Positions 1 to 64,000 of a stretch of DNA of 64,000 bases are shown here, in pieces. Position 1 is the stretch's first letter; every line of letters begins with the position of its first letter. Below the pieces are notes generated by a model, which saw only the letters and a program-made list of their open reading frames with translations, had not been told where the DNA came from and ran no database searches. Origin of the DNA: Tubulanus polymorphus (Eukaryota > Animalia > Nemertea); NCBI RefSeq assembly GCF_964204645.1, contig NC_134028.1, forward strand, positions 15,693,653-15,757,652, in the 5' to 3' direction. A program made the position numbers and the translations under genes.

Positions 1-948
1 TGCACGCGACGGCCGTGACCACTTGTTAGTGACGTCATCAAGAAGGATGGCTCCAAGAATCGCCACATCACAGGTTACTGTGCATAAATGGGATTCGACC
101 ATTCAAAAGTTCAGAATGTACTTTCTTGTTTTGTAAAACAAGTTTATTCATGTCGTTATATAAAGCATTTTGTTTGAAACATTCTTTAATAATGTTTGTC
201 GAGTTTAAAGCCAATGGTCGTTGTGTAATTCCATACTGGTCACTGACATCAAAGTTTTAGTTCCTGTTCACATGTTTCGACTTATAAATATCCAACTTGT
301 ATGTTCTATCTTTTAATACAGGTCATGTGATTAATTGCGTATCACTCCATTAGTTTAAAAAGAGAGCACATATTTCGATATTGTTAAATAATTAACTACA
401 TTTTTTTCTGTCACACGTTGATTTTTACCCATCACTTATAAAATTCTAATGAACCTGATGTATTCTGTAAGCTATGTAAGCTTGTTCTTAAAAATACACT
501 ATGAATTTCAATTTGTACTGACCATAATAGTTTATTTTTCGTAAATAAAATTTACATTTTAATTAAATAATTTCAAAATCTTTTCTATGCCCTCTGCAAC
601 AGAAAGTTACTAAGGACTATTACATATTCAGATGTACGTTGATAATTGATTTCAATCCTCCCTTGAAATAATTATATGAACATTATTTCGGAAAATGCAG
701 GTGGCGCACAATCATAATACATACAACTCATCAAGCTGACGAGTCGTTTCCGTAACCAATGTTACAGACGGGTAACCAATCTACTCGACTCCGCAGACAA
801 CTAAACGACGCGAGTAACCCCCAACTTGACTATAACTATAAATTATGTTATGTTAAACCGCATTGGTGTGACTTGACACGTCAAATGCGTATCCCGTATT
901 GACATATTTCTATTATCAACTTTTCAAACTATGAATAGCACGCCTGCT

Positions 949-983
949 CAGAAAACCCGTTATCGCTGCTTTGCAGCTATATT
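949..983 (+). mobile_element. Helentron/HINE-like 3' terminus (subterminal IR plus GCTGC-TTT-GCAGC hairpin)
   Basis: CAGAAAACCCGTTATCGCTGCTTTGCAGCTATATT is the exact reverse complement of 43156-43190 and is followed by T-rich sequence. Confidence 0.65.
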
Positions 984-1083
984 CTTATCTTGTTTTTCTT
1001 TAAATTCTTTTTTTTTCTTTAGATTATGATCGATACCATGATGACATAGCAGTACATGGCGACCCATGTAAATAAATGGGATA

Positions 1084-2746
1084 ATGACTAATTGGGATAC
1101 ACTAATGCCAAGTGTAATGATGAGTTATAGGCATGATCCCTCAACTAAAGGTTCAGGTTTTAGCCCTTACCACGTGTTATTCGGTCAAGAAATGCGTCTA
1201 CCAATAGACACAGCGTTAATTCCTTGCCATTCCTTAGCTACTGATCATAAGGCATACTTATCGTATATATTATGGAAGCTTGTCATATCACGAAATATCG
1301 CTAACGAGAATATTAAGAGCTCAAAATAAGTATAAAACTCAGTTCGATAAAAAGGCATCAAAACCTCAGTTTCAGATTTCTGATCGCATTTGGCTAAAAG
1401 TCATGAAAGTTAAGAAAATAAAATCGCTAAAACTGTGTAAAAAATACGTAGGTCCCTATTTCAATCAGTCAGTAGCTAGCAAAGGGGCTTATCAATTACG
1501 AAGAATCTCTGATAACGTTTTACTCCCATCGCATGTCAATGGGAATCGTCTTAAATTATACAAAGATCCTTCATCGCGTCCGAATTATGAAGAGGTCGCA
1601 TGGGATGGTTCAACAGCTGAGGAAAACCCTGAATTATTCGACGAGATTCATGGGCGCTTAAAATATAAACCTAGCAATCTAGCTGATACTCCAACTGACA
1701 TTCAAATTTCGCCAGACGATAACAAAGACAGACCAGTTGTTACTGAGACTTTCAATGAATCAGATATTCAGAAAATTCTACAGTACAAACTAGAAAACGG
1801 TTTATGTAAATATCGCGTAAAATGGAAGTCAGATTTAAATCGTGAAAATTCTTGGGAATTAGGAAAATGGATCCCAAATAAACTAATTCGACACTTTCAC
1901 GAAAACTATGCGGCATCAGGCAAAACACGTAAGAAACCGTGCAAAAGTAAGTTTTTTGATCGCATTACAGACAATGCTGATAATAATCAAGGAAATCAAA
2001 GCGATCGCAATGATAACGAGAGTGACGTAGCAAATATTATAATCACAAATAGAGATAGATGTCAGGATAGTGAAGTAGAGATAAGTGAAAAACCTAGAAG
2101 AAAATTAGATGGAACCGTAATACAGGGTGTATATGTTACTAATGATCGCTTCCAGGAATTTGATAATCAGATATCTAATGAAGACTCATCAAATAATGAG
2201 AATGTAAATAGTGCATATTGTTCAGCTCGATCGAAAACTTACCAAGATCATACGATTGAGGAAAGCGTTAAGAGTAGTTCAGAATCATGTAATGTCGCTA
2301 TCGAAGAGGCTATTCGGACGGGTAATCGTCGAGCATTATGTCCATGCCCTACAGGAAAAACGGTTGTTGCTACCAAATTTCAAATGCTATTCGTCAAGTA
2401 TTACCACGACCGCCCATGGTACCGGGCATCAAAACGAGATTGGTTTGAAGTAAGTGATCACGGAAAAAGTCTTGAACAGGTATGGGGTATATATCATGTC
2501 ATCTTGGAAAATGAAAGGCATCCAACCGAAAACGAGCTCAAAAACATAATACCTACAGCCGCTCGAGCCGTATCAACACGTTTCAACGACCAGGGAGTCT
2601 TAGAATACTATGTTTTATGTGGGCGGTTTGCTCCCCCTGCATGGCTGCCTTGGTATGAAACACCTCCTGGCACACAAAGTCAGTACACTTCTCGTTTAAA
2701 GTCAATTTCTTCGAAACTCAGTAGTAGTTACAGTAGGTTTTCTTAA
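1084..2746 (+). pseudogene. Ty3/Gypsy LTR retrotransposon pol 3' part (integrase C-terminus, GPY motif, chromodomain-like), frameshifted
   Basis: GFSPYHVLFGQEMRLPID; KLCKKYVGPY; HVNGNRLKLY; IQKILQYK..YRVKWK..NSWE. Confidence 0.8.
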
Positions 2747-3579
2747 GCTTTCCAGGATATCATATGGATATCAGCGATGAATTGATCAGGTTATTACTCG
2801 TACGTATATTTTCAGTTTATTTACGCCCTGAACGGTTCGAAGATCGGATAGTTCATACGTTCAATTGCTAGTCATTTTAAGTAGAGTGCATGAAATCTTT
2901 CGTAGAAAACACGCAAATAACGTCATTGTAAATCTAATCCGAGACATATCTGAGATTAGTGTACAGTACGGTATGAATTTATCAATGATATAATATAACG
3001 TGGATTAATTGAGACTGCGATGATAGGTGTTAATACAGTTCAATTGTGCTGGTGGTGTCATCTTTACCCAATTACTATGGTTATTCTTTATTTACTTCTG
3101 ACCACTTGGATAATGATCAGTTTTTATTTCTTTTGGTGGACAAGGGTAACTGTATTTGTGTTGTGTCATTGCCTGAACACTGCTCTGATGTCTGATGTTG
3201 CATGTTACTATCATTGTGTCATGAAGTTATTTCCAGTCAGTAATCGGAAGATCTTCAAAACGGAGAAATGCGTACCAGTACTACTTGCAATCACCAACTG
3301 GACTTCAGGACGCTATAACTACACAACACTTCGTTACTTCGCTTCCTTCGTCGCAGAATCAGCCAGAATTCGGGGATCCTTTGCAGATAATTACAGTTAA
3401 CGTATCATCGCATCGTCCGTATGTAACGACAACATGTGACTCTTTCGTGAATGACTGAGAATCAAGATGTTACTGTCCAGCGTTTGCACATTTTCGCCCG
3501 GTGAAACTCAATTTTACACGTTCTCACAGTGGAAGGAGTTTTAATGAACTTATAGCATCTGCGTTTTCCGCAAATTTGG

Positions 3580-4730
3580 CGGTGTTGTCATATCGCGGAA
3601 ATACGGAATCGCGGAATTTTCCAAAAACGCGGAATTTCTTCATTTTTACTATAAATAGTAAACGGGTTTTCCCACGGGGATACCCACTGTCGGACAGGGC
3701 ACCGGACCCAGGTTTTCAAAATCGGGAATTAGTATTTGATAATTTATTATATCGCCAGTCAACAACTTAACGATACTGTTACAAATAATGGAGAACCTAG
3801 GCAATACGTGCTTTGCGAATTCAGTGATACAGAGTATCGCTGCATTAACTGAAGGAATACAAATCGATGGTACGTAAACGTAGGATTTGTGATGACACCA
3901 TGGGTCATTCTCCAGGACTCAGTTCCGAGTTAAGATTTGACTCTGGTCTCTGGATTTAAAACATTGGAAATGAATTGGATCTAAGTAACTCAGAGTTAAC
4001 TCACAAAACTGTGGAACTGGATCGATGTCAGACGAAAATAAACAGACATAATGTATATTTCATTCTGGCTTAGGATTGTTCATGCGTGTTGTGTGTCTAC
4101 ATTGTTGTTAAAAGCGAATGTGGTTTATCTTTTAGAATTAAATGATATGAAAGATCATAAAATGGTTTCGTTTGTTTTTAATGTTTACTTTGTGACTGCT
4201 ATAACACATATGTTCCTATGCTGATTATTTGGATTAAAAGAATCTTATTGGTAGCGGTACTGGACGGCCGTAAAATTATAATAATTTCAAAGGAATTTGA
4301 ACCGGAACTTGTTTGGTCGTAGGATTTCATGTTTGCAACCATCTACAACTACGGTCCGACACCGCGAACGTGCTCAATATTTATCTGATAATATTCGTTT
4401 CTGAAGTTCTCAAAAAGTCGATGAACTTCGATCACCGAAGTTTGCCTAGTAGAAATAGACATTAGGTGCCTGGTCTCCTTCACCCCACTTGATTCTGACT
4501 TCTTCTACAGGTGGCAGCCAGTCAACGGTATCGTAATATGATAATTCCATATAAAATTGCCTGCAAATAATGGGATTCGAACCTAACTCGTTGCATCGAT
4601 CGGCCCGGTGCCCTGTCCGACAGTGGGTATCCCCGTGGGAAAACCCGTTTACTATTTAAAGTAAAAATGAAGAAATTCCGCGTTTTTGGAAAGTTCCGCG
4701 ATTCCGTCTTTCCGCGATATGACAACACCG
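3580..4730. mobile_element. Non-autonomous TIR DNA transposon (Mutator-like), ~126-bp TIRs, 9-bp TSD
   Basis: 3580-3705 is the reverse complement of ~4605-4730; CAAATTTGG occurs at 3571-3579 and 4731-4739. Confidence 0.8.
3788..3869 (+). pseudogene. Exon-like fragment with ubiquitin-specific protease (peptidase C19) Cys box
   Basis: Manual translation MENLGNTCFANSVIQSIAALTEGIQID, followed by G|GTACGT donor-like site. Confidence 0.6.
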
Positions 4731-6007
4731 CAAATTTGGAGGACCAAATTTAATTGCACAAGGGGGCATCTGTCACCCTGATATAATTTGCATATTTCAT
4801 AATCATATAGATCTACAATGTCATATCGAACAGTTCATAACATTTTATAGCTCTACTACATATTAATAATAATAATAATTATTATTATTATTATTATATA
4901 ACTTATGACTATAGTGTCCATGTGATTTTAGGTCGTAATCAACATGTGACATTACTCAATATGTTTTCACAATAATTAGCTATAGTCTGTAAACCTTTGA
5001 ACTCTTCAAATTGTGAGAAATCAATAGGCCATTTTTGTACATCAGCGCTTGGCTTAGGAATGGTGTATGCATCTACCTCAAAAACTTCTCCTTTCCATCC
5101 TGGGATTGTTTTGGATAAGTTGAAGGTAAATTTCTGACATAGTTTAACTATCTTAGCACCTCCCGCCAATGAGAACTCTAACTCAACAAGTGGGCCTCTC
5201 AGTCCAAGTCTTCTGGCCATTCTCTCTCTTATGAAGTTGATATTTGATCCATTATCAAACAATACTCTGGCTTGACATACTGCAAGCTTGCTCTCTAACT
5301 CAACAACTGCGGTCAATAGCAACACTTCACTTGGACTTCTATCCAATTTAACGTAGTTGGACTGAGCCTTCATATATTCGGTGGACTGACCTTCACCAGT
5401 CTGTGAGTCTGTTGTAGTTTCTTCAGCAATTTTGTCATGCGATAATTCCTCTTTCCAGTGCAGTAATAGATGATGATGTTTGTTACACTTGCTACAAGGT
5501 GGGGCGTTGCATCTTTTTACTGAGTGCCCAACTGCTAGACATTTGAAACGGGCTCCAGACTTTCGTACTCTCTCCTGGCGATCTGATACATTCATCTTAT
5601 CAGCCTTGAAACACTTTGCAGAAGGATGATTGTTTTTATCGCAAAATATGCACTTTGTTCTGCCAGTACCATAGTTATGGTTAACAGGCAAAGCTTGCCC
5701 GGTGGCCATTAGACGAGTTGTCATCCGCTTCTCAGGTTTAAAAGGCCTCTTTTCACCAGAATCCTGTGTCCTTCTGGCAACCTTAGTAGCGTCCTCAAGT
5801 TTCTCCAGTAAATCTGGCAATGGAATTGGTAGATGTTTATTCGCTCCTCTACTACCTCTCTCATTCCTCATTGCTTCTGCATCCCATCTTCGCAAGAGTG
5901 GTTTTGGTAGCTTGGTTTGACTAATGCAGTCAATATCCAGCTATAGGATTCCAAGTCATCGTCTTCTGTTATTTTTTGAAGATAGTTTTAGTTTGACAAC
6001 ACTACTA

Positions 6008-9000
6008 CAGGGTTCATAGCCTCCAGGCCAGTCTTGATTTCAGGCTATTCCAGGCCATTTGAAAGGCAAATTTCAGGCCATTTTGAGAATAAAAAACGCC
6101 GCAATTGACAAAATAAAGAGTTGGTATACAATACAAGTTATTTTTTATTAAAGTTTTATCAGAAAAATATAACTACAAACTTAAAAAACCTAACTCTAAA
6201 AACTCAATTCTTGAGAATAAAAATTCTTGTAGAAATAATTTTCAATACTGCAATACATCTATAATTTTGCATACAACTTCAAATCTCTTTTATTTTTATT
6301 GCCTGTTTCTGTGACTTGTTGATGAGACTGCGCATATCAACTGCTTTGTTTGTTTCAATAGCTTTCGAAGCATATTCGTCAGCTGAACTCTGCAAACTTA
6401 TTTTGTCACACTCTAGTAATTTTCTCTTCTTTCTCATTTCATGCAAAATCTCCTTTTTATGTGCACGCTTTAGGTCTCTTTCAGAGGATTTTTTCAGCTC
6501 AGCTTTTTTACTCAAAACTAATTTATACCTACTGTGAGCCGAACTGACATTTTGTAGTAACTGGGGAGTTAAAGGATATTTCAGAATATCACCATCAGCT
6601 TCAGCTAAAATGGAATCATTTATTGCTCTCAGTGCAATGAAAGAACTTTCGTCTAAATTCCAAACTTCAATTTGCCTATTAACTGAGAAACCGCGTTCAA
6701 CGCTTGCCTGACCGTGTGACAACATGAGTAATTTCTGAAATATTGGCCATAGTTTTGAATACTTGGCTTGACGAAAACATGCACTGTAAAAGAAATGATC
6801 TAATCGATCTTTGTGTTTGTCAAACCTTCTGAAATCTGAGCTCGTTTTAATTTCTTCTACAAACCCATCAAACTGCTCCCGAATTTCATCACAGTCTTTT
6901 TCTTGCACTTGTTTTGAGTGCCACATCGCAGATAAAACCCTACGGAAAGCGGACTTTGAATAATCACATTCATTCAGCATTACACTGGGCTTCATACATT
7001 TCAAATTCCTCACAAGAGTATAATTAACAGGGGATTTATGTAGTATCTTGCTGACAACAGCAATGAGAAATTTCTTTGTACACATTCTATAATCCATAAC
7101 TTTTCTTTCACTTACTTTTTTCTGAACTAATAATTCCTTCAGTTTCATGTCAGCCGAAAAACCAACATCAATTTTAGCATGGGCAAGATGATTTTCCATT
7201 TTATCATATTCAACCTTTATCAGAGAAATCAGCGATAAATCAGACGACAAGATTTCACTTTTTACAAACCATTTCATAAGTGACTTAAGCAGGCATTTAA
7301 GATCATCGGCCATAAATGGTAACAATGGTTTATCTGATTGATAAAATGTTAAGAATGGTGAAAGAAGTTTAGCAATGGAAATGAAAGTATACAGTCTTGG
7401 TACAACAAGTACATCGCAAGCACAGTCTCGAACAACCACGTATGATGGAATACAGGATGGAATCTTTGCTCGGGGTCCTTTCTGTACATTCTCTACATAT
7501 TTGACACAGTTTTCCCAAACTTCCAGAGCTCTCTCAGCGCAAGGGATATTTTCAATCCACCTAAAATTTAGAAAAATCTGATCAGATTATGATGATGGTT
7601 ATACATGTACTGTGTTCTCTTTCAGCAACAACAAGCAGTTTACCTATGAGCACAAAATTTCTTCGGGAACACATCTGATTCAGTTATTTCTACATAGTCT
7701 TCTCGCTTTAAGCTTCATTAAAAACGTAATATAGACTACTTAATAACGATTCAACATCCCAGGATGAGGCAACAACACCATGACGGAATGCATTATGTAA
7801 AACATGAAGACCGCAACTTCCAACGTTCAACATGGTAGAATTGTTATTCAGTTCCGACGATATATCCTCCTCCAAGATTTCATAAAAGCGCCAATTAACA
7901 TTAGGGCCATCCATAGATAGTTGCGCACAATTGGCCAAGTAAAGTCCGTTTCCTCTTTAAACTTGGTGAGCATGTCCACTGCAGTTGCATGGCCCATAAA
8001 TGCGGCCGTATAGAAACGACTCCGAACTACATCTGCATCCCACATTCTAATGTGAATGTCCAATTGCTTCTTCTGATTAATTTTGTTCAGAGATTCATCA
8101 AACAAAAGGACATAAGGTTCTTCGCCTATCTTAGACCTCAACTGTGTTTTGATGTACGGATACAAGCCATAATAAGCAATATATGAACACTTCCTCTCAC
8201 TCATTGAAAATGCCTGTGCAATTGGTGAGTCAAAAAAACATACTTTTGAACAGTTCTTTAATGTTTTCCGAGGACTTAAATGAGTAATGGGATCTGCATG
8301 TCTTTAGAACCCACAAGACTTCTGCCTTTGTTACGCTGGTTGGACTCGCTATGATTGCTGAAGCTGCAGTGGGTTGCACGCCTTTACTCTGTAGCTCATC
8401 CGTGGAAACTTGCTGTTTACTTGCGCTGAAAATGAATGAGATTTTTGTTATTTATTTCAGTCAAGTTTACAATAAACATAATTCAATTGAAAACTATTTA
8501 TATCGTTAATATTTTTTTTTGGTATTCTACCTCTGCTGGTTGCTTCCTTTGGCAATTAAATCTGTGAGTCGTTTCGTTTGGGAAATCACAGCTCCACCGT
8601 TTGCATGTTGTAATGACTTTGCATGACTTGACACAGCGCTTTGTCCACCCCATGAAACGCTGAATAGCTTCATGCAAATTTTACAGTATGATTTGCTACT
8701 GTCCGAAGCACACCTCTGAATCCAATCTTTATATTCATCATGGACTAGCCACGCTTCTTTGAAGTGGCTCTTCCCCATAAGGCCTATGGAATTGGCCAAC
8801 GATGTCAATACTTAATTGCACTAATGGACAAAGCTCAACAACAAACACAAAAATCAAATGGCAAACAATTTCATGAAAAAAAATCAATTCAATTAATCTT
8901 TATTGCGCAAAAAACTTCAATAAAGATTAAATTGAATTGGATTGAGAAAATTGAGAACGCAGACGAAATGGCTACAGAAGATCGTCAATATCAGCGATTT

Positions 9001-9166
9001 TACAGAATCATTGTGTAAAATGTTCAAAAATTGATGGAAAATGAAATTTCAGGCTTTTTCTGGATTTACTTCAGATACACTTCAAATTTCAGGATTTTCC
9101 TGGCCAGAAATTACAAAATATAAATTTCTGGCTTTTTCAGGCTTTTCCAGATCGCTACGAACCCTG
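6008..9166 (-). mobile_element. hAT-superfamily DNA transposon (hAT5-like), 13-bp TIR, 5-bp TSD
   Basis: CAGGGTTCATAGC ... GCTACGAACCCTG; TACTA at 6003-6007 and 9167-9171; subterminal TTTCAGGC repeats at both ends. Confidence 0.85.
6279..8778 (-). pseudogene. hAT-type transposase with at least two introns, stops and frameshifts
   Basis: BED-like MGKSHFKEAWL..CKIC..H..H; LLFDES; SMDGPNVN; GSCGLHVLHNAF; LSHGQASVERGFSVN; GT-AG introns at ~7561-7643 (restores FCAHR-WIEN) and ~8427-8529. Confidence 0.8.
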
Positions 9167-10657
9167 TACTAGATGTAAACTCTCGAGTTCCTTGGCGCCC
9201 ATTCCGGTGCAAGGGTTCACAGCAGCAATGTCGTTGACAGCTCTATGTACGCGTGCGAGAATATCACCATACTTGTTTTTTAACACTTGCATAATTTCTT
9301 TGTAAGTCGGATTCTTCAAAGCTAGAATCATCTTAGCAGGTTCTCCTTCCAACAGAGATATGACGAAATGGGCTCTCTCAACTTCTGTATATCCTGGTTT
9401 TTGTACTTCATTTTCGACCAGGTCCTCCCATTGATCGAACTCGTCAATAAGTCCCTTAAATTTTGGGATCTTTAGTGGTTTTTCTCTTTTGGTTAACATT
9501 ATCCAAAATCTTCTCGAGTTGATCGCCAGATATCCCTGATGACACATTCAATCCTTTGAAGACATCTCTGAATGTATTCGCTTATTGTTCGGCCGTCATT
9601 GCAGAACTATTACCAACGGAATCAGGAGTCGACCTTTCTTCGTCGTCTTCCTTCTTTCTCCAGATCCGTGTCAGGACCTGTACTTGTACGGTCATTTCTA
9701 CAAATGAACTTCGGTAGTTGTCTTCACTCTCCATCTCTTTTCGAAGTGCCTCATCTAACATGGCATTCAGTCTCTGTTCATTGTCCTTGTGAAAATCTAT
9801 GCGGTCTTGTATAGTAGTTAACTCCTCATGGTACACACGTAGTTGATCGTAGCTATTAATAGTCGATCTATATGACAACTCAAATTCGGCTGTCTGAGCC
9901 TTACTCATGGCATCATTAAGATACTTCAGTCGTTTTAGCTTCAGAGTACCTCTGTCTACTAGTCTTGCGCAGAGTAATGTCTTCTGTCAGAACAGTATCC
10001 ATATTGACGTACCGGTATGACGCTTTACACTAACACTTTAAGACTCAACTTTTATACACACTTAGATAAACAGTTGCATGTTTCTTAAGTTCTCAAATTA
10101 TAATCACATTCAACCTTAGTAGAATCTAATATACACTTGTCAAATAGCAATTGAATTCTCAAGAGTTCTTCTCAAAACTCGAAGTCATTAAGACTATAAC
10201 ACAGAAACTGGTTTTAACTGAATTAATCACAAACCTCACTCAATATCTCAACCTTGGTCTTAAATCTAACACACTTTTGACCTCATTGATACTGGTGAAA
10301 GACAATACTCATTAAATCCAAATTACAATACAAGACATAACTCATACGTGTATCACTTTGAAAAAATGTAGACCTCTAATTGGCTACAACTCCAAACCAA
10401 ATTTGGTTTAAATACCTTGCCTAACTAATGGGCAATGCTAAAATCAAACTCCGGTTGCCTCGCAGGGCTGTAAACTCATAAACTCAAAATGTCTCAAATA
10501 AGGACAATATGAAATAGCACTCAAATGTCACGAGGGACAATCTCAAAGTTTACTCAAAATATACTCTTTGTCACATGGGACAATCTCAAACACTTAAGCT
10601 GCCTATAACTCAAAGGGCAGTAAAATTACTTAAAACTCATGCGCCTTAAGCTACCTC

Positions 10658-10810
10658 AGTAATAGGGGTAATAGGCTTTCATACCAAAGGTCGAGAGGTC
10701 GAGAAAGTAAAAAAAATAAAAAATAAATTCTCGCACACTCGAATTTATTTTTTATTTTTACTCACTCGCCCCTTCAACCTTTGATATGAAAGCCCATTAC
10801 CCCTATTACT
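10658..10810. repeat. Terminal hairpin of copy A (153 bp imperfect palindrome)
   Basis: AGTAATAGGGGTAATAGGCTTTCATA ... TATGAAAGCCCATTACCCCTATTACT. Confidence 0.9.
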
Positions 10811-11044
10811 CTTAAAATATTCACATATACATGAATAACATTTAAATTGACAGATTATTCAATATAAAAGTGTCAGCTCTTATAGAATAGATATATAGAT
10901 ATATTTCAAACATTATTTCAATATTCATATTTGTATGAGTTAGATTTTTAAACATTAAAAGTGTTAGTAAAGTGTGATTGAAATAATTCATATATAAATC
11001 ATTGAACTTCTAAAATCAATTTTAATAAAAAATTTGATATTAAA

Positions 11045-14000
11045 ATGGAAGATAATAGGTACTACTGTCCAACATGTAATATCAATATAGATAAATCCCA
11101 AAAAGCAAGACACAATAAAACTAAAACACATTTAGAGAATAAATTGAAACTAGAATATAACGATGATATATTAGAAACTAAATTAGAAGAATTAAAGAAT
11201 GAAAAAGAAACATACAAATGTGATACATGTAATCAATCATTCAGTGATAAAAGATATTATAATGAACATTTAAAATCTAAAAGTCATATTAGAAATAAGA
11301 ATAATGGTATTTTAGGTGAAGATTATTTTGATAAAGATAATGATAAGAAACAGAAGACAATTAAAAGCATAAAAAATAAATTAAACAATAAAAGACCATA
11401 CATGGAAGATGTAAGAAATCATATTAATTCATTAGATAATAAAAAAGATATAGAGATAACCGAAGCATTTAAAAGTGATATTGGCCCAGCAGCTATCGAG
11501 TTTAAATTTCATATAGAAAAAACATTAGAAGAAAATAAAAAACATTTAGAAAATATGAAAGAAATAATAAAAATAATAAATGATGTTGAATACCCTAAAA
11601 TTAGTATATCTTCTAAAGTTAAATTCATAAAATCGGAAGATAAACCAATATATAATATAAATTCTCATTCACAACATATTATTTCAAAACAACATATAGA
11701 TGATAAATTAGATAAATGTTATAATGAAGTAAAAACTAAAATAGAAGAGAAATATTTTGAAGGATCTGGTTTAATATTTGATGAAATAATATTTATGACT
11801 TTACATGTATATAACACAAAATATAATAAGTTAACTAAATCAAAACCAATTGATGAAAATAATGTATCATATTATAAAAAACCAGATATTGAAGCATCGA
11901 GTTATATTAAACTACCATTTAAAACTAATGCTGTTATAAATGTACAAAATGAAGATGATAAATGTTTTCTATGGGCTATAATTAGTTGCTTACATCCAAC
12001 AGAAGATATTACACATAGTTTTAGATTAACCCATTATAAACCATTTGAAAATAATTATAAGATAGATAAGTATCCTGTTATAATTAAAAACATCCCAAAA
12101 ATAGAAAGAGATAATAATAATAAGATAAATGTATTTGATTTAATTAAATTGCCAAATACAGAAGGTAACAATATAAAACATTATACATTAGAATTTTTAT
12201 ATCTAACCTTTGTAATATATGGAGATTTAGAATTATTAAATAAAGAATTAACTGATCAAGATAGAAAAGAAATATATTATAAAAGAAAGAAATTAAATTC
12301 TAATGAAAATTATTTTTCAGATGAACCACCAAACACCAATACTATTAAAAAGATTCATCAATCAGCTGCAGCTTTCGGGTTATATATTAAATCTGATTAT
12401 CCAGAACTAATTGAAAGTGAATATTATCATTATAGAAATGAAAATGTTATCAATCATTTTTGTGACTTATTAATTGAATATGAAATAAAATTTAATGAAA
12501 AGTTAAATAAAAATATAGAAATTATAATGACAGAAGAAGATAAAGAAGCATTTGAGTTTGCAGATAAATGTTATTATTGTGAAAAGATATTTAATTATAA
12601 AGATAAAAAAGTAAGAGACCATTATCATTTGAATGGAAAGTTTAGAGGCGCTGCACATGAGAATTGTAACTTACAAGCTAAGAAAATTAATTTTGTACCA
12701 GTTATATTTCATAATCTATCAGGATATGATGCACATTTATTCATCAAACAGTTATGCCATAAAATAGAAGAAATCAATAATGAAATAGAAATATTAAATT
12801 CAAATAGATCAAAAGATAAAATACCAACTTATAAATTTAGAATGTTAGCTAAAACATCTGAGAATTATATATCATTCCAATTTGGTTGCCTAAGATTTAT
12901 AGATTCATATAGATTTTTAAATAGTTCATTAGATAACTTATCAAAATCATTAGTTGATGATGAATTAAAAATATTAAAGCAACACTACCCAAATAATGAT
13001 GATTTCCAATTAATGAGATATAAAGGAGCAATTCCATATTCATTTTATAAATCACATAATGATTTCAATATAACTGAATTATTGAAAGAACAATTCTATG
13101 ATGAATTAAAAAATGAATATGTTAAAGATGAAGTATATAATAGAACATTGAATATTTGGAATCATTTTAGAATGAAAAATCATGGACAATTAGTAGATTT
13201 ATATCTAAAATCAGATGTATTATTATTAACCGATATATTCGAAAGGTTTAGAGATGTAAACCTAAAATATTTCAATATTGATCCTTGTCATTGTTATTTA
13301 AGTCCAGGATTAACATGGGATTGTGGATTAAAATTTACAGATATAAAAATGGATTTGTTAACAAATATAGATCAATTACTATTATTTGAAAAATCTATAA
13401 GAGGAGGAGTTTCGGGTGTATTAAGGGATAGATATTTCAATGTAAATGATAACCCTGGATATAAGTTATTATATATAGATGCAAATAATTTGTATGGTTG
13501 GGCAATGATGGAACCACAACCTTATGGAGTATTTGAAATAACTGAAGTTTAACAGAATGAAAATAATGACAAATTTGATTGGAAGAAAAGAATCCTAGAT
13601 ATTGCAGATGATTCAGATACTGGTTACTTTTTTGTTGTAGACTTGGAATATCCTAAACATATTAAATTTAAATCTAGAAATCTAGCTTACTGTCCCGAAC
13701 ATAAAACTGTAACTCATGAAGAATTATCAAATTACCAAAAAAGAATTAAACCCGAAAATCATATTCATACATAAAAGTTAATGGTAACTCAAGAAGATAA
13801 ATATAATTATGTAGTACATTATAGAATGTTAAACTTTTATCTAAAACAAGAAATGGTTCTAAAAAAAGTACATAGATATATTTCATTTAGTCAATCTAAG
13901 TGGTTAGAAAAATATATAGATTTTAACACCAAAAAACAGAGAACTACAGCTAAAACTGATTTTGAGAAAGATTTTTTTAAGTTAATGAACAATGCATTCT

Positions 14001-14492
14001 ATGGTAAGACTTGTGAAAATATTAGAAATAGAAATGATATTGAGTTAGTTAGTAATGGTAAAAGGATAAGGCATTTACAAACATATCCTAAGTTCATTGG
14101 TAACAGAATATTTGATGAAAATTTAGCCGCAGTTAAAATGAGAAGAACTTCTATGAAATTTAATAAACCAATCTATGTTGGCGCTTCAGTTTTAGAATTA
14201 TCAAAATTACTAATGTATGAATTCTATTATAATGTATTTCAACCACTTTTTGGAGAAAAACATATAGAAATATTATATTTTGATACAGATTCTTACATAT
14301 TAAAGATAAAAACTAATAACATAACTGATGATTTAAAAACATTAAAACATCATTTTGATTTCAGTAACTATCCTAAAAATCATGAATTGTTTAGCAATGA
14401 TAATAAAAAAGTTCCTGGTAAATTCAAAGATGAATTAGGTGGTGAAGAAATGATTGAATTCATTGGTATTAGATCTAAAATGTATTCATATA
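11045..14492 (+). pseudogene. polB: Protein-primed family B DNA polymerase (copy A)
   Basis: N-terminal C2H2 fingers, NEDDKCFLWAI, VIYGD, FHNLSGYDAH, YIDANNLYG, KLMNNAFYGK, YFDTDS; frameshift and stop present. Confidence 0.92.
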
Positions 14493-14812
14493 AGTAATAG
14501 GGGTTTAGTTGTTCTATACCAAAGGTCGAACGGTCGAGTTCATTAAAAACAAAACATTAAAAGTAATTTAAAACTATAATATATTTTCATATCCGTGTGT
14601 ATTTTATATTATAACTAAATATTTATTCTAAGATATCAATAATTTAAAAAGCATATAATCAAATATATTTTAATAATAATAATTATTCTATTATTCAACT
14701 GAAATACACACGGTTATGAAAATATCTTATAGTTTTAAATTACTTTTAATATTTGTTTTTAATGAACTCGATCATTCAACCTTTAGTATAGAACAACTAA
14801 ACCCCTATTACT
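14493..14812. repeat. Left terminal hairpin of copy B (~112-bp arms, ~95-bp loop)
   Basis: AGTAATAGGGGTTTAGTTGTTCTATA ... TATAGAACAACTAAACCCCTATTACT. Confidence 0.9.
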
Positions 14813-15018
14813 CTTAAAATAATCATATACATAAATAACATTTAAATTGACAGATTATTCAATATAAAAGTATATATTTACAACATTATTTCAATATTCA
14901 TATTTGTATGAGTTAGATTTTTAAACATTAAAAGTGTTAGTAAAGTGTGATTGAAATAATGCATTATATAAATCATTGAACTTCTAAAATCAATTTAGTA
15001 AAAAAATATGTATAATAA

Positions 15019-15693
15019 ATGGAACCAGAACAACCACAAACTATCAATATTACAAATAACACTGGTGTTATAAATATATATTACAAGAAGTGTTCTAAAT
15101 GTGAATTAGATAAATCATTAACATAATTTAGTAAGCGTAAGATTAGCAAAGATGGTTTTCAATATTGCTGTAAAACTTGTTTTAAACTATATACCAAACA
15201 ATACCGAGAAGATAATATAGAACATTATAATTATTATATGGCAGAATATATGAGAGAAAGATATCAAACAGATCTTAATTTTAGATTGAAACAATGCTTA
15301 AGATCTAGATTAACACAATTATTCAACAAAGAAACACATTCAGAAACACTATCTAATTTATTAGGTTGTTCAGATGAATTTTTCATTTCATGGATAATAT
15401 ATCAATTCGATGATAAAATGAATATAGATAATTATGGTGAATACTTTCATATTGATCACGTGTTGCCGATTTCTAAATTTGACATGAATGATGAATACAA
15501 TAAAAAACTTATTTGGAATTGGAAGAATCTAAGACCTTTAGAAAAGAAAGAAAACATAATTAAATCTAATAAACTAGATTTACAGTTATATTTAGAACAG
15601 TTAACAAAGGCAAAGAAATTTATTGATCAATGGAACAATGATCCAAATAATGAACAATACGTTGAGGAATTTGATATCAAGGATCCGAAATGA
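15019..15693 (+). pseudogene. HNH/endonuclease VII-like protein with N-terminal Cys4 finger (one internal stop)
   Basis: CSKC..CKTC; LLGCS..QFDDKMNIDNYGEYFHIDHVLPISKFD..NLRPLEKKENIIKSNK. Confidence 0.75.
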
Positions 15694-16005
15694 CTTATCT
15701 GGACAGTTATAATTACTGCTCCTAATAGATAAACAAAAGTAGTGAGATATCAAATAGAATTCAAATAAAATATATTAAAAAAACAATAACTTCAACTATC
15801 CATTATTTCTATTTTAATTTTTGATATTTTCTTTTACAATTCTTTTCAAAAGAGAATACTTTATATCACAAATAAAAAATACTAAAAAAACAATAACTAA
15901 TACTAAAATTCTTTACCTTTAACTAAGCTAGTATTAACCCAAAGAGATACTAGTATCATTTTATAATACTTATAATATTTTTTTTGCTTTTTTTCTCTAA
16001 TATAA

Positions 16006-16614
16006 ATGTCAAAGAAATCTAATAAGAATAGTATTGATATTGAAAAGACATTAGATGATTTGGGCATTAGTGATAATAAGGATCCAGTTGTTTCTAATTC
16101 TATTCAAGTTAATAACAATATTGATTTTGAATACTATTTATATTGTAAGCATCATCTAGAACTATTGATTGCCGGTGGAAAAACTAAGGAGTTTTTAAAT
16201 AGAATCATTACTTTTCAAGAATTAGATGCTATGAAACCCGATAAAGTAATAAAATATTTTAAGATTTATGAAGAAGCTAGATTAGCTAGAATAAATGATT
16301 GTATTTCAGATGGTATTGTCAAATGTTATTCTAAGTTATGTAACGAGTTAATACCAATTGATGATGAAAATAAATTATATAGTGATTTGAAAAATGACTA
16401 TTTAGTTATGACTGAATTACAAAAATGGGTTGGTTATGCTTCATTTCAATTAGGATCGGTTATGACATTAATTTCTACTGGCGTCATAACATTTTCGAAC
16501 ATCAAACCTATGGAATATAAATCAGGTAAGAACGAAACAGATGACGCTGTACTACAACCAAACGTCGAAACAGAAAATGAATCAGAACAAAAATTAACTA
16601 AAATAAATGAGTGA
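16006..16614 (+). CDS. Conserved Polinton protein of unknown function
   Basis: Intact 202-aa ORF with TAAATG start; homologue at ~54190-54796 (-). Confidence 0.7.
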   Translation: MSKKSNKNSIDIEKTLDDLGISDNKDPVVSNSIQVNNNIDFEYYLYCKHHLELLIAGGKTKEFLNRIITFQELDAMKPDKVIKYFKIYEEARLARINDCISDGIVKCYSKLCNELIPIDDENKLYSDLKNDYLVMTELQKWVGYASFQLGSVMTLISTGVITFSNIKPMEYKSGKNETDDAVLQPNVETENESEQKLTKINE

Positions 16615-16876
16615 TAGCGTTAAGAAAAAGGCTAGATCCGAGAAACAAATTATATGGGCAAGAGAATTAGGTAAAAGATCTGCAGAATTAAAAAAAGCTA
16701 AGAAAAAGAAATTAACTGATATAAATGAATCACAGACTTTATCTGATATTGATTCAAATAATAATCCATCTAATTCTTCTAATGCTGGAAGTAATTATAA
16801 ATTATATATTACAATTGGATTAGTAACAGTTATTATATTATCCGGTGTAATATATAAATCAAAATTCAAATCTGAT
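16607..16876 (+). CDS. Small basic protein with C-terminal TM helix (fused to integrase N-terminus by a deletion in this copy)
   Basis: KKARSEKQIIWARELGK; LYITIGLVTVIILSGVIY; homologue at ~53860-54195 (-). Confidence 0.6.
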
Positions 16877-17965
16877 GAACAATATCTAAGAGATTTATAT
16901 TATAACCCAGAGAGTGAAGTATCATATTCTAACGTTTCAGAATTATGGAATAAAATTAAATCTGATAATGAAAATGGTGCCACCCACATTGTGGCATAAA
17001 ATATAGTGAACTAAGATTATGGTTACAAAATCAACCAACATATCAAATTCACAAGAAAATGGATAAAACTTATTTAACAAGAAAAGTTATGGTTTCATAT
17101 ATCGATCAACAATGGCAAGCAGATTTAATTGACATGAAGAACTTAGAGGAATACAACAAAGGATATTTCTGGATACTGAATGTTATAGACATATTCAGTA
17201 GATACGCATGGTCAATTCCAATCAAAAATAAAACTGGAATAGAAGTTACAAATGCTTTTAAGAATATATTTAAAGAAGCTATTCCAGATAAGATACAATT
17301 TGATGAAGGTAAGGAATTTTATAACAAACATTTTAAAAAAGTATTATCTGATAACGATGTAGATTATTTTTCAACACACTCAGAAAAAAAGCATCTATTA
17401 TAGAAAGATTTAATAAAACATTGAAAACTAGAATGTGGAAATATTTTACTGCTAATGAAACATATAAATATATCGATGTGTTAGATGATTTAGTGAAAGG
17501 TTATAATAATTCTAAACATTCAAGTATTGGTATGAAACCTATACAAGCTAGAAAAGAAGATAATTCAGAAATAGTTTGGAATAATTTATATGGAGCGTTT
17601 GTTACACATGATTTCGGAGAACCTAAATTTAAAATAGGACAACACGTTAGAATATCTAAATATAGAAAAACATTTTATAAAGGTTATACCCCTAATTTTA
17701 CAGAAGAAATATTCAAGATTAAAAAGATGATATTAACTAAACCATTTGTTTATAAATTAGAAGATTTAAAAGATGAAGAAATATTAGGTTATTTCTATGA
17801 ACAAGAATTATCACTTGTACCAAATCCAGATGAAATAGAATACAAAATAGAAAAAGTATTGAAAACAAAAACTCTTTAAAGGAAAAAAGTATTCTTTGGT
17901 GAAATATAAAGGATATGATGATAAATTTAATGAATGGATTTTATCTAGTAAAATTAAAAGAATAA
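16877..17965 (+). pseudogene. int: Retroviral-like (rve, DDE) integrase with C-terminal chromodomain
   Basis: QWQADLIDM, IDIFSRYAW, QFDEGKEF, IERFNKTLK, YNNSKHSSIGMKP, YKIEKVLK..VKYKGY..FNEWI; frameshifts. Confidence 0.92.
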
Positions 17966-18577
17966 ATGAATAAAGATTTATTTATATTCGAACCGCATAA
18001 TATGTTAGTTACTGGAGTAACCAATTGTGGTAAAACACATTTCATATTAGACTTGTTAGAAACTATTTATAAGAATCATTTTGATAATATAATATTATTC
18101 TGTCCTACTTATGAAATGAATAAAACATATAATAGAGATATAGTTAAGATAAAAAAGTTTATTATATTAGATCCTAAAACAGTAAAAGAAAATTTAGATA
18201 ATTGTATAAAAATAGCAATTGATACTTATAAAGGATCAAATACATTATTCATTGTAGATGATTGCGCTAATTTACATGATTCAAAAGTTAGCGAAAGTGA
18301 GTTATGTTATCTAGCTTTCTCTGGAAGACATTTTGGGATAACAACATGGGTTTTAAATCAAAAATATAATTCAATTGTTAAAGACTTTAGGGAGAATATA
18401 AGATTTCTAGTTTTATTTTATAACAAAGATAAAAAATCTATGCAACAATCATTGGAAGGAAATCAAATTATACCTACTGAATTACATGATGAATATATGA
18501 ATAAATTAAAGAATAATAAAGGTTCAAAATTATTACTGAGACTACAATTTCCCTATGAATATAAATTTATAAAATAA
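17966..18577 (+). CDS. A32-like (FtsK/HerA) genome packaging ATPase
   Basis: Walker A GVTNCGKT, Walker B FIVDD, GRHFGI..LNQ. Confidence 0.88.
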   Translation: MNKDLFIFEPHNMLVTGVTNCGKTHFILDLLETIYKNHFDNIILFCPTYEMNKTYNRDIVKIKKFIILDPKTVKENLDNCIKIAIDTYKGSNTLFIVDDCANLHDSKVSESELCYLAFSGRHFGITTWVLNQKYNSIVKDFRENIRFLVLFYNKDKKSMQQSLEGNQIIPTELHDEYMNKLKNNKGSKLLLRLQFPYEYKFIK

Positions 18578-18594
18578 AATTTATAATTTGGAAT

Positions 18595-19220
18595 ATTATA
18601 GAAACTAATTCATATATCTATGTACTAGACGTACGTAAGAATCCAAGATTCTTGCTAAGAAAGTAAGAAAGTAAGAATTCTTACCAAGATTCTTACGTAC
18701 GTCTAGTATATAAATATATAAATTAGTTTTATAATAATTATTCTAAATTTAGATTATAAAAATGAATAAATTATATGTTTTCTCTTAATAAAAATAAAAA
18801 TAGATTATATTATAACTATTTCTATACTTAGATTAATAATTTATGTTTTTAATTTTTATAAAAACTAAATTATATATCTATGTACTAGACGTACGAGTAA
18901 GAAAGTAAGATTCTTACCAAGAAAGTAAGATTCTTAGATTCTTACGTACGTCTAGTATATAGATATATAAATTTTTAAATGAATTGTATAAAAATGAATA
19001 AATTATATGTTTTCTCTTAATAATAATAAAAATAGATTATATTATAACTATTTCTATACTTAGATTAATAATTTTATGTTTTTAATTTTTATGAAAACTA
19101 TTATATATATATATCTATGTACTAGACGTACGAGTAAGAAAGTAAGATTTCTTGGATTCTTGGATTCTTGGATTCTTACTCGTACGTCTAGTATATAGTT
19201 ATATAAATTAGTTTTATAAT
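18595..19220. repeat. Three tandem palindromes between the convergent gene blocks (copy B)
   Basis: TATCTATGTACTAGACGTACG-[variable loop]-CGTACGTCTAGTATATA x3, separated by a duplicated AT-rich spacer. Confidence 0.9.
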
Positions 19221-19222
19221 AA

Positions 19223-20383
19223 TTATTCTAATTTTGTTTCTAATATATTTATAAAATCATATCTGTTTATATCTAATTCACCAAAAGTCTTAGGTAGATT
19301 TATTAATTTTAATTGATTCATCTTAACATAATTATTAGTAGGTAAATTAGCTTTTTCTCTTAATTTTTCTAAGTATTCATCAAAATCATCATAATCAAAA
19401 TCAAAATGATTTCCAAAATTTTGTATTAGATAACTTAAATCTATTTTTCTAAAATATAATAATTTATATATTTGTTTAGGATTATCTTCTGCATAAGCTA
19501 ATAATTTATCAAATAACAACTTATAGAATATATAATATTGGTTAGTTTTAGGATTAAAATATCTGATATATTTATTTGGGTTATTTAACAATGGTATCAT
19601 ACTCACCATTTTATAAACATTAATTAGATGTAACTTTGATTTATAATGAGTATTTTCATCAACAGGTTCAATTTTCTTATTACAATATTGGCACATTTTA
19701 TTTCTTTCTATTTCTTCTAATTTCTTTTCATGTTCTTCTAACTTCCTTTCATTTTCGATATGCACTTGATATTTTTTATGTTTAGAAAAATTACTTTTAG
19801 AAATATCTAAATCACAAATGTTACAATGTTTTTTAGAATCATCAATTGTTTCATTATCATTAGTTTCAATTGTATCAACATTATCTGTTATATTATCTAT
19901 GTTATCATTTGTTTCAATTGTATTTACATTATCTATGATATTATCTATTATATTATTATCAGATATATCATTATCATTATTATTCTTTTCTTTTTCTATA
20001 TGTTTATTTGATTTCTTATGTGATGCCCAATTTTTATATGATATATATTTCTTACATACATCACAATATTTTTCATTTGTCTTTTTGGTTTTGACATCAG
20101 GTTCAATCTTATCATTATTAGATGTAGTAGGTATTACATTATTAGATGTAGAAGGTATTACATTATTAGATGTAGAAGGTATTACATTATTATCAATTAC
20201 ATTACTTAAATTATCAACAACACCACTTTTATTATTATCGATTTCTATTAGTTTAGTTTTATAAATTTTGAAAATAGGATCAAATATCAAAGCTATATTA
20301 CAAGGTATTACATAATATAAACCATCATTATTTTCATGTGTATCGATGTATGGAATATGTTTATATACTCTACCTCCTTCCAT
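19223..20383 (-). CDS. Protein with three C2H2 (matrin-like) zinc fingers and low-complexity repeats
   Basis: CDVC..H..H, CNIC..H..H, CQYC..H..H; NNVIP(S/T)TS x3. Confidence 0.75.
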   Translation of the reverse strand: MEGGRVYKHIPYIDTHENNDGLYYVIPCNIALIFDPIFKIYKTKLIEIDNNKSGVVDNLSNVIDNNVIPSTSNNVIPSTSNNVIPTTSNNDKIEPDVKTKKTNEKYCDVCKKYISYKNWASHKKSNKHIEKEKNNNDNDISDNNIIDNIIDNVNTIETNDNIDNITDNVDTIETNDNETIDDSKKHCNICDLDISKSNFSKHKKYQVHIENERKLEEHEKKLEEIERNKMCQYCNKKIEPVDENTHYKSKLHLINVYKMVSMIPLLNNPNKYIRYFNPKTNQYYIFYKLLFDKLLAYAEDNPKQIYKLLYFRKIDLSYLIQNFGNHFDFDYDDFDEYLEKLREKANLPTNNYVKMNQLKLINLPKTFGELDINRYDFINILETKLE

Positions 20384-20415
20384 TTATTATATGAATTTTT
20401 ATTAAAGTTAAAATT

Positions 20416-21661
20416 CTAATACATAACACTATTTAATTGAGAATTTACAATATTTAATTGCGCGTCAGATATAATATAAATATGCATTTTGAAATTTAGG
20501 CTTCCTTTTTTCTTTGTCATGAATAATTGTATTCCATCTTTAGTGTTTTGTAATTTTTTTCCAGAACCATGTAATGAATTATCCTCTGTTGTTCTAAAAT
20601 CTAACCATAATGCATATTTATTACCGGTATAATAATCAATTTGATTAATGTTATAATTTTCAGATGATTTCACTTTTCCATTCATAAAATGTTTTCTAAT
20701 TTCTGGCCATTGATCAATCATTCTCATTCCTTGACAAAATATTTTATTTGCTATTCCTTCGATAGTTATTTCTACTTTTGTTATTTCAGGATTATAATAA
20801 TTATCAACATTTATTGCACCATTAGTGTATGTTGCAATGGTAAAAAATATTAATATACCTTTAATAGATCTTCTTGGGAAGTTAATATTATCATTAATAA
20901 TTTCATCATTTGCATTAATAGTTACAGTTTTAAATTTATCAATATAATCATATAATAATGAAAATCCTTGATTGTATTTAGTTTGAATTATACTTGAAAT
21001 ATTTTCATCAGTTACTGTATCATATTCTAAACATATATTCGATAATTTATAACTCATATCTTTATTAACGCTAGATATTACAATTTCATTAACAGGAGCA
21101 AATGTTATTTCGAATATAACATCTTCTTGAATTGCGTATTTATATAAAGGCGCATTATTATTTATCAATTCAAAGTCTAATGGAATTTTATATTTGCTTC
21201 CATATATACTTTTTATCAATTTATCTACAGCATATTGCATATTGCATTATGCGCTTCTGATCTTAATTTATTTTGGTTTTCTGATTGGATTCCTTGAAAT
21301 ATCATTTTATTTCTATTTTCTTTAGTTAACCATAAATCTTTGTAATGCATAAACAAATTATAATCATCTAATGAGAAAACTGTTTCTGGACCAATCTTTA
21401 TTGTTAATTTTTAATCAAATATCTTCCAACATTATCAACAACATAATTATTATTATTACCGATTACTTTTATATCGGCTGATAAATAAATACTATTTGGA
21501 ACATAAAAAGTATTTTGTGTTAATCGAGGAATTCTAACATATAAAGTTTCATCAGGATTAATGTTAGAAGGATTATGTGTAATTATATGATGTGATCTTT
21601 CTGCTTTAATAGCATTAGATATTCCATGATTCTTAGAAGGATTGATATAACTCGCACTCAT
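20416..21661 (-). pseudogene. Putative double jelly-roll major capsid protein (frameshifted)
   Basis: ~410 aa in pieces, beta-rich (IITHNPSNINPDETLYVRIPRL; LSNICLEYD; YALWLDFRT); size and position fit Polinton MCP; second copy at 41267-42512. Confidence 0.7.
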
Positions 21662-21681
21662 TTATTTAACAAAAAAATTAA

Positions 21682-23147
21682 TTATTTATTTTTTATCATG
21701 TTTACTAATCCAAAAATAATAGCACTTACAACTGTAATTAGAAATAAAATAATATGTTCCGCAGCAAAGTTAATAATGTTTCCTGCAGATTTCAATATAA
21801 AACCAACAATTGATGCAATAATTCCTGGTAATGCTGCAGCAGATTTTTTAGATAGTTCCCATAAATATTTTGCTAATTTCTTTAAACCATCCTTAACTTT
21901 ATCTTGTATAGAATTATTATCATTCGGGGGTTTATCCGGTTTATTGGGAGTAGGAGTAGATTTCAAAGAATTTGATATAGCTAAACCAATTGTTGTAAAT
22001 AACATAGTTACAGCTGTTAGAATTGAAAGAATTGTTATTCCTTCTAACTTAAATAATAATCTTATTCTATCTTTTAGTGATATGTCAGAATTTGGTTTTA
22101 TCAACAAATCTTTAAAAATAACTTTTAATCTATTAATTTTATAATCATATGATTTTAATAATAATTTAATTTCTTCTTTTTGTAATTCTATGTTATATTC
22201 TAAATCATCTTTTTCTTTTTCTAAATACGCATTTCTTTTTTTAAATTCAATTTCTTCAATAACTTTATTATCTCTATCTAATTTTAGTTGTTCTATTTCT
22301 TTATTTTTATCAGTTCTAAATTTCTAATTTCAATATCTCTTATACTTTTATCATGCGCAATTTTATCAGCTTCATTTCTTATACTAATAATTTCTCTTAT
22401 TGTTTTATCAGAAAATATATCTAAATCTTCTAATTCTTGATCTGTTGCATCAAGTAATCCATTTGGTAAAAGTTTTTCAATTGGAACTTTATTTGATTTA
22501 AGTTTACTAGTTTTGGAAGTTTTATTCTGTTCGGAAGTTGTTTCTGTTTCTGAATTTTTATTGATTATTTTTAATAAGTCATCAATTCTTTCACTAAATA
22601 CTCTTATATTATCATCTCTTTCTTCTTGTGTAACATCAGTTATTTCATTACTAATACTTATTCTTTTAATTTTATCTGGTTCTAATTTTCTCAAAGTTGA
22701 TTCCGCCAATATTTTATTTAGTCTTGTCTTTTGATTAGTGATATCAATATAATAATCACCATCCAAACGATAATAATATTTACCTTTAAAAAGTTTTAAT
22801 TTTTCTACTAAAAGTTCAGCATCTCTATTACTTATATTATACCCAGATCTTTAAAATGCAGGTTTGAAATTATAAATATATTCATTATAATCTATTCTTT
22901 TTTTTACTAAACCTGGGTCTAAATTTTCAGTAGGTATTCTCGATATAGTTCTTCTATCATGTTCTTCTGTTGATGTGGCTTTAGAACCACTATCTGCTAA
23001 ATTAGAATGATATGCTGATTCATCATCATTATCAATATTAGTTTCATTAAGATTAGCACCTGCTTCATTATAATCATCATCAATATATCCTTCATTATTA
23101 TTTCCCGTGCCTTCCATTCCAATATCATCTCCACCTTTTACATCCAT
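21682..23147 (-). pseudogene. Acidic/coiled-coil protein with C-terminal hydrophobic helices (broken into three ORFs)
   Basis: EGITILSILTAVTMLFTTIGLAI; LPGIIASIVGFILK; IILFLITVVSAIIFGLV; C-terminus conserved at 40722-41245. Confidence 0.6.
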
Positions 23148-24471
23148 TTACATAAAATTTAAAATATAATATTCCTCCGATTACAATTCCTATAAAAGTT
23201 AAAGCTAATTTAGCATTTTCATGGGATTTATTATCATCATTTAGTTTAATTATTTCATGTTGAATATTATCAGTTTTTATATTTTCTGATGTATTGTAAT
23301 CTTTAATTTTAGAATCATTATTTGATTTAATATTATTAGTTTCTGTTGATTGAATATTTTTTTTATTTTTTTCACCTTCCATTAATTTTGGAGCAGTAAT
23401 AATCTTTTTATTTATATCATTTAATCCAAATGAATTATTTATTGTTGCAGTTTTAATTAGATTATTATAACCAATTATTTTTCCCATCTTTAATACTAAA
23501 TCATTAGAAATAATTAATAGATTAGGGCCAATACAATAATTTAATCTAATATGTGATTTATCTAAATAATTTTGATATCTTACAATGTTTTCTGGAATCG
23601 ATCTATATTTATCATTATGAATTGAATCTTCAAATAAAACTTTAAATTGTTTTTGCGCATCGAATGAAGTGTTATCATTTCCAATTATTGGGGATCTTGT
23701 TTCAACTTGAGCACCTAAAATACAAATTAAATAAGTTCTAATAGATTGATTTATTCTTTGTATACCTGATTTTGTAAAACCTTCACTATTTTCTAAAATG
23801 AAATTAACCCAACCATTATTGTTTTGTTGTTGTATATTATTATAATATTTTGGTAATTCATTCCAATTTAGTGTTCTTATATCTGAATTTGTCATTATTT
23901 TTCCAAATTCTTTAGTATATAATATTCCTAATCCACCCATTGTTCCAATTTTTGCTCTAAAATCTTTATTTGAATTAATATTAAATTCATTACATATTTT
24001 ATAAAACTTAGAAAAATTAATATCATTATTCAATTCTTTAAAATATTTTGAACCTGGTAAAGGACATTCTAATTCATCTAATATTAATTTTATTTGAAAA
24101 TATGTATGAAATCTAAAAAGTGATAACATCAATGGTAAACTTGGTTTGTTTAAATGATCATTCCAACTAATTCCACAACCTGTTGTTGCGCAATAAACAG
24201 CAAAATTTAATTGGTTCTGCTAATACTTCATATTAGATTTTAATAACCATTGTTTTGCCTCATTTAAATTTTTGAAATTAATTGTATACACATGAAATAT
24301 ATTTTCCATCTTTACATGAAAATTATTACTTTCAGTAACATAAATATATAAATCAATTAATGAATTTAAAACTTCATTTCTATATGTAATATCTTTATTT
24401 AAATCTATTGCAGGAATATTATATTTAATTGATTCATTATATTGGAACGCTTTTGGAAAACTATCTGCCAT
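23125..24471 (-). pseudogene. Conserved Polinton protein with C-terminal TM anchor (premature TAG at 24220)
   Basis: Copy C reads through as YWQNQLNFAVYCATTGCGIS; ends LALTFIGIVIGGILYF. Confidence 0.65.
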
Positions 24472-24487
24472 TTATATAATTAAAAAA

Positions 24488-24922
24488 TTAATAATTAACT
24501 AATTCTTTTAATAATTTATCTTGTTCTTCAACTGTTATATGGCCATTTAAACTTATTATATAATCTAGTGTATTCTTTAATTTATTAATTTCTTTTATAT
24601 TAGTTTTAATTTTTTCTTTATTACTTTTTATATTTAATTTTGAACTTATACCGGTTAAAACACTTGAACTTAATCCTAGTACGCCAATTAATATAGCTAA
24701 AGGTGTTAATGGACTGAATATTGCTACAAATGTTATTACAGAACTAATTGTAACCGAACCACTTATAATCAAATAATATATAATTTTAGATTTTAAATAT
24801 TTTTTCTTTTTAACTTTTAAATCATTTTCAAATTCTAATATTTGTTTTTCTAAATATATTTTTAATTTAGTTTTATTTATATCATGAGGAATAATATCAA
24901 TATTATCAACTTTATCTTCCAT
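24488..24922 (-). CDS. Two-TM coiled-coil small protein
   Basis: Hydrophobic hairpin IIYYLIISG..LAILIGVLGL; copies at ~38327-38762 and from ~63960. Confidence 0.65.
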   Translation of the reverse strand: MEDKVDNIDIIPHDINKTKLKIYLEKQILEFENDLKVKKKKYLKSKIIYYLIISGSVTISSVITFVAIFSPLTPLAILIGVLGLSSSVLTGISSKLNIKSNKEKIKTNIKEINKLKNTLDYIISLNGHITVEEQDKLLKELVNY

Positions 24923-25158
24923 TTATTTAGAAAAAAAATCTGATCATATAATTCCTTGTTAATATAATCCATATAGTTTTGTCTTTTTTCTCTATATTCT
25001 TCTGCTGCTTTATTGTATTTTTCTAATGCTAAGTTATGTCTTTTTTGTTCTGTTAATGAACCATTTTTATCAATATGCTTAAATAAATAACCACCACCAG
25101 TAAATGCTAAAGCGTTAACAATTGCTGATCCTATAATAGTTATAATTGCAGAAGCCAT
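24877..25158 (-). pseudogene. Small hydrophobic protein (3' part deleted; intact 140-aa copy at 37885-38307)
   Basis: MASAIITIIGSAIVNALAFTGGGYLF. Confidence 0.65.
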
Positions 25159-25182
25159 TTATTTAGCAAAAAAATTATGCAT

Positions 25183-25401
25183 TTATATGGGAGGAATATA
25201 TTTTTGTTTTTCTAAATAATCAATAGTTAAATTAGATAAAGTAACTGCTAATGTTAATTTTAAAATATCATTTATATCAAATCTATCAACATTAACACTT
25301 CCCATTTTAAATACTTTTTTTAATACCATTGAATAACCAACAGTTCCAACTGATAATGCGCCATTATATAATCCAGTTATTATCCACTTATTATCACTCA
25401 T
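25183..25401 (-). CDS. 72-aa hydrophobic protein
   Basis: Conserved in copies C (37636) and D (63266); TAAATG start. Confidence 0.65.
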   Translation of the reverse strand: MSDNKWIITGLYNGALSVGTVGYSMVLKKVFKMGSVNVDRFDINDILKLTLAVTLSNLTIDYLEKQKYIPPI

Positions 25402-25757
25402 TTATTTATCAAAAAATTACTATCATCAAAATATTTAGTTATCTTAGTGATGATTAAATCAACATTTATTTCATTACTAGTTTCATTTGTATATATTTCA
25501 ATTATTATTTTTTTAATATCATCGATGATAAAATCTTCATCTAATTCATAAAATCTTAAAGATTCTCTAATTAAATTAGTAATCTTTTCTACATTTAAAG
25601 TTTCTTTATCTATTGTTGTTTCATACTCAAATGTTGTTTCATTAGAAAATGCAATATTTTTGATATGTGTAATTACATCATTAACGTTAAATTTCATTTC
25701 TTTCTCATGTTTAAAATCAAACCCAAAACATATACTCGGTCCAACAGTTATATCCAT
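25398..25757 (-). CDS. Unknown 119-aa protein
   Basis: Conserved N-terminus ITVGPSICFGFDFKH in B, C and D. Confidence 0.6.
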   Translation of the reverse strand: MDITVGPSICFGFDFKHEKEMKFNVNDVITHIKNIAFSNETTFEYETTIDKETLNVEKITNLIRESLRFYELDEDFIIDDIKKIIIEIYTNETSNEINVDLIITKITKYFDDSNFLINK

Positions 25758-25773
25758 TTATATAATGAAAAAA

Positions 25774-26531
25774 TTACTCTTTACATCTTATAACTAATTC
25801 ATAAATTACAGGAAAGTTATTCAAATCAATTAAGTATCCATTATGATCTTACTTCTAATCTAAAATTATTAAATTTAGGAATGCAAGGTTTAAAATCACA
25901 TTCTGTTAAATTATAATTTATTTGAGTTCCAAATTGTTTAACATTTTTTAGCGGTAAAATATTTAGTATACTAGAACTACAAATTGTTTCTTTAGTTGCT
26001 TCGAAAGTTTTTGTCGGCTCGATTAAATTGCAATAAATATAAAAGTGTGTAAAAGGTATTATATTTGAATTACCATCTATGTTTCCTGTAACAGTATCTG
26101 GTGCAATTCCTAGCAATTTAGCTAATGGTTTTTTTTACCATAAATGCATGTTGACTTTCATCATATACCTTTATTTTAATTTTATTTGTGCTATCACTTT
26201 TTATAAATCTAATTAAAAATTTATCATCTCTTCTAATTTTCAACCGTGCTCTTCGATTAATTTCTTGAGCTAATGTTTCTAAATTATATAATCCTGGTTT
26301 TAAAATTATATGAAACCATTTATCTACATTTCCAATATGAATTAAAAAAGTATTATCTTCAATAGTTTTATCCGTTATATTATAAAAAGAATTACATAAA
26401 CTTATATTAACTAATATTAAATCTACACAATTCTTAAATTCTCTATCTAATTGAACTAGTAAATTATGAGATTTATAATTAGTAAGTTTTCTTGAATCAA
26501 CAAATATTCTGTATTCTTTTAATTCCGCCAT
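25774..26531 (-). pseudogene. Putative minor capsid (penton, single jelly-roll) protein
   Basis: IFVDSR, KPGLYN, FYIYCNLI, and C-terminal FRLEVR..NGYLIDLNNFPVIYELVI pattern; ~250 aa. Confidence 0.7.
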
Positions 26532-26548
26532 TTATTTTACATATTTTC

Positions 26549-26902
26549 TTATTCGAAATCTATTTCATGATGCCCCTTTTCATTCTTACCTTTGCATACG
26601 AAATAGAAATCACCAGAACATAATTCTTCTAGATCTTCACTTGATAATCTATGAAATCTATCTGGTAAATATGTTCTGAATTTATATGTATTTCCTTTTA
26701 ATCCTTCATATTCTAAGTGTATAACTAATTTATCTCCATATTTGTTAGTAACTCTATCAATATTTGTAATTAGATATTTCTTATGGATTATTAATTCTTT
26801 TAACTTCTTAAATTTATAATCTACTGATTTGATATTTGAAGTATCTTTTATTCTATCTAGAAATAATTTGTTGTTCTCACTGTGTGTTTGTTTACTCTCG
26901 AT
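26549..26902 (-). pseudogene. 117-aa protein downstream of pPolB, absent from the ORF track (start mutated to ATC)
   Basis: Open frame ..FKKLKELIIHKKYLITNI..YGDKLVIHLE..RTYLPDRF..; homologues at 36147-36500 and 61782-62132 (ATG intact in D). Confidence 0.7.
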
Positions 26903-26932
26903 TTTAATAACGTATTTTTTATTAAAATTTGA

Positions 26933-29900
26933 TTAACACGTTAGAATTCTTTTCATTATCTCGTTCTCTTTTGTTTCTTCTCTTTTAAATTTTAAGTATT
27001 CATCTAAATTACAACCATAAGCAACTGTATGAAATCCATCATCTAAAATATATCTTTTATCATCAAATGGGTTTAGACTTATCTTTTCAATTTCTTCAAT
27101 AAACATTTCATGATCTTAAGATCTTAAACATCTCATTTTATGTTTTCTAACTTCTTCATTGAATATACAATTGATGTAATCTTTGAAATGAATATTCTTT
27201 TCGACTACACTTTTAGTTATTCCTTTTAACTTTTTAGCTTCATGTTCTTTAGTTTTATATGAATACATTTTGGATCTAATACCGATGAATTCAATCATTT
27301 CTTCACCACCTAATTCATCTTTGAATTTACCGGGAACTTTTTTATTATCATTGCTAAACAATTCATGATCTTTAGGATAATTACTAAAATCAAAATGATG
27401 TTTTAATGTTTTTAAATCATCAGTTATGTTATCAGTTTTTATCTTTAATATGTAAGAATCGGTATCAAAATATAATATTTCTATGTTTTTTCTCCAAAAA
27501 GTGGTTGTAATACATTATAATAGAATTCATACATTAGTAAATTTGATAATTCTAAAACTGATGCTCCAACATAGATTGGTTTATTAAATTTCATTGAATA
27601 TGTTCTTCTCATTTTAACTGCGGCTAAATTTTCATCAAATATTCTGTTACCAATGAACTTGTGATTGTAAATGTCTAATTCTTTTACCATTACTAACTAA
27701 CTCAATATCATTTCTATTTCTAATATTTTCACAAGTTTTTCCATAGAATGCAATATTCATTAACTTGAAGAAATCGTTTTCGAAATCAGTTTTAGCTTTA
27801 GTTCTCTGTTTGGTGTTATATATTTTTCTAACCACTTAGATTGACTAAATGAAATATATCTATGTACTTTTTTTAGAACCATTCCTTGTTTTAGATAAAA
27901 CTTTAACATTCTATAATGTACTACATAATTATATTTATCTTCCTGAGTTACCATAAACTTTTCTATTATGAATATGATTATCGGGTTTAATTCTTTTTTG
28001 ATAATTTGATAGTTCTTCATGAGTTACAGTTTTATGTTCGGGACAATAAGCTAGAATAACAATGACAAGGATCAATGTTAAAATATTTTAGGTTTACATC
28101 TCTAAACCTTTCGAATATATCAGTTAATAATAATACATCTGATTTTAGATATAAATCTACTAATTGTCCATGATTTTCTATTTTGAAATGATTCCAAATA
28201 TTCAATGTTCTATTATATACTTCATCTTTAACATATTCATTTTTTAATTCATCATAGAATTGTTCTTTTAATAATTCAGTTATATTAAAATCATTATGTG
28301 ATTTATAAAATGAAAATGGAATTGCGCCTTAATATCTCATTAATTGAAAATCATCATTATTTGGGTAGTGTTGTTTTAATATTTTTAATTCATCATCAAC
28401 TAATGATTTTGAAAAGTTATCTAATGAACTATTTAAAAATCTATATGAATCTATAAATCTTAAACACCCAAATTGGAATGATATATAATTCTCAGATGTT
28501 TTAACTAACATTCTAAATCTATAAGTTGGTATTTTATCTTTTGATCTATTTGAATTTAATCTTTCTATTTCATTATTAATTTCTTCTATTTTATAACATA
28601 ACTGTTTGATAAATAAATGTGCATCATATCCGGATAGATTATGAAATATAACTGGTACAAAATTAATTTTCTTAGCTTGTAAGTTACAATTCTTTCCATT
28701 CAAATGATCATGGTCTCTTACTTTTTTATCTCTAAAATTAAATATCTTTTCACAATATTAACATTTATCTGCAAACTCAAATGCTTCTTTATCTTCTTCT
28801 GTCATTATAATTTCTTTATTTGTATTCAATAATTTACTAAATCTTTATTTCATATTCAATTAATAAGTCACAAAAATGATTGATAACATTTTCATTTCTG
28901 TAATGATAATATTCACTTTTAATTAGTTCTGGATAATCAGATTTAGTATGTAACCCGAAAGCAGCAGCTGATTGATGAATCTTTTTAATAGTATTTGTTT
29001 TTGGCGGTTCTTCAGAATAATCATTTTCATTAGAATTTAATTTCTTTCTTTTATAATATATTTCTTTTCTATCTTGATCAGTTAGTTCCTTATTTAATGA
29101 TTCAAAATCTCCATATATAACAAATGGAACTTTATTTTTGTAATCATATTTTTTGAATTCTAATATTTTATCTTTTTCATTTGGTAAAACTAATTTACAA
29201 TAATCATGATTTTCACATAATTGTTTATGATTTAATAATGTACTTTCATTACTGAATCTATGTAAACATTTTCTACATAGATATATTTTATTATGGTGAT
29301 CACTTTCTGTTCTAAAGAATAAATCTATTTGTTTAATCCACATATAATGATTCTCATAATATAATATCTCAATAACATCGTTTGAATCATAATCTTTTGA
29401 TAGGTATAAAGGTTCTAATGTATAATGTTTTATGTTGTTACCTTTTGTATTTGGTAATTTGATTAAATCAAATACATTTATTCTTAAATTATTATCTCTT
29501 TCTATCTTTGGGATGTTTTTAATTATAACAGGATACTTATCTATCTTATAATTATTTTCAAATGGTTTATAATGAGTTAATCTACAAATATTATAAGTTG
29601 CAGGATGTAAACAACTAATTATTGCCCATAGAAAACATTTATCATCTTCATTTTGTACATTTATAACAGCATTAGTTCTAAATGGTAGTTTAATATAACT
29701 CGATGCTTCAATATCTGGTTCTTTATAATATGATACATTATTTTCATCAATTGGTTTTGATTTAGTTAACTTATTATATTTTGTGTTATAAACATGTAAA
29801 GTCATAAATATTATTTCATCAAATATTAAACCAGATCCTTCAAAATATTTCTCTTCTATTTTAGTTTTTACTTCATTATAACATTTATCTAATTTATCAT

Positions 29901-30555
29901 CTATATGTTGTTTATATATAATATGTTGTGAATGAGAATTTATATTATATATTGGTTTATCTTCAGATTTTATGAATTTAACTTTAGCGGATATACTAAT
30001 TTTAGGGTATTGAACATCAGTTATTATTTTTATTATTTCTTTCATATTTTCTAAATGTTTTTTATTTTCTTCTAATGTTTTTCTTTTATGAAATTTAAAC
30101 TCGATAGCTGCTGGACCAATATCACTTTTAAATGCTTCGGTTATCTCTATATCTTTTTTATTATCTAATGAATTAATATGATTTCTTACATCTTCCATGT
30201 ATGGTCTTTTATTGTTTAATTTATTTTTTATGCTTTTAATTGTCTTATGTTTCTTATCATTATCTTTATCAAAATAATCTTCACCTAAAATATCATTATT
30301 CTTATTTCTAATATGACTTTTAAATTTTAAATGTTCATTATAATATCTTTTATCACTGAATGGTTGATTACATGTATCACATTTATATATGTCTTTTTCA
30401 TTCTTTAATTCATCTAATTTAGTTTCTAATATATCATCTTTATATTCTAGTTTCAATTTATTCTCTAAATGTGTTTTAGTTTTATTGTGCCTTGCTTTTT
30501 GGGATTTATCTATATTGATATTACATGTTGGACAGTAGTACTTATTTGCTTCAAT
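26933..30555 (-). pseudogene. polB: Protein-primed PolB (copy B) with frameshifts and internal deletions
   Basis: Same motifs as copy A; the motif A region is deleted near 28055. Confidence 0.92.
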
Positions 30556-30789
30556 TTTAATACTAAAATTTTTATTAAAATTGATTTTAGAAGTTCAATG
30601 ATTTATATCATGTATTATTCACAATCACACTTTACTAACACTTTTAATGTTTAAAAATCTAACTCATACAAATATAAATATTGAAATAATGTTGTAAATA
30701 TATCTATATATCTATTCTATAAGAGCTCACACTTTTATATTGAATAATCTGTCAATTTAAACGTTATTCATTTACATGATTTTTTTAAG

Positions 30790-30875
30790 AGTAATAGGGA
30801 TAATAGGCTTTCAGGTTAAAGGTTGAAGGGTCGAGCTCGTCTGATCTGATCTGAAAGCCTATTATCCCTATTACT
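30790..30875. repeat. Right terminal hairpin of copy B (86 bp)
   Basis: AGTAATAGGGATAATAGGCTTTCAG ... CTGAAAGCCTATTATCCCTATTACT. Confidence 0.9.
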
Positions 30876-31136
30876 CCTAGGCCTAAATTGGAACCTCATT
30901 AATCAGTGAATTGCACTATACATCTTTTTATAATATATTATAACAATCGAAATCTTAAGTTCAAAAACCTGGAACAAAGTTCCCGTAATTATGAAAATCG
31001 CAATTAATATAGGGAAGTTACTTTATCAAATTCTGATGCTTGATAGAGTGTAAAACATATTTGTAGAGTGTAAGCGCATTTATTTTCCAACCTCCAATAA
31101 AAACCACAAGAATTATTATTATACACTACAATGACG

Positions 31137-32285
31137 TCACTGCATGCGCAATAGGCAATACAAACCGTTGTTTATTGAAATGCCCCGGTAGTTATCTGGG
31201 CAATTAGGATCCCCTTTTTTTTTAAAAAGTGGAATTATTGTTGATAGTCCCCAGTCGTGTGGGTAAATTCCTGAGTCCAAGATACGATTAAATAAGGTAG
31301 TGAGAACAGGTGATAAATTATTTGCAACTGATTTAAGGATTTCGTTGATTATCTCATCGGGTCCGGGTGACCTGTTATTTTTTAGTTTTTTGGTTGCATT
31401 TATAACCTCTTCTTCAGTTAGGTCTCTATTAAGGGCATCAAAATTCAACGTTGCAAAATCGAAATCGAAATGTCCCTCTGGGGGTTCAGTATTATCATAG
31501 TTGGGTTTTCTATTTAGTGTATGAAAATGGTTCACCAAGTCGTCAAAATTTGCTTCACATTGTGGTGCATTCGCCTTTTTGCCGAAAATTTTTAGAAACT
31601 TTTAGGATCAGACTTCTTTAACATTCTAATTTCGTGATTAGTTCCTGTCGTGCGCGCATTTCGTTCACGATTAACCGATTGTTTATAGTTAGTGTATGCG
31701 TTGTTCAGAATTTGTTTAGTTTGTTCATTTTTGATACTCTTAAAGTGCCTTTTGGCACGCCTATATGCCCGGCGCTTTTCTATGACATTACGTGAATGGT
31801 GACGTGAGGCTTTATCATTGTTATTGCGTTTACCTAGTAATCTTTCTCCCATTGTATCTAGAGCCGTTCGCTTTAACGTGTCAACGAGTGTTGTTACAAG
31901 TGTTAGGTTCCGCCTGGTTTAATAAATCTTGCTGGATAATATCAATGTCCGTACTATTATGGATTTTAATCATGTAATCAACTATTTTAGTTTTGTTCCA
32001 ATTAATCTTTCGTGATCAACAGGTTCTTCGTTGGTGTCATTTATTATTGTTGATTTGCTAGAAATTTTGATTTCGATAGGGCAATGAACATCTGAAAATA
32101 GTCGGTCGAAACACAACACTTTAAAATGCACGATTTTTTCAAATAGGGGATAACTCGCTATGCCGTGTAATCGACCACATGAAAATTATCTGACTTAACG
32201 CATGTGTGTTTGCCCACATTTTTATCTTCACCGAGACGACCATTACATATAAATATAGTGTGTGATTTACAAAATTCGACTAATT
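31137..32285 (-). mobile_element. Non-LTR retrotransposon (CR1/L2-group) ORF2 fragment, end of APE domain to start of RT
   Basis: ICNGRLGED and SDVHCPI; KLKNNRSPGPDEIINEILK..IIPLFKKKGD..DNYRGISI. Confidence 0.8.
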
Positions 32286-32287
32286 TG

Positions 32288-32566
32288 GGGTGTTACTAAA
32301 ACTATGCACTACTAAAACGAAGACCGAAGACGAATGCACTTTGCGAGACTAAACCTATGCATGACTAAAACGAAGACCGAAGACCTATGCACTCATTAGA
32401 AATCATAACTAGGGGCGCTATCTGTATATTCAACCACCTCTGTCGATGAGTATAGGCAATAGGGACCTACTCGATATAAACATACATAAGGAAACGTAAA
32501 ATGTTCGTTTATTTTTCTCTGGTGCATAGGTCTTCGTTTTAGTAGTACATAGTTTTAGTAACACCC
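32288..32566. mobile_element. MITE with ~38-bp TIRs and internal ACTAAAACGAAGACC repeats
   Basis: GGGTGTTACTAAAACTATGCACTACTAAAACGAAGACC ... GGTCTTCGTTTTAGTAGTACATAGTTTTAGTAACACCC; no TSD, unrelated flanks. Confidence 0.7.
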
Positions 32567-33330
32567 AAATATAATTTCACTTAATGATAAGCCAGAATTT
32601 TCAATATATCTTTCTTCAATATATCTTTTGAATTCATTAAATATTTTTTCTAATTTCTCTTTTATTTGTGTTTTTGAAATTATTTCTTCAGAGTGTGTTT
32701 GAATATTATAATCCATTTTTTCTTCTGATTTTACAAAACTCACTTTCCCAGAGATACTAATTTTTGGATATTCAACATCTGTAATAAAGTCCATTATTTT
32801 TTTCCATTATTTCAATAAATTTACTATTATCTTTTATTGTTGCTCCTTTAAAAAATCTAAATATAATAGCTGCAGGACCAATTTTACTACGTAATGTTTT
32901 TCAAATTTCAATTGTATCTTTTATTTCTAGAGAATCAATATACTTTCTAACATTTTCCATGTAAGGTTTATTTGAAATAGATTTAGTTTTTGAAACTGGT
33001 TTTTTTACTTGTTGAGGTTTATCTTCAAAATAATCTGTTCCTAAAACTTTTTTATTTAAATTTTGTTTGTGTTTTTGTGATTCGAGATGTATTTTAAAAT
33101 TTCCTTTTTTGCTATAAATTCGTTACAAACATTACATTTAATTTCATCTTTTTTTCATATTTTCTAATTGTTCTTTTCTTTCTTTGGAATTTTCTGGTGT
33201 CTCAAAATCTATAACATTTTTTGTATGATTTGCAGTTTTTTCATGATGCGATTTTTGAAATTTATCGATGAATTTTTTACAATGATATTGTCCATATTAT
33301 GGACAATAATATTGATTTTTATTGACATCA
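32567..33330 (-). pseudogene. 5' fragment of a divergent Polinton pPolB
   Basis: ITDVEYPKISISGKVSF..IEERYIENSGLSLSEIIF and IGPAAIIFRF, homologous to but distinct from copies A-D. Confidence 0.75.
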
Positions 33331-33371
33331 TTGTTTTCTGTCTGGTACTAACTGTCTCCCATTTAAACTAA

Positions 33372-36117
33372 ATTCAGAACTGAAAGTGCATTATTAAATC
33401 ATAAACAATTATGTGAAAATCATGATTATTGTTTTGAGATAGTTTTACCAAATGAAAAGGATAAAATATTAGAATTCAAAAAATATTATAACAAGAATAA
33501 AGTACCATTTGTAATATATGGTGACTTCGAGTCACTCAATAAAGAATTAACTGATCAAGATAGAAAAGAAATATATCATAAAAGAAAGAAATTAAATTCT
33601 AATGAAAATGATGTAATTGATTATTCAGATCCTCTTAAACAAATACTATTTAAAAGATTCATCAATCAGCTGCTGCTTTTGGATTATATATAAAATCCGA
33701 TTATCCAGAACTAATTGAAAGTGAATATTATAATTACAGAAATGAAAATGTTGTCAATCATTTTTGTGACTTATAAATCGAAAATGAAATAAAATTTAAT
33801 GAAAAGTTAAATGAAAATAAAGAAATAATTATGACAGAAGAAGATAAAGAAGAATTTGAGTTTGCTGATAAATGTTATTATTGTGAAAAGACATTTAATC
33901 TAAAAGATAAAAAAAGTAAGAGACCATGATCATTTGAATGGAAAGTTTAGAGGCGCAGCGCATGAGAATTGTAACTTACAAGATAAGAAAATTAACTTTG
34001 TTCCAGTAATATTTCATAATTTATCAGGGTATGATGCTCATTTATTCATCAAACAGCTATGTCATAAAATAGAAGAAATCAATAATGAAATAGAAAGATT
34101 AAATTCAAATAGATGAAAAGATAAAATACCAACTTATAAATTTAAAAAGTTAGCTAAAACATCTGAGAATTATATATCATTCCAATTTGGGTGTCTAAGA
34201 TTTATAGATTCATATAGATTTTTAAGTAGTTCATTAGATAACTTATCAAAATCAATAGTTGATGAAGAATTAAAGATATTAAAGCAACACTATCCAAATA
34301 ATGATGATTTTCAATTAATGAGATATAAAGGCGCAATTCCATATAGTTTTTATAAATCACATAATGATTTCAATATAACTGAATTATTAAAAGAACAATT
34401 TTATGATGAATTAAGATCTGAATATGTTAAAGATGAAGTATATAATAGATCATTGAATATTTGGAATCATTTTAAAATAACAAATCATGGACAATTAGTA
34501 GATTTATATTTAAAATCAAATGTATTATTATTAACAGATATATTCGAAAGGTTTAGAGATGTAAACCTAAAATATTTTAATATTGATCCTTGCCATTGTT
34601 ATTCATCACCAGGATTAACTTGGGATTGTGGTTTAAAATTTACAGATATAAAAATGGATTTGTTAACAAATATAGATCAATTATTATTATTTGAAAAATC
34701 TATAAGAGGAGGGGTTTCGGGTGTATTAAGGGATAGATATTTCAATGTAAATGATAACCCTGGATATAAGTTATTATATATAGATGCAAATAATTTGTAT
34801 GGTTGGGCAATGATGGAACCACAACCTTATGGAGTATTTGAATTAACTGAAGTTTTAACAGAATGAAAATAATGACAAATTTGATTGGAAGAAAAGAATT
34901 CTAGATTTTGCAGATGATTCAGTGACTGGTTACCTCTTTGTTGTAGATTTAGAATATCCTGAAGATAAAAAATTTAAATCAAGGAATCTAGCTTACTGCC
35001 CCGAGCATAAAACTGTTACGCATGAAGAATTATCAAATTATCAAAAAAGAATTAAACCCGAAAATCATATTCATACAGAAAAGTTAATGGTAACTCAGGA
35101 AGATAAATATAATTATCTAGTGCGTTATAGAATGTTGAAGTTTTATTTGAATCAATGAATGATTCTAAAAAAGTACATAGATATATTTCATTTAGTCAAT
35201 CTAAATGGTTAGAAAAATATATAGATTTTAACACCAAACAGAGAACTGAAGCTAAAACTGATTTCGAAAAAGATTTCTTCAAGTTAATGAATAATGCATT
35301 CTATGGAAAAACTTGTGAAAATATCAGAAATAGAAATGATATTGAGTTAGTTAGTAATGGTAAAAGAATTAGGCATTTACAAACATATCCTAAGTTCATA
35401 GGTAACAGAATATTTGATGAAAATTTAGCAGCAGTTAAAATGAGGAGAACATCTATGAAATTTAAAAACCCAATTTATGTTGGAGCTACAGTTTTAGAAA
35501 TATCAAAGTTATTAATGTATGAATTTTACTATAACGTATTACAACCTCATTTTGGAGAAAAGCATATAGAAATCTTATATTTTGATACTGACAGTTACAT
35601 ATTAAAGAGAAAAACTAATAACATAACAGATGATTTAAAAACATTAAAACATCATTTTGATTTTGGTAATTATCCTAAAGATCATGAATTGTTTAACAAT
35701 GATAATAAAAAGGTGCCTGGTAAATTCAAAGATGAATTAGGAAGTGAAGAAATGGTAGAATTCATTGGTATTAGATCCAAAATGTATTCATATAAAACTA
35801 AAACTCATGAATCAAAGAAATTGAAAGGAATTACCAAAAGCGTTGTTAAAAAGAATTTTCATTTCAAAGATTACATCAATTGTATATTCAAAGAAGAAGT
35901 TAGAAAACATAAGATGAAATGTTTAAGATCTGAAGATCATGAAATATTTATTGAAGAGATAGAGAAGATAAGTCTAAACCCATTTGATGATAAAAGATAT
36001 ATTTTAGATGATGGTATACACACAGTTGCTTATGGTTGTAATTTAGTTGAATACTTAAGATTTAAAAGAAAAGAAACAAAAGAGAAGGAAATAATGAACA
36101 GGATTATAACGTGTTAA
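33372..36117 (+). pseudogene. polB: pPolB of copy C (5'-truncated)
   Basis: VIYGDFES, YIDANNLYG, KLMNNAFYGK, YFDTDS, KKLKG. Confidence 0.9.
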
Positions 36118-36514
36118 TCAAATTTTGATTAAAATGTGTATTATAAATAGAGAGTAAACAAGCACACAGTGAGAACAACAAATCATTTCTAGATAGAATA
36201 AAAGATATCACAAATGTAAAATCAGTAGATTATAAATTTAAAAAGTTAACAGAATTAACAATTCATAAGAAATATCTAATTACAAATATTGATACAGTTA
36301 CTAATAGATATGGTAGTAAATTAGTTATCCACTTAGAATATGAAGGATTAAAAGGAAATACATATAAATTCAGAACATATTTACCGGATAGATTACATAG
36401 ATTATCAAGTGAAGATTTAGAAGAATTATGTTCAGGTGATTTCTATTTCATATACACAGGTAAGAATGAAAAAGGGCACCATGAAATAGATTTTGAATAA
36501 AATATGTAAAATAA

Positions 36515-37275
36515 ATGGTAGAATTAAAAGAATATAGAATATTTGTTGATTCAAGAAGACTTACTAATTATAAATCACATAATTAACTAGTACAATTAGA
36601 TAGAGAATTTAAGAATTGTGTAGATTTAAAATTAGTTAATATAAGTTTATGTAACTCATTTTAAAAATATATCGAATAAATCTGTTGAACATAGAGCCTT
36701 TTTAATTTTTGATAAAAATAAAAATGAATGGGCCTGTATGTATTAAAAACCAGGGTTATATAATTTAGATACATTGGCACAAGAAATTAATAGAAAAGCC
36801 TGGCACAAGTCAGGTAATAATTCCGGGTTTAATATTAGATTTTTAAAAAGTGAGAGTTCTAACAAAATAAAGATAAGGTTGGCTGATATTGAAAAACATA
36901 GCTTTATGGTAAAAAAACCTATAGCTAAACTGTTAGGAATTTCTCCAGATAAATCTTTTACAAATATTGAAGCTACGCCAAACTTAATACCTTTTACACA
37001 CTTTTATATTTATTGCAATTTAATCGATCCTACAAAAACATTCGAAGCATCTAAAGATATTACTTGTAATTCTGGTTTATTAAACATTTTACCATTGAAG
37101 AATGTTAAAGAATTTGGAACGCAAATAAATTATAATTTAACAGAATGTGATTTCAAAACCATGCATTCCTCAATATAATAATTTTAGATTAGAAATTAGA
37201 AATCATAATGGATATTTAATTGATTTGAATAACTTTCCTGTGATATATGAATTAGTTATAAGATGTAGAGAGTAA
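36515..37275 (+). pseudogene. Putative minor capsid protein, copy C
   Basis: Homologous to 25774-26531. Confidence 0.7.
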
Positions 37276-37635
37276 TTTTTTCACTATATAAATGAATATA
37301 ACTGTTGGGCCGAGTATATGTTTTGGATTTGATTTTAAACATGGTAAAGAAATGAGAATTAATCTAAATGATGTAATTACTGATATTAAACGTAAATCAT
37401 TTAATAATGCATCGAAAAATAATGCAAAGAAAATTATAATATAGAAAAAGTAATTGATTTAATTAAAACGCCTTTAGAATATTATGAATTAAATCAAGAT
37501 TGAATTTTCGGTGATATTAAAGATATATTATCAAAAATATATGCTAATCATAAAAGTAGTAATGAAATAAATGTTGAAATAATCATAAATAAGATAACTG
37601 AATATTTTGAAGATAGTAATTTTTTTGATAAATAA

Positions 37636-37857
37636 ATGAGTGATAATAAGTTGATAATAACTGGATTATATAATGGTGCCTTACTATCAGTTGGAACTGT
37701 TGGTTATTCAATGGTATTAAAAAAAGTATTTAAAATGGGAAGTGTTAATGTTGATAGATTTGATATAAATGACATCTTAAAATTAACGTTAGCAGTTACT
37801 TTATCTAATTTAACTATTGATTATTTAGAAAAACAAAAATATATTCCTCCTATATAA
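37636..37857 (+). CDS. 73-aa hydrophobic protein, copy C
   Basis: Homologous to 25183-25401. Confidence 0.65.
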   Translation: MSDNKLIITGLYNGALLSVGTVGYSMVLKKVFKMGSVNVDRFDINDILKLTLAVTLSNLTIDYLEKQKYIPPI

Positions 37858-37884
37858 GAAGTGCATAATTTTTTTGCTAAATAA

Positions 37885-38307
37885 ATGGCTTCCACAATTA
37901 TAACTATTATAGGATCGGCAATTGTTAACGCTTTAGCATTTACTGGTGGTGGTTATTTATTTAAGCATATTAATAAAAATAGTTCATTAGCAGAACAAAG
38001 AAGACATAACTTAGCATTAGAGAAATACAATAAAGCAGCAGAAGAATATAGAGAAAAGAGACAAAACTATATGGATTACATCAATAAAGAATTATATGAT
38101 CAGAAAATTTCACATAGAGATTTTCAATCAGTCGATGATGCAATGAGTTTATATATCGCAGTAACCAATAAAGAAAAATTACATCCATACAAACCTAAAT
38201 TATCAGATTATTATACCCCAAGTAAAGAACAACAGAAATATGAAATAATATGGATTTTAGGTGGAACAGTTATTGTTATATTTGTAGCATATAAATATAC
38301 TAATTAG
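37885..38307 (+). CDS. 140-aa protein with hydrophobic N- and C-termini, copy C
   Basis: Intact ORF; IIWILGGTVIVIFVAY tail. Confidence 0.7.
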   Translation: MASTIITIIGSAIVNALAFTGGGYLFKHINKNSSLAEQRRHNLALEKYNKAAEEYREKRQNYMDYINKELYDQKISHRDFQSVDDAMSLYIAVTNKEKLHPYKPKLSDYYTPSKEQQKYEIIWILGGTVIVIFVAYKYTN

Positions 38308-38778
38308 TAATTTCTTTTCTAAATAAATGGAGGATGAAGTTCATAATATTGATATTATTCCTCATGATATAAATAAAACTAAATTAAAAACATATTTAGA
38401 AAAACAAATATTAGAATTTGAAAATGACTTTAAAGATAAAAAAGAAAAAATATTTAAAACGTAAAATTAAATATTATTTTATTATCAGTGGTTCAGTTAC
38501 AATTAGTTCTGTAATAACATTTCTAGCAATATTCAGTCCATTAACACCTTTAGCTATATCAATTGGCGTGCTAGGATTATCATCAAGTGTTTTAACTGGT
38601 AAAAAGTTCAAAATTAAATATAAAAAGTAATAAAGAAAAAATTAAAACTAATACAAAAGAAATTAATAGATTAACAAATACACTAGATTATATAATGAGT
38701 TCAAAGGTAACATAACAGTTGAAGATCAAGATAAATTATTAAAAGAATTAATAAATTATTAATTTTTCAATTATATAA

Positions 38779-39676
38779 ATGGGGTTTCCAAAAGCTTTCC
38801 AATATAATAAATCAATTAAATATAATATTCCTGCAATAGATTTTAATAAAGATATTTCATATAGAAATGAAGTTTTAGATTCATTAATTAATTTAAATAT
38901 TTATGTTACTGAAACTAATAATCTTAATGTTAAAATGGAAAATATATTTCATGTTTATACAATTAATTTTAAAAATCTAAATCAGGCAAAACAATGGTTA
39001 TTAAAATCTAATATGAAATATTGGCAGAACCAATTAAATTTTGCTGTTTATTGTGCAACAACAGGGTGCGGTATAAGTTGGAATGATCATTTAAATAAAC
39101 CAAGTTTACCGTTGCTATTATCACTTTTTTAGATTTCATACATATTTTCAAACAAAATTAATTTTAAATGAATTAGAATGTCCTTTACCAGGTTCAAAAT
39201 ATTTTAATGAACTAAATAATAATATTAATTTTTCGAAGTTTTATAAAATATGTAATGAATTTAATATTAATTCAAATAAAGATTTTAGAGCAAAAATTGG
39301 AACAATGGGTGGATTAGGAATATTATATACTAAAGAATTTGGTAAAATAATAGCAAATTCAGATATAAGAACACTAAATTGGAATGAATTACCAAAATAT
39401 TATAATGATATACAACAACAAAATAATAATGGTTGGATTAATTTCATTTTAGAAAATAGTGAAGGTTTTACAAAATCAGGCATACAAAGAATAAATCATT
39501 CAATTAGAACTTATTTGATATGCATTTTAAGTGCGCAAGTTGAAACAAGATCACCAATAGTTGGAAATGATAACACTTCATTTGATGCGCAGAAACAATT
39601 CAAAGTATTATTTGAAGATTCCATTCATAATGATAAAAATAGATCGATTCCAGAAAATATAGTTTTATATGTTTAA
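38779..39676 (+). pseudogene. Homologue of 23125-24471, 3' part deleted
   Basis: WQNQLNFAVYCATTGCGIS; FDAQKQFKVLFED. Confidence 0.7.
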
Positions 39677-39679
39677 ATA

Positions 39680-41245
39680 ATGATGATGATGATTATGATG
39701 GAATTAATGCCGAAGTACGTGAAAAATTAAATGAATATTTAGAAGCTCCTAAAATTGGTAGAATTACAACTATAACAGAAAGAAAAGAATTAATGAATCT
39801 ATTAGAAAAACAACAAGAAGAATATCCTGATAAACCGATGAAATTATATGGAATTAAATCTAGAGTAACAGATTGTTAACGAATTATTACCAAAAAATGT
39901 AATAGATAAAGTTGATTCAGAAGAAATTGTAATGCAAATTTTAAAAGATGATCCACATTTCATGAATAATTTAGAATTTAAAAAGGATGCATGGTATTAT
40001 TATCTTGAATTAAATAGGAAAACTGTAACAATTCAATTATCTAGAATGGGACAAGAAAATATGTATGAACCTGGAATGCGAGCAAGATCTACAATTGAAC
40101 GTTCAAAAGATGGTTTAGAATTTAGCAGAATTATATGGAATGCACTCGATAGAATAAATGAAGAAGAACCAATTCCTAATATTGATATTAACAAATATTC
40201 ACCATTTAAAAATCCAAATTTAAATCCTACTTATGTTGATCCAGAAATGGAAGAGTATGGAGATCGATTAGATAAATTAAGAACTTCCAACACCAGAAAC
40301 ATCGAGAAGAGATATTCAACAAATTGATAATGTTTCAAGTCAATTACAATTAGTATTGGAAAAACAAATTGATAGATTAAGTGATACAGAAGAACTAATG
40401 AATAGTATGTCAGATACATCTGGTGCTGAAACTGGAATAAATCGAATGCAATCCTTACTAGAAAAAGGATTACTTGATTTAACTGATGATGAATTAGAAG
40501 CATTTCCTGAACAAGCACGTAGAGAAATTAAAGGTATGCAAGAATCGGCAGGTGAAATTGCTAATATTAAGATGAGATTTTCTAAAATAACCATGTTAGA
40601 AAAAGAATTAACTAATGCAAATAAAGAATTAAAACAATAAGAATTAAATAGAGATCGTCAAGTAATCGATGAAGTTGATTATGAATGCAGAAAGTTAGCT
40701 TTAGAAAAAGAAATAGATGATTTGAAATATAACAAAGAATTTCAGGAAAAAGAAAGAGATATATTATTAAAATCATATGATCTTAATCATATTAAAAAAA
40801 TAAAAGTTATTTTTAAAGATTTAATAATAAAACCAGATTCTAAAATATCATTGAAAGACAGAATAAAATTATTATTTAAGTTAGAAGGTATAACAATTCT
40901 TTCAATTCTAACAGCTGTAACTATGGTATTCACAACAATAGGTTTAGCTATATCAAATGCTTTAAAATCTACACCAAGTCCGAATAAACCAGATAAACCC
41001 CCAAATAATAATAATTCTATACAGGATAAAGTTAAAGATGGTTTAAAGAAATTACCAAAATATCTATGGGAACTATCTAAAAAATCTGCTGCAGCTTAAC
41101 CTGGAGTTATTGCATCAATTGTTGGTTTTATATTGAAATCTGCTGGGAATATTCTTAACTTTGCTGCTGAACATATAATCTTTTTTTTTAATTACAGTTG
41201 TAAGCGCTATTATTTTTGGGTTAGTGAATATGATAAAAAATAGAT
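39680..41245 (+). pseudogene. Homologue of 21682-23147 with a divergent N-terminal region
   Basis: C-terminal SLKDRIKLLFKLEGITILS shared; upstream ~1 kb poorly alignable to B. Confidence 0.6.
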
Positions 41246-41266
41246 AATTATTTTTTTGTTAAATAA

Positions 41267-42512
41267 ATGAGTAGGAGTTATATAAATCCTTCCAAGAATC
41301 CTAGAATATCTAATGCTATTAAAGCAGAAAGATCTCATCATATAATTACTCATAACCCTTCTAATATCCTGATGAAACTTTATATGTTAGAATCCCTAGA
41401 TTAACACAAAATACTTTTTATGTTCCAAATAGTGTTTATTTATCAGCTGATATAAATGTAACTGGTAATAATAATAATTATGTTGTTGATAATGTTGGAA
41501 GATATTTGATTAAAAAATTAACTATAAAGATTGGCCCAGAAACAGTTTTCTCATTAGATGATTATAATTTATTTATGCATTATAAAGATTTATGGTTAAC
41601 TAAAGAAAATAGAAATAATATGATATTTCAAGGCATCCAATCAGAAAACCAAAATAAATTGAGATCAGGAGCTAATGACGCAATAGTAACTCGTACCGCA
41701 GATAATTTGATCAAAAAGATTTATGGAAGCAAACATAAAATTCCATTAGACTTTTGAATTGATAAATAATAATGCACCTTTATATAAATACGCAATTCGA
41801 GACGATTTTATATTCGAAATAACATTTGCTCCTGTTAATGAAATTGTATTATCTAGCGTTGTTAAAGATATGGGTTATAAATTATCGAATATATGTTTAG
41901 AATATGATACAGTAACTGATGAAAATATTTTCAAGTATAATTCAAACTCAATACAATCATGGATTTTCATTATTATATGATTTTATTGATAAATTTAAAA
42001 CTGTAACTATATATGCAAGTGATGAAATAATTAATGAGAATATCAACTTCCCAAAAAGATCTATTAAAGGTATATTAATATTTTTTACCATTGCAACATA
42101 TTCTAATGGCGCAATACAGGTCGATAAGAATTATAATCCTAAAATAACAAAAGTAGAAATAACTATCGAAGGAATAGCAAATAAAATAATTTGTCAAGGA
42201 ATGAGAATGATAGATCAATGGCCAGAAATTAGAAAACATTTTATGAATGAAAAAGTAAAATAATCTGAAAATTGTAATATTAATCAAATTGATTATTATA
42301 CCGGTAATAAATATGCATTATGGTTAGATTTTAGAACAACAGAGGATAATTCATTACATGGTTCTTGAAAAAAATTACAGAACACTAAAGATGGAATACA
42401 ATTATTCATGACAAAGAATGAAGGAATTAAAAATTTTAAAATGCACATTTATATTATATCTGACGCGCAATTAAATATTGTAAATTCTCAATTAAATAGT
42501 GTTATGTATTAG
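41267..42512 (+). pseudogene. Putative major capsid protein, copy C
   Basis: Homologous to 20416-21661. Confidence 0.7.
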
Positions 42513-43214
42513 AATTTTAATTTTAATGAAAAAATTTATAATAAATGGAAGGAGGAATATATGAAATACAAAGTCCAAGTGAAATAATACCAGATATATA
42601 TTATATTATACCTTATGATGAATACAGTAAGTATTTTGGAGAATACTTTAATCAATTCAAATATAGAATAAGTAAAATAGATAATAATATTGAGAAAAAA
42701 AAATAGAAGATAATATTGAACCTAAAATAGAAGATAATATTGAATCTAAAATAGAAGATAATATTGATTCTACATCTAATAATAATGAAAATATAGATAT
42801 TATACCTTCTACATCTAATAATGATATAAAAGTTAAATCTGATATCGAAACGAAAAAGACAAATGAAAAATATTGTGACTTATGTAAGAAATATATATCA
42901 TATACAAATTGGGCATCACATAAGAAATCATAGAAACATGTAGAAAAAAAAAGAATAATAATGATAATAATGTATCAGATAGTAATATAGTAGATAATTT
43001 AATAAATAATGTTAATGCAATTGAAACTAATGATACCATAGATAATATAACAGATAATGATTTCATTGATAATTTAAAAGATAATGTTAATAAAATTGAA
43101 ACTAATTATCAGGTGCATATAGAAAATGAAAGGAAATTAGAAGAAATAGAAAGAAAATATAGCTGCAAAGCAGCGATAACGGGTTTTCTGCACAGTCTTA
43201 GAATCCTGTTCAAC

Positions 43215-43432
43215 GGTGGATTTCGACGAAGCATTTGATAAGGCACAACATCAGCCATTACTAAACAGGCTATTTGGAAACAGTATCAATGATAGGTCGC
43301 CAAAATGGCTCAGCAGTTATCTCTGAACGAAAACTTGTAGCCGAAATCAACGGAACGCCTCATCTTGGAATAAGTCGGTCAAACTAGTGGAGTCACGCAA
43401 GGTAGTATCCTAAGTTGTCTTCTGTTTAATGA
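43215..43432 (+). pseudogene. LINE reverse transcriptase fragment
   Basis: VDFDEAFDKAQHQPLLNRL ... SGVTQGSILSCLLFN. Confidence 0.65.
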
Positions 43433-43489
43433 CAAATGACATACACAGTAATCCAACATATACCAGACCGAGTAAATTTCCAAATCGAC

Positions 43490-44035
43490 CTTCACACGCT
43501 GTTCGACCAAAAAACTTAATGTTCCAACAAGAAAATCTTGTTCCAATAGAAATAATTCTGTTTGATCGAACAATACGCTTTTTGCTTGAACCAAAAATTT
43601 TCTTCATTCTGACAAAAAATGTGTTCGAATAAAAAGCTATGTTATTGTTGAAATGAAAAATTTTAAGTCCCGGCAAAAAAATTTGGTCGAGCGAAAACAA
43701 TTTTTTCGAACGAATGTTTGAATGAAAACAATTCTGTTCGATTGAACGAAATACTTCATACTTTCGGTTCGGAGAAAAAACTTTTTTCAATATACTTGTT
43801 CGAACGAAAAACTTAATGTTCTGACAAGAAAATTCTGTTCAAATTAAAAAAGACTGTTCAATTGAACGATTGTTCGAACGAAAAACCTTTCGTTTGGACA
43901 AAAAAAAGTTTGTTCAACTTTGTTCTTACGATTTTTTCAAATTGGTTCAATCGTATAGAATATTATTGGTTCGAACGAAATAAATTTTGTTCCGACGAAA
44001 GAATTTTCAAGCGAAAGGTCTTTTGAACGAAAAAA
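43490..44035. repeat. Degenerate repeat region built on TTGTTCGAACGAAAA motifs
   Basis: Many imperfect GTTCGAAC/TTGAACGA units. Confidence 0.5.
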
Positions 44036-44261
44036 AAGATATATCTGGTGCTCCGCAGTAACTTAAAGCCGGATGTAGGTTGGTCTTGTGACACGATGCG
44101 ATCCTCGCGTTGCATCGCAAGTTTCAGTGCAAGTCGGTTGCAATACGATTGTGTGCGACTAGTTTCTGCCAGTCGCAAGAGCGCGTCGGTTGGTTGTGAC
44201 AGTCGTGTCACGTCGCAGAAAGTAGAACACGTACGACTCCAAGTGACTGGCGTTGCTGAAA

Positions 44262-45289
44262 GATGAGGACGCCAGTGGTATGACGACTGAGTTTCAATTC
44301 GTCAAAACGTCACGATGTGTCAACATATTTATGTTGACTTGATGCGATATATCGCGATATATCGACATAAATATGGCGACTTGTCGTGTTTGAACGCGAC
44401 AACTCGAGGCCCTTTATCGCTTCCGTAGATCTTTCATTAAGTAGGATCACTTGAATGATCGCTTTAATACGGAAGCGATAAAGGGCCTCGAGATGTCGCG
44501 TTCAAAATCGGCAAGTCGCCATATTTATGTAGATATATCGCGATATATCGCATCAAGTCGTCATGAATATGTCGACATATCGTGACGTTTTCACGACAAA
44601 TTTCGCTTTTTTGCCCATTTTCCACGAGACAAGCCGTCATGTCGACTTGTCGCGAGGAAAATGGTCGAGAAAACGAAATATGTTGTCAAAACGTCACGAT
44701 ATAGCGACATATTCAAGTCGACTTGACGCGATATATCGCGGTATGTCGACATAAATATGACGACTTGTTGAGTTTGAACGCGACCACTCCAGGCCCCTTA
44801 TCGCTTCCGTACTTTAATATCACTTTTTAAAAAAAGAATCTGCCAAAATGACCTTAATATTCGACACTATATGTATAGAAGCGACAAGGGGCCTCGAGAT
44901 GTCGCGTTCCAACTCGACAAGTCGCCATATTTATGTCGACATACCGCGATATATCGCGTCAAGTCGACATGAATATGTCGATATATCGTGACGTTTTGAC
45001 GACATATTTCGTTTTCTCGACCATTTTCCTCGCGACAAGTCGACATATTCATGACGACTTGAAACTCAGTCGTCATATTACTAGCGTCCTCATCTTACAT
45101 TTAGACATGTCTTCAAATGACGGCTTGTCCCGTGGAAAATGAGCAAAAAAGCGAAATTTGTTGTGAAAACGTCACGATATGTAGACATATTCATGTGGAC
45201 TTGACGCGATATATCGCGATATATCGACATAAATATGGCGACTTGTCGAGTTTGTACCCGACAACTCGAGGCCCTTTATCGCTTCCGTA
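44262..45289. mobile_element. Three adjacent copies of a TA-flanked MITE (partial 44262-44427; 44468-44811; 44874-45289)
   Basis: TA-CGGAAGCGATAAAGGGCCTCGAG ... CTCGAGGCCCTTTATCGCTTCCG-TA long TIRs. Confidence 0.75.
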
Positions 45290-45379
45290 CTATATCAGAT
45301 TAATCGACTTCAAAATAGGCGAAAGCATAAGTCTTTATGACGTTATCAATTGGCCTAATTATTCAAAAGCTAATAAAGT

Positions 45380-48300
45380 GGGCGACAAAACCATAAAATT
45401 GTCGCGGGCGATAAAACCAAAATAATCATTTGTCGCTGGCGATAAAACCAAAATATTGAATTGTCACGGGCGACAAAACCAAAAAAATGAATTGTCGCGG
45501 GCGATAAAACCAAAATCTTGAATTGTCGCCGGCGACAAAACCAAAATATTGAATTGTCGCGGGCGACAAAACCAAACTAATGAATTGTCGCGGGCGATAA
45601 AACCAAATAATGAATTGTCGCTGGCGATAAAACCAAAATATTGAATTGTCGCAGGCGATAAAGCCAAAATATTGAATTGTCGCGTGAGACAAAACCAAAA
45701 TATTGAATTGTCGCGGGCGACAAAACCAAACTAATGAATTGTCGCGGGCGATAAAACCAAAATAATGAATTGTCGCGGGCGATAAAACCAAAAAAATGAA
45801 TTTTCGCGGGCGATAAAACCAGAATAATGAATTGTCGCGGGCGATAAAACCAAAATAATGAATTGTCGCTGGTGACAAAAAAAAAATTGTCGCGGGCGAT
45901 TAAACCAAAAAAATGAATTGTCGCGTGCAACAAAACCAAAATAATGAATTGTCGCGGGCGATAAAACCAAATAAAGAATTGTCGCGGGCGATAAAACCAA
46001 AATAATGAATTGTCGCGGGCGACAAAACCAAAATATTGAATTGTCGCAGGCGATAAAACCGCGACAAAAAAAAATTGTCGCGGGCGATAAAACCAAAATA
46101 AAGAATTGTCGCGGGCGATAAAACCAAAATAATGAATTGTCACGGGCGACAAAACCAAAATATTGAATTGTCGCAGGCGATAAAACCGCGACAAAAAAAA
46201 ATTGTTGCGGGCGATAAAACCAAAATAACGAATTGTCGCGGGCGATAAAACCAAAATAATAAATTGTCGCGGGCGATAAAACCAAAATAATGAATTGTCG
46301 CTGGTGATAAAACCAAAATATTGAATTGTCGCAGGCGATAAAACCAAAATAATAAATTGTCGCGGGCGATAAAACCAAAATAATAAATTGTCGCGGGCGA
46401 TAAAACCAAAATAATGAATTGTCGCTTGTGATAAAACCAAAATATTGAATTGTCGCAGGCGATAAAACCAAAATATTGAAGTGTCACAGGCGATAAAACC
46501 AAAATATTGAAGTGTCGCAGGCGATAAAACCAAAATAATAAATTGTCGCGGGCGATAAAACCAAAATAATGAATTGTCGCGGGCGATAAAACCAAAATAA
46601 TGAATTGTCGCGGGCGACAAAACCAAAATATTGTTTTGTCGCGGGTGACAAAACCAAATTAATGAATTGTCGCGGGCGACAAAACCAAAAAATTGAATTG
46701 TCGCAGGCGATAAAACCGCGACAAAAAAAAATTGTCGCGGGCGATAAAACCAAAATAATGAATTTTCGCGGGCGACAAAACCAAAATATTGAATTGTCAC
46801 AGGCGATAAAACCGCGACAAAAAAAAATTGTCGCGAGCGATAAAACCAAAATAATGAATTTTCGCGGGCGATAAAACCAGAATAATGAATTGTTGCGGGC
46901 GATAAAACCAAAATAATGAATTTTCGCTAGTGATAAAACCAAATTAATGAATTGTCGCGGGCGACAAAACCAAAAAATTGAATTGTCGCAGGCGATAAAA
47001 CCGCGACAAAAAAAAATTGTCGCGGGCGATAAAACCAAAATAATGAATTTTCGCGGGCGACAAAACCAAAATATTGAATTGTCGCAGGCGATAAAACCGC
47101 GACAAAAAAAAATTGTCGCGGGCGATAAAACCAAAATAATGAATTTTCGCGGGCGATAAAACCAGAATAATGAATTGTTGCGGGCGATAAAACCAAAATA
47201 ATGAATTGTCGCTAGTGATAAAACCAAAATAATGAATTGTCGCGGGCGATAAAACCAAAAAAATGAATTTTCGCGGGCGATAAAACCAGAATAATGAATT
47301 GTCGCGGGCGATAAAACCAAAATAATGAATTGTCGCTGGTGATAAAACCAAAATATTGAATTGTCGCAGGCGATAAAACCGCGACAAAAAAAAAATTGTC
47401 GCGGGCGATTAAACCAAAAAAATGAATTGTCGCGTGCGACAAAACCAAAATAATGAATTGTCGCGGGCGATAAAACCAAAATAAAGAATTGTCGCGGGCG
47501 ATAAAACCAAAATAATGAATTGTCGCGGGCGACAAAACCAAAATATTGAATTGTCGCAGGCGATAAAACCGCGACAAAAAAAAATTGTTGCGGGCGATAA
47601 AACCAAAATAATGAATTTTCGCGGGCGACAAAACCAAAATATTGAATTGTCGCAGGCGATAAAACCGCGACAAAAAGAAATTGTCGCGGGCGATAAAACC
47701 AAAATAATGAATTTTCGCGGGCGATAAAACCAGAATAATGAATTGTTGCGGGCGATAAAACCAAAATAATGAATTGTCGCTAGTGATAAAACCAAAATAA
47801 TGAATTGTCGCGGGCGATAAAACCAAAAAAATGAATTTTCGCGGGCGATAAAACCTGAATAATGAATTGTCGCGGGCGATAAAACCAAAATAATGAATTG
47901 TCGCTGGTGATAAAACCAAAATATTGAATTGTCGCAGGCGATAAAACCGCGACAAAAAAAAAATTGTCGCGGGCGATTAAACCAAAAAAATGAATTGTCG
48001 CGTGCGACAAAACCAAAATAATGAATTGTCGCGGGCGATAAAACCAAAATAAAGAATTGTCGCGGGCGATAAAACCAAAATAATGAATTGTCGCGGGCGA
48101 CAAAACCAAAATATTGAATTGTCGCAGGCAATAAAACCGCGACAAAAAAAAATTGTTGCGGGCGATAAAACCAAAATAAAGAATTGTCGCGGGCGATAAA
48201 ACCAAAATAATGAATTGTCACGGGCGACAAAACCAAAATATTGAATTGTCGCAGGCGATAAAACCGCGACAAAAAAAAATTGTTGCGGGCGATAAAACCA

Positions 48301-49231
48301 AAATAACGAATTGTCGCGGGCGATAAAACCAAAATAATAAATTGTCGCGGGCGATAAAACCAAAATAATGAATTGTCGCTGGTGATAAAACCAAAATATT
48401 GAATTGTCGCAGGCGATAAAACCAAAATAATAAATTGTTGCGGGCGATAAAACCAAAATAATGAATTGTCGCGGGCGATAAAACCAAAATAATGAATTGT
48501 CGCGGGCGACAAAACCAAAATATTGTTTTGTCGCGGGTGACAAAACCAAATTAATGAATTGTCGCGGGCGACAAAACCAAAATATTGAATTGTCGCAGGC
48601 GATAAAACCGCGACAAAAAAAAATTGTCGCGGGCGATAAAACCAAAATAATGAATTTTCGCGGGCGACAAAACCAAAATATTGAATTGTCGCAGGCGATA
48701 AAACCGCGACAAAAAAAAATTGTCGCGGGCGATAAAACCAAAATAATGAATTTTCGCGGGCGATAAAACCAGAATAATGAATTGTTGCGGGCGATAAAAC
48801 CAAAATAATGAATTTTCGCTAGTGATAAAACCAAAATATTGAATTGTCGCAGGCGATAAATCCAAAATATTGATGTGTCGGGGGCGATAAAACCAAAATA
48901 TTGAAGTGTCGCAGGCGATAAAACCGCGAAAAAAAAAAAATTGTCGAGGGCGATAAAACCAAAATAATGAATTGTCGCGGGCGATAAAACCAAAATAATG
49001 AATTGTCGCTGGTGATAAAACCAAAATATTGAATGTCGCAGGCGATAAAACCGCGACAAAAAAAAAATTGTCGCAGGCGATAAAACCAAAATAATGAATT
49101 GTCGCGTGCGACAAAACCAAAATAATGAACTGTCGCGGGCGATAAAACCAAAATAATGAATTGTCGCGGACGATAAAACCAAAATTATGAATTGTCGCGG
49201 GCGACAAAACCAAAATTATTGTTTTGTCGCG
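45380..49231. repeat. Satellite/minisatellite, ~31-bp unit, roughly 120 copies, with higher-order blocks
   Basis: Consensus GAATTGTCGCGGGCGATAAAACCAAAATAAT; variant ..AAAACCGCGACAAAAAAAAATT recurs. Confidence 0.95.
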
Positions 49232-49338
49232 TTATTTTATTTTTGTCGTTTTGTCATAATGTCGCCCTCATTTGCATATACGTGTTTTTTTACGCATGGC
49301 CCTTATCAGCCACCACACTAAAGCCTTAAGGTCGCGTA

Positions 49339-49681
49339 AAACTCGATAAACACTTCAAGCGACACAGCGAACGATCTCCTTTCCCCCACAGCCAACGCTT
49401 AACCTAGTAGAGGCTACTAGCCTATGTAGGCCTATGTATATGCGTAGGCCTAACATCCGGACAGATTGGTCGTAGGCCTATTGAATAACAACCCACCTAA
49501 ATATCGTAAATTTTGTTTTGAAGTTCAATCCAATGAGTCCGTTAATAAACGCAACAATTATACTGTGTTTGTTTGTTTGTTTGAGTAAAGCTCAGTACCG
49601 GTAGGCCTAAAGCCTCGTCAAACTCGATAAACACTTCAAGCGACACAGCGAACGATCCCTTTCCCCCACAGCGAACGCTTA
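49339..49681 (+). repeat. ~62-bp direct repeat (49339-49401 and 49620-49681)
   Basis: AAACTCGATAAACACTTCAAGCGACACAGCGAACGATC..TTTCCCCCACAGC.AACGCTTA occurs twice. Confidence 0.75.
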
Positions 49682-51094
49682 CTCCGAATGTCAAGTGTGA
49701 GTCCAGCATACGGAAAGGATTGTGTTATATACTTGTATTTAGTAAATACCTTGTGCATTTGACAATGATCGGTATGTACTGTGTGAAATATAGAGTATTG
49801 ATGGTATTGATATGGAGGTTGAAGCCCGCGGCCGAATAAAGTAATATATTTCTTTATTTTGATACCTCGTCGACATAACAGCTTTTCTCCGCTATATCTC
49901 TTCGGCGTGTTTAGTTTAGGCCTACGACTCCCCGGTACACTTATGATTTATCTTAGTAAATACACGGTTAATTTGGTAAAGAAAAATAGATATTGCTAAA
50001 CTGACTGCTTGAAACCCGCAGCCAAATCACTGGTAGTTATAAATTAATTTGTACTCGATTTGATTCTCATGATGAGGAGAAACTCGCAGCTGATCCCCGG
50101 AACGATGAAATAGTAACACACGTCGATTCGTCGATGTTTACGGCTCGACAGTGCTTTTAAAATCTAAAGAAGTAAATTTCCAGTGTATCGGTAATATGAT
50201 TTGATGAGGAAAATGGGCTATTGTTAAAATCACTGTTTGAAGACCGCGACTGAATGTGAAGTCTGCGGCAATAAATTAGTTCATTTATACTTGAATTGAT
50301 AATCGAAGTGACAGTCGGCCTGCGGGTTGATTTCGGGATGACGACTCGAAAAACATGTCGCCCCATTGAATGGGGCTAAATTTTCGATGTTTACGGCCCG
50401 ACAGCGCTTTTGTAACGATGATTCGTGAAAAAACACGCGGGCTATTTGTAGATCTCAGTGAGCTGAACGATATTATATGGATTGTATATGAAACAGCGGT
50501 AAGGTAACAAAGCCTATGTTCTTTTGGTAAAAATAGTGTGGAAGAAAATAATAATAATAATAATCACGCGGATATCAATAGGGTTTTCTGTGAAATAACA
50601 GAAAACCCTAATAAAACGTGTCAATATTGTAATAAGAAAATTGAACCTGCTGATGAAAATACTCATTATAAATCAAAATTACATCTAATTAATGTTTATA
50701 AAATGGTGAGTATGATACCATTGTTAAATAACCCAAAGAAATATATCAAATATTTTAATCCTAAAAATAAACAATATTACATATTCTATAAGTTGTTATT
50801 TGATAAATTAGTAGCTTATGCAGAAGATAATCCTAAACAAAAATATAAATTATCATATTTTAGAAAAATAGATTTAAGTTATCTGATAAATAATTTTAGA
50901 TATCATTTTGATTTTGATGATGATGATTTTGATGAATACTTTGAAAAATTAAGAAAAGAAGCTAATATACCTACTAATTATCGTTTAAAGATGACTCGAC
51001 GGGAATTAATAAATCTACCTAAGAATTATGGTGAATTAGATATAAACAAAAAATGATTTTATAAATGTATTAGAAACAAAATTAAATAATTATC

Positions 51095-51455
51095 ATAAAA
51101 CTGTTTATATATCTATATATTAGACGTACGTAAGATTCTTGGTAAGAATTCTTACTCTTACGTCTAGTACATAGATATATAAACAGTTTCAGAAAATTAT
51201 TCTAAATATAAATTATATATATATATATTTGTACCACTGTGTAAACATAAATTATAAACATAAATTATAAACATAAATTATAAACATAGTTTTAATATAT
51301 AATTTATTCATTATTATATATTTCATTTAATAATTTATACATCTATGTACTAGATGTACGAGTAAGAATCCAAGAATTCTTACTTTCTTACTTTCTTGGT
51401 AAGAATCTTGGATTCTTACTCGTACGTCTAGTACATAGATGTATAAATAGTTTCT
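51095..51455. repeat. Two internal palindromes of copy C plus (AAACATAAATTAT)n spacer
   Basis: Same ATCTATGTACTAGA(C/T)GTACG..CGTACGTCTAGTACATAGAT stems as 18595-19220. Confidence 0.88.
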
Positions 51456-51470
51456 ATGATATTTCAAATT

Positions 51471-52082
51471 TTATTTTATGAATTTATATTCATAGGGAAA
51501 TTGTAGTCTCAGTAATAATTTTGAACCTTTATTATCCTTTAATTTATTCATATATTCATCATGTAATTCAGTAGGTCTAATTTGATTTTCTTCCAATGAT
51601 TGTTGGATAGATTTTCTATCTTTGTTATAAAATAAAACTAAAAATCTTATATTCTCCGTAAAATCTTTAACAATTGAATTATATTTTTGATTTAAAACCC
51701 ATGTTGTTATCCCAAAATGTCTCCCAGAGAAAGCTAAATAGCATAACTCACTTTCTCTCACTTTTTAATCATGTAAATTTTCACAATCATCTATAATGAA
51801 TAATGTATTTGAACCTTTATAAATATCAATTGCTATTTTAATACAATTATCTAAATTTTCTTTTACTGTTTTAGGATCTAATATGATAAACTTTTTTATC
51901 TTAACTATATCCCTATTATATGTTTTATTCATTTCATAAGTAGGACAGAATAATATTATATTATCAAAATGATTCTTATAAATAGTTTCTAACAAGTCTA
52001 ATATGAAATGTGTTTTACCACAGTTGGTTACCCCAGTAACTAACATATTATGTGGCACAAATATAAATAAATCTTTATTCAT
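51471..52082 (-). pseudogene. Packaging ATPase, copy C (internal stop)
   Basis: GVTNCGKT, FIIDD, GRHFG. Confidence 0.88.
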
Positions 52083-52461
52083 TTATTCTTTTAATTTTAC
52101 TAGATAAAATCCATTCATTAAATTTATCATCATACCATTTATATTTCACCAAAGAATACTAATAAGAGTTTTTGTTTTCAATAATTTTTCTATTTTGTAT
52201 TCTATTTCATCTGGATTTAGTACAAGTGATAATTCTTGTTCATAGAAATAACCTAATATTTCTTCATCTTTTAGATCTTCTAATTTATAAACAAAAGGTT
52301 TAGTTAATATTATCTTTTTAATCTTGAATATTTCTTCTGTAAAATTAGGAGTATAACGAGACGAGAAGATACACAATATCCGTGTAAGAAGATAACAAGA
52401 GAAATCCCACAATAAGTTCAGCCAAAACGAGAAACTTGAATAGAAGAGTTATATATATTTG

Positions 52462-52501
52462 CGCAACGTTTCGGCTAAAGACTATTAGCCATCATCAGGC
52501 G
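52462..52501 (-). ncRNA. Minimal type I hammerhead ribozyme motif (inverted copy)
   Basis: Reverse complement of 52922-52961. Confidence 0.7.
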
Positions 52502-52921
52502 TACTGAGTACAGGAGAATATTACAAGATATTTATACAAGACCAAAACAATAGAAGCAGAGTGAGTGATTAAAATATTGAAAGGGGAATAGATTAAAGTA
52601 ATGACATAACAACTAGAAAACAATGCTAAAGTAAGCAAGGCAAACTAGGGGCAATGTAGATTAAAGTAATTAATAAACAAAGACACAAGCTAAAGTGAAG
52701 CTAAGAGTTGTCCTCCCGTTTTAATCACTTTAGCTTGTGTCTTTGTTTATTAATTACTTTAATCTACATTGCCCCTAGTTTGCCTTGCTTACTTTAGCAT
52801 TGTTTTCTAGTTGTTATGTCATTACTTTAATCTATTCCCCTTTCAATATTTTAATCACTCACTCTGCTTCTATTGTTTTGGTCTTGTATAAATATCTTGT
52901 AATATTCTCCTGTACTCAGTA

Positions 52922-52961
52922 CGCCTGATGATGGCTAATAGTCTTTAGCCGAAACGTTGCG
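52922..52961 (+). ncRNA. Minimal type I hammerhead ribozyme motif
   Basis: CGC-CTGATGA-T-GGCTA(N8)TAGCC-GAAAC-GTT-GCG. Confidence 0.7.
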
Positions 52962-54189
52962 CAAATATATATAACTCTTCTATTCAAGTTTCTCGTTTTG
53001 GCTGAACTTATTGTGGGATTTCTCTTGTTAGGAGTATAACCTTTATAAAATGTTTTTCGATATTTAGATATTCTAACATGTTGTCCAATTTTAAATTTAG
53101 GTTCTCCAAAATCATATGTTACAAAGGCACCATATAAATTATTCCAAACTATTTCTGAATTATCTTCTTTTCTAGCTTGTATAGGTTTCATACCAATACT
53201 TGAATGTTTAGAATTATTATAACCTTTCACTAAATCATCTAACACATCGATATAAATATATGTTTCATTAGCAGTAAAATATTTCCACATTCTAGTTTTC
53301 AATGTTTTATTAAATCTTTCTATGATAGATGCTTTTTTATCTGAGTGTGTTGAAAAATATTCTACATCGTTATCAGATTATAGTTTTTTAAAATGTTTGA
53401 TATAGAATTCCATACCTTCATCAAATTATATCTTACCTGGAATAGCTTCTTGAAATATTGATTTGAAAGCATTTGTAACTTCTATACCAGTTTTATTTTT
53501 AATTGGAATTGACCATGCGTATCTACTGAATATATCTATAACATTTAATATCCATAAATATCCTTTGTTGTATTCTTCTAAGTTCTTCATGTCAATTAAA
53601 TCAGCTTGCCATTGTTGATCAATATATGAAACCATTACTTTTCTTGTTAAATAATTTTTATCCATTTTCTTGTGGATTTGATATGTTGGTTGATTTTGTA
53701 ACCATAATCTTAATTCACTATATTTTATACTTTCTTTATCAGATTTAATTTTATCCCATAATTCTGAAACGCTAGAATATGATACTTCACTTTCTGGGTT
53801 ATAATATAAATCTCTTAAATATTGTTCTTTTTTCATCTTATTTTAATCCATTTATAATAATTTAGATTTAGTTTATATGATTTTATCATTTGACTTATTT
53901 TCTGGTATAATAGGTTTATCATCAGAATCATTATTATTAGATTTGAATTTAGATTTATATATTACACCGGATAATATAATAACTGTGATTAACCCAATTG
54001 TAATATATAAGTAATTATTTCTTCCACTATTAGAAGAATCAGATGGATTGTTATTTGAATTAATATCGGGTGATTCATTTATATCAGTTAATTTCTTTTT
54101 TTTAGCTTTTTTAATTCTGCAGATCTTTTACCTAATTCCCTTGCCCATTTAATTTGTTTTTCAGATCTAGGCTTCTTCTTAATATCATC

Positions 54190-54796
54190 ACTCATATATT
54201 TTAGTTAATTTTTGTCCGGATTCATTTTCTGTTTCACCGTGCGGGTGTCGTGCGGCACCATCTGTTTCGTTCTTACCTGATTTATATTCTATATGCTTGA
54301 TATTCGAAAATGTTATGACACCAGTAGAAATTAATGTCATTATTCCACCTAATTAAAATGAAGCGTATCCAACCCATTTTTGAAATTCAGTCATAACTGA
54401 GTAGTCATTTTTTAAATCACTATATAATTTATTTTCATCATCAATTGGTATTATCCGTTTACATAATTTTGAATAACATTTGACAATACCATCACTTAAA
54501 GAGTCATTTATTCTAGCTAATCTTGACTCTTCATAAATTTTGAAATATTTTATTACTTTATCTGGTTTCATAGAGTCTAATTCTTTAAAAGTTAAAATTT
54601 TCCCCAAGAAATCCTTAGATTTCCCTCCGGCAATTAGTAATTCAAGATGGTGCTTACAATATAAGTAGTATTCATAATCAATATTACAATCAATATTATT
54701 TTCCATTTTGTTTGGAATATCCTTATTATCACTAATGCCCAAATCATCTAATGTTTTTTCAATATCGGTATCATTCTTATTAGATTTCTTTGACAT
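54190..54796 (-). pseudogene. Homologue of 16006-16614
   Basis: MSKKSNKN..YLYCKHHLELLIAGGK. Confidence 0.7.
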
Positions 54797-55039
54797 CTAT
54801 ATTAGAGAAAAATCGAAAAAAAATATTATAAGTATTATAAAATGATACTAGTTAGTTAAGTTATTGATACTAAATTGACTAGGTTAGTTAAAATAAAGAA
54901 TTTCTATTCGAATCTTATCAAAATATAAAGTATTCTCTTTTTGAAAAGAAATAATAGATTTTTGAAAAAAAAATAAAATAGAAATAATGGCTAGCTGAAG
55001 GTATATAATTTTTAATGTATTTTATTTGAGATATATTAA

Positions 55040-55718
55040 TCTTTAACCACTTATTAAAGACTCAACGTATTGTTCATTATTTGGATCATTGTTCCAAAAT
55101 TCAATAAATTTCTTTGCTTTATCCAGTTGATCCAAATATAACTGTATATCTAGTTAATTAGATTTAATTATATTTTCTTTCTTTTCGAGGGGCCTTAGAT
55201 TCTTCCAATTCAAAACTAGTTTCTGATTGTGTTCATCATTCATGTTGAATTTAGATATTGGTAACACGTGATCAATATGAAAATAATCTATCTTTACTGA
55301 ATAATTGTGTTAATCTTGAACTTAAACATTTTCTCATTTTGTAATTAAAATCTGTTTTGTACCTTTCATTTTGATAATTATTACGGTAATCATTATAATG
55401 TTCACGATTATCTTTTTTCCAATCTCTAATATATTCTGGATTATTTTCTCTCCATTGTTGTTTCGTTTCTTTACATTTTTCTAGATTATTTAGATAATAT
55501 TGTTTACTTTTTTCTTTACATTTTTCTGGATTATTTTTATAATATTGTTTATTATAAAGTTTATTACAAGTTTTGCAATAACATTGCCTACCATCTTTAG
55601 ATTTTTTATGTTCATTAAATTCTGTAAATGACTTATTCAATTCACACTTATAACATTTCTTATTGTGAATATTTATAACACTATTTGTAATATTTATAGT
55701 TTGTGATTGTTCCTCCAT
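55040..55718 (-). pseudogene. HNH-like endonuclease paralogue 1, copy C
   Basis: CYKC..CKTC, YFHIDHVLP, NLRPLEKKEN; internal deletion. Confidence 0.7.
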
Positions 55719-55805
55719 TTATAATACATATTTTTATTAAAATTGATTAACATGTTAGAATCCTATTCATAATCTCATTTTCTTTTGACTCTTCTCTTTT
55801 AAATT

Positions 55806-56487
55806 TTAAGTACCAGCTATATAGGTGAGTATTATCGGGCGTTTATAAAGATTCAACGTATTTTTTTTCTGTGGAAGACTATTCCATAATTCAACAAATG
55901 TCTTTGCTTTAACCAGTTGATCTAAATATAACTGTAAATCTAGATTATTAGATTTAATTATATTTTCCTTCTTTTCTAAAGGTCTTAAATTTCTCCAATT
56001 CCAAATTAGCTTCTTATTATAATCATCACTCAAGCCAAATTTAGATTACAATGTGGAAGTATTCACCATAGTTTTTTTCATTTATTTCATCATTAAACTG
56101 ATATATTATCCATGATTTTAAGAATTCATCTGTACAACCCAACAAATTAGATAGTGTTTCTGAATGCGTTTCTTTGTTGAATAATTGTGTTAATCTAGAC
56201 CCTTAACATTGTTTCATTTTAAAATTAAGATCTGTTTTATATCAACCTCACATATATTCTGTCATATAATCATTATAATGTTCTCTATCATCTGCTCGAT
56301 ATTGCTTAGTACATAGTTTAATACAAGTTTTGCAGCAATATTGAAAACCATCTTTGCTAATCTTACGCTTACTAAATTCTGCTATAGCTAATTTATCTAA
56401 TTCACATTTAGAACATTTCATGTAGTATATGTTTATAACACCAGTTTTATTTGTAATATTGAGAGTTTGTGATTGTTCTGGTTCAAT
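55806..56487 (-). pseudogene. HNH-like endonuclease paralogue 2, copy C
   Basis: CSKC..CKTC, LLGCTDEF, WNWRNLRPLEKKENIIKSN; start mutated to ATT. Confidence 0.7.
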
Positions 56488-56566
56488 TTTAATATCAAAT
56501 TTTTTTACTAAATTGATTTTAGAAGTAATTCATTTATATGTTATTCATATATATGAATATTTTAAG

Positions 56567-56650
56567 AGTAATAGGGAATATGGGGTATCATATCAAAGGT
56601 TGAAGGGGCGAGTGAGTAAAAATGAAAAAATAAATTCGAGCGTGCGAGAA
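56567..56650. repeat. Inner arm and loop of copy C terminal hairpin (outer arm missing)
   Basis: AGTAATAGGGAATATGGGGTATCATATCAAAGGTTGAAGGGGCGAG..AAATTCGAGCGTGCGAGAA. Confidence 0.85.
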
Positions 56651-57471
56651 ACATCTGAGAATAATATATCATTCCAATTTGGGTGTCTAATATTTTTAGA
56701 TTCATTTAGATTTTTAAGCAGTTCATTAGATAATTTAAAAAAATCATTCGTTGATGATGAATTAAAGATATCAAAACAACACTACCCAAATAATGATGAT
56801 TTTCAATTAATGAGATATAAAGGCGCAATACCATATTCATTTTATAAATCGCATAATGATTTCAATATAACTGAATTATTAAAAGAACAATTCTATGATG
56901 AATTAAAAAATGAATATGTTAAAGATGAAGTATATAATAGAACATTGAATATTTGGAATCATTTTAAAATAACAAATCATGGACAATTAGTAGATTTATA
57001 TTTAAAATCAGATGTATTATTATTAACTGATATATTCGAAAGGTTTAGAGATGTAAACCTAAAATATTTTAATATTGATCCTTGCCATTGTTATTCATCA
57101 CCAGGATTAACTTGGGATTGTGGTTTAAAATTTACAGATATAAAAATGGATTTGTTAACAAATATAGATCAATTATTATTATTTGAAAAATCTATAAGAG
57201 GAGGAGTTTCAGGTGTATTAGGTGATGAAGATAAAAAATTTAAATCTAGAAATCTAGCATACTGTCCAGAACATAAAACTGTAACGCATGAAGAATTATC
57301 AAATTATCAAAAAAGAATTAAACCCGAAAATCATATTCATGCAGAAAAGTTAATGGTAACTCAGGAAGATAAATATAATTATGTAGTGCATTTTTGAATG
57401 TTGAAGTTTTATTTGAATCAAGGAATGATTCTAAAAAAAAGTACATAGATATATTTCATTGAGTCAATCTA
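56651..57471 (+). pseudogene. Internal pPolB fragment closely matching copy D, with motif A region deleted
   Basis: Shares SENNISFQFGCLIFLDSFRFLSSSLDNLKKSF with 59795 onward; GVLGD|EDKK junction at ~57226. Confidence 0.85.
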
Positions 57472-57620
57472 AGTAAAAGGGATAATAGGGGTTCATAACA
57501 AAGGTCGAGAGTCGAGCTCATAAAAAAATGAAAAAACAAATTCTCGCACGCTCGAATTTATTTTTTCATTTTTATGAGCCCTTTCAACCTTTGATATGAA
57601 CCCCTATTATCCCTATTACT
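57472..57620. repeat. Terminal hairpin of copy D (149 bp)
   Basis: AGTAAAAGGGATAATAGGGGTTCATA ... TATGAACCCCTATTATCCCTATTACT. Confidence 0.9.
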
Positions 57621-57699
57621 CTTAAAATATTCATATATATGAATAACATATGAATGAATAACTTCTAAAATCAATTTTAATAAAAAATTTAGTATTAAA

Positions 57700-60600
57700 A
57701 TGGAAGCAAATAAGTACTACTGTCCGACATGTAAAATTAATATAGATAAATCTCAAAAAGCAAGACACAATAAAACTAAAACACATTTAGAGAATAAATT
57801 GAAATTAGAATATAAAGATGATATATTAGAAACTAAATTAGATGAATTAAAGAATGAAAAAGAACAATATAAATGTGATACCTGTAATCAATCATTCAGT
57901 GATAAAAGATATTATAAAGAACATTTGAAATCTAAAAGTCATATTAGAAAAAAGAATAATGATATTTTAGGTCAGGATTATTTTGATAAAGATAATGATA
58001 AGGAACAGAAGACAATTAAAAGCATAAAAAATAAATTAAACAATAAAAGACCATACATGGAAGATGTAAGAAATTATATTAATTCATTAGATAATAAAAA
58101 GGAAATAGGGATAACCGAAGCATTTAAAAGTGATATTGGTCCAGCAGCTATCGAATTTAAATTTCATAAAGGAAAAACATTAGAAGAAAATAAAAAACAT
58201 TTAGAAAATATGAAAAATATTATGAAAATAATTACTGATGTTGAATACCCTAAAATTAGTATATCTTCTAAAGTAAAGTTTATAAAATCGGAAGATAAAC
58301 CAATATATAATATAAATTCCCATTCACAACATATTATATCTAAACAACATATAGATGATAAATTAGATAAATGTTATAATGAAGTAAAAACTAAAATAGA
58401 AGAGAACTATTTTGAAGGATCTGGTTTAATATTTGATGAAATAATATTTATGACTTTACATGTTTATAACACAAAATATAATAAGTTACCTAAATCAAAA
58501 CCAATTGATGAAAATAATTTAGCGTATTATAAAGATGATAATATAAATGCATCAAGTTATATTAAACTACCATTTAAAACTTATGCTGTTATAAAAATGT
58601 ATAAAATTTTGATGATAAATGTTTTCTATGGACAATTATAAGTTGCTTATATCCAACAAAAGATATTACACATAGTTTTAGATTAAAACATTATAAACCA
58701 TTAGAAAATAAATATAAGATAGATAATTACCCAGTTAGAATTAAAAATATCCCAAAAATAGAAAGAGATAATAATTTATATAATGTAATAAATGTATTTG
58801 ATTTAATCAAATTACCAAATACAGAAGGTAATAAAATTGAACATTTTACAATAGAACCTTTGTATTTATCAAAAGATTATGATTCAAATGGTGTTATAGA
58901 TATATGATATTATGAAAATCATTATATGTGGATAAAACAAATCGATTTATTTTTTAGAACAGAAAATAACCACAATAAGATATATCTATGCAGAAAATGT
59001 TTACATAGGTTCAGTAAGTAATGAAAGTACATTATTAAATCATAAACAATTATGTGATAATCATGATTATTGTAAGATAGTTTTACCAAATGAAAAGGAT
59101 AAAGTATTAGAATTCAAAAAATATGATTACAAGAATAAAGTACCATTTGTAATATATTGAGATTTTGAATCATTAAATAAAGAATTAACTGATCAAGATA
59201 GAGAAGAAATATATTATAAAAGAAAGAAATTAAATTCTAATGAAAATGATATAATTGAATATTCACATCCCCTAATAACAAATACAATTAAAAAGATTCA
59301 TCAATCAGCTGCAGCTTTTGGATTATATATAAAATCTGATTATCCAGAACTAATTAAAAGTGAGTATAATCATTACAGAAATGAAAATGTTATCAATCAT
59401 TTTTGTGACTTATTAATTGAGTATGAAATCAAATTTAGTAAACTATTAGATACAAATATAGAAATTATAATGATAGAAGAAGATAAAGAAGCATTTGAGT
59501 TTGCAGATAAATGTTATTATTGTGAAAAGACATTTAATCTAAAAGATAAAAAAGTAAGAGACCATAATCATTTGAATGGAAAGTTTAGAGGCGTGGCGCA
59601 TGAGAATTGTAACTTACAAGCTAAGAAAATTAACGTTGTTCCAGTAATATTTCATAATTTATCAGGATATGACGCTCATTTATTTATCAAACAGCTATGT
59701 CATAAAATAGAAGAAATCAATAATCAAATAGAAAGATTAAATTCAAATAGATCAAAAAATAAAATACCAACATATAAATTTAAAATGTTAGCTAAAACAT
59801 CTGAGAATAATATATCATTCCAATTTGGGTGTCTAATATTTTTAGATTCATTTAGATTTTTAAGCAGTTCATTAGATAATTTAAAAAAATCATTCGTTGA
59901 TGATGAATTAAAGATATTAAAACAACACTAACCAAATTATGATGATTTTCAATTAATGAGATATAAAGGCGCAATACCATATTCATTTTATTAATCGCAT
60001 AATGATTTCAATATAACTGAATTATTAAAAGAACAATTCTATGATGAATTAAAAAATGAATATGTTCAAGATGAAGTCTATAATAGAACATTGAATATTT
60101 GGAATCATTTTAAAATAACAAATCATGGACAATTAGTAGATTTATATTTAAAATCAAATGTATTATTATTATCGGATATATTTGAAAGGTTTAGAGATGT
60201 AAACCTAAAATATTTTAATATTGATCCTTGCCATTGTTATTCATCACCAGGATTAACTTGGGATTGTGGTTTAAAATTTACAGATATAAAAATGGATTTG
60301 TTAACAAATATAGATCATTTATTATTATTTGAAAAATCTATAAGAGGAGGTGTTTCAGGTGTATTAGGTGATAGATATTTCAATGTAAATGATAACCCTG
60401 GATATAAGTTATTATATATAGATGCAAATAATCTTTAAGGATGGGCAATGATGGAGCCTCAACCTTATGGAGTATTTGAAATAAGCGAAGTTTTACAACA
60501 TGAAAATAATGATAAATTTGATTGGAAGAAAAGAATTTTAGATATTGCAGATGATTCAGATACTGGTTACTTCTTTGTTGTAGACTTGGAATATCCTGAA

Positions 60601-61752
60601 GATAAAAAATCTAAATCTAGAAATCTAGCATACTGTCCAGAACATAAAACTGTAACACATGAAGAATTATCAAATTACCAAAAAAGAATTAAACCCGAAA
60701 ATCATATTCATACAGAAAAGTTAATGGTAACTCAGGAAGATAAATATAATTATGTAGTACATTATAGAATGTTGAAGTTTAATTTGAATCAAGGAATGAT
60801 TCTAAAAAAAGTACATAGATATATTTTATTTAGTCAATCTAAATGGTTAGAAAAATATATAGATTTTAACACCAAACAGAGAACTAAAGCTAAAACTGAT
60901 TTCGAAAAAGATTTCTTCAAACTAATGAATAATGCATTCTATGGTAAGACTTGTGAAAATATTAGAAATAGAAATGATATTGAGTTAGTTAGTAATGGTA
61001 AAAGAATTAGACATTCACAAACATATCCTAAATTTATGGGTAACAGAATATTTGATGAAAATTTAGCTGCAATTAAAATGAGAACTTCTATGAAATTTAA
61101 TAAACCAATTTATGTTGGTGCTTCAGTTTTAGAAATATCAAAGTTATTAATGTATGAATTTTACTATAACGTATTACAACCTCATTTTGGAGAAAAACAT
61201 ATAGAAATCTTATATTTTGATACTGATTCTTACATATTAAAGATAAAAACTAATAACATAACAGATGATTTAAAAACATTAAAACATCATTTTGATTTTA
61301 TTAATTATCCTAAAGATCATGAATTGTATAACAACGATAATAAAAAGGTGCCCGGTATATTCAAAGATGAATTAGGAGGTGAAGAAATGATAGAATTTAT
61401 AGGTATTAGATCTAAAATGTATTCATATAAAACTAAAGAACATGAAGCTAAAAAGTTAAAAGGAATTACCAAAAGTGTAGTAGAAAAGAATATTCATTTC
61501 AAAGATTACATCAATTGTATATTCAATGAAGAAGTTAGAAAACATAAGATGAGATGTTTAAGATCTGAAGATCATGAAATGTTTATTGAAGAGATACAGA
61601 AGATAAGTCTTAACCCATTTGATGATAAAAGATATATTTTAGATGATGGAATTCATACAGTTGCATATGGTTGCAATTTAGATGAATACGTAAAATTTAA
61701 AAGAGAAGAAACAAAAGAGAAGGAAATAATGAAAAGAATTCTAGCGTGTTAA
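57700..61752 (+). pseudogene. polB: Full-length pPolB of copy D (multiple stops and frameshifts)
   Basis: All exonuclease and polymerase motifs present in order. Confidence 0.92.
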
Positions 61753-61781
61753 TCAAATTTTAATAAAAATATGTATTATAA

Positions 61782-62132
61782 ATGGAGAGTAAACAAGCAC
61801 ACAATGAGAACAACAAATCATTTCTAGATAGAATAAAAGATACTTCAAATGTCAAATCAGTAGATTATAAATTTAAGAAGTTAAAAGAATTAACAATCCA
61901 TAAAATATCTAATTACAAATATTGATACAGTTACTAACAAATATGCTAGTAAATTAGTCATACACTTAGAATATGAAGGATTAAAAGGAAATACATATAA
62001 ATTCAGAACATATTTACCAGATAGATTTCATAGATTATCAAGCAGAGATTTAGAAGAATTATGTTCTGAAATTTCTATTTCATATACAAAGGTAAGAATG
62101 AAAAAGGGCACCATGAAATAGATTTCGAATAG
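61782..62132 (+). pseudogene. 117-aa protein homologue, copy D (frameshifted)
   Basis: TATAAATG start, MESKQAHNENNKSFLDRIKD. Confidence 0.7.
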
Positions 62133-62146
62133 AATATGTAAAAAAA

Positions 62147-62907
62147 ATGGTGGAATTAAAAGAATACAGAATATTTGTTGATTCTAGAAGACTTACTTAT
62201 TATAAATCACATAATTTACTAGTACAATTAGATAGAGAATTTAAGAATTGTGTTGATTTAAATTTAGTAAATATAAGTTTATGTAACTCATTTTACGATA
62301 TATCGAATAAAACTGTTGAACATAGAGCCTTTTTAATTTTTAATAAAAATAAAAATGAATGGGCCTATATATATTTAAAACCAGGGTTATATAATTTAGA
62401 TACATTGGCACAAGAAATTAATAGAAAAACCTGGCACAAGTCAGGTAATAATTCCGGGTTTAATATTAGATTTTTAAAAAGTGAGAGTTCTAACAAAATA
62501 AAGATAAGGTTGTCTAATATTGAAAAACATAAATTTATGGTAAAAAACCTATAGCTAAACTGTTAGGAATTACTCCAGATAGATCTTTTACAAATATTGA
62601 TGCTTCTACACCAAACTTAATACCTTACACGCATTTTTATATTTATTGCAATTTAATCGATCCTACAAAAACATTCGAAGCAACAAAAGATATAACTTGT
62701 AATTCTGGTTTAGTGAATATTTTACCATTGAAGAATGTTAAAGAATTTGGAACGCAAATAAATTATAATTTAACAGAATGTGATTTCAAACCATGCATTC
62801 CTCAATTTAATAATTTTAGATTAGAAATTAGAAATCATAATGGATATTTAATTGATTTGAATAACTTTCCTGTGATATATGAATTAGTTATAAGATGTAG
62901 AGAGTAA
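62147..62907 (+). pseudogene. Putative minor capsid protein, copy D
   Basis: Homologous to 36515-37275. Confidence 0.7.
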
Positions 62908-62923
62908 TTTTTTCACTATATAA

Positions 62924-63262
62924 ATGAATATAACTGTTGGACCGAGTATATGTTTTGGGTTTGATTTTAAACATGGTAAAGAAATGAGAATTAAACTTAA
63001 TGATGTAATTACTGATATAAAAAGTAAATCATTTAACAATGCATCAATGATTAATAAAGAAAATTATAATATAGAAAAAGTAATTGATTTAATTAAAACA
63101 CCTTTAGAATATTATGAATTAAATGAAGATGGAATTATTGATGATATTAAAAACATATTATCTAAAATATATGATAATCATAAAAGTAGTAATGAAATAA
63201 ACGTTGAATTAATCATCACTAAGATAACTAAATATTTTGAAGATAGTAATTTTTTTGATTAA
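62924..63262 (+). CDS. Unknown 112-aa protein, copy D
   Basis: Homologous to 25398-25757. Confidence 0.6.
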   Translation: MNITVGPSICFGFDFKHGKEMRIKLNDVITDIKSKSFNNASMINKENYNIEKVIDLIKTPLEYYELNEDGIIDDIKNILSKIYDNHKSSNEINVELIITKITKYFEDSNFFD

Positions 63263-63265
63263 TAA

Positions 63266-63939
63266 ATGAGTGATAATAAGTGGATAATAACTGGATTATA
63301 TAATGGAGCCTGACTATCAGTCGGAACTGTTGGTTTAATACAATGGTATTAAAAAAAGTATTTAAAATGGGAAGTGTCAATGTTGATAGATTTGATATAA
63401 ATGATATTCTAAAATTAACATTAGCAGTTACTTTATCTAATTTAACTATTGATTATTTGGAAAAACAAAAATATAATCCTCCTATATAAGAAGTGCATAA
63501 TTTTTTTGCTAAATAAATGGCTTCTGCAATTATAACTATTATAGGATCGGCAATTGTTAACGCTTTAGCATTTACTGGTGGTGGATATTTATTTAAACAT
63601 ATTGATAAAAATGGATCATTATCAGAACAAAAAAGACATAACTTAGCATTAGAGAAATACAATAAAGCAGCAGAAAAATACAGATAAAAGAGACAAAACT
63701 ATATGGATTGCATCAATAAAGAATTATATGATCAGAAGATTTCACATAGAAATTTTCAATCAGTCGATGATGCAATGAGTTTATATAACGCAGTAACCAA
63801 TAAAGAAAAATTACATCTATACAAACCTAAATTATCAGATTATTATACCCCAAGTAAAGAACAGAAGAAATATGAAATAATTTGGATTTTAGGTGGAACT
63901 GTTATTGTTATATTTGTAGCATATAAATATACTAATTAG
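63266..63939 (+). pseudogene. Two small hydrophobic protein genes, copy D (63266-63489; 63517-63939)
   Basis: Homologous to 37636-37857 and 37885-38307. Confidence 0.65.
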
Positions 63940-64000
63940 TAATTTTTTGGTTAAATAAATGGATGATAAAGTTGATAATATTGATATTATTCCTCATGAT

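Follow-up and report, generated by a model that had tools for sequence, protein, structure and literature searches.

Polinton ends at a Tubulanus polymorphus locus carry terminal hairpins whose arms differ between ends yet remain paired

Polinton copies in the window

The window, a 64,000-nucleotide stretch of the Tubulanus polymorphus genome, contains Polinton sequence in copies designated A to D (Table 1). The assignment to Polintons made in the initial annotation is borne out by a pPolB with predicted terminal-protein and OTU domains, an rve integrase and a packaging ATPase. Two window ORFs match Pfam DNA_pol_B_2 above the cut-off, and a fragmentary ORF of copy C (53426-53836) matches Pfam rve under the curated cut-off (E 1.4e-4). 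The copy A polymerase has N-terminal C2H2 fingers, an OTU-type Cys motif and an Endonuclease VII-type insert; the Cys motif and the His region are present in that of copy B. The look-alikes of the capsid-like ORF are viral, and Capsid_NCLDV occurs in 10-18% of the members of some of their clusters, a lead of low recognition value. This ORF is 35% identical to the corresponding ORF in a complete relative, and no Pfam match to a capsid was obtained in the window or relative ORFs scanned. Nor was there a Pfam match to an adenovirus-like maturation protease in the 33 window ORFs of at least 120 aa, the genes being degraded.

Table 1. Polinton features in the window (positions are those of the window)
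Feature	Position	Strand	Remarks
H1, terminal hairpin	10658..10810	+	153 bp; polymerase-side end of copy A; host flank on outer side
TIR core, copy A	10811..11050	+	201/209 identical to core adjoining H2
pPolB, copy A	11045..14497	+	broken, cut off at H2
Copy B	14493..30875		16.4 kb, with both ends; degraded genes; target-site duplication absent
H2, terminal hairpin	14493..14812	+	320 bp; loop branched; copy B, integrase side; adjoins copy A polymerase
TIR core, copy B left end	14813..15024	+	199/212 identical to core adjoining H3
rve integrase region, copy B	16607..17879	+	in pieces; matches copy C 53028-53836
Packaging ATPase	17966..18577	+	Pfam Pox_A32, E 2.7e-11
Major-capsid-like ORF (part)	20416..21240	-	ESM Atlas look-alikes 0.96-0.98
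pPolB, copy B	26930..30554	-	broken; limits approximate
TIR core, copy B right end	30547..30789	-	from core comparison
H3, terminal hairpin	30790..30875	-	86 bp; right end of copy B; host flank on outer side
Copy C	33369..56650		left end missing
H4, half hairpin	56567..56650	-	reduced to inner arm and loop; copy C, integrase side
Polymerase fragment between H4 and H5	56649..57474	+	internal deletion
H5, terminal hairpin	57472..57620	+	149 bp; polymerase-side end of copy D
pPolB, copy D	57700..61752	+	broken; copy D extends past window

Copy C is interrupted by host repeats (about 43096-50609) and by a foldback insertion (52358-53029). The TIR tips read AG..CT or AC..GT, as in relatives, and no target-site duplication was found at any window copy, all of which are rearranged or cut. 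Polymerase fragments from other copies adjoin H2 and H5, with microhomologies of 1 and 3 nt, so copy B cannot be taken as one intact insertion. The possibility that copies A and B form a single copy-back genome was rejected: they are as divergent at four-fold sites (13/72) as other pairs are, and the two are not bracketed by a target-site duplication.

Terminal hairpins at the Polinton ends

A hairpin is present at all five Polinton ends in the window, whole at four and as an inner half at one, and the coordinates, arm sequences and lengths given for them initially proved correct on recheck. The palindrome begins at base 1 of each TIR, while length and loop are highly variable (86-320 bp). At H3 a short tandem repeat stands in place of most of the outer arm and the loop; H4 is truncated at the loop, where it meets a polymerase fragment; and H5 has one mismatch in its outer tip. 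All eight exact matches to the 10-mer tip motif in the window lie at the five ends, as do nine of the 11 matches with at most one mismatch; shuffled sequences gave 3.1 +/- 1.6 matches and none of 100 reached 11. Folding z-scores, each against 40 dinucleotide shuffles, ranged from -9.5 to -21. No Rfam match was obtained within the window, and the tip-motif scan found no solo hairpin copy there. The terminal hairpin on the window Polinton ends is thus real. Self-complementarity of the arms, as originally described, holds over the first 26 positions; beyond these the hairpins are imperfect, with mismatches at fixed places.

Within those 26 positions, 101 of 104 cells pair although the arms differ between ends, and 12 columns show at least two Watson-Crick pair types, confirming that the arms covary. 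The true pairing of arms scored best of the 24 permutations (mean of derangements, 76), and in the variable columns 53 of 56 cells pair. Positions 11-26 differ at 4-12 of 16 sites among the five ends, and the TIR cores differ by 4-15%. The three polymerase-side ends differ at 4 of 16 arm sites, compared with 56 of 298 four-fold sites in pPolB. Since the arms drift at about the neutral rate yet stay paired, they appear to be kept alike by copying within the hairpin. That part of the earlier proposal stands; its corollary, that homogenisation acts within hairpins rather than between ends, fails as a rule, because the two complete relatives have matching hairpins at both ends (TIRs 96% and 99% alike end to end). 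It holds only for the broken copy B, in which the cores are 199/212 identical and the arms differ at 12 of 16 sites.

Raw reads at the hairpin tips

Raw reads from another study contain hundreds of such ends with varied flanks. Two counts gave 1236 and 907 reads that part from the window sequence before 10658 and run on into varied flanks (agreement 0.34-0.35); together with the TIRs of two complete relatives, which open with a hairpin, they identify the hairpin as the true tip of the element and not an assembly artefact. Read depth over the outer arm (about 2100) is close to that over the TIR core (about 1900-2000) and exceeds that over the polymerase (about 1100). The varied flanks leave little room for a solo MITE, and the depth agreement and the lack of a solo copy in the window point the same way, with up to a quarter of the flank reads left unplaced. 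Flank-joined reads were placed on the inner arm in 399 of 1635 and 308 of 1215 cases. An outer-type letter occupies inner position 35 in 561 of 1947 reads (29%), compared with none in control reads derived from the five ends in the window; isomers of other kinds, arms that have been perfected or solo hairpins may therefore exist. Neither the outer-type letter at inner position 27 nor the inner-type letter at outer position 35 is among 40 of the 61 rows, whose lowest shares are about 12%. No contig of runs X1, X2 or X3 spans the window stretch. The X1 contigs hold a small share of it, which gives no indication of habitat.

Orientation and strand preference

None of 19 assembled ends, from four groups, is flipped. 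The tables from short reads do not agree with a 1:1 ratio of flip and flop isomers, though they leave room for a minority. Mismatches were counted over the first 35-50 bases of 12 hairpins, which are not independent; the near-duplicates H3, H5 and one G001:C9 end were left out. Of the mismatches, 22 read C.A on the 5' strand, and hence G.T on the 3' strand, three show the opposite arrangement and 33 belong to other types. The 3' strand folds better in 11 of the 12. The mismatches favour folding of the 3' strand, and the bias could instead reflect one-strand deamination rather than selection. The absence of a flipped end and the intact protein-priming domains argue against hairpin telomeres of the parvovirus or poxvirus type, which had been suggested for these ends.

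Hairpin ends in relatives

The hairpin-end design recurs in relatives at 24-80% polymerase identity. In two complete relatives, G001:C9 and G001:C67, a hairpin opens both TIRs, and the target-site duplication is a perfect 6 bp in the former and 5 bp, inside a microsatellite, in the latter. Their integrases match Pfam rve below the cut-off (E 3e-7 and 4.5e-7). The two share capsid (92%), integrase (89%) and ATPase (86%) genes; their polymerases are unrelated, as are their TIRs, and both have hairpins. In this one pair the hairpin changed with the polymerase and not with the integrase. The polymerase gene adjoins one TIR, so the end may have hitch-hiked. The same design is found in four unrelated end families and with both polymerase types; terminal hairpins are wider than one family.

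Among 51 loci screened, six had a strong hairpin no more than 1.3 kb upstream of the polymerase, and 21 hairpins lay elsewhere (binomial p 0.03). An end motif is on both sides of five of the six upstream hairpins and of none of the 21 others. At most other loci the polymerase looked internal with no end located (28 loci read), and absence there is not scorable; the screen also failed to register L077 or the cut hairpins in L002, L035 and L047. The last three are short-read contigs that begin inside the hairpin. A terminal hairpin explains contig breaks at element ends in short-read assemblies.

No TIR pair was among the 22 longest repeats listed for each polymerase-rich contig of G002 and G005, which provide no denominator. 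An exact 17-mer scan of viral contigs gave one match, rejected as a phage terminator-like stem, and no relatives emerged there when P0001, the G001:C9 polymerase or the capsid-like ORF of G001:C9 served as a single protein query. An inner-arm pattern scan gave 35 matches, four with the partner 8-mer upstream. The one match of a two-tip pattern scan was rejected, having neither a hairpin nor a Polinton gene.

The polymerase and its nuclease insert

The Asp/Cys and His residues are invariant in 17 of 17 polymerase N-termini. In the predicted model of a close relative (L005), one match is to Y-family little-finger domains (Z 8.5, rmsd 2.8, 104 aligned) and another to viral OTU (Z 7.6, rmsd 3.3, 104 aligned); the terminal-protein and OTU domains are kept. 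Both polymerase types contain a nuclease insert, in each case of a class taken to cut DNA at structures or mismatches. Of 15 aligned polymerases, 14 retain the Endonuclease VII-type motif, the word most strongly conserved among them; the G001:C9 polymerase lacks it yet has hairpin ends. A solved-structure sequence search with the insert gave no relevant match, and its putative activity therefore rests on Pfam and motif conservation. No HUH Rep was matched by Pfam in the 33 window ORFs or 10 relative proteins scanned, and no resolvase or telomerase-resolvase gene in the 33 window ORFs. The TP-vOTU layout of pPolB is described in PMC11161782, where the polymerase nuclease inserts are read as homing-endonuclease invasions; HNH and VSR inserts are reported in 10.1101/2023.08.22.554363.

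A proposed fold-back origin and its alternatives

We favour, with about even confidence, a reading in which fold-back of the 3' strand forms an origin that restores a paired tip and supplies a back-up template for protein priming. It draws on the palindrome at the exact tip, the paired change of the arms, the single orientation, mismatches suited to the 3' strand, and the terminal-protein and OTU domains; the tips also bear the Maverick end motifs (AGT)2 and (AC)3A, published with (AG)3 in PMC8097293. After strand displacement, the free single strand would fold back so that its 3' end pairs with the inner tip-motif copy; priming at this 3' end would fall to the terminal protein, and the polymerase would copy round the loop and on through the genome, a course that would keep one orientation. 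A frayed or mismatched 3' end may be trimmed and refilled from the inner arm, so that changes would pass from arm to arm over the outer ~26 bases. The fold also marks the border of host and element, and a structure-specific cut there could perhaps free an integrated copy; the candidate cutters are the Endonuclease VII- or VSR-type insert of the polymerase and the integrase. All of this evidence comes from integrated or assembled sequence, with no free molecule or replication intermediate among it. Against this fold-back reading, the intact ends of relatives match, so that a panhandle could still form and make local fold-back unnecessary.

Complete pairing also makes the 3' end an ideal self-primer, a further point against fold-back repair, under which refilling must stop or be cut at the hairpin base. 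It is possible, if unlikely, that the folded 3' end itself primes the polymerase in a rolling-hairpin scheme and that a nick by the nuclease insert or the integrase restores the end. One orientation would be maintained by asymmetric resolution, as at the left end of minute virus of mice. Pairing from base 1 gives a perfect primer-template junction, from which arm-to-arm copying follows directly; the Endonuclease VII-type motif of 14 of the 15 polymerases and the 29% of reads with an outer-type letter at inner position 35 also fit, and such a scheme has been proposed for Halocafeteria elements (bioRxiv 10.64898/2026.07.28.741278). On the other side are the 19 unflipped ends, the swapped letters (inner 27, outer 35) missing among those 40 of 61 rows, and the hairpin accompanying the G001:C9 polymerase without the nuclease motif; a terminal protein with an intact OTU site would moreover be needless.

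We think it improbable that the hairpin is only a release or integration signal, extruded at the border with the host as a cruciform or a stem of single-stranded DNA and cut there, with replication through an end-to-end panhandle. The stem base does coincide with that border, both polymerase types carry an insert of the presumed cutting class, and intact ends still match one another; yet a near-identical integrase (89%) serves two unrelated hairpin ends, cutting alone leaves the paired neutral drift of the arms unexplained, and the inserts have been read otherwise, as homing-endonuclease invasions (PMC11161782). Covalently closed, poxvirus-like virion telomeres, opened on one strand at integration to leave the palindrome in the host, are very improbable. 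Their arms would be complementary strands and so change together, and fixed mismatches and bulges occur in vaccinia telomeres (PMC8956199); against them, no flip and flop was seen, the 33 ORFs scanned gave no resolvase or telomerase-resolvase, the terminal protein is kept, and the repeat motifs of the outer tips fit protein priming. Least probable of all is that the hairpin has no viral function, being an accidental end duplication kept symmetrical by host palindrome correction, or an independent MITE on the ends. In its favour, position 35 looks perfected in some inner arms, the inner arm takes about a quarter of the flank-joined reads, and accident is also raised by the Halocafeteria authors (bioRxiv 10.64898/2026.07.28.741278). 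Against it, one design recurs in four unrelated end families with both polymerase types, the end motif distinguishes the hairpins upstream of polymerases (5/6) from the others (0/21), mismatches persist at fixed sites on one side, outer-arm depth matches that of the TIR core at about twice that of the polymerase, and the window holds no solo copy.

It is also conceivable, though unlikely, that long fold-back termini are general in pPolB Polintons as self-repairing telomeres that travel with the polymerase, whose Endonuclease VII- or VSR-type domain would cut the folded 3' strand at the host border. If true, such a cut would account for the release of an integrated Polinton and the onset of its replication. 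How Polintons release free ends and begin protein priming is the question on which the tip fold bears. That fold is conserved, sits exactly at the tip, prefers one strand, keeps a fixed orientation and has a likely protein partner, which makes it a concrete biochemical substrate. The terminal hairpin is also a quick screening criterion for the hundreds of catalogued intact Mavericks.

Comparison with known systems

The elements resemble Polintons/Mavericks (adintoviruses) in their gene set (pPolB, rve integrase, ATPase, capsid), size (about 15-19 kb), TP-vOTU-pPolB layout, TIRs of 220-400 bp with AG..CT or AC..GT tips, and 5-6 bp target-site duplications in relatives. The difference is that the outer third to three quarters of the TIR here is itself a fold-back of 100-320 bp. 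In adenovirus, the displaced single strand forms an ITR panhandle, which restores a duplex origin at which the terminal protein primes, and copying corrects the ends; pairing there joins the two ends of the genome, whereas here each end can also pair with itself. Parvovirus/AAV and poxvirus terminal hairpins are self-correcting, and, as here, they are imperfect hairpins of 100-300 nt, some with branched loops, with fixed mismatches; a paired 3' end in a long terminal hairpin is shared with parvovirus/AAV. They act as primers or closed ends, mostly in flip and flop forms, and need an HUH Rep or a resolvase; in the present elements no Rep was found among the ORFs scanned, no flipped end was seen among 19 and the terminal protein is kept.

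The standing model of Polinton replication is the end-to-end 'racket' (summarised in bioRxiv 10.64898/2026.07.28.741278). In the texts checked, no terminal palindrome was found for pPolB Polintons: 'hairpin' and 'palindrom' have no occurrence in the PMC8097293 supplement, the Jeong preprint or PMC8502044, nor has 'palindrom' in PMC8097293. The novelty initially supposed is narrowed by terminal palindromes published in July 2026 for endogenous virophages (subtypes 1, 2, 5 and 6) and PLV subtype 4 of Halocafeteria seosinensis (bioRxiv 10.64898/2026.07.28.741278). Those palindromes likewise lie inside TIRs and adjoin the target-site duplication, and a fold-back (hairpin-priming) model was proposed; they differ in belonging to protist elements, in being 52 nt long in the figured subtype and in occurring preferentially with non-pPolB replication genes, whereas the present hairpins accompany two types of pPolB, both of which retain the terminal protein. 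The relevant section of that preprint leaves covariation, strand bias and orientation untreated. The linear telomeres of Streptomyces are protein-primed by Tpg/Tap on a palindromic 3' single strand, and a shortened tip is repaired on the fold-back (PMC5449611). They are bacterial, with several short palindromes, an internal origin and separate Tpg and Tap proteins, and the likeness is drawn with no claim of homology. Hairpin ends link Polintons to the end biology of Streptomyces, parvoviruses and poxviruses.

Hairpin ends of the window Polintons

The five ends proposed in the initial annotation (H1 to H5, see table) were all borne out. Each whole end opens, on its outer side, with a tip motif of 10 bases. 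Inward of it come a variable arm of 16 bases, a longer stem with imperfect pairing, a loop and the complementary side, and the core of the terminal inverted repeat (TIR) follows. All eight exact matches to the tip motif in the window, and nine of 11 near matches, fall at the five ends (shuffled sequence, 3.1), and the hairpins fold with z-scores of -9.5 to -21 (40 shuffles each). The arms covary, as had been claimed: the first 26 positions are paired in 101 of 104 cells, with at least two pair types in 12 columns, and the true arm pairing was the best among 24 permutations. A CTCG..CTCG word pair at the loop apex of H1 and H5 recurs at five loci of the distant group with (AC)3A ends (L060, L068, L069, L102 and L103); it is a possible protein-binding or cut site.

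Self-comparison of the window identified four degraded copies (A to D), and no target-site duplication was found at any of them. Pfam matches among the 33 ORFs scanned were to DNA_pol_B_2, Endonuclease_7, Pox_A32 and, weakly, rve; one ORF is similar to viral capsid clusters, a lead only. Ends often adjoin other Polinton copies, which suggests nesting or breakage at hairpins. On either side of the insertion in the integrase region of copy C stands an 11-bp direct repeat, of which copy B has one unit. The insertion contains a CTGATGA..GAAAC pair resembling a hammerhead core and looks Penelope-type; an Rfam comparison returned no hammerhead match. Relatives L002 and L005 have a small ORF upstream of the polymerase; in the window it is downstream.

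Polinton ends, copies and associated features (window positions unless a contig or locus is named)
Feature	Position	Description
H1	10658-10810	153 bp, whole hairpin
H2	14493-14812	320 bp, whole hairpin
H3	30790-30875	86 bp, whole hairpin
H4	56567-56650	loop and inner arm only
H5	57472-57620	149 bp, whole hairpin
Copy A		polymerase end only
Copy B	14493-30875	both ends, 16.4 kb
Copy C		left end lost, two insertions
Copy D		continues beyond window
H2 and H5 junctions	14492/14493, 57471/57472	joined to polymerase fragments of other copies, 1-3 nt microhomology
H4 junction	56650/56651	end cut at loop
Adjacent ends	G001:C9:282-291	two different ends 8 bp apart
Insertion, copy C	52347-53040	672 bp, perfect 306-bp inverted repeat
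Satellite, copy C	45397-49231	31 bp, 122 copies; interrupts copy C
Nest adjoining satellite	44299-45294	GC-richer, inverted repeats; interrupts copy C
Spacers, copies B and C	18560-19253, 51085-51448	palindrome-rich, convergent ATPase/next gene
Fragment beside copy C	32567-33169	reversed N-terminus of more distant polymerase, 68-70% identical
Host flank	1403-9547	LTR-retrotransposon-like ORFs (chromodomain, aspartic protease, DUF1759), all below Pfam cut-offs
Tip repeat	L005:955-972	outer 17 bases of terminus, just upstream of polymerase start
Complete element	G001:C67:3805-23212	(AC)3A tips; TIR 226 bp, 99%
Complete element	G001:C9:291-15427	(AGT)2 tips; TIR 221 bp, 96%; perfect 6-bp target-site duplication; different polymerase type
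Relative	G001:C50 ~33300-43870	most of polymerase missing, AC-tip hairpin kept

Unassembled Illumina reads from a separate study (run X6, ∼12% of which was read) gave depths of 2-7 in the flank, ∼2100 in the outer (tip-side) arm, 2600-3100 in the inner arm, ∼1900-2000 in the shared TIR core and ∼1100 in the polymerase, corresponding to several hundred ends per genome and about two per polymerase. Together with the genes of the flank, the depth points to a eukaryotic host whose genome spans a few hundred megabases. Reads stopping exactly before base 10658 and followed by unrelated flanks numbered 1236 in one tally and 907 in a second. Given these depths and break-offs, the objection that the hairpins are assembly artefacts is not upheld. 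The same data weigh against solo MITEs, but flank-joined reads assigned to the inner arm (399 and 308 in the two tallies) count the other way; these may be misplacements, solo hairpins or isomers.

Hairpin ends in relatives

Of 76 polymerase loci fetched, 51 were screened, the other 25 being short or lacking the N-terminal side. In six loci a strong hairpin lies no more than 1.3 kb upstream of the polymerase, compared with 21 hairpins in the remaining 91% of bases (p 0.03). An end motif occurs on both sides of five of the six (one scored by the window's own motif) and of none of the 21; L013, which lacks it, is an uncertain case. Follow-up added hairpins at L077, L102 and L103; L002, L035 and L047 each begin with a cut hairpin. 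Arm covariation was seen in both larger sets (142/150 and 104/108 paired cells, each the best of 720 permutations). In each of the two complete elements found, on contigs C67 and C9 of genome G001, a hairpin begins both TIRs. No located end lacks a hairpin, ends having been located partly by searching for hairpins. These patterns indicate that hairpin ends extend beyond the window's family.

C67 also carries an internal tandem duplication of 4.76 kb. Polinton-bearing contigs are numerous in several prokaryotic species representatives (G001, G002, G005, G006 and others; 132 polymerase matches in G002) and most likely represent eukaryotic contamination.

Arm divergence, strand and priming domains

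The three polymerase-side ends differ at 4 of the 16 sites from arm position 11 to 26, and the maximum over all ends is 12 of 16. Divergence is 4-15% in TIR cores and 56/298 at four-fold sites. Arms that drift at a neutral rate yet stay paired suggest that one arm is copied from the other; slow compensatory selection is the less favoured explanation. The initial annotation had placed homogenisation within hairpins and not between ends. This does not hold as a rule, since left and right hairpins match in intact relatives, and local folding would thus supplement end-to-end matching without replacing it. The hairpins of copy B are mismatched over matching TIR cores, which may be real or a product of rearrangement.

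Of 12 hairpins, 11 fold better as the 3' strand (three near-duplicates left out; the hairpins are not independent). Mismatches that read C.A on the 5' strand, equivalent to G.T on the 3' strand, number 22; three are the reverse, and 33 belong to other classes.

The polymerase N-terminus, with Asp, Cys and His invariant in 17/17, is modelled as little-finger/terminal protein (TP) plus OTU folds; Foldseek alone gave no match with E < 0.001. PMC11161782 associates this layout with protein priming. Of 15 polymerases, 14 retain an Endonuclease VII-type motif, leaving nuclease-based ideas open. Nucleases of this type cut branched or mismatched DNA. C9 and C67 are 92%, 89% and 86% identical in capsid, integrase and ATPase (90-95% in nucleotides over these genes), with unrelated polymerases and ends. 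One polymerase carries an Endonuclease VII-type insert; the other insert we take, by motif, to be VSR-like. Hairpin type thus appears to change with the polymerase and not the integrase in this one pair, which linkage may explain.

Models for hairpin function

Flip/flop isomers had been suggested as a check. Assembled ends contain none (0/19: seven window-type, six AC-tip, three C9-type, three L037-type), although X6 reads carry a minority outer-type letter at inner position 35 (561/1947) that never appears in mock reads cut from the window's own ends. The best 40 of 61 rows (lowest ∼12%) include neither of the letters that a full flip would place at inner position 27 and at outer position 35. 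The read letters appear closer to what partly perfected inner arms would give than to isomers at 1:1. A self-primed rolling hairpin with asymmetric resolution is unlikely, if still a serious contender. The favoured reading, to which we give about an even chance, is fold-back of the 3'-ending strand, which would restore a paired tip for TP priming and serve as repair template for the tip, copying round the loop preserving a single orientation. The clues from copying, strand, orientation, priming domains, polymerase partner and end matching are sequence patterns, from which we infer folding, priming and repair in vivo.

In a broader version of 3' fold-back, the ends would in general be telomeres that repair and release themselves, cut by the nuclease domain of their polymerase; we hold this to be as doubtful as the rolling hairpin. 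That the hairpin is a release or integration signal only is improbable. An opened closed telomere is very improbable, and the absence of any function, or a MITE origin, is the most remote of these readings.

Relation to known systems

Hairpin ends of pPolB (protein-primed DNA polymerase B) Polintons are real and conserved, and apparently unreported so far; they make it possible to test how integrated Polintons are released and replicate. The available parts of PMC8097293 (section 7, supplement included), 10.1101/2023.08.22.554363, PMC8502044, PMC11161782, PMC6431247, PMC12747079, PMC4779613 and 10.1101/2023.10.16.562556 contain no mention of such palindromes. The suggestion that hairpin termini are undescribed for Polintons appears to stand for pPolB Polintons but is limited by a preprint on related elements, and the mechanism here is inferential. 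That preprint (bioRxiv 10.64898/2026.07.28.741278) is the one direct precedent found: it describes palindromes where the TIRs of Halocafeteria virophages and of one PLV subtype end, and these tend to accompany genes other than pPolB. Its authors suggest priming from the hairpin and call for a global survey. Bidnavirus ITRs are stated to form no hairpins (PMC4061559), and Streptomyces telomeres provide a fold-back precedent (PMC5449611). Whereas the terminal palindromes of the Halocafeteria elements mostly accompany non-pPolB genes, those of the window Polintons occur with pPolB.
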